A stretch of 40,672 nt of DNA from an uncultured Pseudorhodobacter sp. (GTDB taxonomy: Bacteria; Pseudomonadota; Alphaproteobacteria; Rhodobacterales; Rhodobacteraceae): contig CAMFLG010000001.1 of assembly GCA_945957495.1 (NCBI GenBank), positions 1-40,672 on the forward strand, read 5' to 3'. Position 1 is the stretch's first letter; the number at the start of each line of letters is the position of its first letter. The notes under the pieces are model-generated. The model ran no database searches. It was not told the origin of the DNA and saw only the letters and a program-made list of their open reading frames with translations. Of the stretch, positions 1-40,672 are shown in pieces. The translations under genes and the position numbers were made by a program.

Positions 1-318
1 GTCGGAGAGTGTGTCGCGCATGGCTTCAAGATCCGTGATTTTGGCCTCAATTTGCTTGAGGTGATCTTTTGCGATTGCGCGCACATCGGCGCTGGCACGG
101 GATTTGTCTTCCCAAAGCGCAAGCAACGCGCGACAGTTGTCAATCGTAAAGCCCAAGGCGCGGGCGCGACCCAGAAACGCCAGTTTGTGCATGTCGCTGT
201 CGCGAAAAGCACGATAGCCATTGCCATCGCGCAGGGGTTTGATCAGGCCAATGTCTTCGTAGTAGCGAATGGTTTTGGCCGGAAGGCCCGAGCGGTTGGC
301 AACGTCTGAGATATTCAT
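1..318 (-). CDS. cueR: Cu(I)-responsive MerR-family regulator CueR (3' end runs off the window)
   Basis: Not in the ORF track. Manual translation from ATG at 318: MNISDVANRSGLPAKTIRYYEDIGLI...GYRAF...LAFLGRARALGF...RASADVRAIA. Ser in RASADV is typical of monovalent-metal MerR sensors. RBS AAGGAG; directly downstream of copA. Confidence 0.93.
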   Translation of the reverse strand, partial: MNISDVANRSGLPAKTIRYYEDIGLIKPLRDGNGYRAFRDSDMHKLAFLGRARALGFTIDNCRALLALWEDKSRASADVRAIAKDHLKQIEAKITDLEAMRDTLSD

Positions 319-329
319 CGGTCTCTCCT

Positions 330-2822
330 TCAGGCTGTCACTGTGTTCAGGGAGGCAGGCTGCATTGTCTGCCCCGCCCGATAAGCAGGTGCATTCACCC
401 GCCGCAGGCGCAGGGCGTTGGTCAGCACGAACACGCTAGAGATGGCCATCGCCCCTGCCGCTAGGGCGGGCGACAAAAGTGGTCCGCCAAACGGGTACAG
501 CGCCCCTGCCGCGACGGGGATCAGCACGACATTATAGCCAAAAGCCCAGAACAGGTTCTGGCGGATATTGCGAATCGTCGCGCGGCTGATGGCAAAGGCG
601 TTTACCACGGCCCCCAGATCGCCCGACATCAGCACGACATCCGCCACCTCGATCGCCACATCGGTGCCAGTACCAATCGCAATGCCCACGTCGGCGGCGG
701 CCAGTGCGGGCGCATCGTTGATGCCGTCGCCGACAAAAGCCACCGGGCCATGCACAGCCAAGGCCTTGATCGCGTCGACCTTGCCTGCGGGAAGCACCTC
801 GGCCACTACGTGGGCGATGCCTAGCTCAGCGGCGATTTTGTTTGCTGTTGCCTGATTGTCGCCAGTGATCATCACGACCCGCAAACCCAGTGCCTGCAAC
901 GCGGCAATCGCTGCTGGCGTAGTGGGTTTCACCGGATCGGCTACCCCAACTACCGCCGCCAACCTGCCATCCACCGCAAGATAGAGTGGCGTGCGTCCCC
1001 GTTGTGCCATCGCCAACGCGGGGTCTTTGTCCGGCAGTCCCACGCCTTCGCGGCGCATCAAGCGGTCTGCCCCCGCCAACAGCGCCTGCCGCCCCATCTT
1101 TGCGCTCACCCCAAAGCCGGGAATAGAGTCGAAATCGCTAACCTGCGGAACAGTCAAATTACGCTGCGTCGCCGCGCGCAGGATCGCGCTGGCGACAGGG
1201 TGTTCGGACTGCGCCTCGGCGGCGGCCAGCAGGGCCAGCACCTCGGCCTCGGCAAAGCCGTCCATCACCACAAGATCGGTCAGTTCCGGGCGACCAGCGG
1301 TCAAGGTTCCGGTCTTGTCCAGCGCCACCACTTTGACCGATTGCAGGCCTTGCAGCGCGTCGCCCTTGCGAAACAGCACTCCCAGTTCCGCCGCGCGCCC
1401 GGTGCCGACCATGATTGAGGTTGGCGTGGCCAGCCCCATCGCACAGGGGCAGGCAATGATCAGCACCGCCACCCCCGCCACCAGCGCATGCGCCAGGGCC
1501 GGGCTGGGCCCGAATGCCAGCCAAAGCGCCACCGTCACTGCCGCCAGCGCCATCACGGCGGGCACGAACCACAGGGTGATGCGGTCCACCAGCCCTTGGA
1601 TCGGCAGCTTTGCGCTTTGCGCCTGTTCCACCATGCGGATGATCTGCGACAACACGGTATCGGCGCCCACATGTGTCGCGCGCAGCACCAGCGCCCCGGT
1701 CCCGTTCACCGTGCCTCCGGTGACCAGCGCCCCTGCAGCCTTGGCGACAGGGGCCGGTTCACCCGTGATCATACTTTCATCGACATAAGATTGGCCGCTG
1801 ACCACCACACCATCCACCGCGATCCGCTCGCCGGGGCGGGTGTGGACCAAATCGGCGGTAATGATCTGATCCAGTGGCAGTTCCACCAAGTCGCCGTCGC
1901 GTTCAACCCGTGCGGATTTCGGGGCCAGCCCCACCAGACGCCGGATCGCCGCCCCAGTGCGGCCTTTGGCCCGCGCTTCCAACGTGCGGCCCAAAAGGAT
2001 CAACACCACGATCACCGCTGCCGCCTCGTAATAGACCGCCGCCGTGCCAGCGGGCAGCAGCCCCGGCGCAAAGGTGGCAACCACCGAAAACCCGTAAGCC
2101 GCCGTGGTGCCAAGGGCCACAAGGCTGTTCATGTCAGGGGCTGCGCGCAACAGGGCGGGATAGCCCTTCCGGTAAAACCCTTGCCCCGGCCAGACCAGCA
2201 CGATGGTGGTCAACACGAATTGCAAAACCCAACTGGTCTGCATGCCTATGGTGTTCGCGATCATCACGTGTATCGCTGGAAAAAGATGCCCGCCCATTTC
2301 TGCCACGAACACCGGCAGCGTCAGTGCCGCCGCAACCCACGTCATCCGCGCCAGTTTGGCGGCCTCGCGGTCCTTGCGGGTACCCTGATCCTCGTCACTG
2401 CGGGCGGCGATTTGCGCAGGATAGCCTGCCGCCACCGACACCGCGATCAGATCAGCGGGTGTCACTTGCCCCTGATAATAGCGAAGATGCGCGGTCTCGC
2501 TCGCCAGATTGACTCTGGCCGATACCACCCCCGGCACGGCGGCCAGCGCGCGCTCTACGCGGCCCACACAAGATGCGCAGGTCATGTCCTGCACCCGCAG
2601 GTCAAGGTCAGCCAACCGCGCGGGATAGCCAGCTCGGTCCAACACCTGTGCCAGATCACCGGCCCCGGTGTTGCCATCGGTCGTGATCCGTGCGGTTTCC
2701 GTGGCAAGATTAACCTCGGCCCCGGTAACGCCGCGTGCCGCCTTCAGCGCTCGCTCCACCCGACCCACACAGGACGCGCAGGTCATGCCCTCAACGGAAA
2801 GAGTGATGGTTTGAGCGGACAT
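330..2822 (-). CDS. copA: Cu(I)-exporting P1B-1 ATPase with two N-terminal HMA domains
   Basis: Two MTCASC motifs, TGE, CPC, DKTGT, SEHP, GDGIND, YN and MxxSS. Start moved to ATG 2822 (GAGG upstream). Confidence 0.95.
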
Positions 2823-2859
2823 GGCGGGCCTCACTTTGTTTGGACCCGCCATACATGGG

Positions 2860-2883
2860 GGTTCCTGCTACTGGAAGGTCAAG
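2860..2883 (-). promoter_or_regulatory. CueR-type promoter/operator for copA-cueR
   Basis: Minus strand TTGACC overlapping ACCTTCC-AGTAGCA-GGAACCC (CueR-like dyad), with a long MerR-type spacer. Confidence 0.8.
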
Positions 2884-2908
2884 CCCTGAAGAATAATTTT
2901 CTTCCCCC

Positions 2909-2939
2909 TTGACCTTCCAGTGCTGGAAACCCTCACTTT
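2909..2939 (+). promoter_or_regulatory. CueR-type promoter/operator for copZ
   Basis: TTGACC-19 bp-CACTTT with the dyad TTCCAG-TG-CTGGAA in the spacer. Confidence 0.8.
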
Positions 2940-2963
2940 GATCCAACAAGATGGAGAACCCCA

Positions 2964-3161
2964 ATGACCAGACTTTCAATTCCGGACATGAGCTGCGGAC
3001 ACTGCAAAGCGACCGTGGAAAAAACTGTGACAGGCCTGGACCCGACGGCGAAAGTGGCCGTCGATCTGGCCACGCGCCATGTTGACGTGACCAGCGCAAG
3101 TACCACCGAAGCTCTGATCGCCGCGCTTAAAGGCGCCGGATTTGAGGCTGCGGTCGCCTAA
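2964..3161 (+). CDS. copZ: Copper chaperone (single HMA domain)
   Basis: 65 aa, MSCGHC motif, GGAG RBS, divergent from copA. Confidence 0.93.
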   Translation: MTRLSIPDMSCGHCKATVEKTVTGLDPTAKVAVDLATRHVDVTSASTTEALIAALKGAGFEAAVA

Positions 3162-3207
3162 GACGCAGCCAGCGGGTGCCGGCTGCGACACTCGGTGGCC
3201 TTTGAAC

Positions 3208-3235
3208 CCTGCCTGCCTTGGTTGAGGCAGGCAGG
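3208..3235. terminator. Hairpin between convergent genes, likely terminator
   Basis: CCTGCCTGCCT-TGGTTG-AGGCAGGCAGG, 11-bp perfect stem; no clear U-tract. Confidence 0.55.
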
Positions 3236-3250
3236 CCAATGGCCCATAGA

Positions 3251-3535
3251 TCACATTTTCATGTGCATGCTATCCATCAGCGTCATTTCTGGCATCCCTT
3301 CGCAGCCAGCCATGATTTTCATCATCGCTTCGTCGTCAGAGATTTCGCCAAGCATGGATGCCGCCATCGGATCGACCTTGAACGCCTTGGTCGCAGTCAT
3401 CATCGCGTCGGCATCCAAAGCCAGATAATCCTTGCAAGTCATTTTTGCCGCATCGGTAGTGTCCTGAGCCATAGCATGGGTTGCAAACACCATGGCGATC
3501 ATACCAAATGCCAGGGCTGCTTTAGTTGACTTCAT
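3251..3535 (-). CDS. Small periplasmic Met-rich HdeA/HdeB-like protein
   Basis: Sec signal ending AMA; KMTCKDYLALD plus a second C-x3-P near the C-terminus resemble the HdeA/B pattern; AAAGGA RBS. Confidence 0.65.
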   Translation of the reverse strand: MKSTKAALAFGMIAMVFATHAMAQDTTDAAKMTCKDYLALDADAMMTATKAFKVDPMAASMLGEISDDEAMMKIMAGCEGMPEMTLMDSMHMKM

Positions 3536-3708
3536 CTCATTGTCCTTTCGTTATTCCGCACCCCAATGGTGCAGGCCAGAGTCTTCTGGTGGTTTGGTCC
3601 TGGCCGCCCAATCTGCCGGTCAGGCCATTGGGTTTTGCGGCAGGAAAATTCGTACAGGCGCGACTGATCAGTGCGCGGCAAGTGCCATGCAACACCTGTC
3701 CAAAGCCG

Positions 3709-5649
3709 CTATGCATGGCTTACTGGCCCGCTGTTGTCGGGAGGCAGGATCAAGCTGCTCAACCGCTGCAACTCCGTGCCGATCCTGCCGCGCTGATCGG
3801 CAGGATAAGCGTCAATGGGCGGCAATCCTTTGTTCAGATAAAACAGCACCAGATCCCGCGCGATCGGGGCAGCTGCCGTTGAACCACCGCCACCATGTTC
3901 CACAAGTACAGAAACGGCAATTTCTGGTTTGTCGAAGGGGGCGAAAGCGGTGAACAGCGCATGGTCCCGTCGTTTCCAAGGCAGTTCCGCTTGGGTGCGC
4001 ACACCGTCCGCGCGCTCGGCGGCCGTTATGCTGAACACTTGGCTGGAGCCCGTCTTGCCCGCCATGAACTGCCCTTCGGTCACAATCCGAGAGGCCTTTG
4101 CCGTCCCCCGATCCGAATTTACGACTTCAAACATGCCTTGATGAACTAAAGCCAAAGACGCCGTTGAAATGCCCAAGGAGTCGGCCAACGGATCAGCGTC
4201 ATCAGCCTGCGGTTTCAAGATGCGCGGAACGATGGCTCGGCCAGAGGCAATCCGCGCGGCCATGATGGCAAGCTGCATCGGGGTAGCCAGCACAAAGCCC
4301 TGCCCGATTGAGGTGTTGATCGTATCGCCGATCAACCATTCGTTTCCCTGCTTCTCCTGTTTCCACGCGCGGGACGGATTGACCCCGGCCGACATGCCTG
4401 AAAACGGCAAATCGGGGCGCTGGCCAAGACCAAGCCGGGCATTCATCGCGTTCAGACCTTCAATGCCAACGCGCTGCGCCATTTCGTAAAAGAACACATC
4501 GCAGGATTCCCGCAGCGCACCCTGCAGGTTCACCCGCCCGTGGCCGCCCTTTTTCCAGCAGTGAAACTTGCGGCCTGCGATCTCGACAAAACCGGGGCAA
4601 CTGACTGTTTCTTCTGGTGTCACGCTGCCCGCTTCAAGCGCAGCGAGCGCGAGCGCCATCTTGACTGTCGAACCAGGCGGATAGGCGCCTTGCACAGTCT
4701 TGTCGGCCAAAGGGCGATACTCGGAGTCTCGCAGCGCGCCATAGTCACGTGACGATATTCCATTCACGAACAGATTCGGGTCAAACGAGGGGGCGGAAAC
4801 TGACGCCAAGATGTCGCCACTACGAACGTCTATGACAACCGCAGCGGCGCTCTGATCACCTAGCCGCGCGAGGGCGAAGTTTTGCAGATGATGATCAAGC
4901 GTCAGGTGGAGCTCTTCGCCCGTCGTCGGTGCCGTTCGTTCAAGATCGCGCAAAATGCGGCCTGTGGCGTTGACCTCAACTGCCAGCGTGCCCTGAACCC
5001 CACGCAATTCGTTTTCAAACGCCTTTTCAATGCTGATTTTGCCGATCTTGAATCCTGGCAGCGACAGCAAAGTGTCTTCGGTACCGGCCTCTTCAAGGTC
5101 ATTCGCGCTGACACGCCCGACATAGCCGATGGTATGCGCAAAGTCGGGGCCAAACGGGTAAGTTCGTTGCAGAACCGTATCGAGGTTTACGCCAGGCAAG
5201 GCTGGCGCGTTGACGGCAACCCGCGAAAGGGTTTCCCACGTGATGTCTTCGGCAACCGTAAGGGGCACAAAGGCGCTGGTCTTCTCACTTGTTTTCAGGA
5301 TTTCGGCAATTTCGTCATCGGTGATTGGCAAGATGAACTGGAGCCTTCTGAGTATAAGGGCCAAGTCCCCTGCCCGTTCACGCACAATCGACACCTGATA
5401 CGTTGGCCGGTTAGCCGCCAGGACATCGCCGAACCGATCAAGGATCCGCCCACGTGCCGGGCTGATCGGTTGCACGCTGATCCGGTTTTCCTCCGCCAGC
5501 AGACGGTATTGCTCGGCGTCCCTGATTTGCATCTGGCGCATGCGTAATCCCAACACACCCATGAAAGCGGCTTGGGCACCGCCCAATACGAATATTCGCC
5601 TCGTCAGCCTTTTCTGGGTTTCTTCCCCAGCCCTTGCAGAACGGCGCAT
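3709..5649 (-). CDS. mrdA: Penicillin-binding protein 2 (class B DD-transpeptidase), accessory paralog
   Basis: N-terminal TM, RGRILDR, RTYPFG, SxxK (STVK), SCD, KTG. ATG overlaps the upstream stop (TGATG). Confidence 0.92.
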   Translation of the reverse strand: MRRSARAGEETQKRLTRRIFVLGGAQAAFMGVLGLRMRQMQIRDAEQYRLLAEENRISVQPISPARGRILDRFGDVLAANRPTYQVSIVRERAGDLALILRRLQFILPITDDEIAEILKTSEKTSAFVPLTVAEDITWETLSRVAVNAPALPGVNLDTVLQRTYPFGPDFAHTIGYVGRVSANDLEEAGTEDTLLSLPGFKIGKISIEKAFENELRGVQGTLAVEVNATGRILRDLERTAPTTGEELHLTLDHHLQNFALARLGDQSAAAVVIDVRSGDILASVSAPSFDPNLFVNGISSRDYGALRDSEYRPLADKTVQGAYPPGSTVKMALALAALEAGSVTPEETVSCPGFVEIAGRKFHCWKKGGHGRVNLQGALRESCDVFFYEMAQRVGIEGLNAMNARLGLGQRPDLPFSGMSAGVNPSRAWKQEKQGNEWLIGDTINTSIGQGFVLATPMQLAIMAARIASGRAIVPRILKPQADDADPLADSLGISTASLALVHQGMFEVVNSDRGTAKASRIVTEGQFMAGKTGSSQVFSITAAERADGVRTQAELPWKRRDHALFTAFAPFDKPEIAVSVLVEHGGGGSTAAAPIARDLVLFYLNKGLPPIDAYPADQRGRIGTELQRLSSLILPPDNSGPVSHA

Positions 5650-6119
5650 CAAATATTCCCCAAACCAGCCACATCAGGCGACAAGAGCCGCCGCTTGCGC
5701 CATTCGGTGCGGATCGCGACGAGCAGCAAGACTAAGCCAACTGCGGTAAATGCTGGGCGGATTGGGTCGAACCAGCGCATCAGAGCTTGGCTCCCGAAAA
5801 GAATCATCAGGATTTTGTTGCAGGTGGGGCACGCAATCCCGAGGAAGGACGCGACACTGCCCAGCCCGGCCTTCCTGGTCGAACAGTTTGGTTGCCGGAT
5901 CGCCGTGAACACGCCCACGAGGCTGGCAAAGGCGATAAGTGAGGGGAGTTCCCATCCTTCAATAGGTGCCATCCTCGTGAAGAACGGATTCCACCAGACG
6001 GCCGTGACTGTTTCCATTGCCGCAAAGCTGAAAGTTGCGAACAGGATACCGCGTATGATCCTGTGGGGATCGTGACGGGCAACATGCGCGGCAATCTTGT
6101 TGGTAAGGCCCATGTCCAT
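5649..6119 (-). CDS. Hypothetical membrane protein with CxxC motif
   Basis: About four hydrophobic segments, GIACPTCNKIL motif; tightly packed in the operon. Confidence 0.75.
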   Translation of the reverse strand: MDMGLTNKIAAHVARHDPHRIIRGILFATFSFAAMETVTAVWWNPFFTRMAPIEGWELPSLIAFASLVGVFTAIRQPNCSTRKAGLGSVASFLGIACPTCNKILMILFGSQALMRWFDPIRPAFTAVGLVLLLVAIRTEWRKRRLLSPDVAGLGNI

Positions 6120-6122
6120 CGC

Positions 6123-6551
6123 CTACTCCGCCGCAAAAAGGACTTCGGCGAACTCATCGCCGTATCCAACGTTCATGATCCACATACCCGCCATGGGGAT
6201 TTTGCCTTTGCTTCGCCAAGCGCCGGGGCCAACCAGTTCCAGCGGTTGGTCGAACCCGTCCATATGCATGGTGGTCATGGAGAGAACCACGTCAGGCGGC
6301 ATGCTGGACGGGATGTTCGACGTCGGGTCAGGTGAAAACTGAACTTCAATCCGATAATTTAGATCACCTGTCATGTAGACTTGGGCCTCAATCAGGCCAT
6401 CTGAAAGTTGCTCTGAAAGGATCGCAGCCGGTTGGTCTGCTGTGGAGTCAGTTTCAGCTTCTGGGCCAGAGCGCAGCGCACCCCAAGCGAACAAGGCCAT
6501 GAGCACAAGCATCGGAAGCCCAAAAAGGGCGCTGGCTATTTTCACAATCAT
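6123..6551 (-). CDS. Membrane-anchored YtkA/FixH-like protein
   Basis: N-terminal TM; C-terminal LSMTTMHM...GAW...PMAGMW pattern; ATGA overlap with the upstream gene. Confidence 0.65.
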   Translation of the reverse strand: MIVKIASALFGLPMLVLMALFAWGALRSGPEAETDSTADQPAAILSEQLSDGLIEAQVYMTGDLNYRIEVQFSPDPTSNIPSSMPPDVVLSMTTMHMDGFDQPLELVGPGAWRSKGKIPMAGMWIMNVGYGDEFAEVLFAAE

Positions 6552-7525
6552 TCCATGACCATCCCCGGTGTATGGACCATTCCGGTCATCCCAGCGTCCG
6601 CGACAGGCGTTTCGGCCGCGTTCGCCGCCGGTAACTTGCCGTCTATTTCCAAAAGGTAAGTCGCGATTGCCTCACGGTCGGCCTCCTCCATAAACGAGGT
6701 TCCGGCCTGCACCACTTCTGCCATACCGCCGCCGAACACATCTCCGTCGGGCATCACCCCGGTGCGCAGGGCGTAGGCCATGTTGGCGACAGTCCAGCCT
6801 TTGGCCACAAGGTCCGCCGCCAAGATCGGTGGTGCTTTGCTGCCATCCGGCAGAGTATCGTTACCCGCCAGCGCTTCGCTGTCTTTCAAACCGCCCAGCA
6901 TGTTTCGCCCGGTGTGACACGCCGCACAATGAGCTGGCCCGGTCACCAATTGCTTACCCCGGTTCCAGGCCGCACTTTGCCCCATCACGGGCGAGATTTT
7001 CGCGGGCTTCATATAGGCCGCGCGCCAAAGTTTCAGACCCCAACGCAGATTGAACGGAAAGCTGACATCGCTTTCTGCGGCTGCCACCGGAACTGGTGGT
7101 ACGATCTGAATGGCTGCCCAAAGATCGGCCACATCCTGATCAGAGAAATCGGCAAAAAACTCATACGGGAACGCGGGATAATATGCTTTTCCATCCGGCC
7201 GCACACCTTGCCGCAAAGCAACCGCGAACTGATCCAACGACCAGTTGCCAATCCCGCCGTCAGGATCTGGGGTGATATTCGGCGGCACAAAGCTTCCAAA
7301 AGGCGTATCCAGCGGCGCTCCGCCCGCAAGGGCAGCCCCCCCTGAGGTTGCGTTAGTGTGGCATGCGATGCAACCAGAGGACCGGGCGAGGTAGGCTCCT
7401 CGATAGGCGTCGCCCGCCATCATACCCAGATGCACCGGTTCGGCGATCGGCCATTTTGCGATGATGGCAATGCCGACAAGTCCAACCGTGCCAACGGCAA
7501 CAGCCGTGCGAATGAGCCCACGCAT
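6548..7525 (-). CDS. Diheme c-type cytochrome
   Basis: CIACH and CAACH, PNITPD and YPAFPY motifs of the dehydrogenase cytochrome c subunit type. Start moved to ATG 7525, 1 nt after the upstream stop. Confidence 0.88.
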   Translation of the reverse strand: MRGLIRTAVAVGTVGLVGIAIIAKWPIAEPVHLGMMAGDAYRGAYLARSSGCIACHTNATSGGAALAGGAPLDTPFGSFVPPNITPDPDGGIGNWSLDQFAVALRQGVRPDGKAYYPAFPYEFFADFSDQDVADLWAAIQIVPPVPVAAAESDVSFPFNLRWGLKLWRAAYMKPAKISPVMGQSAAWNRGKQLVTGPAHCAACHTGRNMLGGLKDSEALAGNDTLPDGSKAPPILAADLVAKGWTVANMAYALRTGVMPDGDVFGGGMAEVVQAGTSFMEEADREAIATYLLEIDGKLPAANAAETPVADAGMTGMVHTPGMVME

Positions 7526-7526
7526 G

Positions 7527-8189
7527 TCAGTTGCCCTTTCGGTAAAGGGAGTGGCAGGACGCACAGGTCTGGCTGATCTTCTCGAACACGACGTTCGCAG
7601 CCGTTACTTCAAAGTCGATACCGGTGAATTGACCCTTCGCGGTTGGCGCATCAGGCGTGGCTGCGGTCAGATCCGAGCGCGCAACGAGGCCCATCAGTTC
7701 TTCGGTTGTGAATGTGGTAACCGGACTCTTTGCGGGCATTGTGGCCGCATCCATGTCCGCCATTCCGGACATGGATGCGGCAGGTAAGGCAGGCGGCGCG
7801 ATGAGAGCAGGCGCCTCAAGTCCATTGACCGCCGAAATATCCAATCCTTCGGCATAAATCCGTAAATCCTCGGAAAGGGCCTCAAACCGAGCCCAGTCGC
7901 TCCAGATCTCAGGCTTGGCATAAGACGTTGCCGGGATCGGCTCCTCGGGAAACAGTCCTGTCAAGTTACCGCTCGCATGGCTTTGCAGAACAGCTGCTGC
8001 ATCGCGCACGGCCTGTTCGTCATAGGGGATCTGCCCCTGCATCATTGGAGCCAGACCCTTCATGACATCCCGCATCGCGGACATGCCCATCATGCGTTCC
8101 ATCACAACGCCCGTGGCCCCGTTATGCGCCAATGCCGCTGCCCCAAGCGACGATAGGGCTATTACGCCCAGTATTTTGTTTTTGAACAT
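7527..8189 (-). CDS. Cytochrome c'/c556-like protein with Met-rich insertion
   Basis: Signal peptide, AHNGATGVVMERM, AKPEIWSDW, C-terminal CASCH; about 80-aa low-complexity insertion. Confidence 0.85.
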   Translation of the reverse strand: MFKNKILGVIALSSLGAAALAHNGATGVVMERMMGMSAMRDVMKGLAPMMQGQIPYDEQAVRDAAAVLQSHASGNLTGLFPEEPIPATSYAKPEIWSDWARFEALSEDLRIYAEGLDISAVNGLEAPALIAPPALPAASMSGMADMDAATMPAKSPVTTFTTEELMGLVARSDLTAATPDAPTAKGQFTGIDFEVTAANVVFEKISQTCASCHSLYRKGN

Positions 8190-8198
8190 TCTTCACCT

Positions 8199-8250
8199 GT
8201 CTGATTGCTGTCTTGCTCGGGCTGAAAGCCCGATCGGAACAACATCAGAC
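8199..8250 (-). promoter_or_regulatory. mRNA stem-loop linking the leader stop codon to the downstream RBS
   Basis: GUCUGAU (contains the stop) pairs with AUCAGAC immediately 5' of the SD AGGUGA; GUUGU/ACAGC middle stem; inner hairpin UCGGGCU-UUC-AGCCCGA. Confidence 0.7.
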
Positions 8251-8574
8251 GCGGGGAGGCGGCGTATCAGACGCAGGGTGGAAGGCAGTCAAAAGGGCTG
8301 CCTGTGGCGGCAGGAAGCGCAGTCGAAGCGCAGACTGTGCGGTCATGACCGACACATCCGATGGCATCACGAACACCGAGCATGATGCGTAAGAGTGGCA
8401 ATTTGCCGGAGTTTGCATCTGCGCTGCGGCTGCAACCACAAAGGTTTGATGCGGCGCTTCATGGGTTTCGGCAACCGGTACCGTCGACAGAACAAGTGTC
8501 AAAATCACCAGAAGGGCTGACAGCAGGCTGCCAACCTTTCGGATAAGACACAAGATCTGGCCGACACCGCGCAT
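8245..8574 (-). CDS. CutF/DUF2946-like exported leader protein 1
   Basis: 109 aa from ATG 8574 (TGATG overlap); hydrophobic N-terminus, CHSYASC, C-terminal DTPPPRV. Confidence 0.72.
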   Translation of the reverse strand: MRGVGQILCLIRKVGSLLSALLVILTLVLSTVPVAETHEAPHQTFVVAAAAQMQTPANCHSYASCSVFVMPSDVSVMTAQSALRLRFLPPQAALLTAFHPASDTPPPRV

Positions 8575-9044
8575 CACATGATCCCATTTTCGCGCTGCAG
8601 TTCACGGACGTATAGGATGATCGACGCGATTTCGCCATCGGTCAGTTTTTGTTCAACGGGCAGCATCGACCCGAACGACCAGTGGTGCTGACGGGCGCCA
8701 TCCCGCACGGCAACAAGGAAAGCCGCATCTCCATGATGCGAGGGCTCGTAAATCTTGTGAACCAGTGGCGGTGCGATCCCATCCTGGCCAGCGGCGTTTG
8801 CCCCGTGGCACGATGCACAAACGGCATCAAAATAGGTCTTTCCAGCTGCGGCCTTAGCAGAGAGCGCTGCTGGCAACCGGACTTCGACCATGGCGTCCCC
8901 CGTCTTCATAGACGTGGTTTCAAGGGTTTGCACCGCCGAGCCAACAGGCGCGAATCGCGAAAAAAGCAAGAACGCAGCCCCCAAACAGGCAACGGCCAAC
9001 AAAATCCGCCATGTTTTCTTGACCTTCATGCCTGCCCTGCCCAT
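8574..9044 (-). CDS. Monoheme c-type cytochrome
   Basis: N-terminal TM, CASCH, APPLVHKIYEPSHHGD, HHWSFGSM. Start may be the second Met. Confidence 0.88.
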   Translation of the reverse strand: MGRAGMKVKKTWRILLAVACLGAAFLLFSRFAPVGSAVQTLETTSMKTGDAMVEVRLPAALSAKAAAGKTYFDAVCASCHGANAAGQDGIAPPLVHKIYEPSHHGDAAFLVAVRDGARQHHWSFGSMLPVEQKLTDGEIASIILYVRELQRENGIM

Positions 9045-9192
9045 TCCGGGTCTTGCTTTTTGTATATTAGAGAAACTTGCGTGCCGAGAATGGCACTGTC
9101 AAACAGTCAATCACCAAGACGGAGCGCATAGAAGTGCACGACCCCGAGCCCGGTATCGCTGATTCTTACGCTCAACTCAGAAGAGGGGTGCC

Positions 9193-9215
9193 ACCTTCCA
9201 GCGCTGGAACCTCAA
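9193..9215 (-). promoter_or_regulatory. Putative CueR-like operator upstream of the cytochrome c operon
   Basis: TTGAGG followed by the perfect dyad TTCCAGCGCTGGAA(GGT), same core as the copA/copZ boxes; -10 is weak. Confidence 0.55.
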
Positions 9216-9368
9216 GCAGATTTGGTTGAACTTTTTGTGATCCTTCTGCTGCCCGGCATTCCTGTCAACCCGGAACAACTTCACGCAAGAGGTGATCAGA
9301 GTTATTTGAGATCGGCAGAGATAATCAGACAATTTCCGGGCAACGACCCAAAGGGGAGCTCAGTCGAA

Positions 9369-9872
9369 ATGTACCTTCAAAGTCGCAGCCCATACGAATT
9401 TGATCTGCTGCTGCTGGCGTTCCCGATGCACTTCACTTGGGAAATTTTGCAGGCACCACTCTTTAGAAGCATGCAGGAGGTCACCCACATGGTTGGCATC
9501 AGAACATGTCTTCAGGCCACATTGGGCGACATGGCGATCATGCTTTTCGCCTACTGGTTGACAGCCTTGGTGGCAAGAAGCCGCCATTGGGTTGCCCGGC
9601 CAAGTCGCAGTACCATTGCAACGTGGCTTCTTAGCGGTCTTGCCATAACCATCGCCCTTGAATTCTATGGTACCGAGATCACTCACAGATGGACTTACAG
9701 CGCATCAATGTGGCGACTGCCGCTGGCCGGAACGGGCATTGCACCCGTGATGCAGTGGATCCCACTCCCCCTGCTGGTGCTATGGTACCTGCGCCGCTTG
9801 TCGGCAGCAGCGGATTGTTCTGAGGCGCCTTCATCAAACTTGGCCGGTCGGCAATCGAACGACAGCGCTTAG
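9369..9872 (+). CDS. Hypothetical multi-pass membrane protein
   Basis: ATG 9369 after AGGGGAG; HFTWEILQAPLF motif and about four TM segments. Confidence 0.7.
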   Translation: MYLQSRSPYEFDLLLLAFPMHFTWEILQAPLFRSMQEVTHMVGIRTCLQATLGDMAIMLFAYWLTALVARSRHWVARPSRSTIATWLLSGLAITIALEFYGTEITHRWTYSASMWRLPLAGTGIAPVMQWIPLPLLVLWYLRRLSAAADCSEAPSSNLAGRQSNDSA

Positions 9873-11237
9873 CCCGCCGCCAGTCCGGTTGCGCAGTTGG
9901 ATAGTGCCGCCATGAGCCTGAATGATGGTTCTGGCGATGGCCAGACCAAGACCAACCCCCCCTGTGTCGCGATTGCGGGACCCTTCCAGCCGCACGAAGG
10001 GTTCAAATACCGCCTCCAACTGATCCTCGGGCAAGCCCGGACCCTTGTCTGACACCATGATCACTGTGATCCCCGGTTCCTGCATCAGGCTGACCTCCGC
10101 GACGCCACCGTAGCGCACCGCGTTGTCGATCAGATTGCGCAGTGCGCGGTTGAGCGCATGGGGGCGCACCATCGTAGGCACCGGCAGTGAAAGGGCAAGG
10201 GACGCGCGGTCGCCACCCACGTCTCTAACAAGTTCACCCAGCATGGCAGCAAGATCAACCATGGCTGCGGGTTCCGTCTTGGCGACTCCCCTCGCAAACT
10301 CCAGCGTTGCTTCAACCATGGCCTGCATTTCCTCGACCAGCGTTTTCAGACGGACGCTATCCTCGGTCTCGTCCAGCATCTCGATCCGAAGGCGCATGGC
10401 GGTCAGTGGCGAGCGCAGATCATGGCTGAGTGCCGCAAGCATATGAGTGCGTTCGGCCACAAAGCGGGTCAAACGGTCTTGCATGCGGTTGAAGGCCTGT
10501 GTGGTATCGCGCACCTCTGATGGGCCGGTCAACGGCAGCGGGTTTGCATCCAGTCCGCGCCCCAGCCGGTCTGCTCCTACCGCCAGTGCGCTCATCGGGC
10601 CCACGATCCGACGCGCCGTTACCCAAGCCACCAAAGCAACGGCCACTACCATCAGGAGCAGCGGCAACAAGGCTTGAGGCGACAGTTGCAGGCCAGGCCG
10701 GATGAACATTGTGCGCACATTCAACCAATCTCCTTTGGCCAGTCGGATCGAAAGGGTCAATTCGACAGGCTCGGCATGGGCCGCCATCATCGCCTCATGC
10801 ATGGGCCTCATGGCCGCAGGTACACCGTCTGGTATGGCGAGAGGGTTCATGGCACGCGCATGGATATCCGCCAGAATTTCTCGGTTTGGTTGGCCGAGGA
10901 TCTCCCTGATCTGATCGAGAAAAGGTGCGGCGTCCGCACTGTTGTGCATTGCCTTTGGGCCGGAGCCCACTTCGAACCGTACAAGCGGCGAATTCGCCGA
11001 TCTAAGGATTTCTGGTCGGAGATCGGTGGGCGCATCGTCAAGCAGAAGAGCCACGTTTGCCGCCCGCCCTGCTGCCTCCAACCCAAGTGCTGCGCGAACT
11101 GCGCGGTTGCGTTCGTCGGTCAGCAGAATCAAACCAAGGCCCTGCGTCATGGCAAGCGCCAGCAGCAGCATGGCAAGCAATTGGCCCCCCACGGACTGGG
11201 GCATCAGCCGATAAAGAAAGTTGCGAAGCAAAATCAC
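9834..11237 (-). CDS. Sensor histidine kinase (HAMP, HisKA, HATPase)
   Basis: SHDLRSPL, NLIDNA, DKGPG, GGVGLGL; GTGA overlap with the regulator; Met/His patch MRPMHEAMMAAH in the periplasmic domain. Confidence 0.93.
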   Translation of the reverse strand: MILLRNFLYRLMPQSVGGQLLAMLLLALAMTQGLGLILLTDERNRAVRAALGLEAAGRAANVALLLDDAPTDLRPEILRSANSPLVRFEVGSGPKAMHNSADAAPFLDQIREILGQPNREILADIHARAMNPLAIPDGVPAAMRPMHEAMMAAHAEPVELTLSIRLAKGDWLNVRTMFIRPGLQLSPQALLPLLLMVVAVALVAWVTARRIVGPMSALAVGADRLGRGLDANPLPLTGPSEVRDTTQAFNRMQDRLTRFVAERTHMLAALSHDLRSPLTAMRLRIEMLDETEDSVRLKTLVEEMQAMVEATLEFARGVAKTEPAAMVDLAAMLGELVRDVGGDRASLALSLPVPTMVRPHALNRALRNLIDNAVRYGGVAEVSLMQEPGITVIMVSDKGPGLPEDQLEAVFEPFVRLEGSRNRDTGGVGLGLAIARTIIQAHGGTIQLRNRTGGGLSAVVRLPTGQV

Positions 11238-11959
11238 GGCAACTCCTTCACATCGGCGGCAAGGCTGTAGCCGCCGCCCCATACCGTGGCGATAAGTGCG
11301 GGTTTTGCCGGATCGGCCTCAATCTTGCGGCGCAAGCGGCTGATCTGATTGTCGATTGTGCGATCAAAGACCTGCGCCGCCCGGCCCGAGGTCAGATCAA
11401 GCAACTGCTCGCGGCTCAACACAAAGCGTGGTCGTTCCAGAAACACAGTCAACAGGCGGAACTCGGCGGTGGTCAAAGCGACATCTTCACCATCGGCATC
11501 GGTTAGGGTTCGGCGATCCGGGTCCAGCACCCAACGGTCGAACGCCAACCGATGGCCGGCAAGGCCGCCACCAGTCACCTCGGGCCGATCCGACCGGCGC
11601 AGGATCGCTTTGATCCGCGCCAGCAGTTCGCGCGGGTTGAAGGGCTTGGGCAAATAGTCATCGGCCCCGACCTCAAGCCCGACGATGCGGTCGGTTTCAT
11701 CGCCAAGGGCTGTCAGCATCAGGATCGGCATGTTGCCAGTAGCCCGCAACCGCCGACAGACCGAGAGCCCGTCCTCGCCAGGCATCATCACATCCAGCAC
11801 GATCAGATCGAATTGACCGACCTTCAGCGCCGCATCCATAGCCACGGCATTCGCGGCAGATGTCGCGCGCATGCCATTCTTCTCCAGATACCTGACCAGC
11901 GCATCGCGGATTTCGCGGTGGTCATCAACGATCAGGATATGAGGTGGGCTGCTTGACAT
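11234..11959 (-). CDS. OmpR-family response regulator
   Basis: ILIVDD, LDVMMPG, KPF, winged helix ending TVWGGGY; AGGAG RBS before ATG 11959. Confidence 0.94.
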   Translation of the reverse strand: MSSSPPHILIVDDHREIRDALVRYLEKNGMRATSAANAVAMDAALKVGQFDLIVLDVMMPGEDGLSVCRRLRATGNMPILMLTALGDETDRIVGLEVGADDYLPKPFNPRELLARIKAILRRSDRPEVTGGGLAGHRLAFDRWVLDPDRRTLTDADGEDVALTTAEFRLLTVFLERPRFVLSREQLLDLTSGRAAQVFDRTIDNQISRLRRKIEADPAKPALIATVWGGGYSLAADVKELP

Positions 11960-12012
11960 GATTTCTCCTGACCTAGACTCTAACCGATCGCGTCGCCCTC
12001 GCGCTTGGGCAT

Positions 12013-12060
12013 TTGTCGCAAACCGTCGCAAGACCCGCCCTTGCGACAATTTGATACAAA
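12013..12060. promoter_or_regulatory. Putative response-regulator binding sites in divergent promoter
   Basis: GTCGCAA direct repeat at 10-bp period (12015, 12025); TTGTCGCAA/TTGCGACAA perfect inverted pair; CGACAA/ATACAA at 10-bp period. Confidence 0.55.
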
Positions 12061-12139
12061 AGACCTGTTCGGCTGACAAACCTGTGGGACATCTGCCCCC
12101 CAAGTTGGCTTCATCGCAATTCCGATCAGGAGAGTCAGA

Positions 12140-12667
12140 ATGAAACGTTCAACCAAATTCGTCCTTGCCGCCGTTGCAGCCCTTGGTGTTGCCGCCGTTG
12201 CTGTGCCTGTGATCGCGCAGCAGGCGCAGATGCAGCATGGCGGAATGATGGGCGACGGCATGGGTATGATGGGCGGCCACGACGAGATGATGGGTGGCGG
12301 TATGATGGGTGGCGGCATGGGGATGATGGGCATGATGGGTGGTGCCCAAAGCTATGCCATGGCGACCTTTGATACCAACAAGGACGGCACCCTCAGCCCC
12401 GACGAAATGACGGCCGGGATCAAGGCCGAGCTCACGAAATACGACACTGATGCAAACGGCTCGTTGTCACTCGAAGAGTTCGCCGTGATGCATGCAGCCC
12501 ATACGCGGCCGATGACCGTGCGCGCCTTCCAGATGCATGACGCCGACGGCGACGCCCAGGTGACCGAAGCCGAGATGTCGGCGATGGCTGCGATGATGCA
12601 GGACCACATGGGTGGCCAGCAAGACGGTATGCCGGGCATGGGCAAGGGCATGATGGACAACAACTGA
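12140..12667 (+). CDS. Periplasmic EF-hand protein with Met/Gly-rich tracts
   Basis: Signal peptide; DTNKDGTLSPDE, DTDANGSLSLEE and DADGDAQVTEAE loops; GGMM repeats; AGGAG RBS. Confidence 0.88.
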   Translation: MKRSTKFVLAAVAALGVAAVAVPVIAQQAQMQHGGMMGDGMGMMGGHDEMMGGGMMGGGMGMMGMMGGAQSYAMATFDTNKDGTLSPDEMTAGIKAELTKYDTDANGSLSLEEFAVMHAAHTRPMTVRAFQMHDADGDAQVTEAEMSAMAAMMQDHMGGQQDGMPGMGKGMMDNN

Positions 12668-12674
12668 GACCAAA

Positions 12675-12715
12675 GCGGCCCCCGGCATCTGGCCGCAACA
12701 GGTTTCGGGGGCTGC
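12675..12715 (+). other. Intergenic GC-rich hairpin
   Basis: GCGGCCCCCGG pairs with TCGGGGGCTGC (two G-U pairs). Confidence 0.5.
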
Positions 12716-12739
12716 ACCATCACAGGATAGGAGGCTGCG

Positions 12740-12856
12740 ATGATGAACGGATACAACATGGGTTGGGGCATGGGTTTTGGCTGGCTTTGGATGACCGTCG
12801 TTCTGGTTGTGGTAAGTTTGGCTATCACCGCCATGATCAAATATCTGCGCAAGTGA
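12740..12856 (+). CDS. 38-aa single-pass membrane microprotein
   Basis: Below the ORF-track cutoff: MMNGYNMGWGMGFGWLWMTVVLVVVSLAITAMIKYLRK. Strong AGGAGG RBS, fills the operon gap, positive-inside C-terminus. Confidence 0.75.
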   Translation: MMNGYNMGWGMGFGWLWMTVVLVVVSLAITAMIKYLRK

Positions 12857-12875
12857 CCGGACAGGAAAAATCGCG

Positions 12876-13262
12876 ATGAGTTACACCTTCAACCGTCTGC
12901 TGACCGGGGTCAGCTTTGCCGAGGCCGACTTGCGCACCCGTAAGGCGTTGGGCGAAAGCGGCTTTGGCATTTTGACCGAAATCGATGTCGCCGCGACCAT
13001 GAAGAAAAAGCTGGATGTCGATATGACGCCCTATCTGATCCTTGGGGCATGCAACCCCAAAATGGCCTACCAAGCCATCGGGATCGAGCCGCGCGTCGGA
13101 GCGATGTTGCCATGCAATGTGATCCTGCGGGCGGTTGACGGCGGGGTAGAGGTCAGCGCGATTGACCCGGTCGCCTCAATGCAGGCCATCGACAATCCTG
13201 CCCTCCACGCCGTGGCGGGACAAGTGCGCGACCTTCTGGCGAAGGTGGTTGCTGCGATTTGA
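12876..13262 (+). CDS. DUF302 domain protein
   Basis: GFGILTEID, YLILGACNP, GAMLPCNV, SAIDP motifs. Confidence 0.9.
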   Translation: MSYTFNRLLTGVSFAEADLRTRKALGESGFGILTEIDVAATMKKKLDVDMTPYLILGACNPKMAYQAIGIEPRVGAMLPCNVILRAVDGGVEVSAIDPVASMQAIDNPALHAVAGQVRDLLAKVVAAI

Positions 13263-13290
13263 TGAGCTGGTTCCTGCACGCGAAAACGGC

Positions 13291-13321
13291 TTGACCTTCC
13301 AGGACGGTAAGGGGGCAAACT
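13291..13321 (+). promoter_or_regulatory. CueR-type promoter for the second Cu-ATPase
   Basis: TTGACC-19 bp-CAAACT containing ACCTTCC-AGGACG-GTAAGGG. Confidence 0.72.
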
Positions 13322-13367
13322 GCTAAAACACGTTCATGCGTTTCCGTTGCCGCCAAAGGAGCAGACT

Positions 13368-15740
13368 ATGTCCCCTTCCACCCCTCACGCGGCTCATGAC
13401 CATCCGACGTCCATGATGGCTTTAGATATTACGGCGGAACCCAAGGAGAACGGGCCGACGGCCATTGACCCAGTCTGCGGCATGACGGTCACGCTGAAGG
13501 CCGACACGCGGGTCGAACCTTATGGAGATCAGAAATTTCACTTCTGTTCCGAAAAATGCCAGACGAAATTCAAGGGCGACCCGTGGTTCTATGCATCTGG
13601 CAACGCGTCCAAGCGCGGCAAGGTGGTAGCCGTGGGGACGCAATACACCTGCCCGATGCATCCGCAGATTATCCGCGACGCGCCGGGGTCTTGCCCGCTC
13701 TGCGGCATGGCGCTGGAGCCGATCCTACCCTCGGACGCGCCCAGTGAAGAATTGACCGACTTTACCCGGCGCATGTGGATCAGCGCCGCCGCTGCTGTGC
13801 CACTGATTGTACTCACCATGGGACCGCTGATCGGCCTGCCTGCTCGCGACTGGGTCGGGCATCAGAATGCGATGTATCTGGAGTTTGCTCTGGCCACACC
13901 AATCATCCTTTGGGCGGCCCTGCCGTTTTTCCAACGCGGCTGGGACTCGATCCTGAACCGGTCGCCCAACATGTGGACGTTGATTTCGTTGGGCGTGCTT
14001 GCGGCCTACGGCTATTCGCTGTTGGCGACGTTTCTGCCAGGGGTATTTCCAGAACAATACCGCATGGGCGGAATGGTCGGCACCTATTATGAGGCGGCGG
14101 TGGTGATCGTGGCGCTGGTTTTTGTGGGCCAAGTGCTGGAACTACGGGCGCGCGAACGCACGGGGGATGCGATCCGTGCCCTGCTGGACCTGGCCCCGAA
14201 GACCGCGCGGCGCATCCTGCCCGATGGCACCGAATACGACGCACCTTTGGAAAACATCATGGCAGGCGACCAACTGCGAGTACGCCCTGGCGACGCAGTG
14301 CCGGTGGATGGCGTTGTGGTGTTCGGCACCTCTTCCTTGGACGAAAGCATGCTGACCGGCGAGTCTATGCCGGTCGAAAAAGGGTACGGCGACAAGGTGA
14401 CCGGGGCCACGATCAACAAGAACGGTTCCTTGATAATCGAGGCCGAAAAGGTTGGCGCGGATAGCGTGCTGGCGCAGATTGTCGCAATGGTCTCGGGTGC
14501 CCGAAGGTCTCGTGCGCCCATTCAAGGTTTGGCAGACCGGGTGTCGGCGATCTTTGTTCCGATGGTTGTGGTCATTGCCGTTGCAGCCTTTGTGGCATGG
14601 ATGGCATTTGGCCCCGCACCTGCCATGGTTTTCGCCTTCGCTTCGGCAGTGTCGGTGCTGATCATCGCGTGCCCCTGCGCGCTTGGTCTAGCCACCCCGA
14701 TCTCGATCACCACCGCCGCCGGGCGCGGGGCGCAAGCTGGTGTGCTGATCAAGGACGCCGAGGCGTTGGAACGGATGGCGGGCGTCGATACCTTGATCGT
14801 GGACAAGACCGGGACGTTGACGCTTGGCAGGCCAACGCTGACCGATACGGTGGCGTTGGGGGCGGTGACTGAGGCCGACATTCTGGCTTTTGCCGCCGCG
14901 TTGGAGCGTGGCTCGGAACACCCGCTTGCCGAGGCCATCGTGGACGGAGCGGCTTCAAAAGCCGTGCGCAAGCTGGACGCCACGGAATTCGAGGCGGTAA
15001 CCGGCAAGGGCGTGAAAGGGATAGTTGAGGGGCGCAAGGCCGCACTCGGCAATGCCGCGATGATGCAGGAACTGGGGCTGGACACGGCGAGCGTTGAAGC
15101 GCGGGCCGATGCCCTACGCACCTCTGGCAAGACTGCGATGTTTATCGCTATCGACGGCGCTTTGGCCGGGATTGTGGCTGTGGCCGATCCGATCAAGGAC
15201 AGCACTATTCCCGCGATCGCAGCCCTGCATGCGCTGGGTCTGCGGGTGATCATGGCAACGGGCGACAATGAGCGCACCGCAAAAGCCGTTGCCGCCAAGC
15301 TGGGCATTGATGAGGTGCGCGCCGGTGTGCTGCCCGAAGACAAGAAGGCGCTGATCGACGAATTGAGGGCGCAGGGGCGCAAGATCGCAATGGCAGGTGA
15401 CGGGGTGAACGACGCACCCGCCCTTGCCGCCGCCGATGTCGGGATCGCGATGGGCACAGGCGCCGATGTGGCCATGGAAAGCGCAGGGATCACGCTGCTC
15501 GGCGGTGATCTGATGGGCATCGTGCGGGCGCGCAAACTGGCCAAGGCAACGCTGCGCAACATCAAGCAGAACCTGTTCTTTGCCTTTGCCTACAACGCGG
15601 CAGGCATCCCGATTGCCGCGGGGGTGCTGTATCCGCTGACCGGAACCCTTCTGTCGCCAATGATTGCAGCGGCAGCGATGAGCCTGTCGTCGGTCTCTGT
15701 TATCACCAACGCCTTGCGACTGCGGCGCGTTGTGCTGTGA
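13368..15740 (+). CDS. Cu(I)/Ag(I) P1B-1 ATPase with YHS and heavy-metal-binding N-terminal domains
   Basis: DPVCGM...FCSEKC, YTCPMHP...CPLCGM, CPC, DKTGT, YN, MSLSS; AAGGAG RBS before ATG 13368. Confidence 0.95.
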
Positions 15741-16525
15741 CCGAAGCGTCGCGACCTTGGCGACGGCGGGCCATCTTTGCAGGCAGCCTGTTTGCCATTG
15801 TGGGCTGGGTGATTGGCGCGCCTCGTCTTGCCAGCCGATGGCCCACGCGGCTTGCCTTTCGGGGCCTGCCAGGGCTGTCTCCATTTCGCGAACTTGAAAC
15901 AGCGGGCGCGCTATCGACCGGTGCTGGTCTGCTCGTCGGTTTGGACGTGGCTGCACCCCCTGATGCCGCACAAGACGCCCGCATTGCTGCGGCGCGCGCC
16001 GACCCTTGCGCCGCGTTGTTTGGCAGACAAACCGACCAACGCCTGCCCATTGCATTCTTTTCCGATTTCAACTGCCCGAACTGCCGCGTGCTGGACGCAA
16101 TCCTGCTCGACTATGACGCAAGCCACCCCGGCACCATCCGGATCATCCGCCATGAACTGCCCTTGCTTGGGGCAGCATCCACCATCGCCAGTCAGGCCGT
16201 TCTTGCCGCCGACCGACAGGGTGGTTATCAGGCGATGCATGATCGGTTGATGCGGACGCGCATGGTCACTGATCTGAAATTCGTGGTCGTCATTGCGGAC
16301 GCTGCGGGGCTGGACGGTCAACGCCTTGTGACCGACATGCAGACGCAAGAGATTGCATCCGCCCTCAACATGTCAAAGGCAATAGCTTCGGTGTTTGGGT
16401 TTTATGGCACCCCCTCCACTGTCATCGGCCGCAGCGTGTTCATGGGGGCCATCCCGGCGGCAGATGTAGCGCAGATCATCGAGACCGAGTTGGAAGCTTT
16501 GCCTATGGCCTGCAGCAGGGGTTAA
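15737..16525 (+). CDS. DsbA-family thioredoxin-fold protein
   Basis: [21 protein letters not shown]; GTGA overlap with the ATPase. Confidence 0.88.
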
Positions 16526-16540
16526 GCGCCACGCCGCGCA

Positions 16541-16981
16541 TCACGCTGGCCAGTATTGCCAGGCCAAGACGATTAGCGCGTAACGCAGCACCTTGCCGAC
16601 AGCGACGAAGATCAAAAACGGCCCGATGGACACCCGCATGATCCCCGCCATCAGTGTCAACGGATCACCGATGATTGGCACCCACGACAGCAAAAGCGAC
16701 CAGATGCCATAGCGGGCAAACCAGGCTTGTGCGCGGGCGTTTGTGGCATCCTTGATCGGAAACCAGGATCGATCCTTGAAGATCAGAATATACCGCCCCA
16801 TGCCCCAATTCACAGTCGCACCCGCAATATTGCCAAGCGATGCCGCAGTGACAAGCAGGGCGGGCTGTCCAGTGCCGCCTGCCAGAAGGCCAAGCAACAC
16901 AGCCTCGGACGAGCCCGGCAAAAGCGTGGCCGACAGGAATGCCGATCCGAAAAGCAGCCAGCAGGCGGCAAGGACGGTCAT
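16541..16981 (-). CDS. yqaA: YqaA-type DedA/VTT family membrane protein
   Basis: FLSATLLPGSSE, GNIAGATVNW, SWVPIIGDPLT, GKVLRY. Confidence 0.88.
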   Translation of the reverse strand: MTVLAACWLLFGSAFLSATLLPGSSEAVLLGLLAGGTGQPALLVTAASLGNIAGATVNWGMGRYILIFKDRSWFPIKDATNARAQAWFARYGIWSLLLSWVPIIGDPLTLMAGIMRVSIGPFLIFVAVGKVLRYALIVLAWQYWPA

Positions 16982-17006
16982 CTGAAATCGCTCTCAGACA
17001 TTGTCA

Positions 17007-17528
17007 TCAACCCACATCAATGACGTTTTCCATCTGCGCGATTGCCGAAGGTTTGTCCCACTTTGCAGGCCCAAAGATACGCGCCAATTCTTGCCCTTTG
17101 CGGTCGATCAGCAGCGTTGTGGGTAAGCCGAACGCCGCGAAAGCCAGTTGCACCCGGATATCCTCTCCCCAGTACAGCCCAAGGTCCCGAATGCCAATCT
17201 CTTGGTAAAATCGGCGTGCAGTGTCGATCCCCGTCGCATCAATTGAAATCGGCACAACCGCGAAATCAGGGCCACCGAGTTTGCGTTGCAACGCATCGAG
17301 GTCAGGCATTTCTTCCCGGCAGGGTGGGCACCACGAGGCCCAGATGTTCAGCAACACGACGCGGCCCGCAAAATCGGAAAGCATCAGCTTGCGCCCTTCG
17401 CCATCCTTGAACGGTGGCGACAGCAGAGGCACCGGATCTGCGCCAAGCGTGAACGGCGGGCGGGCAAAAGCCGGTTTGGCCATCAAGGCAAGTGCCAAGG
17501 TGGAGAGCAAAATGTCACGTCTGTTCAT
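17007..17528 (-). CDS. TlpA-family thiol-disulfide oxidoreductase
   Basis: Tat-like NRRDIL, NIWASWCPPCREEMP, GLPTT. Confidence 0.92.
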   Translation of the reverse strand: MNRRDILLSTLALALMAKPAFARPPFTLGADPVPLLSPPFKDGEGRKLMLSDFAGRVVLLNIWASWCPPCREEMPDLDALQRKLGGPDFAVVPISIDATGIDTARRFYQEIGIRDLGLYWGEDIRVQLAFAAFGLPTTLLIDRKGQELARIFGPAKWDKPSAIAQMENVIDVG

Positions 17529-17549
17529 AGCGGTATCCTTTCGCCGAAG

Positions 17550-17577
17550 GGCCTGCCCGCGCGATGCCGGGCAGGCC
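17550..17577. other. Intergenic hairpin between the oxidase and tlpA-like genes
   Basis: GGCCTGCCCG-8 nt-CGGGCAGGCC perfect 10-bp stem. Confidence 0.6.
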
Positions 17578-17590
17578 TATTGCGTGGCGA

Positions 17591-19069
17591 TCAGGCTGAC
17601 ACCGCGAACTCTGTCATCATGCCGGTCGACAGGTGCGGCATATGGTGGCAATGCAGCATCCAGCGCGCCGCCTCGCCCGCGTCCAGCGCAACGGTGACCA
17701 TCGCCATGGGCGGCACATAGACCGTGTCCCGCATAGCGCCGTTGATGGCCTTTCCATTGATGTTGACCACTTGGAACGCATGGCCATGCAGGTGCATCGG
17801 ATGGCCCATCATCGACATATTGTGGAACATCAACTCAACACGCTCGCCGCTGGTGGCGATGATCGGTTTATGGGTGTCCCAGGTCTGGCCATCAATCGTC
17901 CAGAGATAGGGCTGCATAGAGCCTGCCAACATGATCATGTGGCTGCGGTCCACCGGACGGGCGGCAAGTGGGTTCGCTGCTTGCAGCAGCATTTCCTGCG
18001 CCATGTCGGTGTCGAAGGCGGGAGACTCCGCGTCAGACATTCCGGCGATCTTGCTGACCTGCGCACCGGTGGTGGCGAGGATAAGGCCTGTGCGTTCACG
18101 CGCACCTTCGCGCAAGGCCAGCACCGGGAAAGCGCCGTCGCCGGGCAGGTCAATCTCGATATCCAGCCGTTGCGCCATCGCCATGCCAAACCGTGTACCG
18201 GGCATCGGCACGATCGCATGGCCATCCACCGCCACCAGCCGCGCAGTCACGCCTGTGTCGATCCAGAACGTCGTGGCCGAAGCTGCGTTGACGATCCTCA
18301 ACCGAACACGCCCGCCCTTTTCCACCGAGACTACTTCTGGGTCGGAAAGGGTGCGGTCATTGGCAAGGTAAGCGTCGAAATTGAAATCATTCAGGTCCAT
18401 GGCCATGCCACCCATCGCCATACCAGACATATCCATTCCCGACATGTCACCACCGCTCATATCCATGCCGGACATGCCAGTGTCAGTTTTGCCTGCGACG
18501 CCCATGGCCGACATGTCGTGACCCGCCATGCCGCCAGTGATTTCGGCCAGCACTTCCTCGGCAGGGCGGAATGAGAAATCATGCAGGAACATGACTACCT
18601 CTTGCCGGTCTGCGACGATATCCGCAGCCGAGCGCACGATCAATGGTGCGGCTAAAAGGTTCATCTCTTGCACCGGCACATGGCTGTGCATCCAGTGAGT
18701 GCCGGGGTTGGGCGCATAGTCAAAACTGCGCATCTCGCCGGTTTTTAGCAGGGGCATCGGCAGGTTCGGCACACCGTCCTGCACGTTGGGGGGGAGTTGG
18801 CCATGCCAGTGGATGATGGTTTCGACATCCAAAGAGTTGGTCAGGTCCACGCGAAACTGCTGACCCGGATCAAGGATCAGACCTTGCCCACCTGCCCCGT
18901 TGATCAGCCCGTAAACCGTGGCTGCCTTGCCATCAATTTCCAACACGCGGGTGGCAGCGGTCAGGCTCAGTGGTGCGGATTGTCCGAACGCAAGTCGCGG
19001 AAGCGCTGTAGATGCAGCCATCGCTGCCGATGCGGCAATAAAGCCGCGACGTGTAAGATCGTGTGCCAT
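17591..19069 (-). CDS. Tat-exported multicopper oxidase (CutO/CueO-like)
   Basis: TRRGFI, HWHG, WMHSH, HPMHLHGH, HCHHMPHLSTGM; Met-rich linker. ATG 19069 is 6 nt from GGAG. Confidence 0.95.
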   Translation of the reverse strand: MAHDLTRRGFIAASAAMAASTALPRLAFGQSAPLSLTAATRVLEIDGKAATVYGLINGAGGQGLILDPGQQFRVDLTNSLDVETIIHWHGQLPPNVQDGVPNLPMPLLKTGEMRSFDYAPNPGTHWMHSHVPVQEMNLLAAPLIVRSAADIVADRQEVVMFLHDFSFRPAEEVLAEITGGMAGHDMSAMGVAGKTDTGMSGMDMSGGDMSGMDMSGMAMGGMAMDLNDFNFDAYLANDRTLSDPEVVSVEKGGRVRLRIVNAASATTFWIDTGVTARLVAVDGHAIVPMPGTRFGMAMAQRLDIEIDLPGDGAFPVLALREGARERTGLILATTGAQVSKIAGMSDAESPAFDTDMAQEMLLQAANPLAARPVDRSHMIMLAGSMQPYLWTIDGQTWDTHKPIIATSGERVELMFHNMSMMGHPMHLHGHAFQVVNINGKAINGAMRDTVYVPPMAMVTVALDAGEAARWMLHCHHMPHLSTGMMTEFAVSA

Positions 19070-19072
19070 CAT

Positions 19073-19155
19073 ATGCTCCGTTTGGCTTCGGTGAAGCCAT
19101 TTCAAACTGGAATGCGCCGCAGACTTGCAGCGCCGTTTCAAGTATGACGAAGCAT
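19073..19155 (-). promoter_or_regulatory. SD-sequestering mRNA structure upstream of the oxidase
   Basis: AUGCUUCGU (19155-19147, inside the leader) pairs with ACGGAGCAU (19081-19073, the SD). Encloses hairpins GCGCUGCA/UGCGGCGC and UGGCUUC/GAAGCCA. Confidence 0.75.
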
Positions 19156-19509
19156 GTCGGGTGGACGTTGTGCAGGATCAGGAATGAGCGAGGTCCACGC
19201 AGGACCGACTTCCCCCAACCAAGTTGTCGCCTCGATCCTTGCAACCCGCCCAACGACAACGCCACCTTCGAGCCTGTCCGACCCGAGGCACAGTGTGGCA
19301 CAAAGTGAACCATTCATTTTAGAATGCTGGGGATCGCCATGGCTTGTTTGATCTTGGACATGTCCTGCATGGATCATCGTCATGGACATTTCATGCGCCT
19401 GAGCGCTCATCCCCAAGTGGGATGTGTTCAAAGCAAAAATCAGCGCCAGCACAAGAAGACTGTGCAGCGTCGAAACAAATTCAAGAACGGTGCGGCTTCT
19501 TGAGTGCAT
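19138..19509 (-). CDS. CutF/DUF2946-like exported leader protein 2
   Basis: Signal-like N-terminus, His/Met-rich segment, CATLC (CxxxC), PDPAQRPPD tail; directly upstream of the multicopper oxidase. Confidence 0.82.
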   Translation of the reverse strand: MHSRSRTVLEFVSTLHSLLVLALIFALNTSHLGMSAQAHEMSMTMIHAGHVQDQTSHGDPQHSKMNGSLCATLCLGSDRLEGGVVVGRVARIEATTWLGEVGPAWTSLIPDPAQRPPDMLRHT

Positions 19510-19515
19510 GGGTTC

Positions 19516-19544
19516 GAGATAGCCCTACGTGGTCGACCCGGCAA
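19516..19544 (-). promoter_or_regulatory. Putative sigma70 promoter giving a leaderless transcript
   Basis: TTGCCG-17 bp-TATCTC-6 bp-ATG; no SD. Confidence 0.55.
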
Positions 19545-19637
19545 GTAACGTCGTCGAGTGTTTCAAGTCGCGACGGCGGGAACGTGCTGGGAATGCTTTC
19601 TGGTGGGAGTTGGCGGATCAATTCGCGGCGGAACTAT

Positions 19638-22600
19638 TCAGGCTCCTCCAGCAAGCTGCATCTTTGCTGGAACGGCGGCAGTGCGCGCCAATTCCCAGCC
19701 TTTGACCAGCGAATATACTGCCGGGATCACCACCAGTGTCAGCACGGTTGAACTGACCATGCCCCCAATCATCGGCACGGCGATGCGCTGCATCACCTCG
19801 GAACCCGTGCCATGCGCCCAGAGGATCGGCATCAACCCGGCCATGATCGCCACCACGGTCATCATCTTGGGGCGCACGCGTTCCACCGCGCCGACCATGA
19901 TCGCGGCATTCAGATCGGCACGCGTGAAGACTCGGGTTTCCGCTGCGGCCTTGGCCCGGGCTTCAATCAGCGCATGATCAAGGTAAATCAACATGATTAC
20001 CCCGGTTTCTGCGGCCACCCCTGCCAAGGCGATAAAGCCGACCGCCACGGCGACCGAGGTGTTGAAGCCAAGAAACCACATCAGCCAGATGCCCCCCACC
20101 AGCGCAAAGGGTAAAGACAGCATCACGATCAGGGTTTCCGTCAGCGCGCGAAAGTTCAGGAACAGCAGCAGAAAAATCAGCGCCAAAGTCACCGGAACCA
20201 CAATTTTCAACCGCTCGGTGGCGCGTTCCAGATATTCAAACTGGCCGCTCCAGGCCACCGAATACCCCGTTGGCAATACCACCTGCGCCTCTACCGCCGC
20301 CTTGGCGTCGGCGACATAGCCACCCAGATCGCGGCCAGAAATATCGACAAAGATATAGACCGCCAACTGGCCGTTTTCGGTGCGAATGGTCGTCGCCCCC
20401 CGTGTCAGTTCTACTGTGGCGACAGCCCCCAAAGGCACCGACCCACCACCCGGCAGGGCCACCTGCACATCGCGGGCTATCGCCTGCGGGTCGGAGCGTT
20501 GGTCACGGGGATAGCGGACGGCGACGCCGTAACGTTCGCGTCCTTCAACCGTCTGGGTGATCACTTCGGACCCCAAAGCCATCGAAATGACCTCCTGCAC
20601 TGCCGCGACCGACAGCCCATAGCGGCCAAGGGCGGCACGGTCAGGTGTAATGTCGAGGAAGTAACCGCCAATCACCCGTTCGGCATAGGCGCTCGATGTG
20701 CCGGGCACTTTGCGGACGACGGCTTCAATTTCGCGCGCCACACCTTCCATCTTGGCCAGATCAGTGCCGTAGATCTTGATGCCAACCGGGGTGCGGATGC
20801 CGGTAGACAGCATATCGGTGCGCGCCCGGATCGGCATGGTCCAGGCGTTCGACACACCGGGAAATTGCAGTGCCGCGTCCATTTCATCCTTCAAGCTTTC
20901 CGACGTAACGCCCGCCCGCCATTCCGATTTCGGTTTCAGATTGATGATGGTTTCAAACATCTCGGTCGGGGCCGGATCCGTGGCCGTTTGCGCCCGACCG
21001 GACTTGCCGAACACCGATTGCACCTCGGGGAAACTTTTGATGATGCGGTCTTGCATCTGCATCAGTTCCGCCGCTTTGGTCACCGAAATGCCTGGCAGCG
21101 TGGTTGGCATATACATCAAGGTGCCCTCGTCCAGTGCGGGCATGAACTCGCTGCCCAACTGTCGCGCGGGCCAGACTGTAACCACCAATGCCGCGAGGGC
21201 GATCATGATCGTCAGACCCCGCGCCTTCAAAACACCCCGAATGATCGGCCTATACAGCGCGATCAGCAGGCGGTTCACCGGGTTCTTGTGTTCCGGCACG
21301 ATATGGCCGCGCACAAAAATCACCATCAACGCAGGCACCAACGTCACCGACAAGATCGCCGCCGCAGCCATCGCGAAAGTCTTGGTAAAGGCCAGCGGGC
21401 CAAATAACTTGCCCTCCTGGTTTTCCAGCGTGAAGATCGGCAGAAACGACACGGTGATGATCAGCAGGCTGAAAAACAGTGCCGGTCCAACTTCTGCCGC
21501 TGCCTTGATCAGAATTTCGACACGCGGGGTGCCGGGTTCTGCGCGTTCCAGATGTTTATGCGCGTTCTCGATCATCACAATCGCTGCGTCGATCATCGCG
21601 CCGATGGCAATGGCAATGCCACCAAGGCTCATGATGTTCGAGCCAAGACCCAGAAACTTCATCGCCGAAAACGCCATCAGGATGCCAACCGGCAGCATGA
21701 TGATCGCGACCAGAGCCGAGCGGACATGCAGTAGGAAAATGATGGTGACGGCGGCCACAACCAGACTTTCCTCCAGCAATGTGCCTTTCAGGGTTTCAAT
21801 GGCAGATTCAATCAAAGTGGATCGGTCATAGACCGGCACGATTTCCGTGCCCTCGGGCAAGGACTTCTGCACATCTGCCAAGGCGGTCTTGGCATTGTCG
21901 ATCACCGTCAACGCGTTCGATCCCACCCGTTGCAGCACGATGCCACTGGCAACCTCCCCGTCGCCGTTTAATTCAGTGATACCGCGCCGCTCATCTGGAA
22001 CGATTTCGACTTGTGCCACATCCGACAGCCGCAGCGGCACGCCGGATTTGGTCATAAGGGTGATGTTTTCGATATCGGCCGTGCCCTTCAGATAGCCGCG
22101 CCCGCGCACCATGAATTCAAATTCCGAGATTTCCACCGTGCGCCCACCGGTATCCATGTTGCTGTCACGAACAGCCTTACCGATATCGGCCAGCGTCACC
22201 CCCTGCGCCCGCATCCGCGCCGGATCGACGACGATGGAATATTGCTTCACAAAGCCGCCAACACTGGCAACTTCCGACACACCATCGGCCTTTGATGCCG
22301 CAAAGCGCACCACCCAATCCTGCAAAGACCGCAGTTCCGCCAGTGACAACTCCTTGCCGACCAGCGCGTATTGATAGACCCAGCCCACCCCGGTTGCGTC
22401 CGGCCCAAGTGCTGGCGTTACGCCATCCGGCAGGCGGCTCGCTGCGGCGTTAAGGTATTCCAGCACCCGGGATCGCGCCCAATAGGGGTCTACGCCATCC
22501 TCAAAAATCACATAGACGAACGACACTCCGAAGAAGCTGAACCCCCGTACCACCTTGGACCTTGGCACCGTCAGCATCGCAGTCGTCAGCGGATAGGTCA

Positions 22601-22793
22601 CCTGATCCTCGACCACTTGCGGCGCTTGGCCGGGGTAATCTGTCAACACGATCACCTGCACGTCAGACAGATCCGGGATCGCGTCCAACGGCAGGGTGCG
22701 GATCGCGTATACTCCGCCCGCCACGGCAACGGCAGCGGCAAACAGGATCAACACCAGATTGCGTGCCGACCAGCCGATCAGTTTGGCGATCAT
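19638..22793 (-). CDS. cusA: CusA-type heavy-metal RND efflux permease
   Basis: LDAIPDLSDVQV, LGPDATGVGW, AMIDAAIVMIEN, Met triad context (LMYM, TEMFET, WTMPI), ERVRPKMMT. Confidence 0.96.
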   Translation of the reverse strand: MIAKLIGWSARNLVLILFAAAVAVAGGVYAIRTLPLDAIPDLSDVQVIVLTDYPGQAPQVVEDQVTYPLTTAMLTVPRSKVVRGFSFFGVSFVYVIFEDGVDPYWARSRVLEYLNAAASRLPDGVTPALGPDATGVGWVYQYALVGKELSLAELRSLQDWVVRFAASKADGVSEVASVGGFVKQYSIVVDPARMRAQGVTLADIGKAVRDSNMDTGGRTVEISEFEFMVRGRGYLKGTADIENITLMTKSGVPLRLSDVAQVEIVPDERRGITELNGDGEVASGIVLQRVGSNALTVIDNAKTALADVQKSLPEGTEIVPVYDRSTLIESAIETLKGTLLEESLVVAAVTIIFLLHVRSALVAIIMLPVGILMAFSAMKFLGLGSNIMSLGGIAIAIGAMIDAAIVMIENAHKHLERAEPGTPRVEILIKAAAEVGPALFFSLLIITVSFLPIFTLENQEGKLFGPLAFTKTFAMAAAAILSVTLVPALMVIFVRGHIVPEHKNPVNRLLIALYRPIIRGVLKARGLTIMIALAALVVTVWPARQLGSEFMPALDEGTLMYMPTTLPGISVTKAAELMQMQDRIIKSFPEVQSVFGKSGRAQTATDPAPTEMFETIINLKPKSEWRAGVTSESLKDEMDAALQFPGVSNAWTMPIRARTDMLSTGIRTPVGIKIYGTDLAKMEGVAREIEAVVRKVPGTSSAYAERVIGGYFLDITPDRAALGRYGLSVAAVQEVISMALGSEVITQTVEGRERYGVAVRYPRDQRSDPQAIARDVQVALPGGGSVPLGAVATVELTRGATTIRTENGQLAVYIFVDISGRDLGGYVADAKAAVEAQVVLPTGYSVAWSGQFEYLERATERLKIVVPVTLALIFLLLFLNFRALTETLIVMLSLPFALVGGIWLMWFLGFNTSVAVAVGFIALAGVAAETGVIMLIYLDHALIEARAKAAAETRVFTRADLNAAIMVGAVERVRPKMMTVVAIMAGLMPILWAHGTGSEVMQRIAVPMIGGMVSSTVLTLVVIPAVYSLVKGWELARTAAVPAKMQLAGGA

Positions 22794-24280
22794 GGCTGTG
22801 CCTCCACCGGGGTAAGCGCCGATAGCGCGGCTTTCAGGTTGCTTTCCGCGTCAATCAGGAAATTGGCTGACACGACCACCGTTTCGCCCTCGGCCACGCC
22901 TTTGCTGATCTCGACCATGCCAGCACCGCGCATCCCCACCTGCACATCTCGCGGCTCAAACCGCCCCTCGCCCAGATTGACAATCACAACCTGACGGTCG
23001 CCGCTATCAATCACGGCAGAATCCGGCACAGTGACCACCGCAGCACCACCTCCGGCTGCGATTTCGACGTCGGCATACATATGCGCAATCATCGCGCCAT
23101 CCGGGTTCGGCAGTTCAACACGAATTTTCGCGGTGCGGGTTTCGGCCTGAATTTCAGGATAAATCTCGTCGACCTTGCCGATGAACTCTCGTCCCGGCAG
23201 GCTGCGAAATCGCACGGTTGCCGCCGCCCCGCGCTGCACCTGCGCCAGTTCATATTCCGGCACATCCGCGATGATCCAGACGGTCGAGGTATCGGCGATG
23301 CGAAATAACGTCTCGCCCGCTGCGGCCATCATGCCGTCCACCGCCATCCGTTCCAGGACCACGCCGCCTTGCGGGGCCATCAGCGTAACCGAAAGCGGCG
23401 GTTTGCCAGTTGTCTCAATCTGCGCGATCATCTCCTCAGGTACGCCAAGGTTCAACAAGCGCTGCAAACTGCCAGCCGCCTTTGCCTTGCCGCCAATGCG
23501 CAAATCCGCTGCATACTGCGCCCCGGCAGATGCAAACTCCTTGGCGTACAGTGTCACCAATGGTTGCCCGGCCCGGATCGGTGCCCCTGTTGTCACATCG
23601 GCGACCTTTTCGACAAACGCCTCGGTGCGCAGGGAAATCACACTGACCTTGCGCTCGTCATGCTCGACCACGCCTGGCACGATGATCGGCTGACTGATCG
23701 TGGACCGAGTGGCCAGAGTGGTTTTCACCCCCGTTCGTTGAATCTTGCCTGCCGAAACGGTGACAGTCGATCCATCCGCCTCTTCCCCATCGTAGACTGG
23801 AAGATAGTCCATCCCCATCGAGTCTTTCTTTGGGGTTGGCGAGGTATCGGGAAGTCCCATTGGATTGCGGTAATAAAGGATACGTTTTTCATCCGCCGTC
23901 GCTGGCACGGCCGTGGCGACGCCCGCGTCTGCCACGGCTTGGTCAGCCTCTTTCGGTGGATCGTCAAAACTGACATCCTGACTGGCCAGCACGGCCACAT
24001 AGGCGCGGCCATCCGCCGCAGTCTTTGGTGCGAATGAATAGGCGGCCTCATCCGGGTGGCGGTAATAGATGACTGCCCCTTCCGGGACAGCCACTTTCAA
24101 GGTTTCAGTGCTACTTGTCGCCATCGCTTCCGCGTCACCGCCAAAGAGCCGCGACGCATAAGTTGTCACCAAGGCGGGGATATCGGCCGGAGCCACGCCT
24201 TGGTCCCCAGCCCAAATCCCGGCAAAACCCGCGGATCCAGCGATCAGCCCCACCATCAGGGTCTTGCCGAGAACGCTCAT
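22790..24280 (-). CDS. cusB: CusB-type RND periplasmic adaptor
   Basis: YYRNPMG...KKDSMGMDYLPVY, membrane-fusion protein core, ANFLIDAESNL; ATGA overlaps at both ends. Confidence 0.93.
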   Translation of the reverse strand: MSVLGKTLMVGLIAGSAGFAGIWAGDQGVAPADIPALVTTYASRLFGGDAEAMATSSTETLKVAVPEGAVIYYRHPDEAAYSFAPKTAADGRAYVAVLASQDVSFDDPPKEADQAVADAGVATAVPATADEKRILYYRNPMGLPDTSPTPKKDSMGMDYLPVYDGEEADGSTVTVSAGKIQRTGVKTTLATRSTISQPIIVPGVVEHDERKVSVISLRTEAFVEKVADVTTGAPIRAGQPLVTLYAKEFASAGAQYAADLRIGGKAKAAGSLQRLLNLGVPEEMIAQIETTGKPPLSVTLMAPQGGVVLERMAVDGMMAAAGETLFRIADTSTVWIIADVPEYELAQVQRGAAATVRFRSLPGREFIGKVDEIYPEIQAETRTAKIRVELPNPDGAMIAHMYADVEIAAGGGAAVVTVPDSAVIDSGDRQVVIVNLGEGRFEPRDVQVGMRGAGMVEISKGVAEGETVVVSANFLIDAESNLKAALSALTPVEAQP

Positions 24281-24678
24281 TTCTGCACGCCGAGGATCAG
24301 CTCGCCCTGCACCGTCTCTGCTTCACCCTGCACTTTGGCTGCGATCTGAAACCTCCAGTTCCCTGCCATCGTTAGATCGGCCTTGAACTGGTATTGCCCG
24401 GGAATGTCTGACGCCACCGCTTCCACCGGGGTGGTCATCCCTTCCATGCCTTCAGGAGCCATATCGAGGCGTGTCGTGAAAATCACCGCGTCGGTGACCG
24501 GCGTGTTTGTCCGCATATCGGTCAAGCTGACCGATATGATCGCCCCATCACCGGGGTGCAGGGCGTTGCTGATGATTTTGAACGCATAGTCTTCGGGGGC
24601 AGCTTGTGCCGCAAAGGCCGCCACAAAGCTGAGAGCCTGCGCTAGCACTAGGCTGCGCAACAATTGTTTGGTGTTCAT
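24277..24678 (-). CDS. Periplasmic FixH/YtkA-like protein
   Basis: Signal peptide from ATG 24678; RLDMAPEGMEGMT, PGQYQF, LTMAGNW, AKVQGE. Confidence 0.85.
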   Translation of the reverse strand: MNTKQLLRSLVLAQALSFVAAFAAQAAPEDYAFKIISNALHPGDGAIISVSLTDMRTNTPVTDAVIFTTRLDMAPEGMEGMTTPVEAVASDIPGQYQFKADLTMAGNWRFQIAAKVQGEAETVQGELILGVQK

Positions 24679-24690
24679 GATAAAACTTTC

Positions 24691-24803
24691 GACTGTCAAA
24701 GCCGCGCAGTTGCGCGATACCGGCTTGGCATTTACCAAGCCGCGCTTACCGCCCGGCGTGAGTGCCGCGCAGTTTACGGGTGCGTTTAGCACCCATGACA
24801 GTC
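24691..24803 (-). promoter_or_regulatory. Multi-branch mRNA structure between leader 3 and the YtkA-cusBA operon
   Basis: GACUGUCA (overlaps the stop) pairs with UGACAGUC immediately 5' of the weak SD GAAAG; inner hairpins GGGUGC/GCACCC and CGGCUUGG/CCAAGCCG. Confidence 0.68.
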
Positions 24804-25131
24804 AGACTTTGGGAGGTCTTCGTAACCCACTGCCTTCCAAGGAAGGCAAAGTTGGATTCGCTGAAAATTCAAAGCGCACGCTCTGAACAATGGGGTGGAA
24901 GTTAGGTTTGGCCGTCGAGGGTGCAACGGCCGCAGGCACTGACAGGCAGGGGACGACCAAAGGGCAATCAGGCATCTTGGCACAGCTTTGCGATGTGCAG
25001 GGCGTACCATCATCCATTTGCATCATCGGCGAGGTTACGGCAGTAACCGCGGCATATGTTTCTTGGGCCGGGGCAACGATCATCGTTGCCAGCGTCAAAA
25101 CCAAACCCAACATGCCTAATAACCTGCTCAT
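24802..25131 (-). CDS. CutF/DUF2946-like exported leader protein 3
   Basis: 109 aa from ATG 25131; signal peptide, MMQMDD, CTSQSCAKMPDCPLVVPC, C-terminal GLRRPPKV. Confidence 0.75.
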   Translation of the reverse strand: MSRLLGMLGLVLTLATMIVAPAQETYAAVTAVTSPMMQMDDGTPCTSQSCAKMPDCPLVVPCLSVPAAVAPSTAKPNFHPIVQSVRFEFSANPTLPSLEGSGLRRPPKV

Positions 25132-25222
25132 CCGAACGTGTTTGCCCGGATGGTCGCCGTCTCGCAAGTCACAATTTGCGGAGCGGCGCTTTGCGAGGGT
25201 GCTGGACTGGACCACCGCATCG

Positions 25223-27484
25223 TCAGCCTTCGTTTTCTGGATTGAACCTCAACAGTCTCAGCGCGTTCAACGTGACAAGAACTGTGGCGCCGGTATCGGC
25301 CATGATCGCGATCCACAGCCCAGTCATCCCAAAGATTGTCGTCACCAGAAACACTGCCTTAAGCCCAAGTGCTAGGGTCACGTTCTGGCGAATATTGCCC
25401 ATCGCAGCCCGTGCAAGCCGGATCATTGCGGCCACATCCGTCACGCGGTTGCGCAGCAATGCGGCAGATGCGGTTTCCAGTGCGACGTCGGTGCCCGATC
25501 CCATAGCCACGCCGACCGAGGCGGCAGCAAGTGCTGGTGCATCGTTTATCCCATCACCGACCATGATCAAGCCGCCTGATTTCACCATGTCCTTGATCGC
25601 CGTCACTTTGTCATCGGGCATCAGATCGGCGCGGTGCTGCATGCCAAGCACACCGGCGATTGCAGCACCTGTGCGGGCATTGTCACCGGTCAACATCACC
25701 GAAGTGATCCCCATCGCCGACAGTTGCGCTATGGCCGCGATGGCGTCGTCGCGCGGCTGATCACGCATCGCAATCAATCCCAGTGCCTTGCGCTCACGGA
25801 ATACCACCACAACCGTCTTGCCTTCGGCTTCCATGTCCGAGGCGCGCCGGATGCCCAGACCATCAAGAGCACCACTGTCCGAGGCGAAACGGGGCGAGCC
25901 AACCCACGCGACCTCGCCCGCTACATTTGCCTCGGCACCTTTGCCTATCAGCGCTCTTGCCCCAGTGGACAGCAGTGCCGTCACACCAGCCGCTTCGGCC
26001 TTGCGCAGTATCGCCTCGGCCAACGGATGGCTGGAGCCGCTTTCGACCCCAGCCGCGATGGCCAAAAGATCAGATTCGGTCCCGTCAAGCACCACCACAT
26101 CGGTCACGGCAGGCCGGCCCACTGTCAAAGTTCCCGTTTTGTCGAATGCCACCTGAGTTGTGCGCGCCACCGCCTCGATCACTGTGCCACCCTTCATCAG
26201 CATGCCACGTTTGGCACCAGTCGCCAGCGCCGAAGCGATCGAGGCAGGAACCGAGATCACCAATGCGCAGGGGCAGCCAATCAGCAAAAGCGCGAGGCCG
26301 CGGTAAACCCAAGTGCCCCAGGCCTGCCCAAAAAACAGCGGTGGGACTACCGCGACGAGCAGCGCAAGCCCGGTGATCGCAGGCATGTAATAGCGGCTGA
26401 ACCGGTCGATGAATCGTTCTGTCGGTGCGCGAGCAGATTCCGCTTCTTCCACCAAAGCGATGATGCGCGAGATGGTGTTGTCTTCGGCAGATTTGGTCAC
26501 GGTGATTCGCAGCGCCGCCTCGGCGTTGATCGACCCGGCAAAAACCGCATCCCCCGGCCCCTTTGTTTTCGGCATAGATTCACCCGTTACCGGGCTTTCG
26601 TCGATGCCAGACGTGCCTTTGGCAATCGTGCCATCGGCCGGAATGCGGTCGCCTGGGCGCACCAACACAAGTTGGCCGATTTGCAAACTGGCCGCATCCA
26701 CTTCGCGTGCAACGCCGTTTTCCTCGACCAGCGCCGTCTTGGGCACCAAGTTCGCCAAAGCACGGATTGAGGCTCGGGCCCGGTCGGCGGCAACGCCTTC
26801 CAGAACTTCGCCGACTGCAAACAAGAACACGACCAGTGCCGCCTCTTCTGCCGCGCCAATGAACAGGGCACCGACAGCGGCGATGGTCATCAGGCCTTCG
26901 ATGGTGAAGGGGATACCTGCACGCAGGGCTGCAAAGGCCCGCCGCGCCACCGGGGCGACGCCGATCAGACAGGCCGCGACAAACGTCCACAGAGCGATCT
27001 GCTCCGAAGCGAAAAACTTTACAATCCAGGCAACCGCCAACAGCAGGCCAGTGCCGATCACCAGCTTGCCCTTGGCCGTCTGATACCAGTGCTTGTCGAG
27101 GTCAGCGGGAGAAGACGCGTGGTTGTGACCCGCAGCACCATGGCCCGCATCCTGCGTGCCTTCTTTCGCATCATGGACGTGACCAGTGTGATCATGGTCG
27201 TGATCGCTGGCTTCAGGTTCATTTGGCATGACGAACTTTCGTTTGCCCGTTGCCTGACCCTTCGGAGCAATACCATAACCCAGCTTCTTGACCGTCGCCT
27301 CAATGGCTTCGCGGCCAGTGGCACCTGGTTCCAATCTCAGGCTCAGCTTTTCCGACATCACACCAACCTGCACTTCGGCCACGCCTGGCAGCCGTTCCAA
27401 TGCTGTGGTGATCTTGGTGGCGCAGGCTGCGCAATCCATACCGGTTACCGTCCAGTCGTGCCGCTCATTGGTGTTGCCCGTCAT
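25223..27484 (-). CDS. zntA: Zn/Cd/Pb-exporting P1B-2 ATPase
   Basis: GMDCAAC, His-rich linker, CPC, DKTGT, LGLK and MADTG (P1B-2 Lys/Asp). Start 27484 (AAAGGGG RBS) or 27505. Confidence 0.93.
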   Translation of the reverse strand: MTGNTNERHDWTVTGMDCAACATKITTALERLPGVAEVQVGVMSEKLSLRLEPGATGREAIEATVKKLGYGIAPKGQATGKRKFVMPNEPEASDHDHDHTGHVHDAKEGTQDAGHGAAGHNHASSPADLDKHWYQTAKGKLVIGTGLLLAVAWIVKFFASEQIALWTFVAACLIGVAPVARRAFAALRAGIPFTIEGLMTIAAVGALFIGAAEEAALVVFLFAVGEVLEGVAADRARASIRALANLVPKTALVEENGVAREVDAASLQIGQLVLVRPGDRIPADGTIAKGTSGIDESPVTGESMPKTKGPGDAVFAGSINAEAALRITVTKSAEDNTISRIIALVEEAESARAPTERFIDRFSRYYMPAITGLALLVAVVPPLFFGQAWGTWVYRGLALLLIGCPCALVISVPASIASALATGAKRGMLMKGGTVIEAVARTTQVAFDKTGTLTVGRPAVTDVVVLDGTESDLLAIAAGVESGSSHPLAEAILRKAEAAGVTALLSTGARALIGKGAEANVAGEVAWVGSPRFASDSGALDGLGIRRASDMEAEGKTVVVVFRERKALGLIAMRDQPRDDAIAAIAQLSAMGITSVMLTGDNARTGAAIAGVLGMQHRADLMPDDKVTAIKDMVKSGGLIMVGDGINDAPALAAASVGVAMGSGTDVALETASAALLRNRVTDVAAMIRLARAAMGNIRQNVTLALGLKAVFLVTTIFGMTGLWIAIMADTGATVLVTLNALRLLRFNPENEG

Positions 27485-27532
27485 CTTTTCCCCTTTCGCC
27501 ACCATAGCGGCACTTGTAACCCTCGAATCATA

Positions 27533-27563
27533 TTCCTAATGTCTCTAGCAACTATAGGTTCAA
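27533..27563 (-). promoter_or_regulatory. CadR/PbrR-type promoter-operator
   Basis: TTGAAC-19 bp-TAGGAA with the dyad CTATAG-TTG-CTAGAG, resembling PbrR/CadR operators; lies between the divergent ATPase and regulator. Confidence 0.8.
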
Positions 27564-27573
27564 GAGGTTTCTC

Positions 27574-28014
27574 ATGCTGACCATCGGAAAACTTGGCGCG
27601 GCAGCGGGGGTCAAGGTGCCGACAATCCGCTACTACGAGCAGATCGGCCTTCTGCCTGATGCCGAACGGTCAACTGGCAATCAACGGCTATACTCGAAGG
27701 TCACAAAAGATCGTCTCGCCTTCATTCGGCACGCCCGCGAGCTTGGTTTTCCACTCGAGGCTATCCGTGACCTCTTGGGCCTTTCCGACCGCCCCGACCA
27801 GTCCTGCGCCGAGGTCGATGGTATTGCCCGCGCACAGTTGCGGGCCGTCGAGGGCCGCATAGCGCGCCTGCAAGCCCTGAAGACCGAGTTGGAGCGTATG
27901 GTGGGTCAGTGCGCCGGGGGCAACATTGCTGACTGCCGGGTAATTGAGGTTCTGGGCGACCACACCCATTGTGCCGCTGATCATGATCGTGACATCCACG
28001 CCGTGTCAGGGTAG
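27574..28014 (+). CDS. Divalent-metal MerR-family regulator (CadR/ZntR/PbrR-like)
   Basis: MerR HTH (TIRYYEQIGL); three Cys (SCAEVD; QCAGGNIADC); His-containing tail. Confidence 0.92.
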   Translation: MLTIGKLGAAAGVKVPTIRYYEQIGLLPDAERSTGNQRLYSKVTKDRLAFIRHARELGFPLEAIRDLLGLSDRPDQSCAEVDGIARAQLRAVEGRIARLQALKTELERMVGQCAGGNIADCRVIEVLGDHTHCAADHDRDIHAVSG

Positions 28015-28017
28015 CCG

Positions 28018-29324
28018 AAGCTCAGTATCCTCGAAGACCGCATCTTCCGCCACCTTTTTGCGGCACAGATCATCTCGCTGGTCGGCACAGGGCTTGCCAC
28101 CGTGGCGCTTGGCCTTCTCGCCTGGAAGCTGGCTGGCGCAAATGCTGGGTTTTGGGCACCGCGTTGGCCATCAAGATGATCGCCTATGTCTCCCTCGCCC
28201 CTGCCGCCTCAGCCTTGGCTGCACGGTTGCCACGCAGGGCGCTTCTGGTGGCGCTGGATCTGATACGGGCTTTCGTAGTGCTGTTCCTGCCCTTTGTCAC
28301 AGAGGTCTGGCAGATCTACGTCCTGATTTTTCTGCTGCAAGCCGCCTCTGCCGGGTTCACGCCGGCATTCCAAGCCACCATCCCCGATGTCTTGCCAGAT
28401 GAACGCGACTACACCAACGCCCTGTCCCTGATGCGGCTGGCCGAGGATATGGAGCAGGTTCTGAGCCCGATGCTTGCCTCAGCCCTGCTGACACTGGTCA
28501 GCTTTCCGATGCTTTTCGGTGGCACCGTGGCGGGTTTCGTGGTGTCCGCAGTGCTAGTTGTCTCGGTGCGGGTTCCTTCCCGCGCACCAACCGCAGCGGA
28601 GCCGTTCTGGACCACCGCTACCAAAGGTCTTCGCATCTACTTTGCGACGCCGCGTCTGCGGGGATTGAAGGTGATGGAAATGGCGGTCGCCGCTGCAGGC
28701 GCAATGGTCTACGTCAACACGGTTGTTCTGGTGCAGGCCCGACTTGGCTTGGGCGCCTCCGAGGTCGCTCTGGCTTTTGCCACCTTCGGGGCAGGCTCGA
28801 TGCTGGCGGCGCTCATCTTGCCGCGCTTACTGGAGCGATCAACGGACCGGCCCATGATACTGACCGGGGCGGCACTGATGGTCGCCGTGATTGCGGCCAC
28901 TCCGCTGGTTACCAGGCTTTGGGGCCTGATGCTGCTTTGGACGTTGATTGGGTTTGGATTTTCGCTGACCCAAACGCCGATTGGCCGCATCCTGAACCGT
29001 TCGGCCCAGCCGCAGGATCGACCCGCTGTCTTTGCCGCACAATTTGCCTTGTCGCATGCCTGTTGGCTGGTCACCTACCCGCTTGCTGGCTGGATCGGCG
29101 CCGTGTTCAGCCTGAATGCTGCAGCCCTTGCCCTCGCTGGCTTAGGACTGGCCTCACTATTCTTGACTCTGCGGCTTTGGCCCGCAATTGACCCATCGCA
29201 AGTGCCGCACAGCCATGCTGACCTTCCCGCAAACCACCCGCATCTGGCAACTGCCACCAGCGCAGCGCACAGCCATGCCTTTACGATTGACGCTTTGCAC
29301 CGCCGATGGCCCAAGCCTGCCTAA
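28018..29324 (+). pseudogene. NreB-like MFS metal transporter, start codon lost and frameshifted
   Basis: Frame from 28018 reads KLSILEDRIFRHLFAAQIISLVGTGLATVALGLLAW, with AAG where ATG is expected. It shifts near 28148 into the frame VLGTALAIKMIAYV... ending in a His-rich tail. Confidence 0.8.
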
Positions 29325-29387
29325 AGGCTTCCCGCAAAGAGCAAAATCCCCAAGTGTCGCCTGTTAGCTAGCCAATTCAGCGGACAG

Positions 29388-29413
29388 GCTGCACGGAGGT
29401 GTCCCCGTGCAGC
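29388..29413. terminator. Hairpin between convergent units
   Basis: GCTGCACGG-8 nt-CCGTGCAGC. Confidence 0.55.
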
Positions 29414-29467
29414 TGATGACTTACTTCCTTTATATCGGGCAGTGCTGACGATTTGGACCGAACACCT

Positions 29468-30100
29468 TCAGTCCGCAGCTTCCGCACCGCCTTTGTCCTT
29501 GGCGACATCAACGCTGACAGGTGCGAAGCCGTCGGCTTTCAAGATGAAGGTGATCGTCTTTGCCGCCTGGCTGGTGATGTAGATCGAGTTCGGGTTGGCG
29601 CGGAAATGCCCGGCAACGGTTCCGTCGTCGAGGTGGATCCGCGCCTCGCCGCCGGCAGGAACGCTGAAGCCGTCAAGCTTACGGAACGCGCCCTCGACCT
29701 TGCCCGTATCGGCATCCGTGATGCTGTAGTAGATCGAAAACCCGGTCAAAGGCGCGCTGCCCGAATTGGTCACCAGGAGTTCCAGGTGATCGGTCGCGTC
29801 CTTCTTGGCGGCATAGTCATAGTTGTTTTCGACCAGCGCCTCCTTGATCGCGAAAGTGGCGGGGGCACCTGTCATGTCCAGTGGGTTTGCCATGAAGGCA
29901 GGGTCGGCATCGGCCAAATCGTTCTGGCCGTCGCCATCGGTGTCCGCCACTAGCGGATCGGTGCCAAGCAGCACCTCCGAGGCATCGGGCACACCGTCGC
30001 CATCCGTATCGGTCGTGGTCTGCGAAAACCCGGGGTTGGCCAGCGTCAGGCCTAGGATGGAGACGAGCGCAAGCGCCCCGATGTGTTTCTTGAGGGTCAT
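29468..30100 (-). CDS. Secreted protein with Asp-rich Ca-binding (thrombospondin type 3-like) repeats
   Basis: Signal peptide; DTDGDGVPD..E...GTDP..ADTDGDGQND; AAAGGA RBS. Confidence 0.8.
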   Translation of the reverse strand: MTLKKHIGALALVSILGLTLANPGFSQTTTDTDGDGVPDASEVLLGTDPLVADTDGDGQNDLADADPAFMANPLDMTGAPATFAIKEALVENNYDYAAKKDATDHLELLVTNSGSAPLTGFSIYYSITDADTGKVEGAFRKLDGFSVPAGGEARIHLDDGTVAGHFRANPNSIYITSQAAKTITFILKADGFAPVSVDVAKDKGGAEAAD

Positions 30101-30118
30101 GGTGTATTTCCTTTGATT

Positions 30119-31126
30119 TCAGGCTTTTGCAAGCCGGTCGGGGTTGAGGGGAAGGGCCAGCGCAAGTGCGCCGAGCCCAAGGGCAGTGAGGAAGATCCAG
30201 ATCAGATTGCCCAGCATCTCGATCAGGATTGGGCCAAGCGGCATCCCGGCATAGGTCGCCTTGATACCCAGCACGGCGAAGGTGAACCGCTCGAAATGTT
30301 TGGTGACAGAGGCTTGCTCGATGCCGTCGCGCACCGTCTCGAAGGTCGCAAACCCCTTCATGATCTGGATCTGATCGGGCTTAGCGATGTTCAACTGCTT
30401 GAACACGCCCCCGGCCACCTGATTGTCTGGGTCCAGCGTGTCACCGATCTGCGGCGCCACCAGCACCAGCGTCAGCCAGATCGCAAAGGCGACCAGCAGC
30501 GCGTGGCTGGGTTGCTTCATGTGCAGCGACAGGATGAAACTGACCAGGAAGAAGCTGGCGGTATAAGCCACGGCCACTGCCCAGACGATGGCGATACGCA
30601 GGAGATCATCCAGGCCCAGCCCGATGCCGGACATGAGGTGCAAGAGCAGGGTCAGCCCGCCCAGAACCAGCGCAAGACCGCCCGCCAGCAGGCCGATCCC
30701 GGCCAAGGCCTTGCCCGCCACGAATTGCCACCGGCGCATCGGGCGGGTCAGCATCAGCGCCAGGGTTTGCCGTCCGCGTTCGCTGGCGGCCGAGCGATAG
30801 CCGATCAGGATGGCGATGGCGGCCCCGATGATCTCGATCTGCTCGATGGCGCCGCGCAGCAGGCGCAACGGGTAGAACTCGGGTGCTTTGATCGCATCGG
30901 CAGATTTGCCAAGCGCAAGAAGGGACGCCTTGGCTGCCTCATAAGTCGCGACGTCGCCGCGCAAGGCGATGGCACCCGTCACAAGGGCTACCAGGGCTGC
31001 AAGGCCCAGAAAGGCGGTGACGATCAGGATGAAACGGTCGCGCAGCGCATCGCGGATATCCTTGCCGGCGATGGTGCGGACAGGGGTTGGGTTCAATCGG
31101 ATGGAGTTCAGGGCGGCGTCAGACAT
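30119..31126 (-). CDS. ABC-2/NosY-like permease
   Basis: IAGKDIRD, SERGRQTLALMLTRPM..FVAGK, multiple TMs. Confidence 0.88.
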   Translation of the reverse strand: MSDAALNSIRLNPTPVRTIAGKDIRDALRDRFILIVTAFLGLAALVALVTGAIALRGDVATYEAAKASLLALGKSADAIKAPEFYPLRLLRGAIEQIEIIGAAIAILIGYRSAASERGRQTLALMLTRPMRRWQFVAGKALAGIGLLAGGLALVLGGLTLLLHLMSGIGLGLDDLLRIAIVWAVAVAYTASFFLVSFILSLHMKQPSHALLVAFAIWLTLVLVAPQIGDTLDPDNQVAGGVFKQLNIAKPDQIQIMKGFATFETVRDGIEQASVTKHFERFTFAVLGIKATYAGMPLGPILIEMLGNLIWIFLTALGLGALALALPLNPDRLAKA

Positions 31127-32063
31127 TGTACTCTCCTTGCGTCATGGAAAGCCGGGTCAGTGCGCGCCAAGCGATTGCGCCAGCCAGGCCGGTCGCGAGG
31201 ACCAGGGTGATCACCGGCGGGATGAAGGACGGCGAGGCGATGCCCTGCGGCAGGTAGTCAAGCAATGCCGCCGAGGCGAACTTGTAGGCATCGGCCAGCG
31301 AGACGGGGCCAAGTACGACAGCAGCCCAGTGAAAGAAGCTGGTGTCGGGAGGGGTGGCCAGCGCCGAAATCGGATTGATCGCAGCCGTCGGGTTCAGGTT
31401 TGCGGTCAGCTGCGGAAGGATGAAGGTCAGGGTCAGCCAGAGGGTGACGGGCAGCAAAAGCCCGACGGTTTCCGACTTTGCCCAAGCCCCTGCCGCGAGG
31501 CCGATCAGACCGAAGATGCCCATGTAAAGCGTGGTGATGGCCATGAAGCCGGCCAATTGGACCCACTGCGTGCCCGTCAATGTGATGGCAGGCAGCATCA
31601 AAAACGTTGCAACCGCCACAACTCCGGCCACCGCGCCCAAAGCCAGAACCAACCCGGTCAGGGCTGCGATCTTGCCAGCTGCATAGGAATTTCGGCCAAG
31701 CGGACGGATGCCGATCAGCGGCAACACCCCCGCCTTGCGATCAAGTCCAATCAAACGATTGCCGATCACGATGGCGGACAGCGCCCCGATCAGTGCCACA
31801 TAGACCGACAGGTTGCGCATCAACGACAAGGGAGAGATGTCCAGAACCGGGTTTGTCGGCACCGGCTGGCCTGCACTTTTCAGAAACGCTGCCGCGTCCA
31901 GATAGATGCGGTTGACCGTCGAGGTCGCGGACCAGCCAAGCCAGGCTGAAATCAGCACCAGAACGACGAACATCAGCGACAGAAGCACCACCGTGCGTTC
32001 GCGCAGCACGAAGCCTGCGGATTGGCGGGCGATCAGCCAGCCGGGGTAAGTTGCATCTTCCAT
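31119..32063 (-). CDS. ABC-2/NosY-like permease
   Basis: DRKAGVLPLIGIRPL..YAAGK, multiple TMs; TGATG overlap with the ATPase. Confidence 0.86.
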   Translation of the reverse strand: MEDATYPGWLIARQSAGFVLRERTVVLLSLMFVVLVLISAWLGWSATSTVNRIYLDAAAFLKSAGQPVPTNPVLDISPLSLMRNLSVYVALIGALSAIVIGNRLIGLDRKAGVLPLIGIRPLGRNSYAAGKIAALTGLVLALGAVAGVVAVATFLMLPAITLTGTQWVQLAGFMAITTLYMGIFGLIGLAAGAWAKSETVGLLLPVTLWLTLTFILPQLTANLNPTAAINPISALATPPDTSFFHWAAVVLGPVSLADAYKFASAALLDYLPQGIASPSFIPPVITLVLATGLAGAIAWRALTRLSMTQGEYNV

Positions 32064-32812
32064 CACGCAACCTCGGCCAGACGGCCAACCGGGGTCAGCG
32101 ACAGGTAAAGCTCCTCCAAAGCCGCATCGTCGCCATAGCGGGCGGTCACGGCTTCGATCCGGTCGTGGTAAACTAGTTTGCCGTGGCTCAGCACCGCGAT
32201 GCTGGTGCAGGTCTTGGCAATCTCGGAAATCAGATGGGTGTTCATGAAGATGGTCATCCCGAATTCGGTATTCAGGCGCATCACCAGGTCGCGCAGCATC
32301 TTGATGCCCATCGGGTCGAGGCCCGAGGTAGGCTCATCCAGAAACAGGACTGCGGGCTGGTGCAGGATGGCCTGCGCAAGTCCGACACGCTGACGCATCC
32401 CCTTGGAAAAGCCCCCCACACGCTTGTCGGCCAGATAGGTGCACTCCAAGAGGTCAAGCACGGATTCCACGCGCCGCTTCGGGTCCGCCACGCCCGACAG
32501 GCGGGCAAAGAAAATCAGGTTCTCAGCCGCGGTCAGGGTGTCGTAAAGCCGCACGTTTTCGGGGACATAGCCGATGCGGCGTCGCACTTCCAACGGCTCA
32601 CTGCAGATGTCATGCCCTGCCACGGTCGCCGTCCCAGAAGCTGGACGCGCCAATGTGGTCAGCATCTGGATTGTCGTCGTTTTGCCCGCGCCGTTGTGAC
32701 CGAGAAAGCCGAAGATCTCGCCTTTGGCGATGTCCATCGACAGGGCATCAACGGCGGTCACCCCATCAAAGGATTGGGTTAGCCGGTTCAACCGGATCAT
32801 GGGTTCAGGCAT
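32063..32812 (-). CDS. ABC transporter ATP-binding protein
   Basis: GHNGAGKT, FSKGMRQR, LFLDEPT, NTH. Confidence 0.94.
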   Translation of the reverse strand: MPEPMIRLNRLTQSFDGVTAVDALSMDIAKGEIFGFLGHNGAGKTTTIQMLTTLARPASGTATVAGHDICSEPLEVRRRIGYVPENVRLYDTLTAAENLIFFARLSGVADPKRRVESVLDLLECTYLADKRVGGFSKGMRQRVGLAQAILHQPAVLFLDEPTSGLDPMGIKMLRDLVMRLNTEFGMTIFMNTHLISEIAKTCTSIAVLSHGKLVYHDRIEAVTARYGDDAALEELYLSLTPVGRLAEVA

Positions 32813-32900
32813 TGGGGCTTCCTTTTCTGGGGGGGCCGTGTGGGCGGGTTCTCGATGGACCCTGTTTGCCTGCCCCACACCGCAGCGTCCTTTCGCCCAA

Positions 32901-32916
32901 CTTACAGTTTTGTAAT
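32901..32916. promoter_or_regulatory. cop-box-like palindrome upstream of the ABC operon
   Basis: CTTACA-GTTT-TGTAAT, same layout as the Pseudomonas CopR box; recurs at 34811 and 38335. Confidence 0.68.
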
Positions 32917-32946
32917 GCGGGCGTTTTCCGGCGATGTCTTTTGGGC

Positions 32947-32980
32947 AAAAGAAAAGGCGGTGCCTTGCGGCACCGCCTTT
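32947..32980 (-). terminator. Rho-independent terminator of the PepSY gene
   Basis: AAAGGCGGTGCC-4 nt-GGCACCGCCTTT followed by TCTTTT on the minus strand. Confidence 0.85.
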
Positions 32981-32999
32981 CCTGGCATTGGGTCAGAGA

Positions 33000-33428
33000 T
33001 CAGTTGTTGGCGTTTTCGCCATCCTGCTCGCCGTCATTGCCATTTTCGCCGCCGTTTTCATTCTCGGCGCCGCCGTCCTGTTCGCCACTCTGCTGATCAT
33101 TTTCGGCCAGCGTGATGTTCATCACCTTGCCATCGGCGGGATTGATGGCGACGGTTTTCTCGCTGCCGTCGGCAAGCACCACATCGGCCATGATCAGATC
33201 AGGCGCACCACTTTCCCCGCTCTGGTATTCGATGCTGGACACCTTGCCGCCTGCCGCCGCTTCCGCGGCGGTAATCGCTTGGGAAAGGCTGGTGGGTGAG
33301 GCCAGGAAGGCCTGCGCTTCGGCCATCGGGTCTTCGGTTCCTTGGGTTTCGGCGAAGGCCGAGGCGCCAGAAATCAGGGAAAGCGCAAGAAGCGCGCCAG
33401 TGATCGTCAGGGAAGTCTTCGTTTTCAT
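33000..33428 (-). CDS. Periplasmic PepSY-domain protein with acidic tail
   Basis: Signal peptide; SLSQAITAAEAAAGGKVSSIE...VAINPADGKV; GGAG RBS. Confidence 0.88.
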   Translation of the reverse strand: MKTKTSLTITGALLALSLISGASAFAETQGTEDPMAEAQAFLASPTSLSQAITAAEAAAGGKVSSIEYQSGESGAPDLIMADVVLADGSEKTVAINPADGKVMNITLAENDQQSGEQDGGAENENGGENGNDGEQDGENANN

Positions 33429-33522
33429 GGGTCTCTCCAGTCAATCATGACCGCTGGTTGCGGCCTGATGAGAGACACATGGGGGTGCCAACTTACACTC
33501 AGTTGTCAGCAGCCTTACAACC

Positions 33523-34719
33523 TCAGGCCCCGCGCGCGGTGGGCAGATTTCCGCCACGCTTGATAAGCAGGACCAAAGCCGCAGCACTGAACACAGCCCC
33601 CGTCAGGAAAGTCGCCGGGGCACCAAGGCTGTCCCACAAGAGCCCCGCCACAAGGCTAGCGATCAAGAGCGCAAACCCGCTGACCAGATTGAAAAACCCG
33701 TAAGCTGTGCCGCGCAGGTCCGCAGGGGCGGTATCGGCCACCATGACGGCCAGCAGGCCTTGTGTCATGCCCATGTGAACGCCCCAGACCGCCACTCCGG
33801 CAAGAACCACGGCCCAATGGGCGGAGTTGGCCAGAATGAGGTCTGCCACGATCAGCAAGGCCAGACCCCCGATCAATAGGGATTTGTGGCTGACCCGATC
33901 CGAAAGGCGGCCCAGCGGGTAGGCCGACAGTGCATAGACCAGGTTCATCACCACCATGACCAATGGTACAGTGGCCAGAGGAATGCCGCTTTGCTGCGCT
34001 CGCAGGACCAGAAACGCCTCGCTGAAGCGGGCCAGCGTAAAGACGGCGCCGATGCCGACAACCTGCCAGTAGGCGGGCGGCAAGCGGGCAAGACTGGTAC
34101 GCCGTATCGGGTTCTGCCGGATGGCTCCGGGTTTCGGCGGCGGCTCCTTCACGCCGAAAGCGAGGAGCGCAACGGCCATGGAACCGGGGAGGACAGCCAC
34201 CCAGAACACCGCCTGAAAGTCGTTGGACCACAGTAGCATCAGCCCCACCGCGATTAGCGGTCCGGCGAATGCGCCCACGGTATCAAGCGACTGGCGCAGC
34301 CCAAACGCAGCACCTCGCAACTCGGGCGGAGCGATATCGGCGACGAGCGCATCGCGCGGTGCACTGCGAATGCCCTTGCCCACGCGGTCCAAGAGCCGCG
34401 CGGTCAACACGACACCCACGCTTGGGGCAAGGGCGAACAGCGGCTTTGTGATCGCCCCAAGACCGTAGCCGATCAGCGCCAAGCCTTTGCGCCGCCCGAA
34501 CCAATCACTCAGCACGCCCGAAAATACCTTGACGATCAGCGCGGTTGCTTCGGCCAGCCCCTCGATCAGCCCGATCATCAGCGCACTGGCGCCTAAGGCG
34601 GTGACCATGAAAAGCGGCAGCAGGCTGTGGATCATCTCGGACGAGACATCCATCAGGAGACTGACGAAGCCCAGAACCCAGATGCCGGTCGGAATCTGGC
34701 TGCGGTTGGATGCGAACAT
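33523..34719 (-). CDS. MFS transporter
   Basis: SLLMDVSSEMIH, GVLSDWFGRRK, DRVGKGIRSAPRDAL; about 12 TMs. Confidence 0.92.
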   Translation of the reverse strand: MFASNRSQIPTGIWVLGFVSLLMDVSSEMIHSLLPLFMVTALGASALMIGLIEGLAEATALIVKVFSGVLSDWFGRRKGLALIGYGLGAITKPLFALAPSVGVVLTARLLDRVGKGIRSAPRDALVADIAPPELRGAAFGLRQSLDTVGAFAGPLIAVGLMLLWSNDFQAVFWVAVLPGSMAVALLAFGVKEPPPKPGAIRQNPIRRTSLARLPPAYWQVVGIGAVFTLARFSEAFLVLRAQQSGIPLATVPLVMVVMNLVYALSAYPLGRLSDRVSHKSLLIGGLALLIVADLILANSAHWAVVLAGVAVWGVHMGMTQGLLAVMVADTAPADLRGTAYGFFNLVSGFALLIASLVAGLLWDSLGAPATFLTGAVFSAAALVLLIKRGGNLPTARGA

Positions 34720-34810
34720 GGTGCTGGCTCCGGGCGATGAACGGACTGGGTTGCAGCCGGACTGTGCGTCGGCATCCAGCGACGGCGCAACCTCGACGCC
34801 CTTCGGAAAC

Positions 34811-34826
34811 CTTACAAATTTGTGAC
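34811..34826. promoter_or_regulatory. cop-box-like palindrome in the MFS/cytochrome b divergent promoter
   Basis: CTTACA-AATT-TGTGAC. Confidence 0.6.
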
Positions 34827-34912
34827 CTGGCGGAAAGGCTGGCGTGGATTTGGAGATTTAGTTGGGCGCATCGGTCCCGTCTTTCTGGCCGCCCCAATTG
34901 GAACACCTCGAC

Positions 34913-35524
34913 ATGCACAGCACCACTCCTGTCACCAACCTTCAAACCCGGCACAATCGCGCAACCCGCCTTCTGCACGCAGGTCTGGCCCTCGCCATCG
35001 TGACCCAGCTCTTGACCAGTCTGCAAATGCACGGACCGGATGATGTGCAGGCTGGCGATATCCTGTTTCAGGTTCATCGCTATTCGGGCCTTGCGGCCAC
35101 GGTCTTGGCCTTTGGGCTATGGGTCACAATTCTGGTGCGGTCGCGCGGCACCGACCTTGGCGCGCTGATCCCGTGGTTTTCCGGGCGGCGTTTGGCGGCG
35201 CTTGGTCGGGATATCAAGGTGCATGCCGAGGCAGGGTTAAAGTTGCGGCTTCCCGAGCATGACCCGCAGGCGGCCTTGCCTTCAGCCATTCATGGCCTTG
35301 GTCTTCTGCTGATCTCGGCTATGGCCGCCTCTGGCGCGATCTATTTCGTGCAGGTCGCTCTTGGTCTGCATTCGGCCGAACCGGATGGGATGATCGCGAT
35401 GACGGTTCACCTGGCGCTGGCCAATCTGGTCTGGGCCTACCTGATCGCCCACGCTGGCCTGGCCCTGCTGCACCATCTGTTGCAGTCGATGCGCCTGTCG
35501 ACGATGTGGTCCTTTGCCCGGTAA
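34913..35524 (+). CDS. Cytochrome b561-like membrane protein
   Basis: TRLLHAG, VHRYSG, VHLALA, LIAHAGLALLHH: heme-ligand His pattern. Confidence 0.85.
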   Translation: MHSTTPVTNLQTRHNRATRLLHAGLALAIVTQLLTSLQMHGPDDVQAGDILFQVHRYSGLAATVLAFGLWVTILVRSRGTDLGALIPWFSGRRLAALGRDIKVHAEAGLKLRLPEHDPQAALPSAIHGLGLLLISAMAASGAIYFVQVALGLHSAEPDGMIAMTVHLALANLVWAYLIAHAGLALLHHLLQSMRLSTMWSFAR

Positions 35525-35533
35525 GGCCCCGAT

Positions 35534-36154
35534 ATGTCCCTGTCAGCCGTCGAGCTTTGGAACCAGAATGCCTTTCTTGCAATCAACGCCGGTGCGCAAG
35601 CACCGGCCTATGTCGTCGCGATTGCCAGAATGCTGACAAGTTGGGCGATCTATCTCGCAATGATCCTGTTGGTATTTGCGTGGGTTCGGCGCGGCAGGGC
35701 CGTCAGATTTGCGCTGCTGGATGCGACATGCGCTGCGCTTATCGGCCTGGTCGCCGCGCAGGGGATTGCGGCGCTCTGGTATCATCCAAGACCATTCGAG
35801 ATCGGGCTGGGGCGCCAGTTGCTGGATCATGCCGCAGAATCATCGTTCCCAAGTGACCACGCCACTCTGATGTTCTCTTTGGCAGTATCCCTGCTTTTGA
35901 ATGCGGCAAGTCGGCGCTGGGGCGGCGTACTTCTGCTTTTGGGTTTCGCAGTGGCTTGGTCTCGCATTTACCTCGGGGTTCATTTTCCCCTCGATATGTT
36001 CGGCGCTTTTGGAGTGGCGGCCTTCGTGTCCTTCTTGATCAAATTGGTCGGTTCACACCTGCACCGCCTGTATTATCCACGGCTGATCTCGATCTACGAG
36101 ACAGGTCTTCATCGGCTACGGCTGCCAGATTACATTTTTCCACGCGCCTCGTAA
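35534..36154 (+). CDS. PAP2-family undecaprenyl-pyrophosphate phosphatase (BcrC/YbjG/PbrB-like)
   Basis: HPRPF, SFPSDH, SRIYLGVHFPLD. Confidence 0.92.
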   Translation: MSLSAVELWNQNAFLAINAGAQAPAYVVAIARMLTSWAIYLAMILLVFAWVRRGRAVRFALLDATCAALIGLVAAQGIAALWYHPRPFEIGLGRQLLDHAAESSFPSDHATLMFSLAVSLLLNAASRRWGGVLLLLGFAVAWSRIYLGVHFPLDMFGAFGVAAFVSFLIKLVGSHLHRLYYPRLISIYETGLHRLRLPDYIFPRAS

Positions 36155-36230
36155 GAACAATGATTGGACCGGTCACTGCGCGGCTGTAAACCAACGGCTG
36201 GAACTTGCACGAATTGTGAAGACATGTGGG

Positions 36231-37592
36231 TCATGACACACCGACGATCCTGGCAAACCGCATTTCCACGCGCAGGCCCGGCATTGCATCTGCCAGAGCC
36301 AATTCGGCGCCATGCAGATCTGCCACGGCCTTGACCAAGGAAAGCCCAAGCCCCGTGCCTTCGGTCGTGCGGCTTTTCTCCAGACGATAAAGGCGGCGCA
36401 GCACCAAATCACGCTCCCCGGCCGGAATTCCCGGCCCGGAATCCGAAACAGACGCCGTCACCCGATTGGCCTCGGCCCGCACCCTGCAAGTGATCACCGT
36501 GCCCGACGGGCAATGCCGGATGGCGTTTTCGATCAGGTTTGCGAAGGCCTGAGTCAGTAGTTCCTTATCGCCCGTAACCCATGCGGCACTAGCCACATCG
36601 CACAGCAGGGTCTGGCCCGCATCTTCGGCCACTTCGACATAAACATCTCCGACGTCTCCAAGCAGTGCTGCCAGGTCGACCGGCGCGAATTTCTCCCGAC
36701 GCGCCCCAGCTTCGATCTGCGCGATGCGCAGCAGCGCGGAAAAAGTCCGGTCGATGGCCTCACTTTGCGCGATGGCGGCGGCGAGGTCGTCCTCGACTGG
36801 TGCAGAGATGGCTGCGTTGCGTGCCGCCTCCTCAATATGAATGCGCAGTCTGTTCAACGGCGTGCGCAATTCATGGGCGATGTCGGCGCTGACCTGACGC
36901 ATCGCCTCGACCAGGGCGCCAAGGCGGCCGAGCGTCTGGTTGATCTCGCCCGAAATCAGGTCGAGATCGTCACCACGGCCTGACACTGCCAATCGGGTGG
37001 ACAAATCCCCACCAGCGACCCGGTGGAGCGTGGAGGTTACATCGCTCAGACGGCGCTGAAGTTTGGAGGCGATCCAGGTTCCGGCAGCGATGGCCGCGAT
37101 TAGGACGGCCAAGGCAGACCAACCAAAGCCGGTCAGAATGATTTCGGACAGATCATCCAGATCGGCGTTACTGAGGCCGACGACCAGATAGTCGCCATGC
37201 AGATCGCCCGCATATACCCTGTAGGGATAGTCGGTCTGCACCCCCAGGACAGCCGCTTCAACGATGGACCAGCCCACTGGGATCGGAACATCGCGAATGT
37301 TGGAGGCCAGAACCCGGCCGGCAGCATCCCGCAGCAGAAAGACTGACGAATGGCTGGGGCTCGCGGTGATGCGGGCAGTTATCGCATCTACCAGATCCTG
37401 CTGATCAGCGGCATCCGATTGCTGCAAGGTCGTGAAGATTTCCATCAGCCGCGCATCCTGCCGATCAGCCAACTGCCGATGCAGCACGGTGTAGCCGACC
37501 GCCCCGACCACGATCAGCGCGCCAAGCACAGCAAGCGTGACGCCGAGCGCCAGCCGGAACGAGCTGTGCCGCCAGAGATCAGCGGGGCGCAT
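36231..37592 (-). CDS. Sensor histidine kinase
   Basis: Two TMs, HAMP, AHELRTPL, NLIENA, DSGPG, GTGLGL. Confidence 0.93.
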   Translation of the reverse strand: MRPADLWRHSSFRLALGVTLAVLGALIVVGAVGYTVLHRQLADRQDARLMEIFTTLQQSDAADQQDLVDAITARITASPSHSSVFLLRDAAGRVLASNIRDVPIPVGWSIVEAAVLGVQTDYPYRVYAGDLHGDYLVVGLSNADLDDLSEIILTGFGWSALAVLIAAIAAGTWIASKLQRRLSDVTSTLHRVAGGDLSTRLAVSGRGDDLDLISGEINQTLGRLGALVEAMRQVSADIAHELRTPLNRLRIHIEEAARNAAISAPVEDDLAAAIAQSEAIDRTFSALLRIAQIEAGARREKFAPVDLAALLGDVGDVYVEVAEDAGQTLLCDVASAAWVTGDKELLTQAFANLIENAIRHCPSGTVITCRVRAEANRVTASVSDSGPGIPAGERDLVLRRLYRLEKSRTTEGTGLGLSLVKAVADLHGAELALADAMPGLRVEMRFARIVGVS

Positions 37593-38256
37593 GAAGTGAA
37601 TAGCCCATGTTTTTCAGAGTGTGCAGCAAGGCCACCTCGAACGGCTTGTCGATCTTGGCGCGCAACCGGCTGATGTGGGTTTCAACCACTGACGTTTTCG
37701 GGTCAAAATGGAAATCCCAAACCCGCTCCAGAAGCATGGTGCGCGTGACCACCCGGCCTTCATTGCGCATCAAGACTTCAAGCAAGGTGAACTCCTTTGG
37801 TAGCAGATCAATCGCTTGCCCCCCGCGTGAGGCCTGCCTGCGCATCAGGTCCAGCTCCAGATCTGCGACCCTCAAGACTGTTCTTACCTCTTGCACCGGC
37901 GGACGGCGGGCCAAAGCGTTGACGCGTGCCAGCAGTTCGGCAAAGGCGAAGGGTTTGGTCAGATAATCGTCGCCACCGGCCTCCAGACCTTCGACCCGGT
38001 CGTCAATGCCGCCCAGGGCTGTGAGGAAGAGCACTGGAGTCTTGCGCCCGGCCGCCCGCAAGGCGCGCACTAATGACAGACCGTCAAGCCCGGGTATCAT
38101 GCGGTCTACAACAAGCACGTCATAGCTTTCCCGCGTGGCGGCAAACAGCCCATCCGTGCCATCGGCCAGGACATCGCAAACATGGCCGTTCTCGGTCAGA
38201 CCGCGAGCGACAAAGTCGGCGGCAGAGGGGTCGTCCTCGATCAGCAGGATGCGCAT
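37579..38256 (-). CDS. CusR/CopR-like OmpR-family response regulator
   Basis: MRILLIEDD, VDRMIPG, KPFAFAEL, VWDFHFDPKTSVVETHISRLR. Confidence 0.93.
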   Translation of the reverse strand: MRILLIEDDPSAADFVARGLTENGHVCDVLADGTDGLFAATRESYDVLVVDRMIPGLDGLSLVRALRAAGRKTPVLFLTALGGIDDRVEGLEAGGDDYLTKPFAFAELLARVNALARRPPVQEVRTVLRVADLELDLMRRQASRGGQAIDLLPKEFTLLEVLMRNEGRVVTRTMLLERVWDFHFDPKTSVVETHISRLRAKIDKPFEVALLHTLKNMGYSLHAPR

Positions 38257-38334
38257 TGGCGGTCTTTCAAGCTCGGATATCTGGAAAGTGGTGACCAGAA
38301 TATGCGGGCGGCTTAACACATAGGTCGCGGCCAC

Positions 38335-38350
38335 CATACAAATCTGTAAG
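38335..38350. promoter_or_regulatory. cop-box-like palindrome in the regulator's own divergent promoter
   Basis: CATACA-AATC-TGTAAG (reverse strand CTTACA-GATT-TGTATG). Confidence 0.62.
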
Positions 38351-38429
38351 CTGGGCGAAAGTTGGCTGCATGTTTGCCGGTTCAGAAGCGCCAAGGCCGG
38401 GTCACCTCCGGCATCAACCGGAGCAAACC

Positions 38430-38831
38430 ATGAGACAACTTCTCCTTGCCACGGCGCTGATCGCGCTGCCCGTGGCCGCCTTTACCGGCTACAATGTCTA
38501 CGAGGCCAAGGCGGCGGTCACGGCCAACGCCCCATCTGCCAGTCTTGGCGACCTGTCCAGCTTCAGAACGATCATCACCGATGTCCAAGCCATTGCCGCG
38601 AAGGGCGACCTCGTGGCGGCAAAGACCCGTGTCAAGGACTTTGAAATTGCCTGGGACGACAATGAAACCGGCCTGAAGCCGATGGACCCCGCCCATTGGG
38701 GCATGATCGACGAAGCCGCTGATGGTGCATTCACGGCCTTGCGCAGCGGCAATCCGGATCCTGCCCTTGTCACCGAAGCGCTGGTTGCGTTGCAGGCGTC
38801 ACTGCAAGATGCGGCGCAGGTGACGCAATGA
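38430..38831 (+). CDS. Exported helical protein coupled to the DUF347 gene
   Basis: GGAG RBS, signal/TM, LGDLSSFR..KGDLVAAKTRVKDFEIAWD; ATGA overlap with the next gene. Confidence 0.8.
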   Translation: MRQLLLATALIALPVAAFTGYNVYEAKAAVTANAPSASLGDLSSFRTIITDVQAIAAKGDLVAAKTRVKDFEIAWDDNETGLKPMDPAHWGMIDEAADGAFTALRSGNPDPALVTEALVALQASLQDAAQVTQ

Positions 38832-39634
38832 CCGCCATTTCTTCATCCGATCAGAAGGTTCCTCCCGTGCAGACTTCTGCTGTCGTCTATAATCGCGTGC
38901 CCGCCGTCACCGCAGATTTCTGGCTGATCAAACTGATGGCCGTGACCATGGGGGAAACTGCGGCGGACTACCTTGCCGTCAACCTCGGCTTCGGACTGAC
39001 GACGACTTCTCTGATCATGTCGGCCATTCTGATCGGTGCGCTTGTGCTGCAATTCGCGCAGAAGCGCTATGTGCCGTGGTCCTATTGGCTTGCTGTTGTG
39101 CTGATCAGCATCGTCGGCACTTTGGTGACCGACAACCTGGTGGACAACTTCGGCGTTTCGCTGATGACCACAACGATCCTGTTCACTGGGGCACTTGCTG
39201 CCACATTCGCGGTCTGGTTCGCCTCTGAGAGGACCCTGTCGATCCATGCGATCTTCACCACGAAGCGCGAGGCTTTTTACTGGCTCGCGATCCTGTTCAC
39301 CTTTGCCTTGGGAACGGCGGCTGGCGATCTGGTGGCCGAAGCCTTCGGCCTAGGATACCTCGCCACCGGCGTTTTGTTCGGAATGATCATTGCTTCGCTG
39401 ACGTTTGGCTATTTCTTCCTTGGCCTCGATCCGATCCTTGGCTTCTGGCTCGCCTACATCTTCACACGACCCTTAGGCGCCTCCTTCGGCGATCTCCTGT
39501 CGCAACCGATCCAATATGGCGGCTTTGGCCTTGGTACGATTATCACAAGCGCCCTGTTCCTTGGGACGATCATAGCCATTGTTGCCTGGATGAGTTTCAG
39601 TCGCCGTGGTGAGGACGGCGCAATTTTGAGCTGA
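38828..39634 (+). CDS. COG4705/DUF347-repeat membrane protein
   Basis: RVPAVT..FWLIK..TMGETAAD; repeated YW.....GT...D units; FTRPLGASFGD. Confidence 0.88.
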   Translation: MTAISSSDQKVPPVQTSAVVYNRVPAVTADFWLIKLMAVTMGETAADYLAVNLGFGLTTTSLIMSAILIGALVLQFAQKRYVPWSYWLAVVLISIVGTLVTDNLVDNFGVSLMTTTILFTGALAATFAVWFASERTLSIHAIFTTKREAFYWLAILFTFALGTAAGDLVAEAFGLGYLATGVLFGMIIASLTFGYFFLGLDPILGFWLAYIFTRPLGASFGDLLSQPIQYGGFGLGTIITSALFLGTIIAIVAWMSFSRRGEDGAILS

Positions 39635-39646
39635 CAAAGGCGCATT

Positions 39647-39681
39647 TGACGCCGGCATCAAACCTTTGGCTGCCGGCGTCA
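39647..39681. terminator. Inverted repeat after the DUF347 gene
   Basis: TGACGCCGGCA-13 nt-TGCCGGCGTCA. Confidence 0.55.
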
Positions 39682-39909
39682 TCCAATATTTGCCAAAGAT
39701 CGTCCTGCCGAAACTAAAGAGGCTTCAGGCCCAGCTCCAAGTACTCAACTGGGCGACCGCTTTGGCTAAAGGCGCGAAACTCGCTCAAAGACCGCTTTCC
39801 GCCCTTTGTGACGTTCCAAGCATGATAGACGCAGTCGGCCAATGGCTTTCGTCTCTTGACCGCTGGATCCAATTCCAATTCTGGTGAGAAAGATCGCGCT
39901 AAAGGACGC

Positions 39910-40671
39910 TCAAACCCAATCAGCAAAAGGTAGCCAAACTTCGGCCACCCCTCTTACGCCACCCCGCCTTTCGAGTTGCACAACCAAATCTACCGACCCC
40001 ACGCAGTATCGCTTCACCTCCTCAAACCCCATCCCGAGCCCTGAGGCCATCACCATGATGGCCAACCGATCAATGGCCTTTCGCGCCGTATCGGCATGGA
40101 TCGTCGTGAACGACCCACCGTGCCCGGTATTGATCGCTTCCAGAAACGTCCGGCTCTCCTCGCCACGCAACTCGCCCAGGATGATCCTATCCGGCCGCAT
40201 CCGAAGCGATGCCTCCAGGAGCCGCGCCGGTGTCCGTTCCCCCTGCGAGTTCCGGTCGGCCTTCAATGCCACGACATTCGCTTGGTTTGGGAACAGCTCA
40301 TAAGCATCCTCAATGGTCACCAGCCGTTCAGCAGAGTCTACCATCGCCAAAAGCGATCGCGCAAAGGTGGTCTTCCCCGTCGATGTCCCCCCAGAAATCA
40401 GCACGTTCAGCCGCTTGCGCACGCAAAGCCGCATCGCAGCCTCGACATTGCCGACCTCTGCCAATGCCAGGACTTCTTTCCCGAGCTCCCGCTTGCGATG
40501 ATCCAGATCGATCAATGACCCGTGCAGAAGCGTCGGCTTGATCGGCGCATCTGCCGCGAGTTTGAACGGCCGCAGGGTGATCGCCATTCCACCTTCGACG
40601 ATAGGCGGCGCCACGACTTGCGCCCGGATCGCCATGGCTCCCCAGGTGATCTTCCCTGACACAGTCGGCTT
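39910..40671 (-). CDS. virB11: VirB11-type type IV secretion ATPase (5' end outside the window)
   Basis: SGGTSTGKT, TIEDAYEL, LRMRPDRIILGELRG, NTGHGGSFTTIHAD; frame stays open to the window edge. Confidence 0.88.
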   Translation of the reverse strand, partial: KPTVSGKITWGAMAIRAQVVAPPIVEGGMAITLRPFKLAADAPIKPTLLHGSLIDLDHRKRELGKEVLALAEVGNVEAAMRLCVRKRLNVLISGGTSTGKTTFARSLLAMVDSAERLVTIEDAYELFPNQANVVALKADRNSQGERTPARLLEASLRMRPDRIILGELRGEESRTFLEAINTGHGGSFTTIHADTARKAIDRLAIMVMASGLGMGFEEVKRYCVGSVDLVVQLERRGGVRGVAEVWLPFADWV

Positions 40672-40672
40672 C

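Follow-up and report, generated by a model that had tools for sequence, protein, structure and literature searches.

Judged from its gene content, conservation and genomic setting, the minus-strand cluster at 3709-8574 of the window (the whole 40,672-nt stretch of uncultured Pseudorhodobacter sp. DNA analyzed here) is a conserved mobile copper-island operon of Rhodobacter-like bacteria that encodes a second PBP2. We propose that this PBP2 is induced by copper and, together with chromosomal RodA/MreBCD, would sustain cross-linking of the wall when its cysteine-dependent enzymes are damaged by copper, a reading to which we give somewhat better than even confidence. In the literature that we searched, no genetic response to the damage that copper does to wall synthesis is described, and this operon supplies candidate parts for one.

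Gene order in the window and its relatives

The first-pass annotation of this DNA described five minus-strand genes running from a cytochrome c' to PBP2. All five ORFs are present (Pfam PF01322 for cyt c', PF00034 twice for the diheme cytochrome, PF00905 with PF03717 for PBP2), and the four junctions from cyt c' to PBP2 are 1 nt, ATGA, 3 nt and TGATG, exactly as claimed. The genes were also said to stand behind a Cys/PPR leader; that leader is present, but it is not the first gene, as it is preceded by a c-type cytochrome gene (9044-8574), whose end overlaps the leader start in a TGATG. The whole module extends beyond the first description:

3251-3535, minus: HdeA-like Met-rich small secreted protein (PF06411)
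3709-5649, minus: PBP2 (PF00905 and PF03717, TIGR03423)
5649-6119, minus: CPTC membrane protein with an invariant CxxC, remote MerT homolog by profile comparison
6123-6551, minus: YtkA-like protein, membrane-anchored, MxxMHM motif (a homolog scores above the PF13115 cut-off)
6548-7525, minus: diheme cytochrome c, membrane-anchored, Met/His tail (PF00034 twice)
7527-8189, minus: cyt c' homolog, class II cytochrome c with the c'/c556 fold (PF01322)
8199-8250, minus: mRNA hairpin that starts in the final codons of the leader and reaches the base of the cyt c' SD (AGGUGA, 8198-8193)
8245-8574, minus: CutF-like leader, 109 aa, with hydrophobic N-terminus, CHSYASC and C-terminal PPPR
8574-9044, minus: monoheme c-type cytochrome, membrane-anchored, first intact gene (PF00034)
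9060-9107, minus: 3' remnant of a deleted L,D-transpeptidase (LDT) gene (blastn and alignment to L006)
9196-9215, minus: predicted promoter of the operon, a CueR/HmrR-type dyad (variant with a 6-nt centre) and a TTG -35-like hexamer

Where the window keeps only the 3' remnant, the related locus L006 has two YkuD genes. The window is without an LDT gene and without an MsrQ-like gene, both of which belong to the usual form of the cassette and had been missed, along with the likeness of the CPTC protein to MerT and the likely His/Met (low-spin) character of the cyt c' homolog. The genomic context comprises copA, copZ, a multicopper oxidase and Cu chaperones, and cusAB are encoded in the window (Pfam).

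In a set of 80 GTDB loci, gathered with the CPTC gene as seed, PBP2 is present in 67, LDT in 74, the YtkA-like gene in 72, the MsrQ-like gene in 69, the diheme cytochrome in 60 and cyt c' in 58, and one exact gene order is common to 40/80. The usual form begins with a CueR box and an LDT gene and has an MsrQ-like gene before PBP2; the window's subclade (11/67 loci) is missing the MsrQ-like gene, and the HdeA-like gene downstream of PBP2 is found in this subclade only (5/80 loci). Nearly all PBP2 loci (64/67) have a gene for a P1B ATPase or a multicopper oxidase close by, and most loci are bordered by oxidase, TlpA and DsbA/ScsC genes. The first-pass annotation had staked its proposal chiefly on synteny with other genomes, and the gene-neighborhood search finds that synteny conserved. 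In 13/80 loci the CPTC gene accompanies LDT and MsrQ-like genes without PBP2 or a box, which indicates that the partners do not need PBP2. In the reverse direction, PBP2 of at least 60% identity occurred in 6/250 family genomes, and the five that were fetched all sit beside a CPTC gene. Three plasmids carry the cassette; in the two plasmid records examined, it lies next to cueR/copA. The carriers are kin: clustering at 90% identity reduces the 59 PBP2 sequences to 23 clusters, and at 80% to 12.

In an IQ-TREE quick search, island PBP2 forms one clade (support 99 and 100), a paralog separate from chromosomal mrdA. The mrdA gene normally sits with mre/rodA, as had been stated (35/35 lower-identity matches fetched lie in mreC-mreD-mrdA-rodA), and the description of the island enzyme as a spare is borne out by a second PBP2 copy in 48/50 carriers. 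Its description as an orphan holds in the relatives, where mreC, mreD or rodA lies beside it in 0/67 loci; for the source genome itself, which is 82% complete, mreB, rodA and a second mrdA are not among the assembled sequence, which leaves the term a putative one there.

In RNA libraries from four studies, contigs of close relatives span portions of the operon, some junctions included. We rejected these contigs as evidence of co-transcription: they show neither strand nor a single transcript, one extends beyond the predicted promoter, and the neighboring stretch is patchily covered too.

The leader, its hairpin and the upstream box

The leader has a hydrophobic segment at residues 18-36 (hydropathy), a possible Sec signal peptide, a Cx5C motif (CHSYASC) and the C-terminal end DTPPPRV. 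PPPR is retained at the C-terminus of 59/60 leaders and Cx5C in 58/59, and the dN/dS of the window's leader is 0.29 against L006. CutF-like leaders have been delimited as shorter than 150 aa, with PP in the last 15 residues and a close same-strand neighbor (parts of bioRxiv 10.1101/2022.11.11.516240); here we find 109 aa, PPPR near the end and a 55-nt spacer to the same-strand neighbor. From this we infer a CutF-like leader, a putative copper-stalling element. Pfam DUF2946, to which the leader had been likened, is matched neither by the window's leader (E 0.01) nor by related leaders (E 0.05), and the window's leader has no Pfam match of any kind at E 0.01.

The arrangement resembles the Rhodobacter capsulatus cutF-stem-loop-cutO locus in its short ORF, hydrophobic N-terminus, Cys pair, PPPR, short stem-loop spacer and copper context (parts of bioRxiv 10.1101/2022.11.11.516240 and 10.1101/2025.02.05.636593), with C-terminal ends of PEPEGPPPRL in CutF and HPASDTPPPRV in the window. 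Unlike R. capsulatus CutF, however, this leader carries Cx5C in place of CxxxC, is without the DUF2946 match, lies inside a longer operon and would gate a cytochrome-to-PBP2 block. Cys/His motifs other than CxxxC do exist across the wider CutF-like group (parts of bioRxiv 10.1101/2022.11.11.516240).

The RBS-proximal stem reported earlier is well supported: the hairpin at 8250-8199 folds at z -5.66, with 0/200 shuffles equally stable, and 5/20 of its pairs are changed on both sides among five sequences. The hairpin stops at the SD, which is only partly paired. In the clade with long spacers, folding does not reach significance (z -0.03 and -0.95).

Metal control had been proposed from the leader; a CueR box, overlooked at the time, gives a second line of support. 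The dyad at 9209-9196 is one of 2 matches in the window (0.14 expected) and is the same N6-centre variant as at the window's copZ promoter. L006 has the same element at the same place. A dyad with a 6- or 7-nt centre precedes LDT in 51/57 PBP2 loci, with a -35-like hexamer in 50, in keeping with the published CueR operator consensus, ACCTTCC-N7-GGAAGG just after the -35 box (parts of PMC1526738); the N6 variant contributes one each from L006 and L007 to this count. The box is found in 0/12 PBP2-less loci, against a background of 5.4%. At the window's dyad we found no consensus promoter and no clear -10 box at the CueR-type spacing of 19 bp, and a scan for consensus promoters and terminators gave chance-level results. 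An initial pattern with a 7-nt centre matched only the copA site, also at chance level.

PBP2 and its partners

PBP2 is intact, as had been claimed (TIGR03423 696.9 bits, cut-off 455), and has a hydrophobic segment at residues 20-38 as its N-terminal anchor. The motifs S328TVK, S383CD and K533TG are present in 59/59 island copies, and dN/dS against L006 is 0.085; truncated or broken copies occur at three loci (L011, L012, L028). Residues that set island copies apart are H255 (58/59, and 0/64 of the housekeeping enzymes), F540 (59/59 and 1/64) and a C-terminal LP.

C352, C365, H371 and C384 occupy the known PBP2 zinc-site positions, a site that is required for rod shape (parts of PMC9974482). 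In Acinetobacter baumannii PBP2, which has the same SCD second motif, the equivalent residues are D350, D365, H371 and C384, so that the site is Asp2HisCys there and Cys3His here (parts of PMC9974482). The Cys3His site is common to island (59/59) and housekeeping (64/64) alphaproteobacterial PBP2, hence not island-specific. We therefore rejected the idea of an island PBP2 free of copper-sensitive cysteines; differences from the genus at A271 and A531 also disappear across the family. Since both enzymes share the site, the island copy shows no visible sign of being copper-proof, and its benefit may be one of dosage only.

In two genomes, G122 (100% complete) and G579 (a MAG), island PBP2 is the only PBP2 match. 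Both have full-length mreB and rodA, and mrdA is lost from mreD-rodA gaps of 94 and 49 nt, respectively; a RodA+MreC tree places the two losses as independent. Island PBP2 appears to have replaced the housekeeping enzyme in these two unrelated genomes (n=2, one a MAG), and these natural replacements suggest that it may be able to serve the elongasome. Both leaders end in RPPR, PPP having become RPP. The G122 cassette lies amid housekeeping genes, with copA and the oxidase on another contig, yet it keeps its YtkA-like, CPTC, MsrQ-like, cytochrome and ScsC genes. The two replacements would amount to a natural experiment in which a gated accessory gene turns housekeeping.

The CPTC protein is, by profile comparison, a remote MerT homolog. 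HHalign pairs it with MerT at 92% (E 6e-7), where 10 unrelated profiles reach at most 2.3% and 30 shuffles at most 15%; a shallower CPTC profile gives only 19%. The MerT family PF02411 is matched weakly by 13/82 CPTC members (best E 0.083; one distant member, E 0.0034), and the gathering score is not reached by any. The likeness covers 65 aligned columns over the Cys-bearing helix and the next P-x-R/K-P helix. CPTC proteins differ in having CxxC (C97 and C100, invariant in 95/95) where MerT has CC, in two extra N-terminal helices and in the absence of mer genes near their loci. Fold searches with two CPTC models (pLDDT 62.6 and 81.7) turned up nothing that clearly resembles them (best Z 6.0 and 7.7), Foldseek had no hit at E 0.001, and Atlas and cluster look-ups returned only unnamed clusters. 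The family counts 705 representatives at E 0.001, and these roughly 700 MerT-like CxxC proteins would gain a first functional context.

The cyt c' homolog has a predicted mature N-terminal His and a conserved Met-rich insert, with H22, M36, M49, M50, H71 and M143-M166 kept in 48-52/52 homologs. Met36 (52/52) aligns with Leu12/Leu16 of solved cyt c', where a high-spin cytochrome c' has a non-ligating hydrophobic residue at the sixth heme site; in c556, Met at this position is the ligand. The alignment suggests a His/Met (low-spin) carrier of the c556 type. The diheme cytochrome resembles the N-terminal part of dehydrogenase cytochrome subunits. The YtkA-like ORF of the window has no Pfam match at E 0.01, and its L025 homolog exceeds the YtkA (PF13115) cut-off (27.7 vs 25.9); M92, M95, H96 and M97 are kept in 48-49/50 homologs.

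A copper-stress reading of the operon and its rivals

We propose that CueR, bound at the box observed upstream, would be activated by Cu(I) in the cytoplasm. Copper in the periplasm would make translation of the exported leader stall at PPP, so that the hairpin melts and the cyt c' start becomes accessible; this step is modeled on CutF, and the motifs and hairpin are observed. The overlapping stops and starts seen at the junctions would pass translation along to PBP2, which would add to cross-linking, aided in the usual form of the cassette by the product of the extra LDT gene. The weakest step concerns the partners, namely cytochromes rich in Met and His, the YtkA-like and MerT-like CxxC proteins and, in most loci, a reductase resembling MsrQ: their motifs suggest that they may bind copper and pass electrons at the membrane, shielding those enzymes' cysteines. 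Copper inhibits LDTs (parts of PMC8630537 and PMC13509353). At the window itself, the missing LDTs and MsrQ-like gene, the 6-nt centre of the box and the lack of a clear -10 count against this explanation. So do the retained Cys3His site, the incomplete pairing of the SD and the weak folds of the long-spacer clade, the Cx5C leader lacking a DUF2946 match, the PBP2-less loci, the kinship of the carriers, the broken PBP2 copies and the small number of replacements. A bolder version falls a little short of even: that of a mobile alternative elongasome transpeptidase, doubly copper-gated by CueR and a stalling leader and with its own membrane metal-and-electron relay, which would have displaced housekeeping PBP2 at least twice while shedding its stalling motif. 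If true, it would show the elongasome to be a copper target and reveal an undescribed copper-response branch for the cell wall.

It is also conceivable that the partners are a maturation kit on which PBP2 depends, with the YtkA-like, CPTC and MsrQ-like proteins metallating or reducing the Cys3His site of PBP2 and the cysteine of LDT. The make-up and location of the G122 cassette, the survival of LDT-CPTC-MsrQ without PBP2 or a CueR box, and the protection of LDT cysteines by DsbG (PMC10907172) speak for such a kit. However, housekeeping PBP2 has the same site without such neighbors, and the window's subclade manages without the MsrQ-like gene. The MxxMHM and Met-rich motifs also fit Cu(I) better than Zn, and we consider this account unlikely. 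Alternatively, the cytochromes and chaperones could serve the oxidase or pumps as a copper redox and export accessory, while PBP2 and LDTs remodel the wall for machines such as CusBA. The flanking oxidase, TlpA and DsbA/ScsC genes and the cusAB of the window fit this idea, which we nevertheless hold to be quite improbable: the operon's box and leader are its own, apart from the oxidase's leader, and island PBP2 apparently substitutes for the general elongation enzyme in two genomes.

There is little to recommend PBP2 as a passenger that entered a copper island in a single capture and plays no part in copper stress. Its single origin, the three loci with broken copies and the PBP2-less partners in 13/80 loci would be expected of a passenger, but PBP2 is in frame and overlaps its neighbor in two subclades that are ~60% identical, its dN/dS is low, and its catalytic residues are invariant. 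Equally slight is our credence in a cue other than copper itself, whether a different CueR ligand (Ag, Au) or an accompanying stress, of which the acid that cues Salmonella PBP2SAL would be an example. CueR answers to Cu, Ag and Au (parts of PMC1526738), CutF-like leaders are not all copper-specific, and the subclade of the window has an HdeA-like gene after PBP2; yet the context is one of copA, copZ, multicopper oxidase and Cu chaperones, and the HdeA-like gene is confined to its few loci.

The copper-induced second PBP2, our preferred reading, shares with CueR/HmrR regulons (parts of PMC1526738) and alphaproteobacterial copper islands (PMC13707694) the operator consensus and the copA, copZ, oxidase and cytochrome genes. 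PMC13707694, in the parts that we searched, is silent on penicillin-binding proteins; its supplementary island table lists one LDT but does not discuss it. In the main text of bioRxiv 10.1101/2022.11.11.516240, the word "penicillin" is absent. The literature searched, mainly open-access and including PMC12516126 and PMC13707694, held no description of the module, in agreement with the first-pass annotation; File S1 of the CutF preprint could list such leaders. The operon would give CutF-type leaders a new output, and its PBP2 would be an example of an alternative elongasome enzyme that metal selection has helped to spread on plasmids.

Salmonella PBP2SAL is likewise a second PBP2 that answers to an environmental cue and has RodA and MreBC in common with the canonical enzyme (parts of PMC10492807). 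The cue there is acid pH in the host; here, by contrast, the setting is mobile copper islands and plasmids of environmental Rhodobacterales, with a CueR box, a stalling-type leader, and cytochromes, metal-binding partners and LDTs alongside, and RodA would be shared. The PBP2SAL-type trait of an extra copy beside the canonical PBP2 is seen in the same 48/50 carriers.

Layout and spread of the operon

The window is an entire 40.7-kb contig from an 82%-complete genome, and its gene content is that of a heavy-metal island, with three P1B ATPases, copZ, a multicopper oxidase, cusAB, TlpA, DsbA and a MerR regulator. The five genes, four junctions, leader and hairpin described in the first-pass annotation all match the window sequence. 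The run begins one gene before the leader: a c-type cytochrome gene overlaps the leader start and is the first gene of the run. The window's subclade is without an MsrQ-like gene.

8189-3709, minus strand: cytochrome c', diheme cytochrome, YtkA-like protein, CPTC membrane protein, PBP2
8245-8574, minus strand: short CutF-like leader ORF
8199-8250, minus strand: hairpin before cytochrome c'
9060-9400: two L,D-transpeptidase (LDT) genes found in L006 (DNA identity 83.6%) and L007 are gone; a 3' remnant and a CueR-type box remain

The proposed co-occurrence of these families is borne out by synteny in other genomes. Querying GTDB with the CPTC protein confirmed 112 stretches, and among the best 80 of these we found LDT in 74, YtkA-like in 72, an MsrQ-like ferric-reductase membrane protein in 69, PBP2 in 67, the diheme cytochrome in 60 and cytochrome c' in 58. 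One order (LDT, leader, cytochrome c', diheme cytochrome, YtkA-like, CPTC, MsrQ-like, PBP2, cytochrome c, ScsC/DsbA) is shared by 40 of the 80, and LDT-CPTC-MsrQ occurs without PBP2 in 13. The PBP2-bearing loci have a P1B ATPase or oxidase (64/67), LDT (61/67) and the MsrQ-like gene (56/67), and mreC, mreD and rodA in none of the 67; the LDT catalytic motif is present in 125 of 133 LDT matches. As a guard against CPTC-seeding bias, 250 family genomes were searched with PBP2: six have a copy of at least 60% identity, all five of those inspected adjoin CPTC, and every lower-identity match inspected (35/35) lies within mreC-mreD-mrdA-rodA. A survey of 300 genomes from the order recovered CPTC in five, with PBP2 adjoining it in four and absent beside it in one. 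The distribution of the module is therefore patchy, at about 2% of genomes sampled. The carriers are kin: at a 90% threshold their 59 distinct island PBP2s reduce to 23 clusters, and at 80% to 12; island-type PBP2 is also found on three plasmid records, and both of the two inspected have cueR and copA. The module is real and conserved.

Several loci depart from this form. In Aminobacter/Mesorhizobium records (L013-L015, L018-L020), LDT-CPTC-MsrQ-like follows pstB-phoU-phoB-like genes without PBP2 or a CueR box, and the L013 genome gave no PBP2 match. The island PBP2 is broken or truncated in L011, L012 and L028, near transposase-like ORFs in L011. Loci L032, L040, L054 and L085 carry archaeal, Bacteroidota, Bacillota or Verrucomicrobiota labels, yet they group within or look like the islands of Rhodobacterales and are likely mislabelled or misbinned.

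Leader, hairpin and CueR-type box

Among 64 cytochrome c' genes searched for an upstream ORF, with PP required by the search, 59 starts were locatable and five were not; a PPPR-ending ORF precedes all 59, with Cx5C in 58. According to the CutF preprints (bioRxiv), CutF, which has the C-terminus PEPEGPPPRL, stalls at PPP in the presence of copper, and a stem covering the following SD then melts. The window hairpin begins within the leader's last codons, and therefore a stalled ribosome would be expected to open it. Its fold z is -5.66, and those of three relatives are -3.66, -3.39 and -1.82, significant in the window and two of the three; both sides have changed in 5 of 20 pairs across five sequences. 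At long-spacer loci, a GUCAGGC-like word follows the stop and recurs at the RBS in 40 of 50, both words being complementary to a central CCUGAC. These could form alternative pairings, a different design from the window hairpin; none of the long-spacer folds tested was significant.

The dyad TTCCAGCGCTGGAA lies upstream of the operon (9209-9196) and has one other window match, at the copZ promoter (0.14 matches expected). Across loci, a TTCC-N6/7-GGAA dyad is found no more than 450 nt from the first LDT in 51 of the 57 that bear PBP2, 50 of the 51 with an attached -35-like hexamer, and in 0 of 12 PBP2-less loci; the background is 5.4% of random windows. This dyad agrees with the CueR/HmrR consensus given in PMC1526738. 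The divergent copA and copZ (65 aa) of the window (2862-2928, 2964-3161) have two CueR-type dyads with 7-nt and 6-nt centres. Two further short ORFs, at 19138-19509 before the multicopper oxidase and at 24802-25215 before YtkA-cusBA, each combine a hydrophobic N-terminus with a Cys motif and a C-terminal PP, and are likely additional CutF-like leaders.

The island PBP2 and loss of mrdA

The window PBP2 passes the TIGR03423 cut-off and is 58-89% identical to island copies versus 49-56% to housekeeping copies. Compared with chromosomal mrdA, as the first-pass annotation had proposed, island copies form one clade in a quick IQ-TREE analysis (support 99; 47 of 85 sequences retained by a 93% filter) and in FastTree (support 100; an 88% filter retained 72 of 123), branching deep inside the family's housekeeping enzymes at a node without resolution. 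The catalytic motifs do not vary, and neither do C352, C365, H371 and C384, the counterparts of the zinc ligands in A. baumannii PBP2 (PMC9974482). This Cys/His site is identical in housekeeping copies, and therefore the island enzyme does not appear, by its residues, to be copper-proof. PBP2 has a dN/dS of 0.085 relative to L006, and four partners span 0.08-0.29. Two or more PBP2 matches occur in 48 of 50 carrier genomes and in 5 of 14 further genomes, the other nine being loci whose island genes are broken or cut, loci without PBP2, or a single very small bin.

Two genomes have the island type as their only PBP2.

L205 (G122:C23), 8093-8188: mreD-rodA gap without mrdA
L218 (G579:C2), 6071-6121: mreD-rodA gap without mrdA

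G122 is 100% complete, with full-length mreB and rodA flanking mreC and mreD matches and a 94-nt mreD-rodA gap; all five congeners keep mrdA in place. G579, the genome of L054, is arranged alike, with a 49-nt spacer, so that both mreBCD-rodA operons are otherwise intact. The RodA+MreC tree (47 loci) requires two separate losses. A third candidate, G580, was rejected as an apparent split assembly, since G149, with identical match coordinates, has a partial mrdA adjoining rodA near a contig start. Both G122 and G579 lack the cytochrome c' and diheme genes, and both leaders end in RPPR, L054 being the sole non-PPPR exception among 60 leaders counted (that of G122 was read separately). L036 also lacks both cytochromes, yet retains mrdA and PPPR. 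The G122 cassette has a degenerate box, a lost first LDT, a changed H255 and adjoining trmD/rplS-like genes; box and H255 are intact in G579. From these two genomes, one a MAG, we infer that island PBP2 could work in the elongasome, and that once this PBP2 becomes essential its leader may drop the stall motif.

Partner proteins and competing readings

In the cytochrome c' homologue, the mature protein is predicted to begin with His, Met36 occupies the sixth-site position and many other Met residues are conserved. The diheme protein is similar to cytochrome subunits of dehydrogenases, and the YtkA-like protein retains MxxMHM. CPTC is a helical membrane protein with an invariant CxxC. Aligned by a deep profile, it scores 92% against MerT (controls at most 2.3% and 15%; shallow profile 19%), and fold searches with CPTC found no match; it is MerT-like, yet not MerT. 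The features of the four partners would suit proteins that bind copper and pass electrons at the membrane. A distant member of the CPTC family, P0250, carries a fused thioredoxin-like (DUF255) domain, a hint of a possible thiol-redox link.

Because the operon adds LDTs and a PBP2 downstream of both a CueR box and a CutF-like leader, we favor copper-induced reinforcement of cross-linking, with the partners protecting thiols, as its probable role; LDTs are inhibited by copper via the catalytic cysteine, as stated in PMC8630537 and PMC13509353. That the partners are a maturation kit for the wall enzymes is unlikely, and that the operon is an accessory to copper redox and export is less likely still. 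A passenger PBP2 in a copper island and a cue other than copper are both improbable, and equally so.

The operon PBP2 is a member of the PBP2 family, and the leader is CutF-like but gave no DUF2946 profile hit. By comparison with PMC10492807, the operon would work like Salmonella PBP2SAL joined to a CutF-type switch. The literature searched, with incomplete coverage that excluded the CutF preprint supplement, contained no description of this arrangement, which combines known kinds in a new form; the mechanism is specific but a proposal.

The surroundings of the operon offer further observations. A Met-rich HdeA-like secreted protein lies 3' of PBP2 (3251-3535), and near-identical contigs cover the copZ-hdeA stretch in four RNA libraries. 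The island of L135, a plasmid record, adds further envelope enzymes (lnt, lspA, M23 peptidase, SCO, PCuAC and a third LDT). The window's left end (1-320) matches the start of a MerR-family gene located after copA in L006, and a T2SSE/TrbB-like ATPase at its right end (39910-40662) suggests a conjugative element.

What the first reader, a model, noticed from the sequence alone, without database searches (positions are those of the whole stretch)
8190..25131. Three independent CutF/DUF2946-like arrest-peptide leaders, each gating a different operon
Seen: ORFs 8245-8574, 19138-19509 and 24802-25131 are 109-123 aa and show no obvious sequence similarity by eye. They share one grammar: export signal, Cys cluster, roughly 30-40 aa spacer, terminal PPPR/RPP, then a stem pairing the leader end with the next RBS region. 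Known: R. capsulatus CutF (CxxxC, Pro-rich tail, cutO stem-loop) and Bordetella CruR (CxxC, RAPP) control downstream translation. Inference: a translational metal-sensing layer running parallel to CueR, with different Cys spacings (Cx5C, Cx3C, four Cys) possibly tuning metal or threshold.
Basis: partly seen in the sequence, partly recalled or inferred. Interest (0 to 1): 0.88.

Follow-up and report, generated by a model that had tools for sequence, protein, structure and literature searches.

The report
Three CutF-like copper leader peptides
Three small exported peptides in a bacterial copper-resistance island are built like the known copper sensor CutF and likely switch on the next gene by stalling their own ribosome; the family, its multiple copies per genome and these gene neighbourhoods are already catalogued, so this is a well-supported but ordinary new example.

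Summary
The three ORFs are real, all on the minus strand, and fit the published 'CutF-like' rule. None reaches the DUF2946 HMM cut-off. Relatives share about 20-40% identity yet keep the last-Cys-to-last-Pro distance fixed: 42 (L1), 43 (L2, as in CutF) and 45/51 (L3). Leader-end/RBS pairing exceeds background in all three families, and a modelled ribosome on the prolines opens each RBS. Corrections: L1 lies inside its operon, overlapping an upstream cytochrome c stop and behind a CueR-type dyad, so it is likely in series with CueR. L2 and L3 have their own promoter-like sites abutting the ATG (likely leaderless). L3's fourth Cys is variable, and its stem only abuts the RBS here. Metal tuning is untested. 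Prior art: Ozturk 2021 reports two CutF-like genes per genome on average, with variant Cys motifs, and its supplement lists cytochrome c-CutF-cytochrome c', CutF-YtkA-CusB-CusA and tandem leaders. The scan noted this kind before on other DNA (310 notes, one a three-leader island). New member of a known kind; no stalling measured.

The parts
9195..9209 (.). CueR-type dyad about 150-165 nt upstream of the cytochrome c gene that heads the L1 operon (CueR identity inferred from likeness to the dyad at the copZ promoter)
   Evidence: 2 exact matches in the window (2914-2928 and here), 0 in 100 shuffles; present in L002, L022, L023, L072; not found in L067-L069
8574..9044 (-). monoheme cytochrome c upstream of L1; its stop codon overlaps the L1 start (TGATG)
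8245..8574 (-). L1, CutF-like leader: hydrophobic N-terminus, C59-H-x4-C65 (-48/-42 from last Pro), P-7, PPPRV stop
   Evidence: dN/dS 0.22-0.36
8194..8261 (-). L1 stem: Pro codons, last codons and stop pair with the AGGUG tract before cytochrome c' (helices 8250-8238 with 8212-8199, p 0.93-0.98; 8261-8257 with 8198-8194, p 0.58), inner hairpin 8233-8217
   Evidence: RBS opening cost 14.3 to 6.7 kcal/mol with a modelled ribosome
7527..8189 (-). cytochrome c'-like protein, first gene behind L1; followed by a multi-heme cytochrome c like dehydrogenase cytochrome subunits (7564-6548), a weak FixH-like gene (6551-6123), a weak MerT-like gene (6119-5649) and a PBP2 paralog (5652-3709)
19516..19544 (-). 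promoter-like site of L2 (TTG hexamer, 17 nt, TA hexamer) ending 6 nt before the ATG; no SD; predicted leaderless start
19138..19509 (-). L2, CutF-like leader: Met/His-rich linker, C70xxxC74 (-47/-43), P-7, RPP, six-residue tail; same spacing as R. capsulatus CutF
19073..19155 (-). L2 stem: codons just after PP (19155-19147) pair with the GGAG tract of the oxidase (19081-19073), p 0.92; two inner hairpins
   Evidence: opening cost 8.9 to 5.1 kcal/mol
17591..19072 (-). Tat-exported multicopper oxidase (CutO-like), followed by a TlpA-type redoxin (17528-17007) and a VTT/DedA membrane protein (16981-16541)
25139..25167 (-). promoter-like site of L3 (TTG hexamer, 17 nt, CA hexamer) ending 7 nt before the ATG; no SD; predicted leaderless start
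   Evidence: 13 of 14 L3-family sequences against 46 of 1,660 background ORFs
24802..25131 (-). L3, CutF-like leader: Cys at -62/-57/-51 (conserved) and -45 (variable), GLRRPP, two-residue tail
   Evidence: dN/dS 0.18-0.34
24691..24803 (-). 123-nt intergenic RNA: four hairpins closed by a helix from the L3 stop codon to the ytkA initiation region (five-way junction)
   Evidence: 95.8% of cells paired, 5 of 37 pairs with a double change, slid controls 30-45%; no Rfam match
19638..24678 (-). genes behind L3: YtkA/FixH-like protein (24678-24277), CusB-like adaptor (24280-22790), CusA-type RND pump (22793-19638)

Best explanation
L1, L2 and L3 are three CutF-like leader peptides that likely act as ribosome-stalling copper sensors, each predicted to unmask the ribosome-binding site of the next gene. 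Shown from sequence: hydrophobic N-terminus, Cys ligands at a family-fixed 42-51 residues from the terminal prolines, conserved PP, and a helix joining the codons after PP or the stop codon to the next initiation region. Inferred by analogy with CutF: each peptide is exported co-translationally through Sec; when the prolines reach the peptidyl-transferase centre the Cys pair is at the periplasmic mouth of SecY; without copper the chain is pulled through, the ribosome leaves and the helix re-forms; with copper bound the pause lengthens, the ribosome holds the 5' arm open and the downstream gene is translated. L2 and L3 would be read from their own leaderless transcripts, independent of CueR. 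L1 would be reached by translational coupling from the cytochrome c gene on a CueR-type transcript, and so act after CueR. Confidence by leader: L2 about 0.85, L3 0.75, L1 0.65.
For: Leaders travel with the target when loci are fetched by the downstream gene: 25 of 27 cytochrome c' loci, 23 of 28 assessable family-level oxidase loci, 5 of 5 assessable ytkA loci, and 0 of 10 loci of a 41-47% identical oxidase paralog. Anchored on the last Pro, L1 family Cys-48 24/26, Cys-42 25/26, PPP-R 26/26; L2 family Cys-47 and Cys-43 30/36, RPP 35/36; L3 family Cys-51 15/16, RPP 16/16, at median identity 21%, 20% and 39%. CutF has C69/C73 and P109...PPP114-116, i.e. -47/-43/-7, as in L2; its authors place such Cys at the SecY vestibule. 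CruR also needs a conserved spacing. Leader-end/RBS complementarity, mean z -2.1 (n 19), -2.0 (n 23), -3.6 (n 14) against -0.06 for 250 gene pairs of this genome. A modelled ribosome lowers RBS opening cost by 7.6, 3.8 and 4.0 kcal/mol; the background 90th percentile is 1.8 (n 90); the two leaderless cytochrome c' loci have open RBSs (1.3, 2.0). The L1 model has no confident fold beyond the N-terminal helix (pTM 0.29).
Against: No stalling, copper binding or regulation was measured. The helices include the last codons or the stop, so an ordinary terminating ribosome would open them too; folding cannot separate regulated stalling from plain coupling. Pairing is not universal: z below -1.5 in 11 of 19, 15 of 23 and 11 of 14 family members, and raw duplex energy of the L1 family is only borderline against background (p 0.055). 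dN/dS of L2 is 0.73-0.76 on few changes. One L1 relative (L002) has lost the second Cys. In this genome L3's helix stops short of the purine tract. RPP in L2 and L3 is neither CutF's PPP nor the RAPP/RGPP shown to arrest in vitro. Relatives are not independent samples, so p-values overstate.
Confidence: 0.75

Rival explanations
1. They are small periplasmic copper-binding peptides, and the stems give ordinary, unregulated translational coupling to the next gene.
For: The stems include stop codons or last codons and would be opened by normal termination. L1 is itself coupled to an upstream gene like an ordinary operon member. Met/His-rich linkers could bind metal.
Against: Only the Cys pair, P-7 and PP are conserved, at a fixed distance over an unconserved linker without indels, which a free chaperone would not need. 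No confident mature fold. CutF acts only in cis and is not detectable in cells.
Confidence: 0.11
2. They stall the ribosome but report the periplasmic thiol-disulfide or export state rather than a metal; most plausible for L1, whose targets are c-type cytochromes that need reduced CxxCH motifs.
For: The CutF model itself invokes disulfide formation as the pulling force. The island carries DsbA-like and TlpA-like genes. L1 gates cytochromes rather than a copper pump or oxidase.
Against: The L1 operon lies behind a dyad like the one at copZ; L2 and L3 head a multicopper oxidase and a CusA-type pump; His next to the first Cys in 21 of 26 L1 relatives suits a metal site.
Confidence: 0.09
3. One or more works with CruR polarity: stalled by default and released by copper, which shuts the downstream genes.
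For: CruR and CutF act in opposite directions. L3's 123-nt structured spacer is long, like CruR's 162 nt.
Against: The targets are detoxification genes; the motifs are PPP/RPP rather than RAPP; CruR-type CxxC/RxPP leaders in this genome head other genes.
Confidence: 0.05

Closest known systems
CutF of Rhodobacter capsulatus, cutFOG operon (PMC8456105, PMC9973294, bioRxiv 10.1101/2025.02.05.636593)
   Same: Size, export signal, Cys pair, Pro-rich end, SD-shielding stem. L2 has the same CxxxC at -47/-43, P at -7 and a Tat multicopper oxidase downstream; L1 has the same PPPR-x-stop end.
   Different: L2 lacks CutF's two extra upstream Cys and ends RPP plus six residues; no CutG follows. L1 has Cx5C and lies inside an operon; L3 has three or four Cys and a 123-nt five-way junction. 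Direct sequence comparison with CutF was not made (sequence not fetched).
Rule-defined 'CutF-like' proteins (Ozturk 2021 Table S3; Ozturk 2023 list D, 5,334 proteins in 2,804 proteomes, 29 clusters)
   Same: All three meet the rule. The table lists cytochrome c-CutF-cytochrome c' (8 rows of the 44 seen, e.g. Cohaesibacter, Actibacterium, Ruegeria), CutF-cytochrome c'-..-PBP (Tabrizicola), CutF-YtkA-HlyD-ACR_tran (many rows) and tandem leaders (Afipia P52-10, B. diazoefficiens blr4930/blr4934).
   Different: In the passages read, the papers do not analyse stems, Cys-to-Pro distances, promoters or coupling for these subgroups.
CruR (Bp2923) of Bordetella pertussis, DUF2946/PF11162 (PMC9426467; arrest shown in vitro in PMC12992588)
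   Same: Small exported uORF with Cys motif and terminal PP at a conserved spacing.
   Different: CxxC and RAPP, 45 residues between motifs, Rho-dependent shut-off by copper, signal peptide dispensable, start site 45 bp upstream, always first in the operon. None of the three matches PF11162.

Membership tests
CutF-like (rule of Ozturk 2023) | Under 150 aa | tested here: met
   109, 123, 109 aa; rule
CutF-like (rule of Ozturk 2023) | PP within 15 residues of the C-terminus | tested here: met
   tails of 2, 6 and 2 residues after the last Pro
CutF-like (rule of Ozturk 2023) | Sec signal peptide by SignalP | tested here: inconclusive
   SignalP not available; basic N-region plus hydrophobic stretch 2.6-3.0 in all three; AxA-like site in L2, L3 and most L1 relatives, but the window's L1 has Thr at that position
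CutF-like (rule of Ozturk 2023) | [quoted passage not shown] | tested here: met
   55, 65 and 123 nt
CutF-like (rule of Ozturk 2023) | Recovered by the authors' jackhmmer profiles | not testable with these tools
   profiles not held; the same gene contexts are in their table
CutF (R. capsulatus type) | CxxxC about 43 residues before the last Pro | tested here: met
   met by L2 only (-47/-43); L1 and L3 have variant motifs, which the 2021 paper admits
CutF (R. capsulatus type) | Stem-loop shielding the downstream SD | tested here: met
   predicted for L1 and L2; abutting for L3 in this genome, covering in relatives; computed, not probed
CutF (R. capsulatus type) | Copper-induced stalling at the prolines, acting in cis | not testable with these tools
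   needs toeprinting, profiling or fusions
DUF2946 / PF11162 (CruR) | Score above the Pfam cut-off of 23.7 bits | tested here: not met
   no hit for the three; 0 of 51 family members over the cut-off, 7 with 12-19 bits
DUF2946 / PF11162 (CruR) | CxxC and RAPP motifs | tested here: not met
   Cx5C/PPPR, CxxxC/RPP, Cx4Cx5Cx5C/RRPP
DUF2946 / PF11162 (CruR) | First gene of the operon | tested here: not met
   not met by L1 (overlaps or abuts cytochrome c in 16 of 27 loci); likely met by L2 and L3 through their own promoter-like sites

The most novel reading that the evidence does not exclude
L1 defines an operon-internal stalling checkpoint wired in series with CueR: cytoplasmic copper turns the transcript on, ribosomes are handed from cytochrome c to the Cx5C leader by stop-start overlap, and only periplasmic copper (or the periplasmic thiol state) licenses translation of cytochrome c', a multi-heme cytochrome and a PBP2, a two-compartment AND gate; L2 and L3 are CueR-independent leaderless sensors, L3 with its own five-way-junction RNA.
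Probability: 0.35. Interest if true: 0.55.

Novelty: new member of a known kind. Interest (0 to 1): 0.3.

Why it matters
Only CutF and CruR have been tested, and they act in opposite directions. This island offers three subfamilies side by side, with natural leaderless variants (L018, L019) and a fixed Cys-to-Pro ruler, so one host can test whether Cys spacing sets metal choice or threshold, whether RPP stalls like PPP, and whether an internal leader works in series with CueR. It extends a described system and does not reveal a new principle.

Tried and rejected
Pfam, NCBIfam and Rfam gave no family for the leaders or their spacers. ESM Atlas for L1 gave unnamed clusters (best 0.96) and one cluster with 26% DUF2946 at rank 29 (0.94, 127 shared features): a lead only; its structure search gave nothing above TM 0.47. 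No Atlas answer was obtained for L3 and L2 was not tried. The generic promoter/terminator scan found nothing beyond chance and missed the sites at L2 and L3; many promoters of this group lack -7T (PMC7703639, search listing and abstract start only). The first duplex test used an unfiltered background and some wrong start codons; it was redone with a coding filter and composition control; its cognate-versus-swapped comparison (cognate better than row mean in 15/19, 22/26, 10/14) is confounded by kinship. Metatranscriptome contigs of relatives: run X1 has pieces over L2 (18975-19484) and L3 (24710-25115), and X2 (RNA only guessed) over 24695-25072, both stopping before ytkA; but X1 also has one contig running 7961-9339, past the presumed L1 promoter, contigs show no start or strand, and DNA cannot be excluded, so I draw nothing from them. 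Rejected: that the cytochrome c' or YtkA contexts are undescribed (they are in the 2021 supplement); that the MerR gene at 27574 is CueR (CadR/ZntR-like); that L3 serves zinc because it follows zntA (upstream gene varies; pump is CusA-type). Rows dropped: L014 gave no hit in the rerun (counted only); L041, L046, L056, L075 are cut upstream; L089 was not assessed by the script. Complex prediction, fold search and the representative-library search were not used.
Full report
Setting. The window is contig 1 of an 82% complete genome; the nearest named relatives are Cypionkella and other Paracoccaceae. It is a metal-resistance island: two CopA-type and one ZntA-type ATPase, CopZ, a cueR cut by the contig end (318-1; E 1e-36), a CadR/ZntR-like regulator, a multicopper oxidase, a CusBA pump, cytochromes c and thiol-disulfide proteins.

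Observation. The three ORFs translate as described, on the minus strand. L1 precedes a cytochrome c'-like gene by 55 nt, L2 a Tat multicopper oxidase by 65 nt, L3 a YtkA-like gene, CusB and CusA by 123 nt. A grammar fitted to them gives 8 hits among 10,322 genome ORFs and 1 to 4 hits in control sequence of the same size. L1 and L3 are under purifying selection (dN/dS 0.22-0.36 in 3 pairs; 0.18-0.34 in 10 pairs); L2 is inconclusive (0.73-0.76 in 3 pairs, 1 pair saturated).

Families. Direct searches found 21, 9 and 30 relatives. To avoid circularity I also fetched loci by the downstream gene and read the upstream DNA. A leader (hydrophobic N-terminus, PP near the end) was present in 18 of 20 family-level and 7 of 7 genus-level cytochrome c' loci, 23 of 28 assessable family-level oxidase loci, 12 of 16 assessable genus-level oxidase loci of 60% identity or more, 0 of 10 loci of a 41-47% paralog, and 5 of 5 assessable ytkA loci. 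All 13 loci found with the L3 profile have ytkA next. Within families the linker is not conserved (median identity 21%, 20%, 39%), but positions counted from the last Pro are: L1 Cys-48 (24/26), His-47 (21/26), Cys-42 (25/26), Pro-7 (17/26), PPP-R (26/26); L2 Cys-47 and Cys-43 (30/36), Pro-7 (27/36), RPP (35/36); L3 Cys-62 and -57 (12/16), Cys-51 (15/16), Cys-45 (10/16), RPP (16/16). CutF has C69, C73 and P109EPEGPPPRL118, the L2 geometry exactly. Deep profiles align at probability 90.9 (L2-L3), 59.7 (L1-L3) and 24.7 (L1-L2), so remote common ancestry is as likely as independent origin; the test is partly circular.

RNA. Segments from leader end to next start fold below shuffles. In L1 the last codons and stop pair with the region ending in AGGUG; in L2 the codons after PP pair with GGAG; in L3 a 7-bp helix from the stop codon ends 13 nt before the ATG. 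Across families, complementarity between the 21 nt after the last Pro and the initiation region has mean z -2.1, -2.0 and -3.6 against -0.06 in 250 gene pairs of this genome; window values are -2.4, -2.8, -3.5. Blocking a ribosome footprint on the last Pro lowers the cost of opening the RBS from 14.3 to 6.7, 8.9 to 5.1 and 7.3 to 3.3 kcal/mol; it helps by over 1 kcal/mol in 14/24, 21/34 and 13/18 family members and in 23/90 background pairs. The L3 spacer is a conserved five-way junction in 13 aligned sequences: 95.8% of cells paired, 5 of 37 pairs with double changes (13 of 500 shuffles reach this), slid controls 30-45%; the sequences are close kin, so covariation is modest. These results say that a ribosome at the leader end favours downstream initiation; they do not show regulated stalling.

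Wiring. L1's ATG overlaps the stop of an upstream cytochrome c; the start lies within -4 to +3 nt of that stop in 16 of 27 leader loci, 191 nt away in one, and no such gene lies within 400 nt in 10. In two loci the leader is absent and the two cytochromes are 14-20 nt apart with an open RBS. A dyad matching the one at the copZ promoter lies at 9195-9209 (2 exact matches in the window, 0 in 100 shuffles) and recurs at a like distance in L002, L022, L023 and L072 but not in most other loci; that it binds CueR is inferred from recalled consensus and position, and a paper search gave no usable site definition (listing only). L2 and L3 carry a -35/-10-like pair ending 6-7 nt before the ATG, with no SD: 13 of 14 L3-family and 21 of 28 L2-family sequences under 80% identity (loose pattern; strict 13 and 8), 0 of 19 L1-family, 65 of 1,660 background ORFs (strict 46). 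The pattern was read off the window first, and the start sites are unmapped. Two leaderless oxidase loci sit behind a cueR-like gene instead (L043, L092).

Prior art. PMC8456105 (passages; supplementary Table 3, 44 of about 53 rows holding Cytochrom_C_2 and 16 of the rows holding YtkA) reports nearly 3,000 CutF-like proteins, five in R. capsulatus, two per genome on average in distinct neighbourhoods, with variant Cys motifs. Its table holds CutF between a cytochrome c and Cytochrom_C_2 in 8 rows seen, a Tabrizicola row with CutF, Cytochrom_C_2 and a PBP, many CutF-YtkA-HlyD-ACR_tran rows, and tandem leaders (Afipia rows 126-127; blr4930/blr4934); I inferred that forward-strand runs are printed in reverse order. 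PMC9973294 (part 1, sections 6, 13 part 1 and 25, passages, supplement search; its list file was not among the supplements held and may name further contexts) gives 5,334 proteins and the mechanism. bioRxiv 2025.02.05.636593 (abstract, results part 1, discussion, passages; supplements closed) shows PPP- and EF-P-dependent stalling. PMC9426467 (passages) defines CruR; PMC12992588 (passages) shows CruR arrest in vitro. 'Leaderless' does not occur in PMC8456105 or PMC9426467 and occurs once, unrelated to cutF, in the preprint; searches for leaderless with cutF, or with arrest peptide and Alphaproteobacteria, gave 2 and 0 papers (the second paper, a review, seen as listing only), and a search for CutF-like with uORF or cytochrome c gave only the 2023 paper among the 20 listed of 117. 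The scan holds 310 notes with the key words in at least 268 genomes, including a three-leader island, serial leaders and leaderless leaders; none matched this DNA. These notes are leads, not support.

Verdict. Works like CutF: likely (0.75). Member of the rule-defined CutF-like set: yes, with the signal peptide judged by heuristic. Member of DUF2946/CruR: no. Metal tuning by Cys spacing: open. What I did not find in print is detail: the subfamily rulers, the leaderless promoter geometry, the L3 junction, and the coupled, CueR-downstream position of L1. Interest 0.3.

Noticed in passing
window 3709-5652 (-): A PBP2/MrdA-type transpeptidase lies inside the L1 operon; Tabrizicola piscis has a like arrangement in the 2021 table, linking the island to cell-wall synthesis.
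   Followed up: partly
window 1-318 (-), 2860-2928, about 13292: cueR cut by the contig end behind copA; CueR-type dyads at the divergent copA/copZ promoters and before the second CopA.
   Followed up: partly
window 27543-28014: MerR regulator divergent from zntA is CadR/ZntR-like, with its own dyad near 27543.
   Followed up: partly
G000 C4:15022-15405, C93:8199-8627, C315:660-1004, C350:3721-4110: Four more leaders of the CruR type (CxxC with RAPP or RGPP), three with the same promoter-at-ATG pattern; downstream ORFs look like PepSY-TM, PCuAC and an exported protein by eye.
   Followed up: partly
L018, L019: Cytochrome c abuts cytochrome c' with no leader and an open RBS: natural leader-free variants of the L1 operon.
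   Followed up: yes
L043, L092, L058, L059, L061, L099, L081: Close oxidase relatives without a leader: behind a cueR-like gene (L043, L092), divergent from the EF-hand gene (L058, L059, L061, L099), or behind an MFS gene and a degenerate PepSY-like remnant (L081).
   Followed up: partly
L005-L010, L070, L071, L073: L1 sub-lineage with 147-166 nt structured spacers and no upstream cytochrome c.
   Followed up: no
window 19638-24280: CusBA-type pump with a YtkA-like partner and no outer-membrane factor in the operon.
   Followed up: no
window 39910-40662 (-): Type II/IV secretion ATPase (VirB11/TrbB-like) at the contig end, suggesting the island rides a conjugative element.
   Followed up: no
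window 3251-3535 (-), 12140-12667 (+): Small Met-rich exported proteins (HdeA-like; EF-hand repeat), possible periplasmic copper sponges.
   Followed up: no
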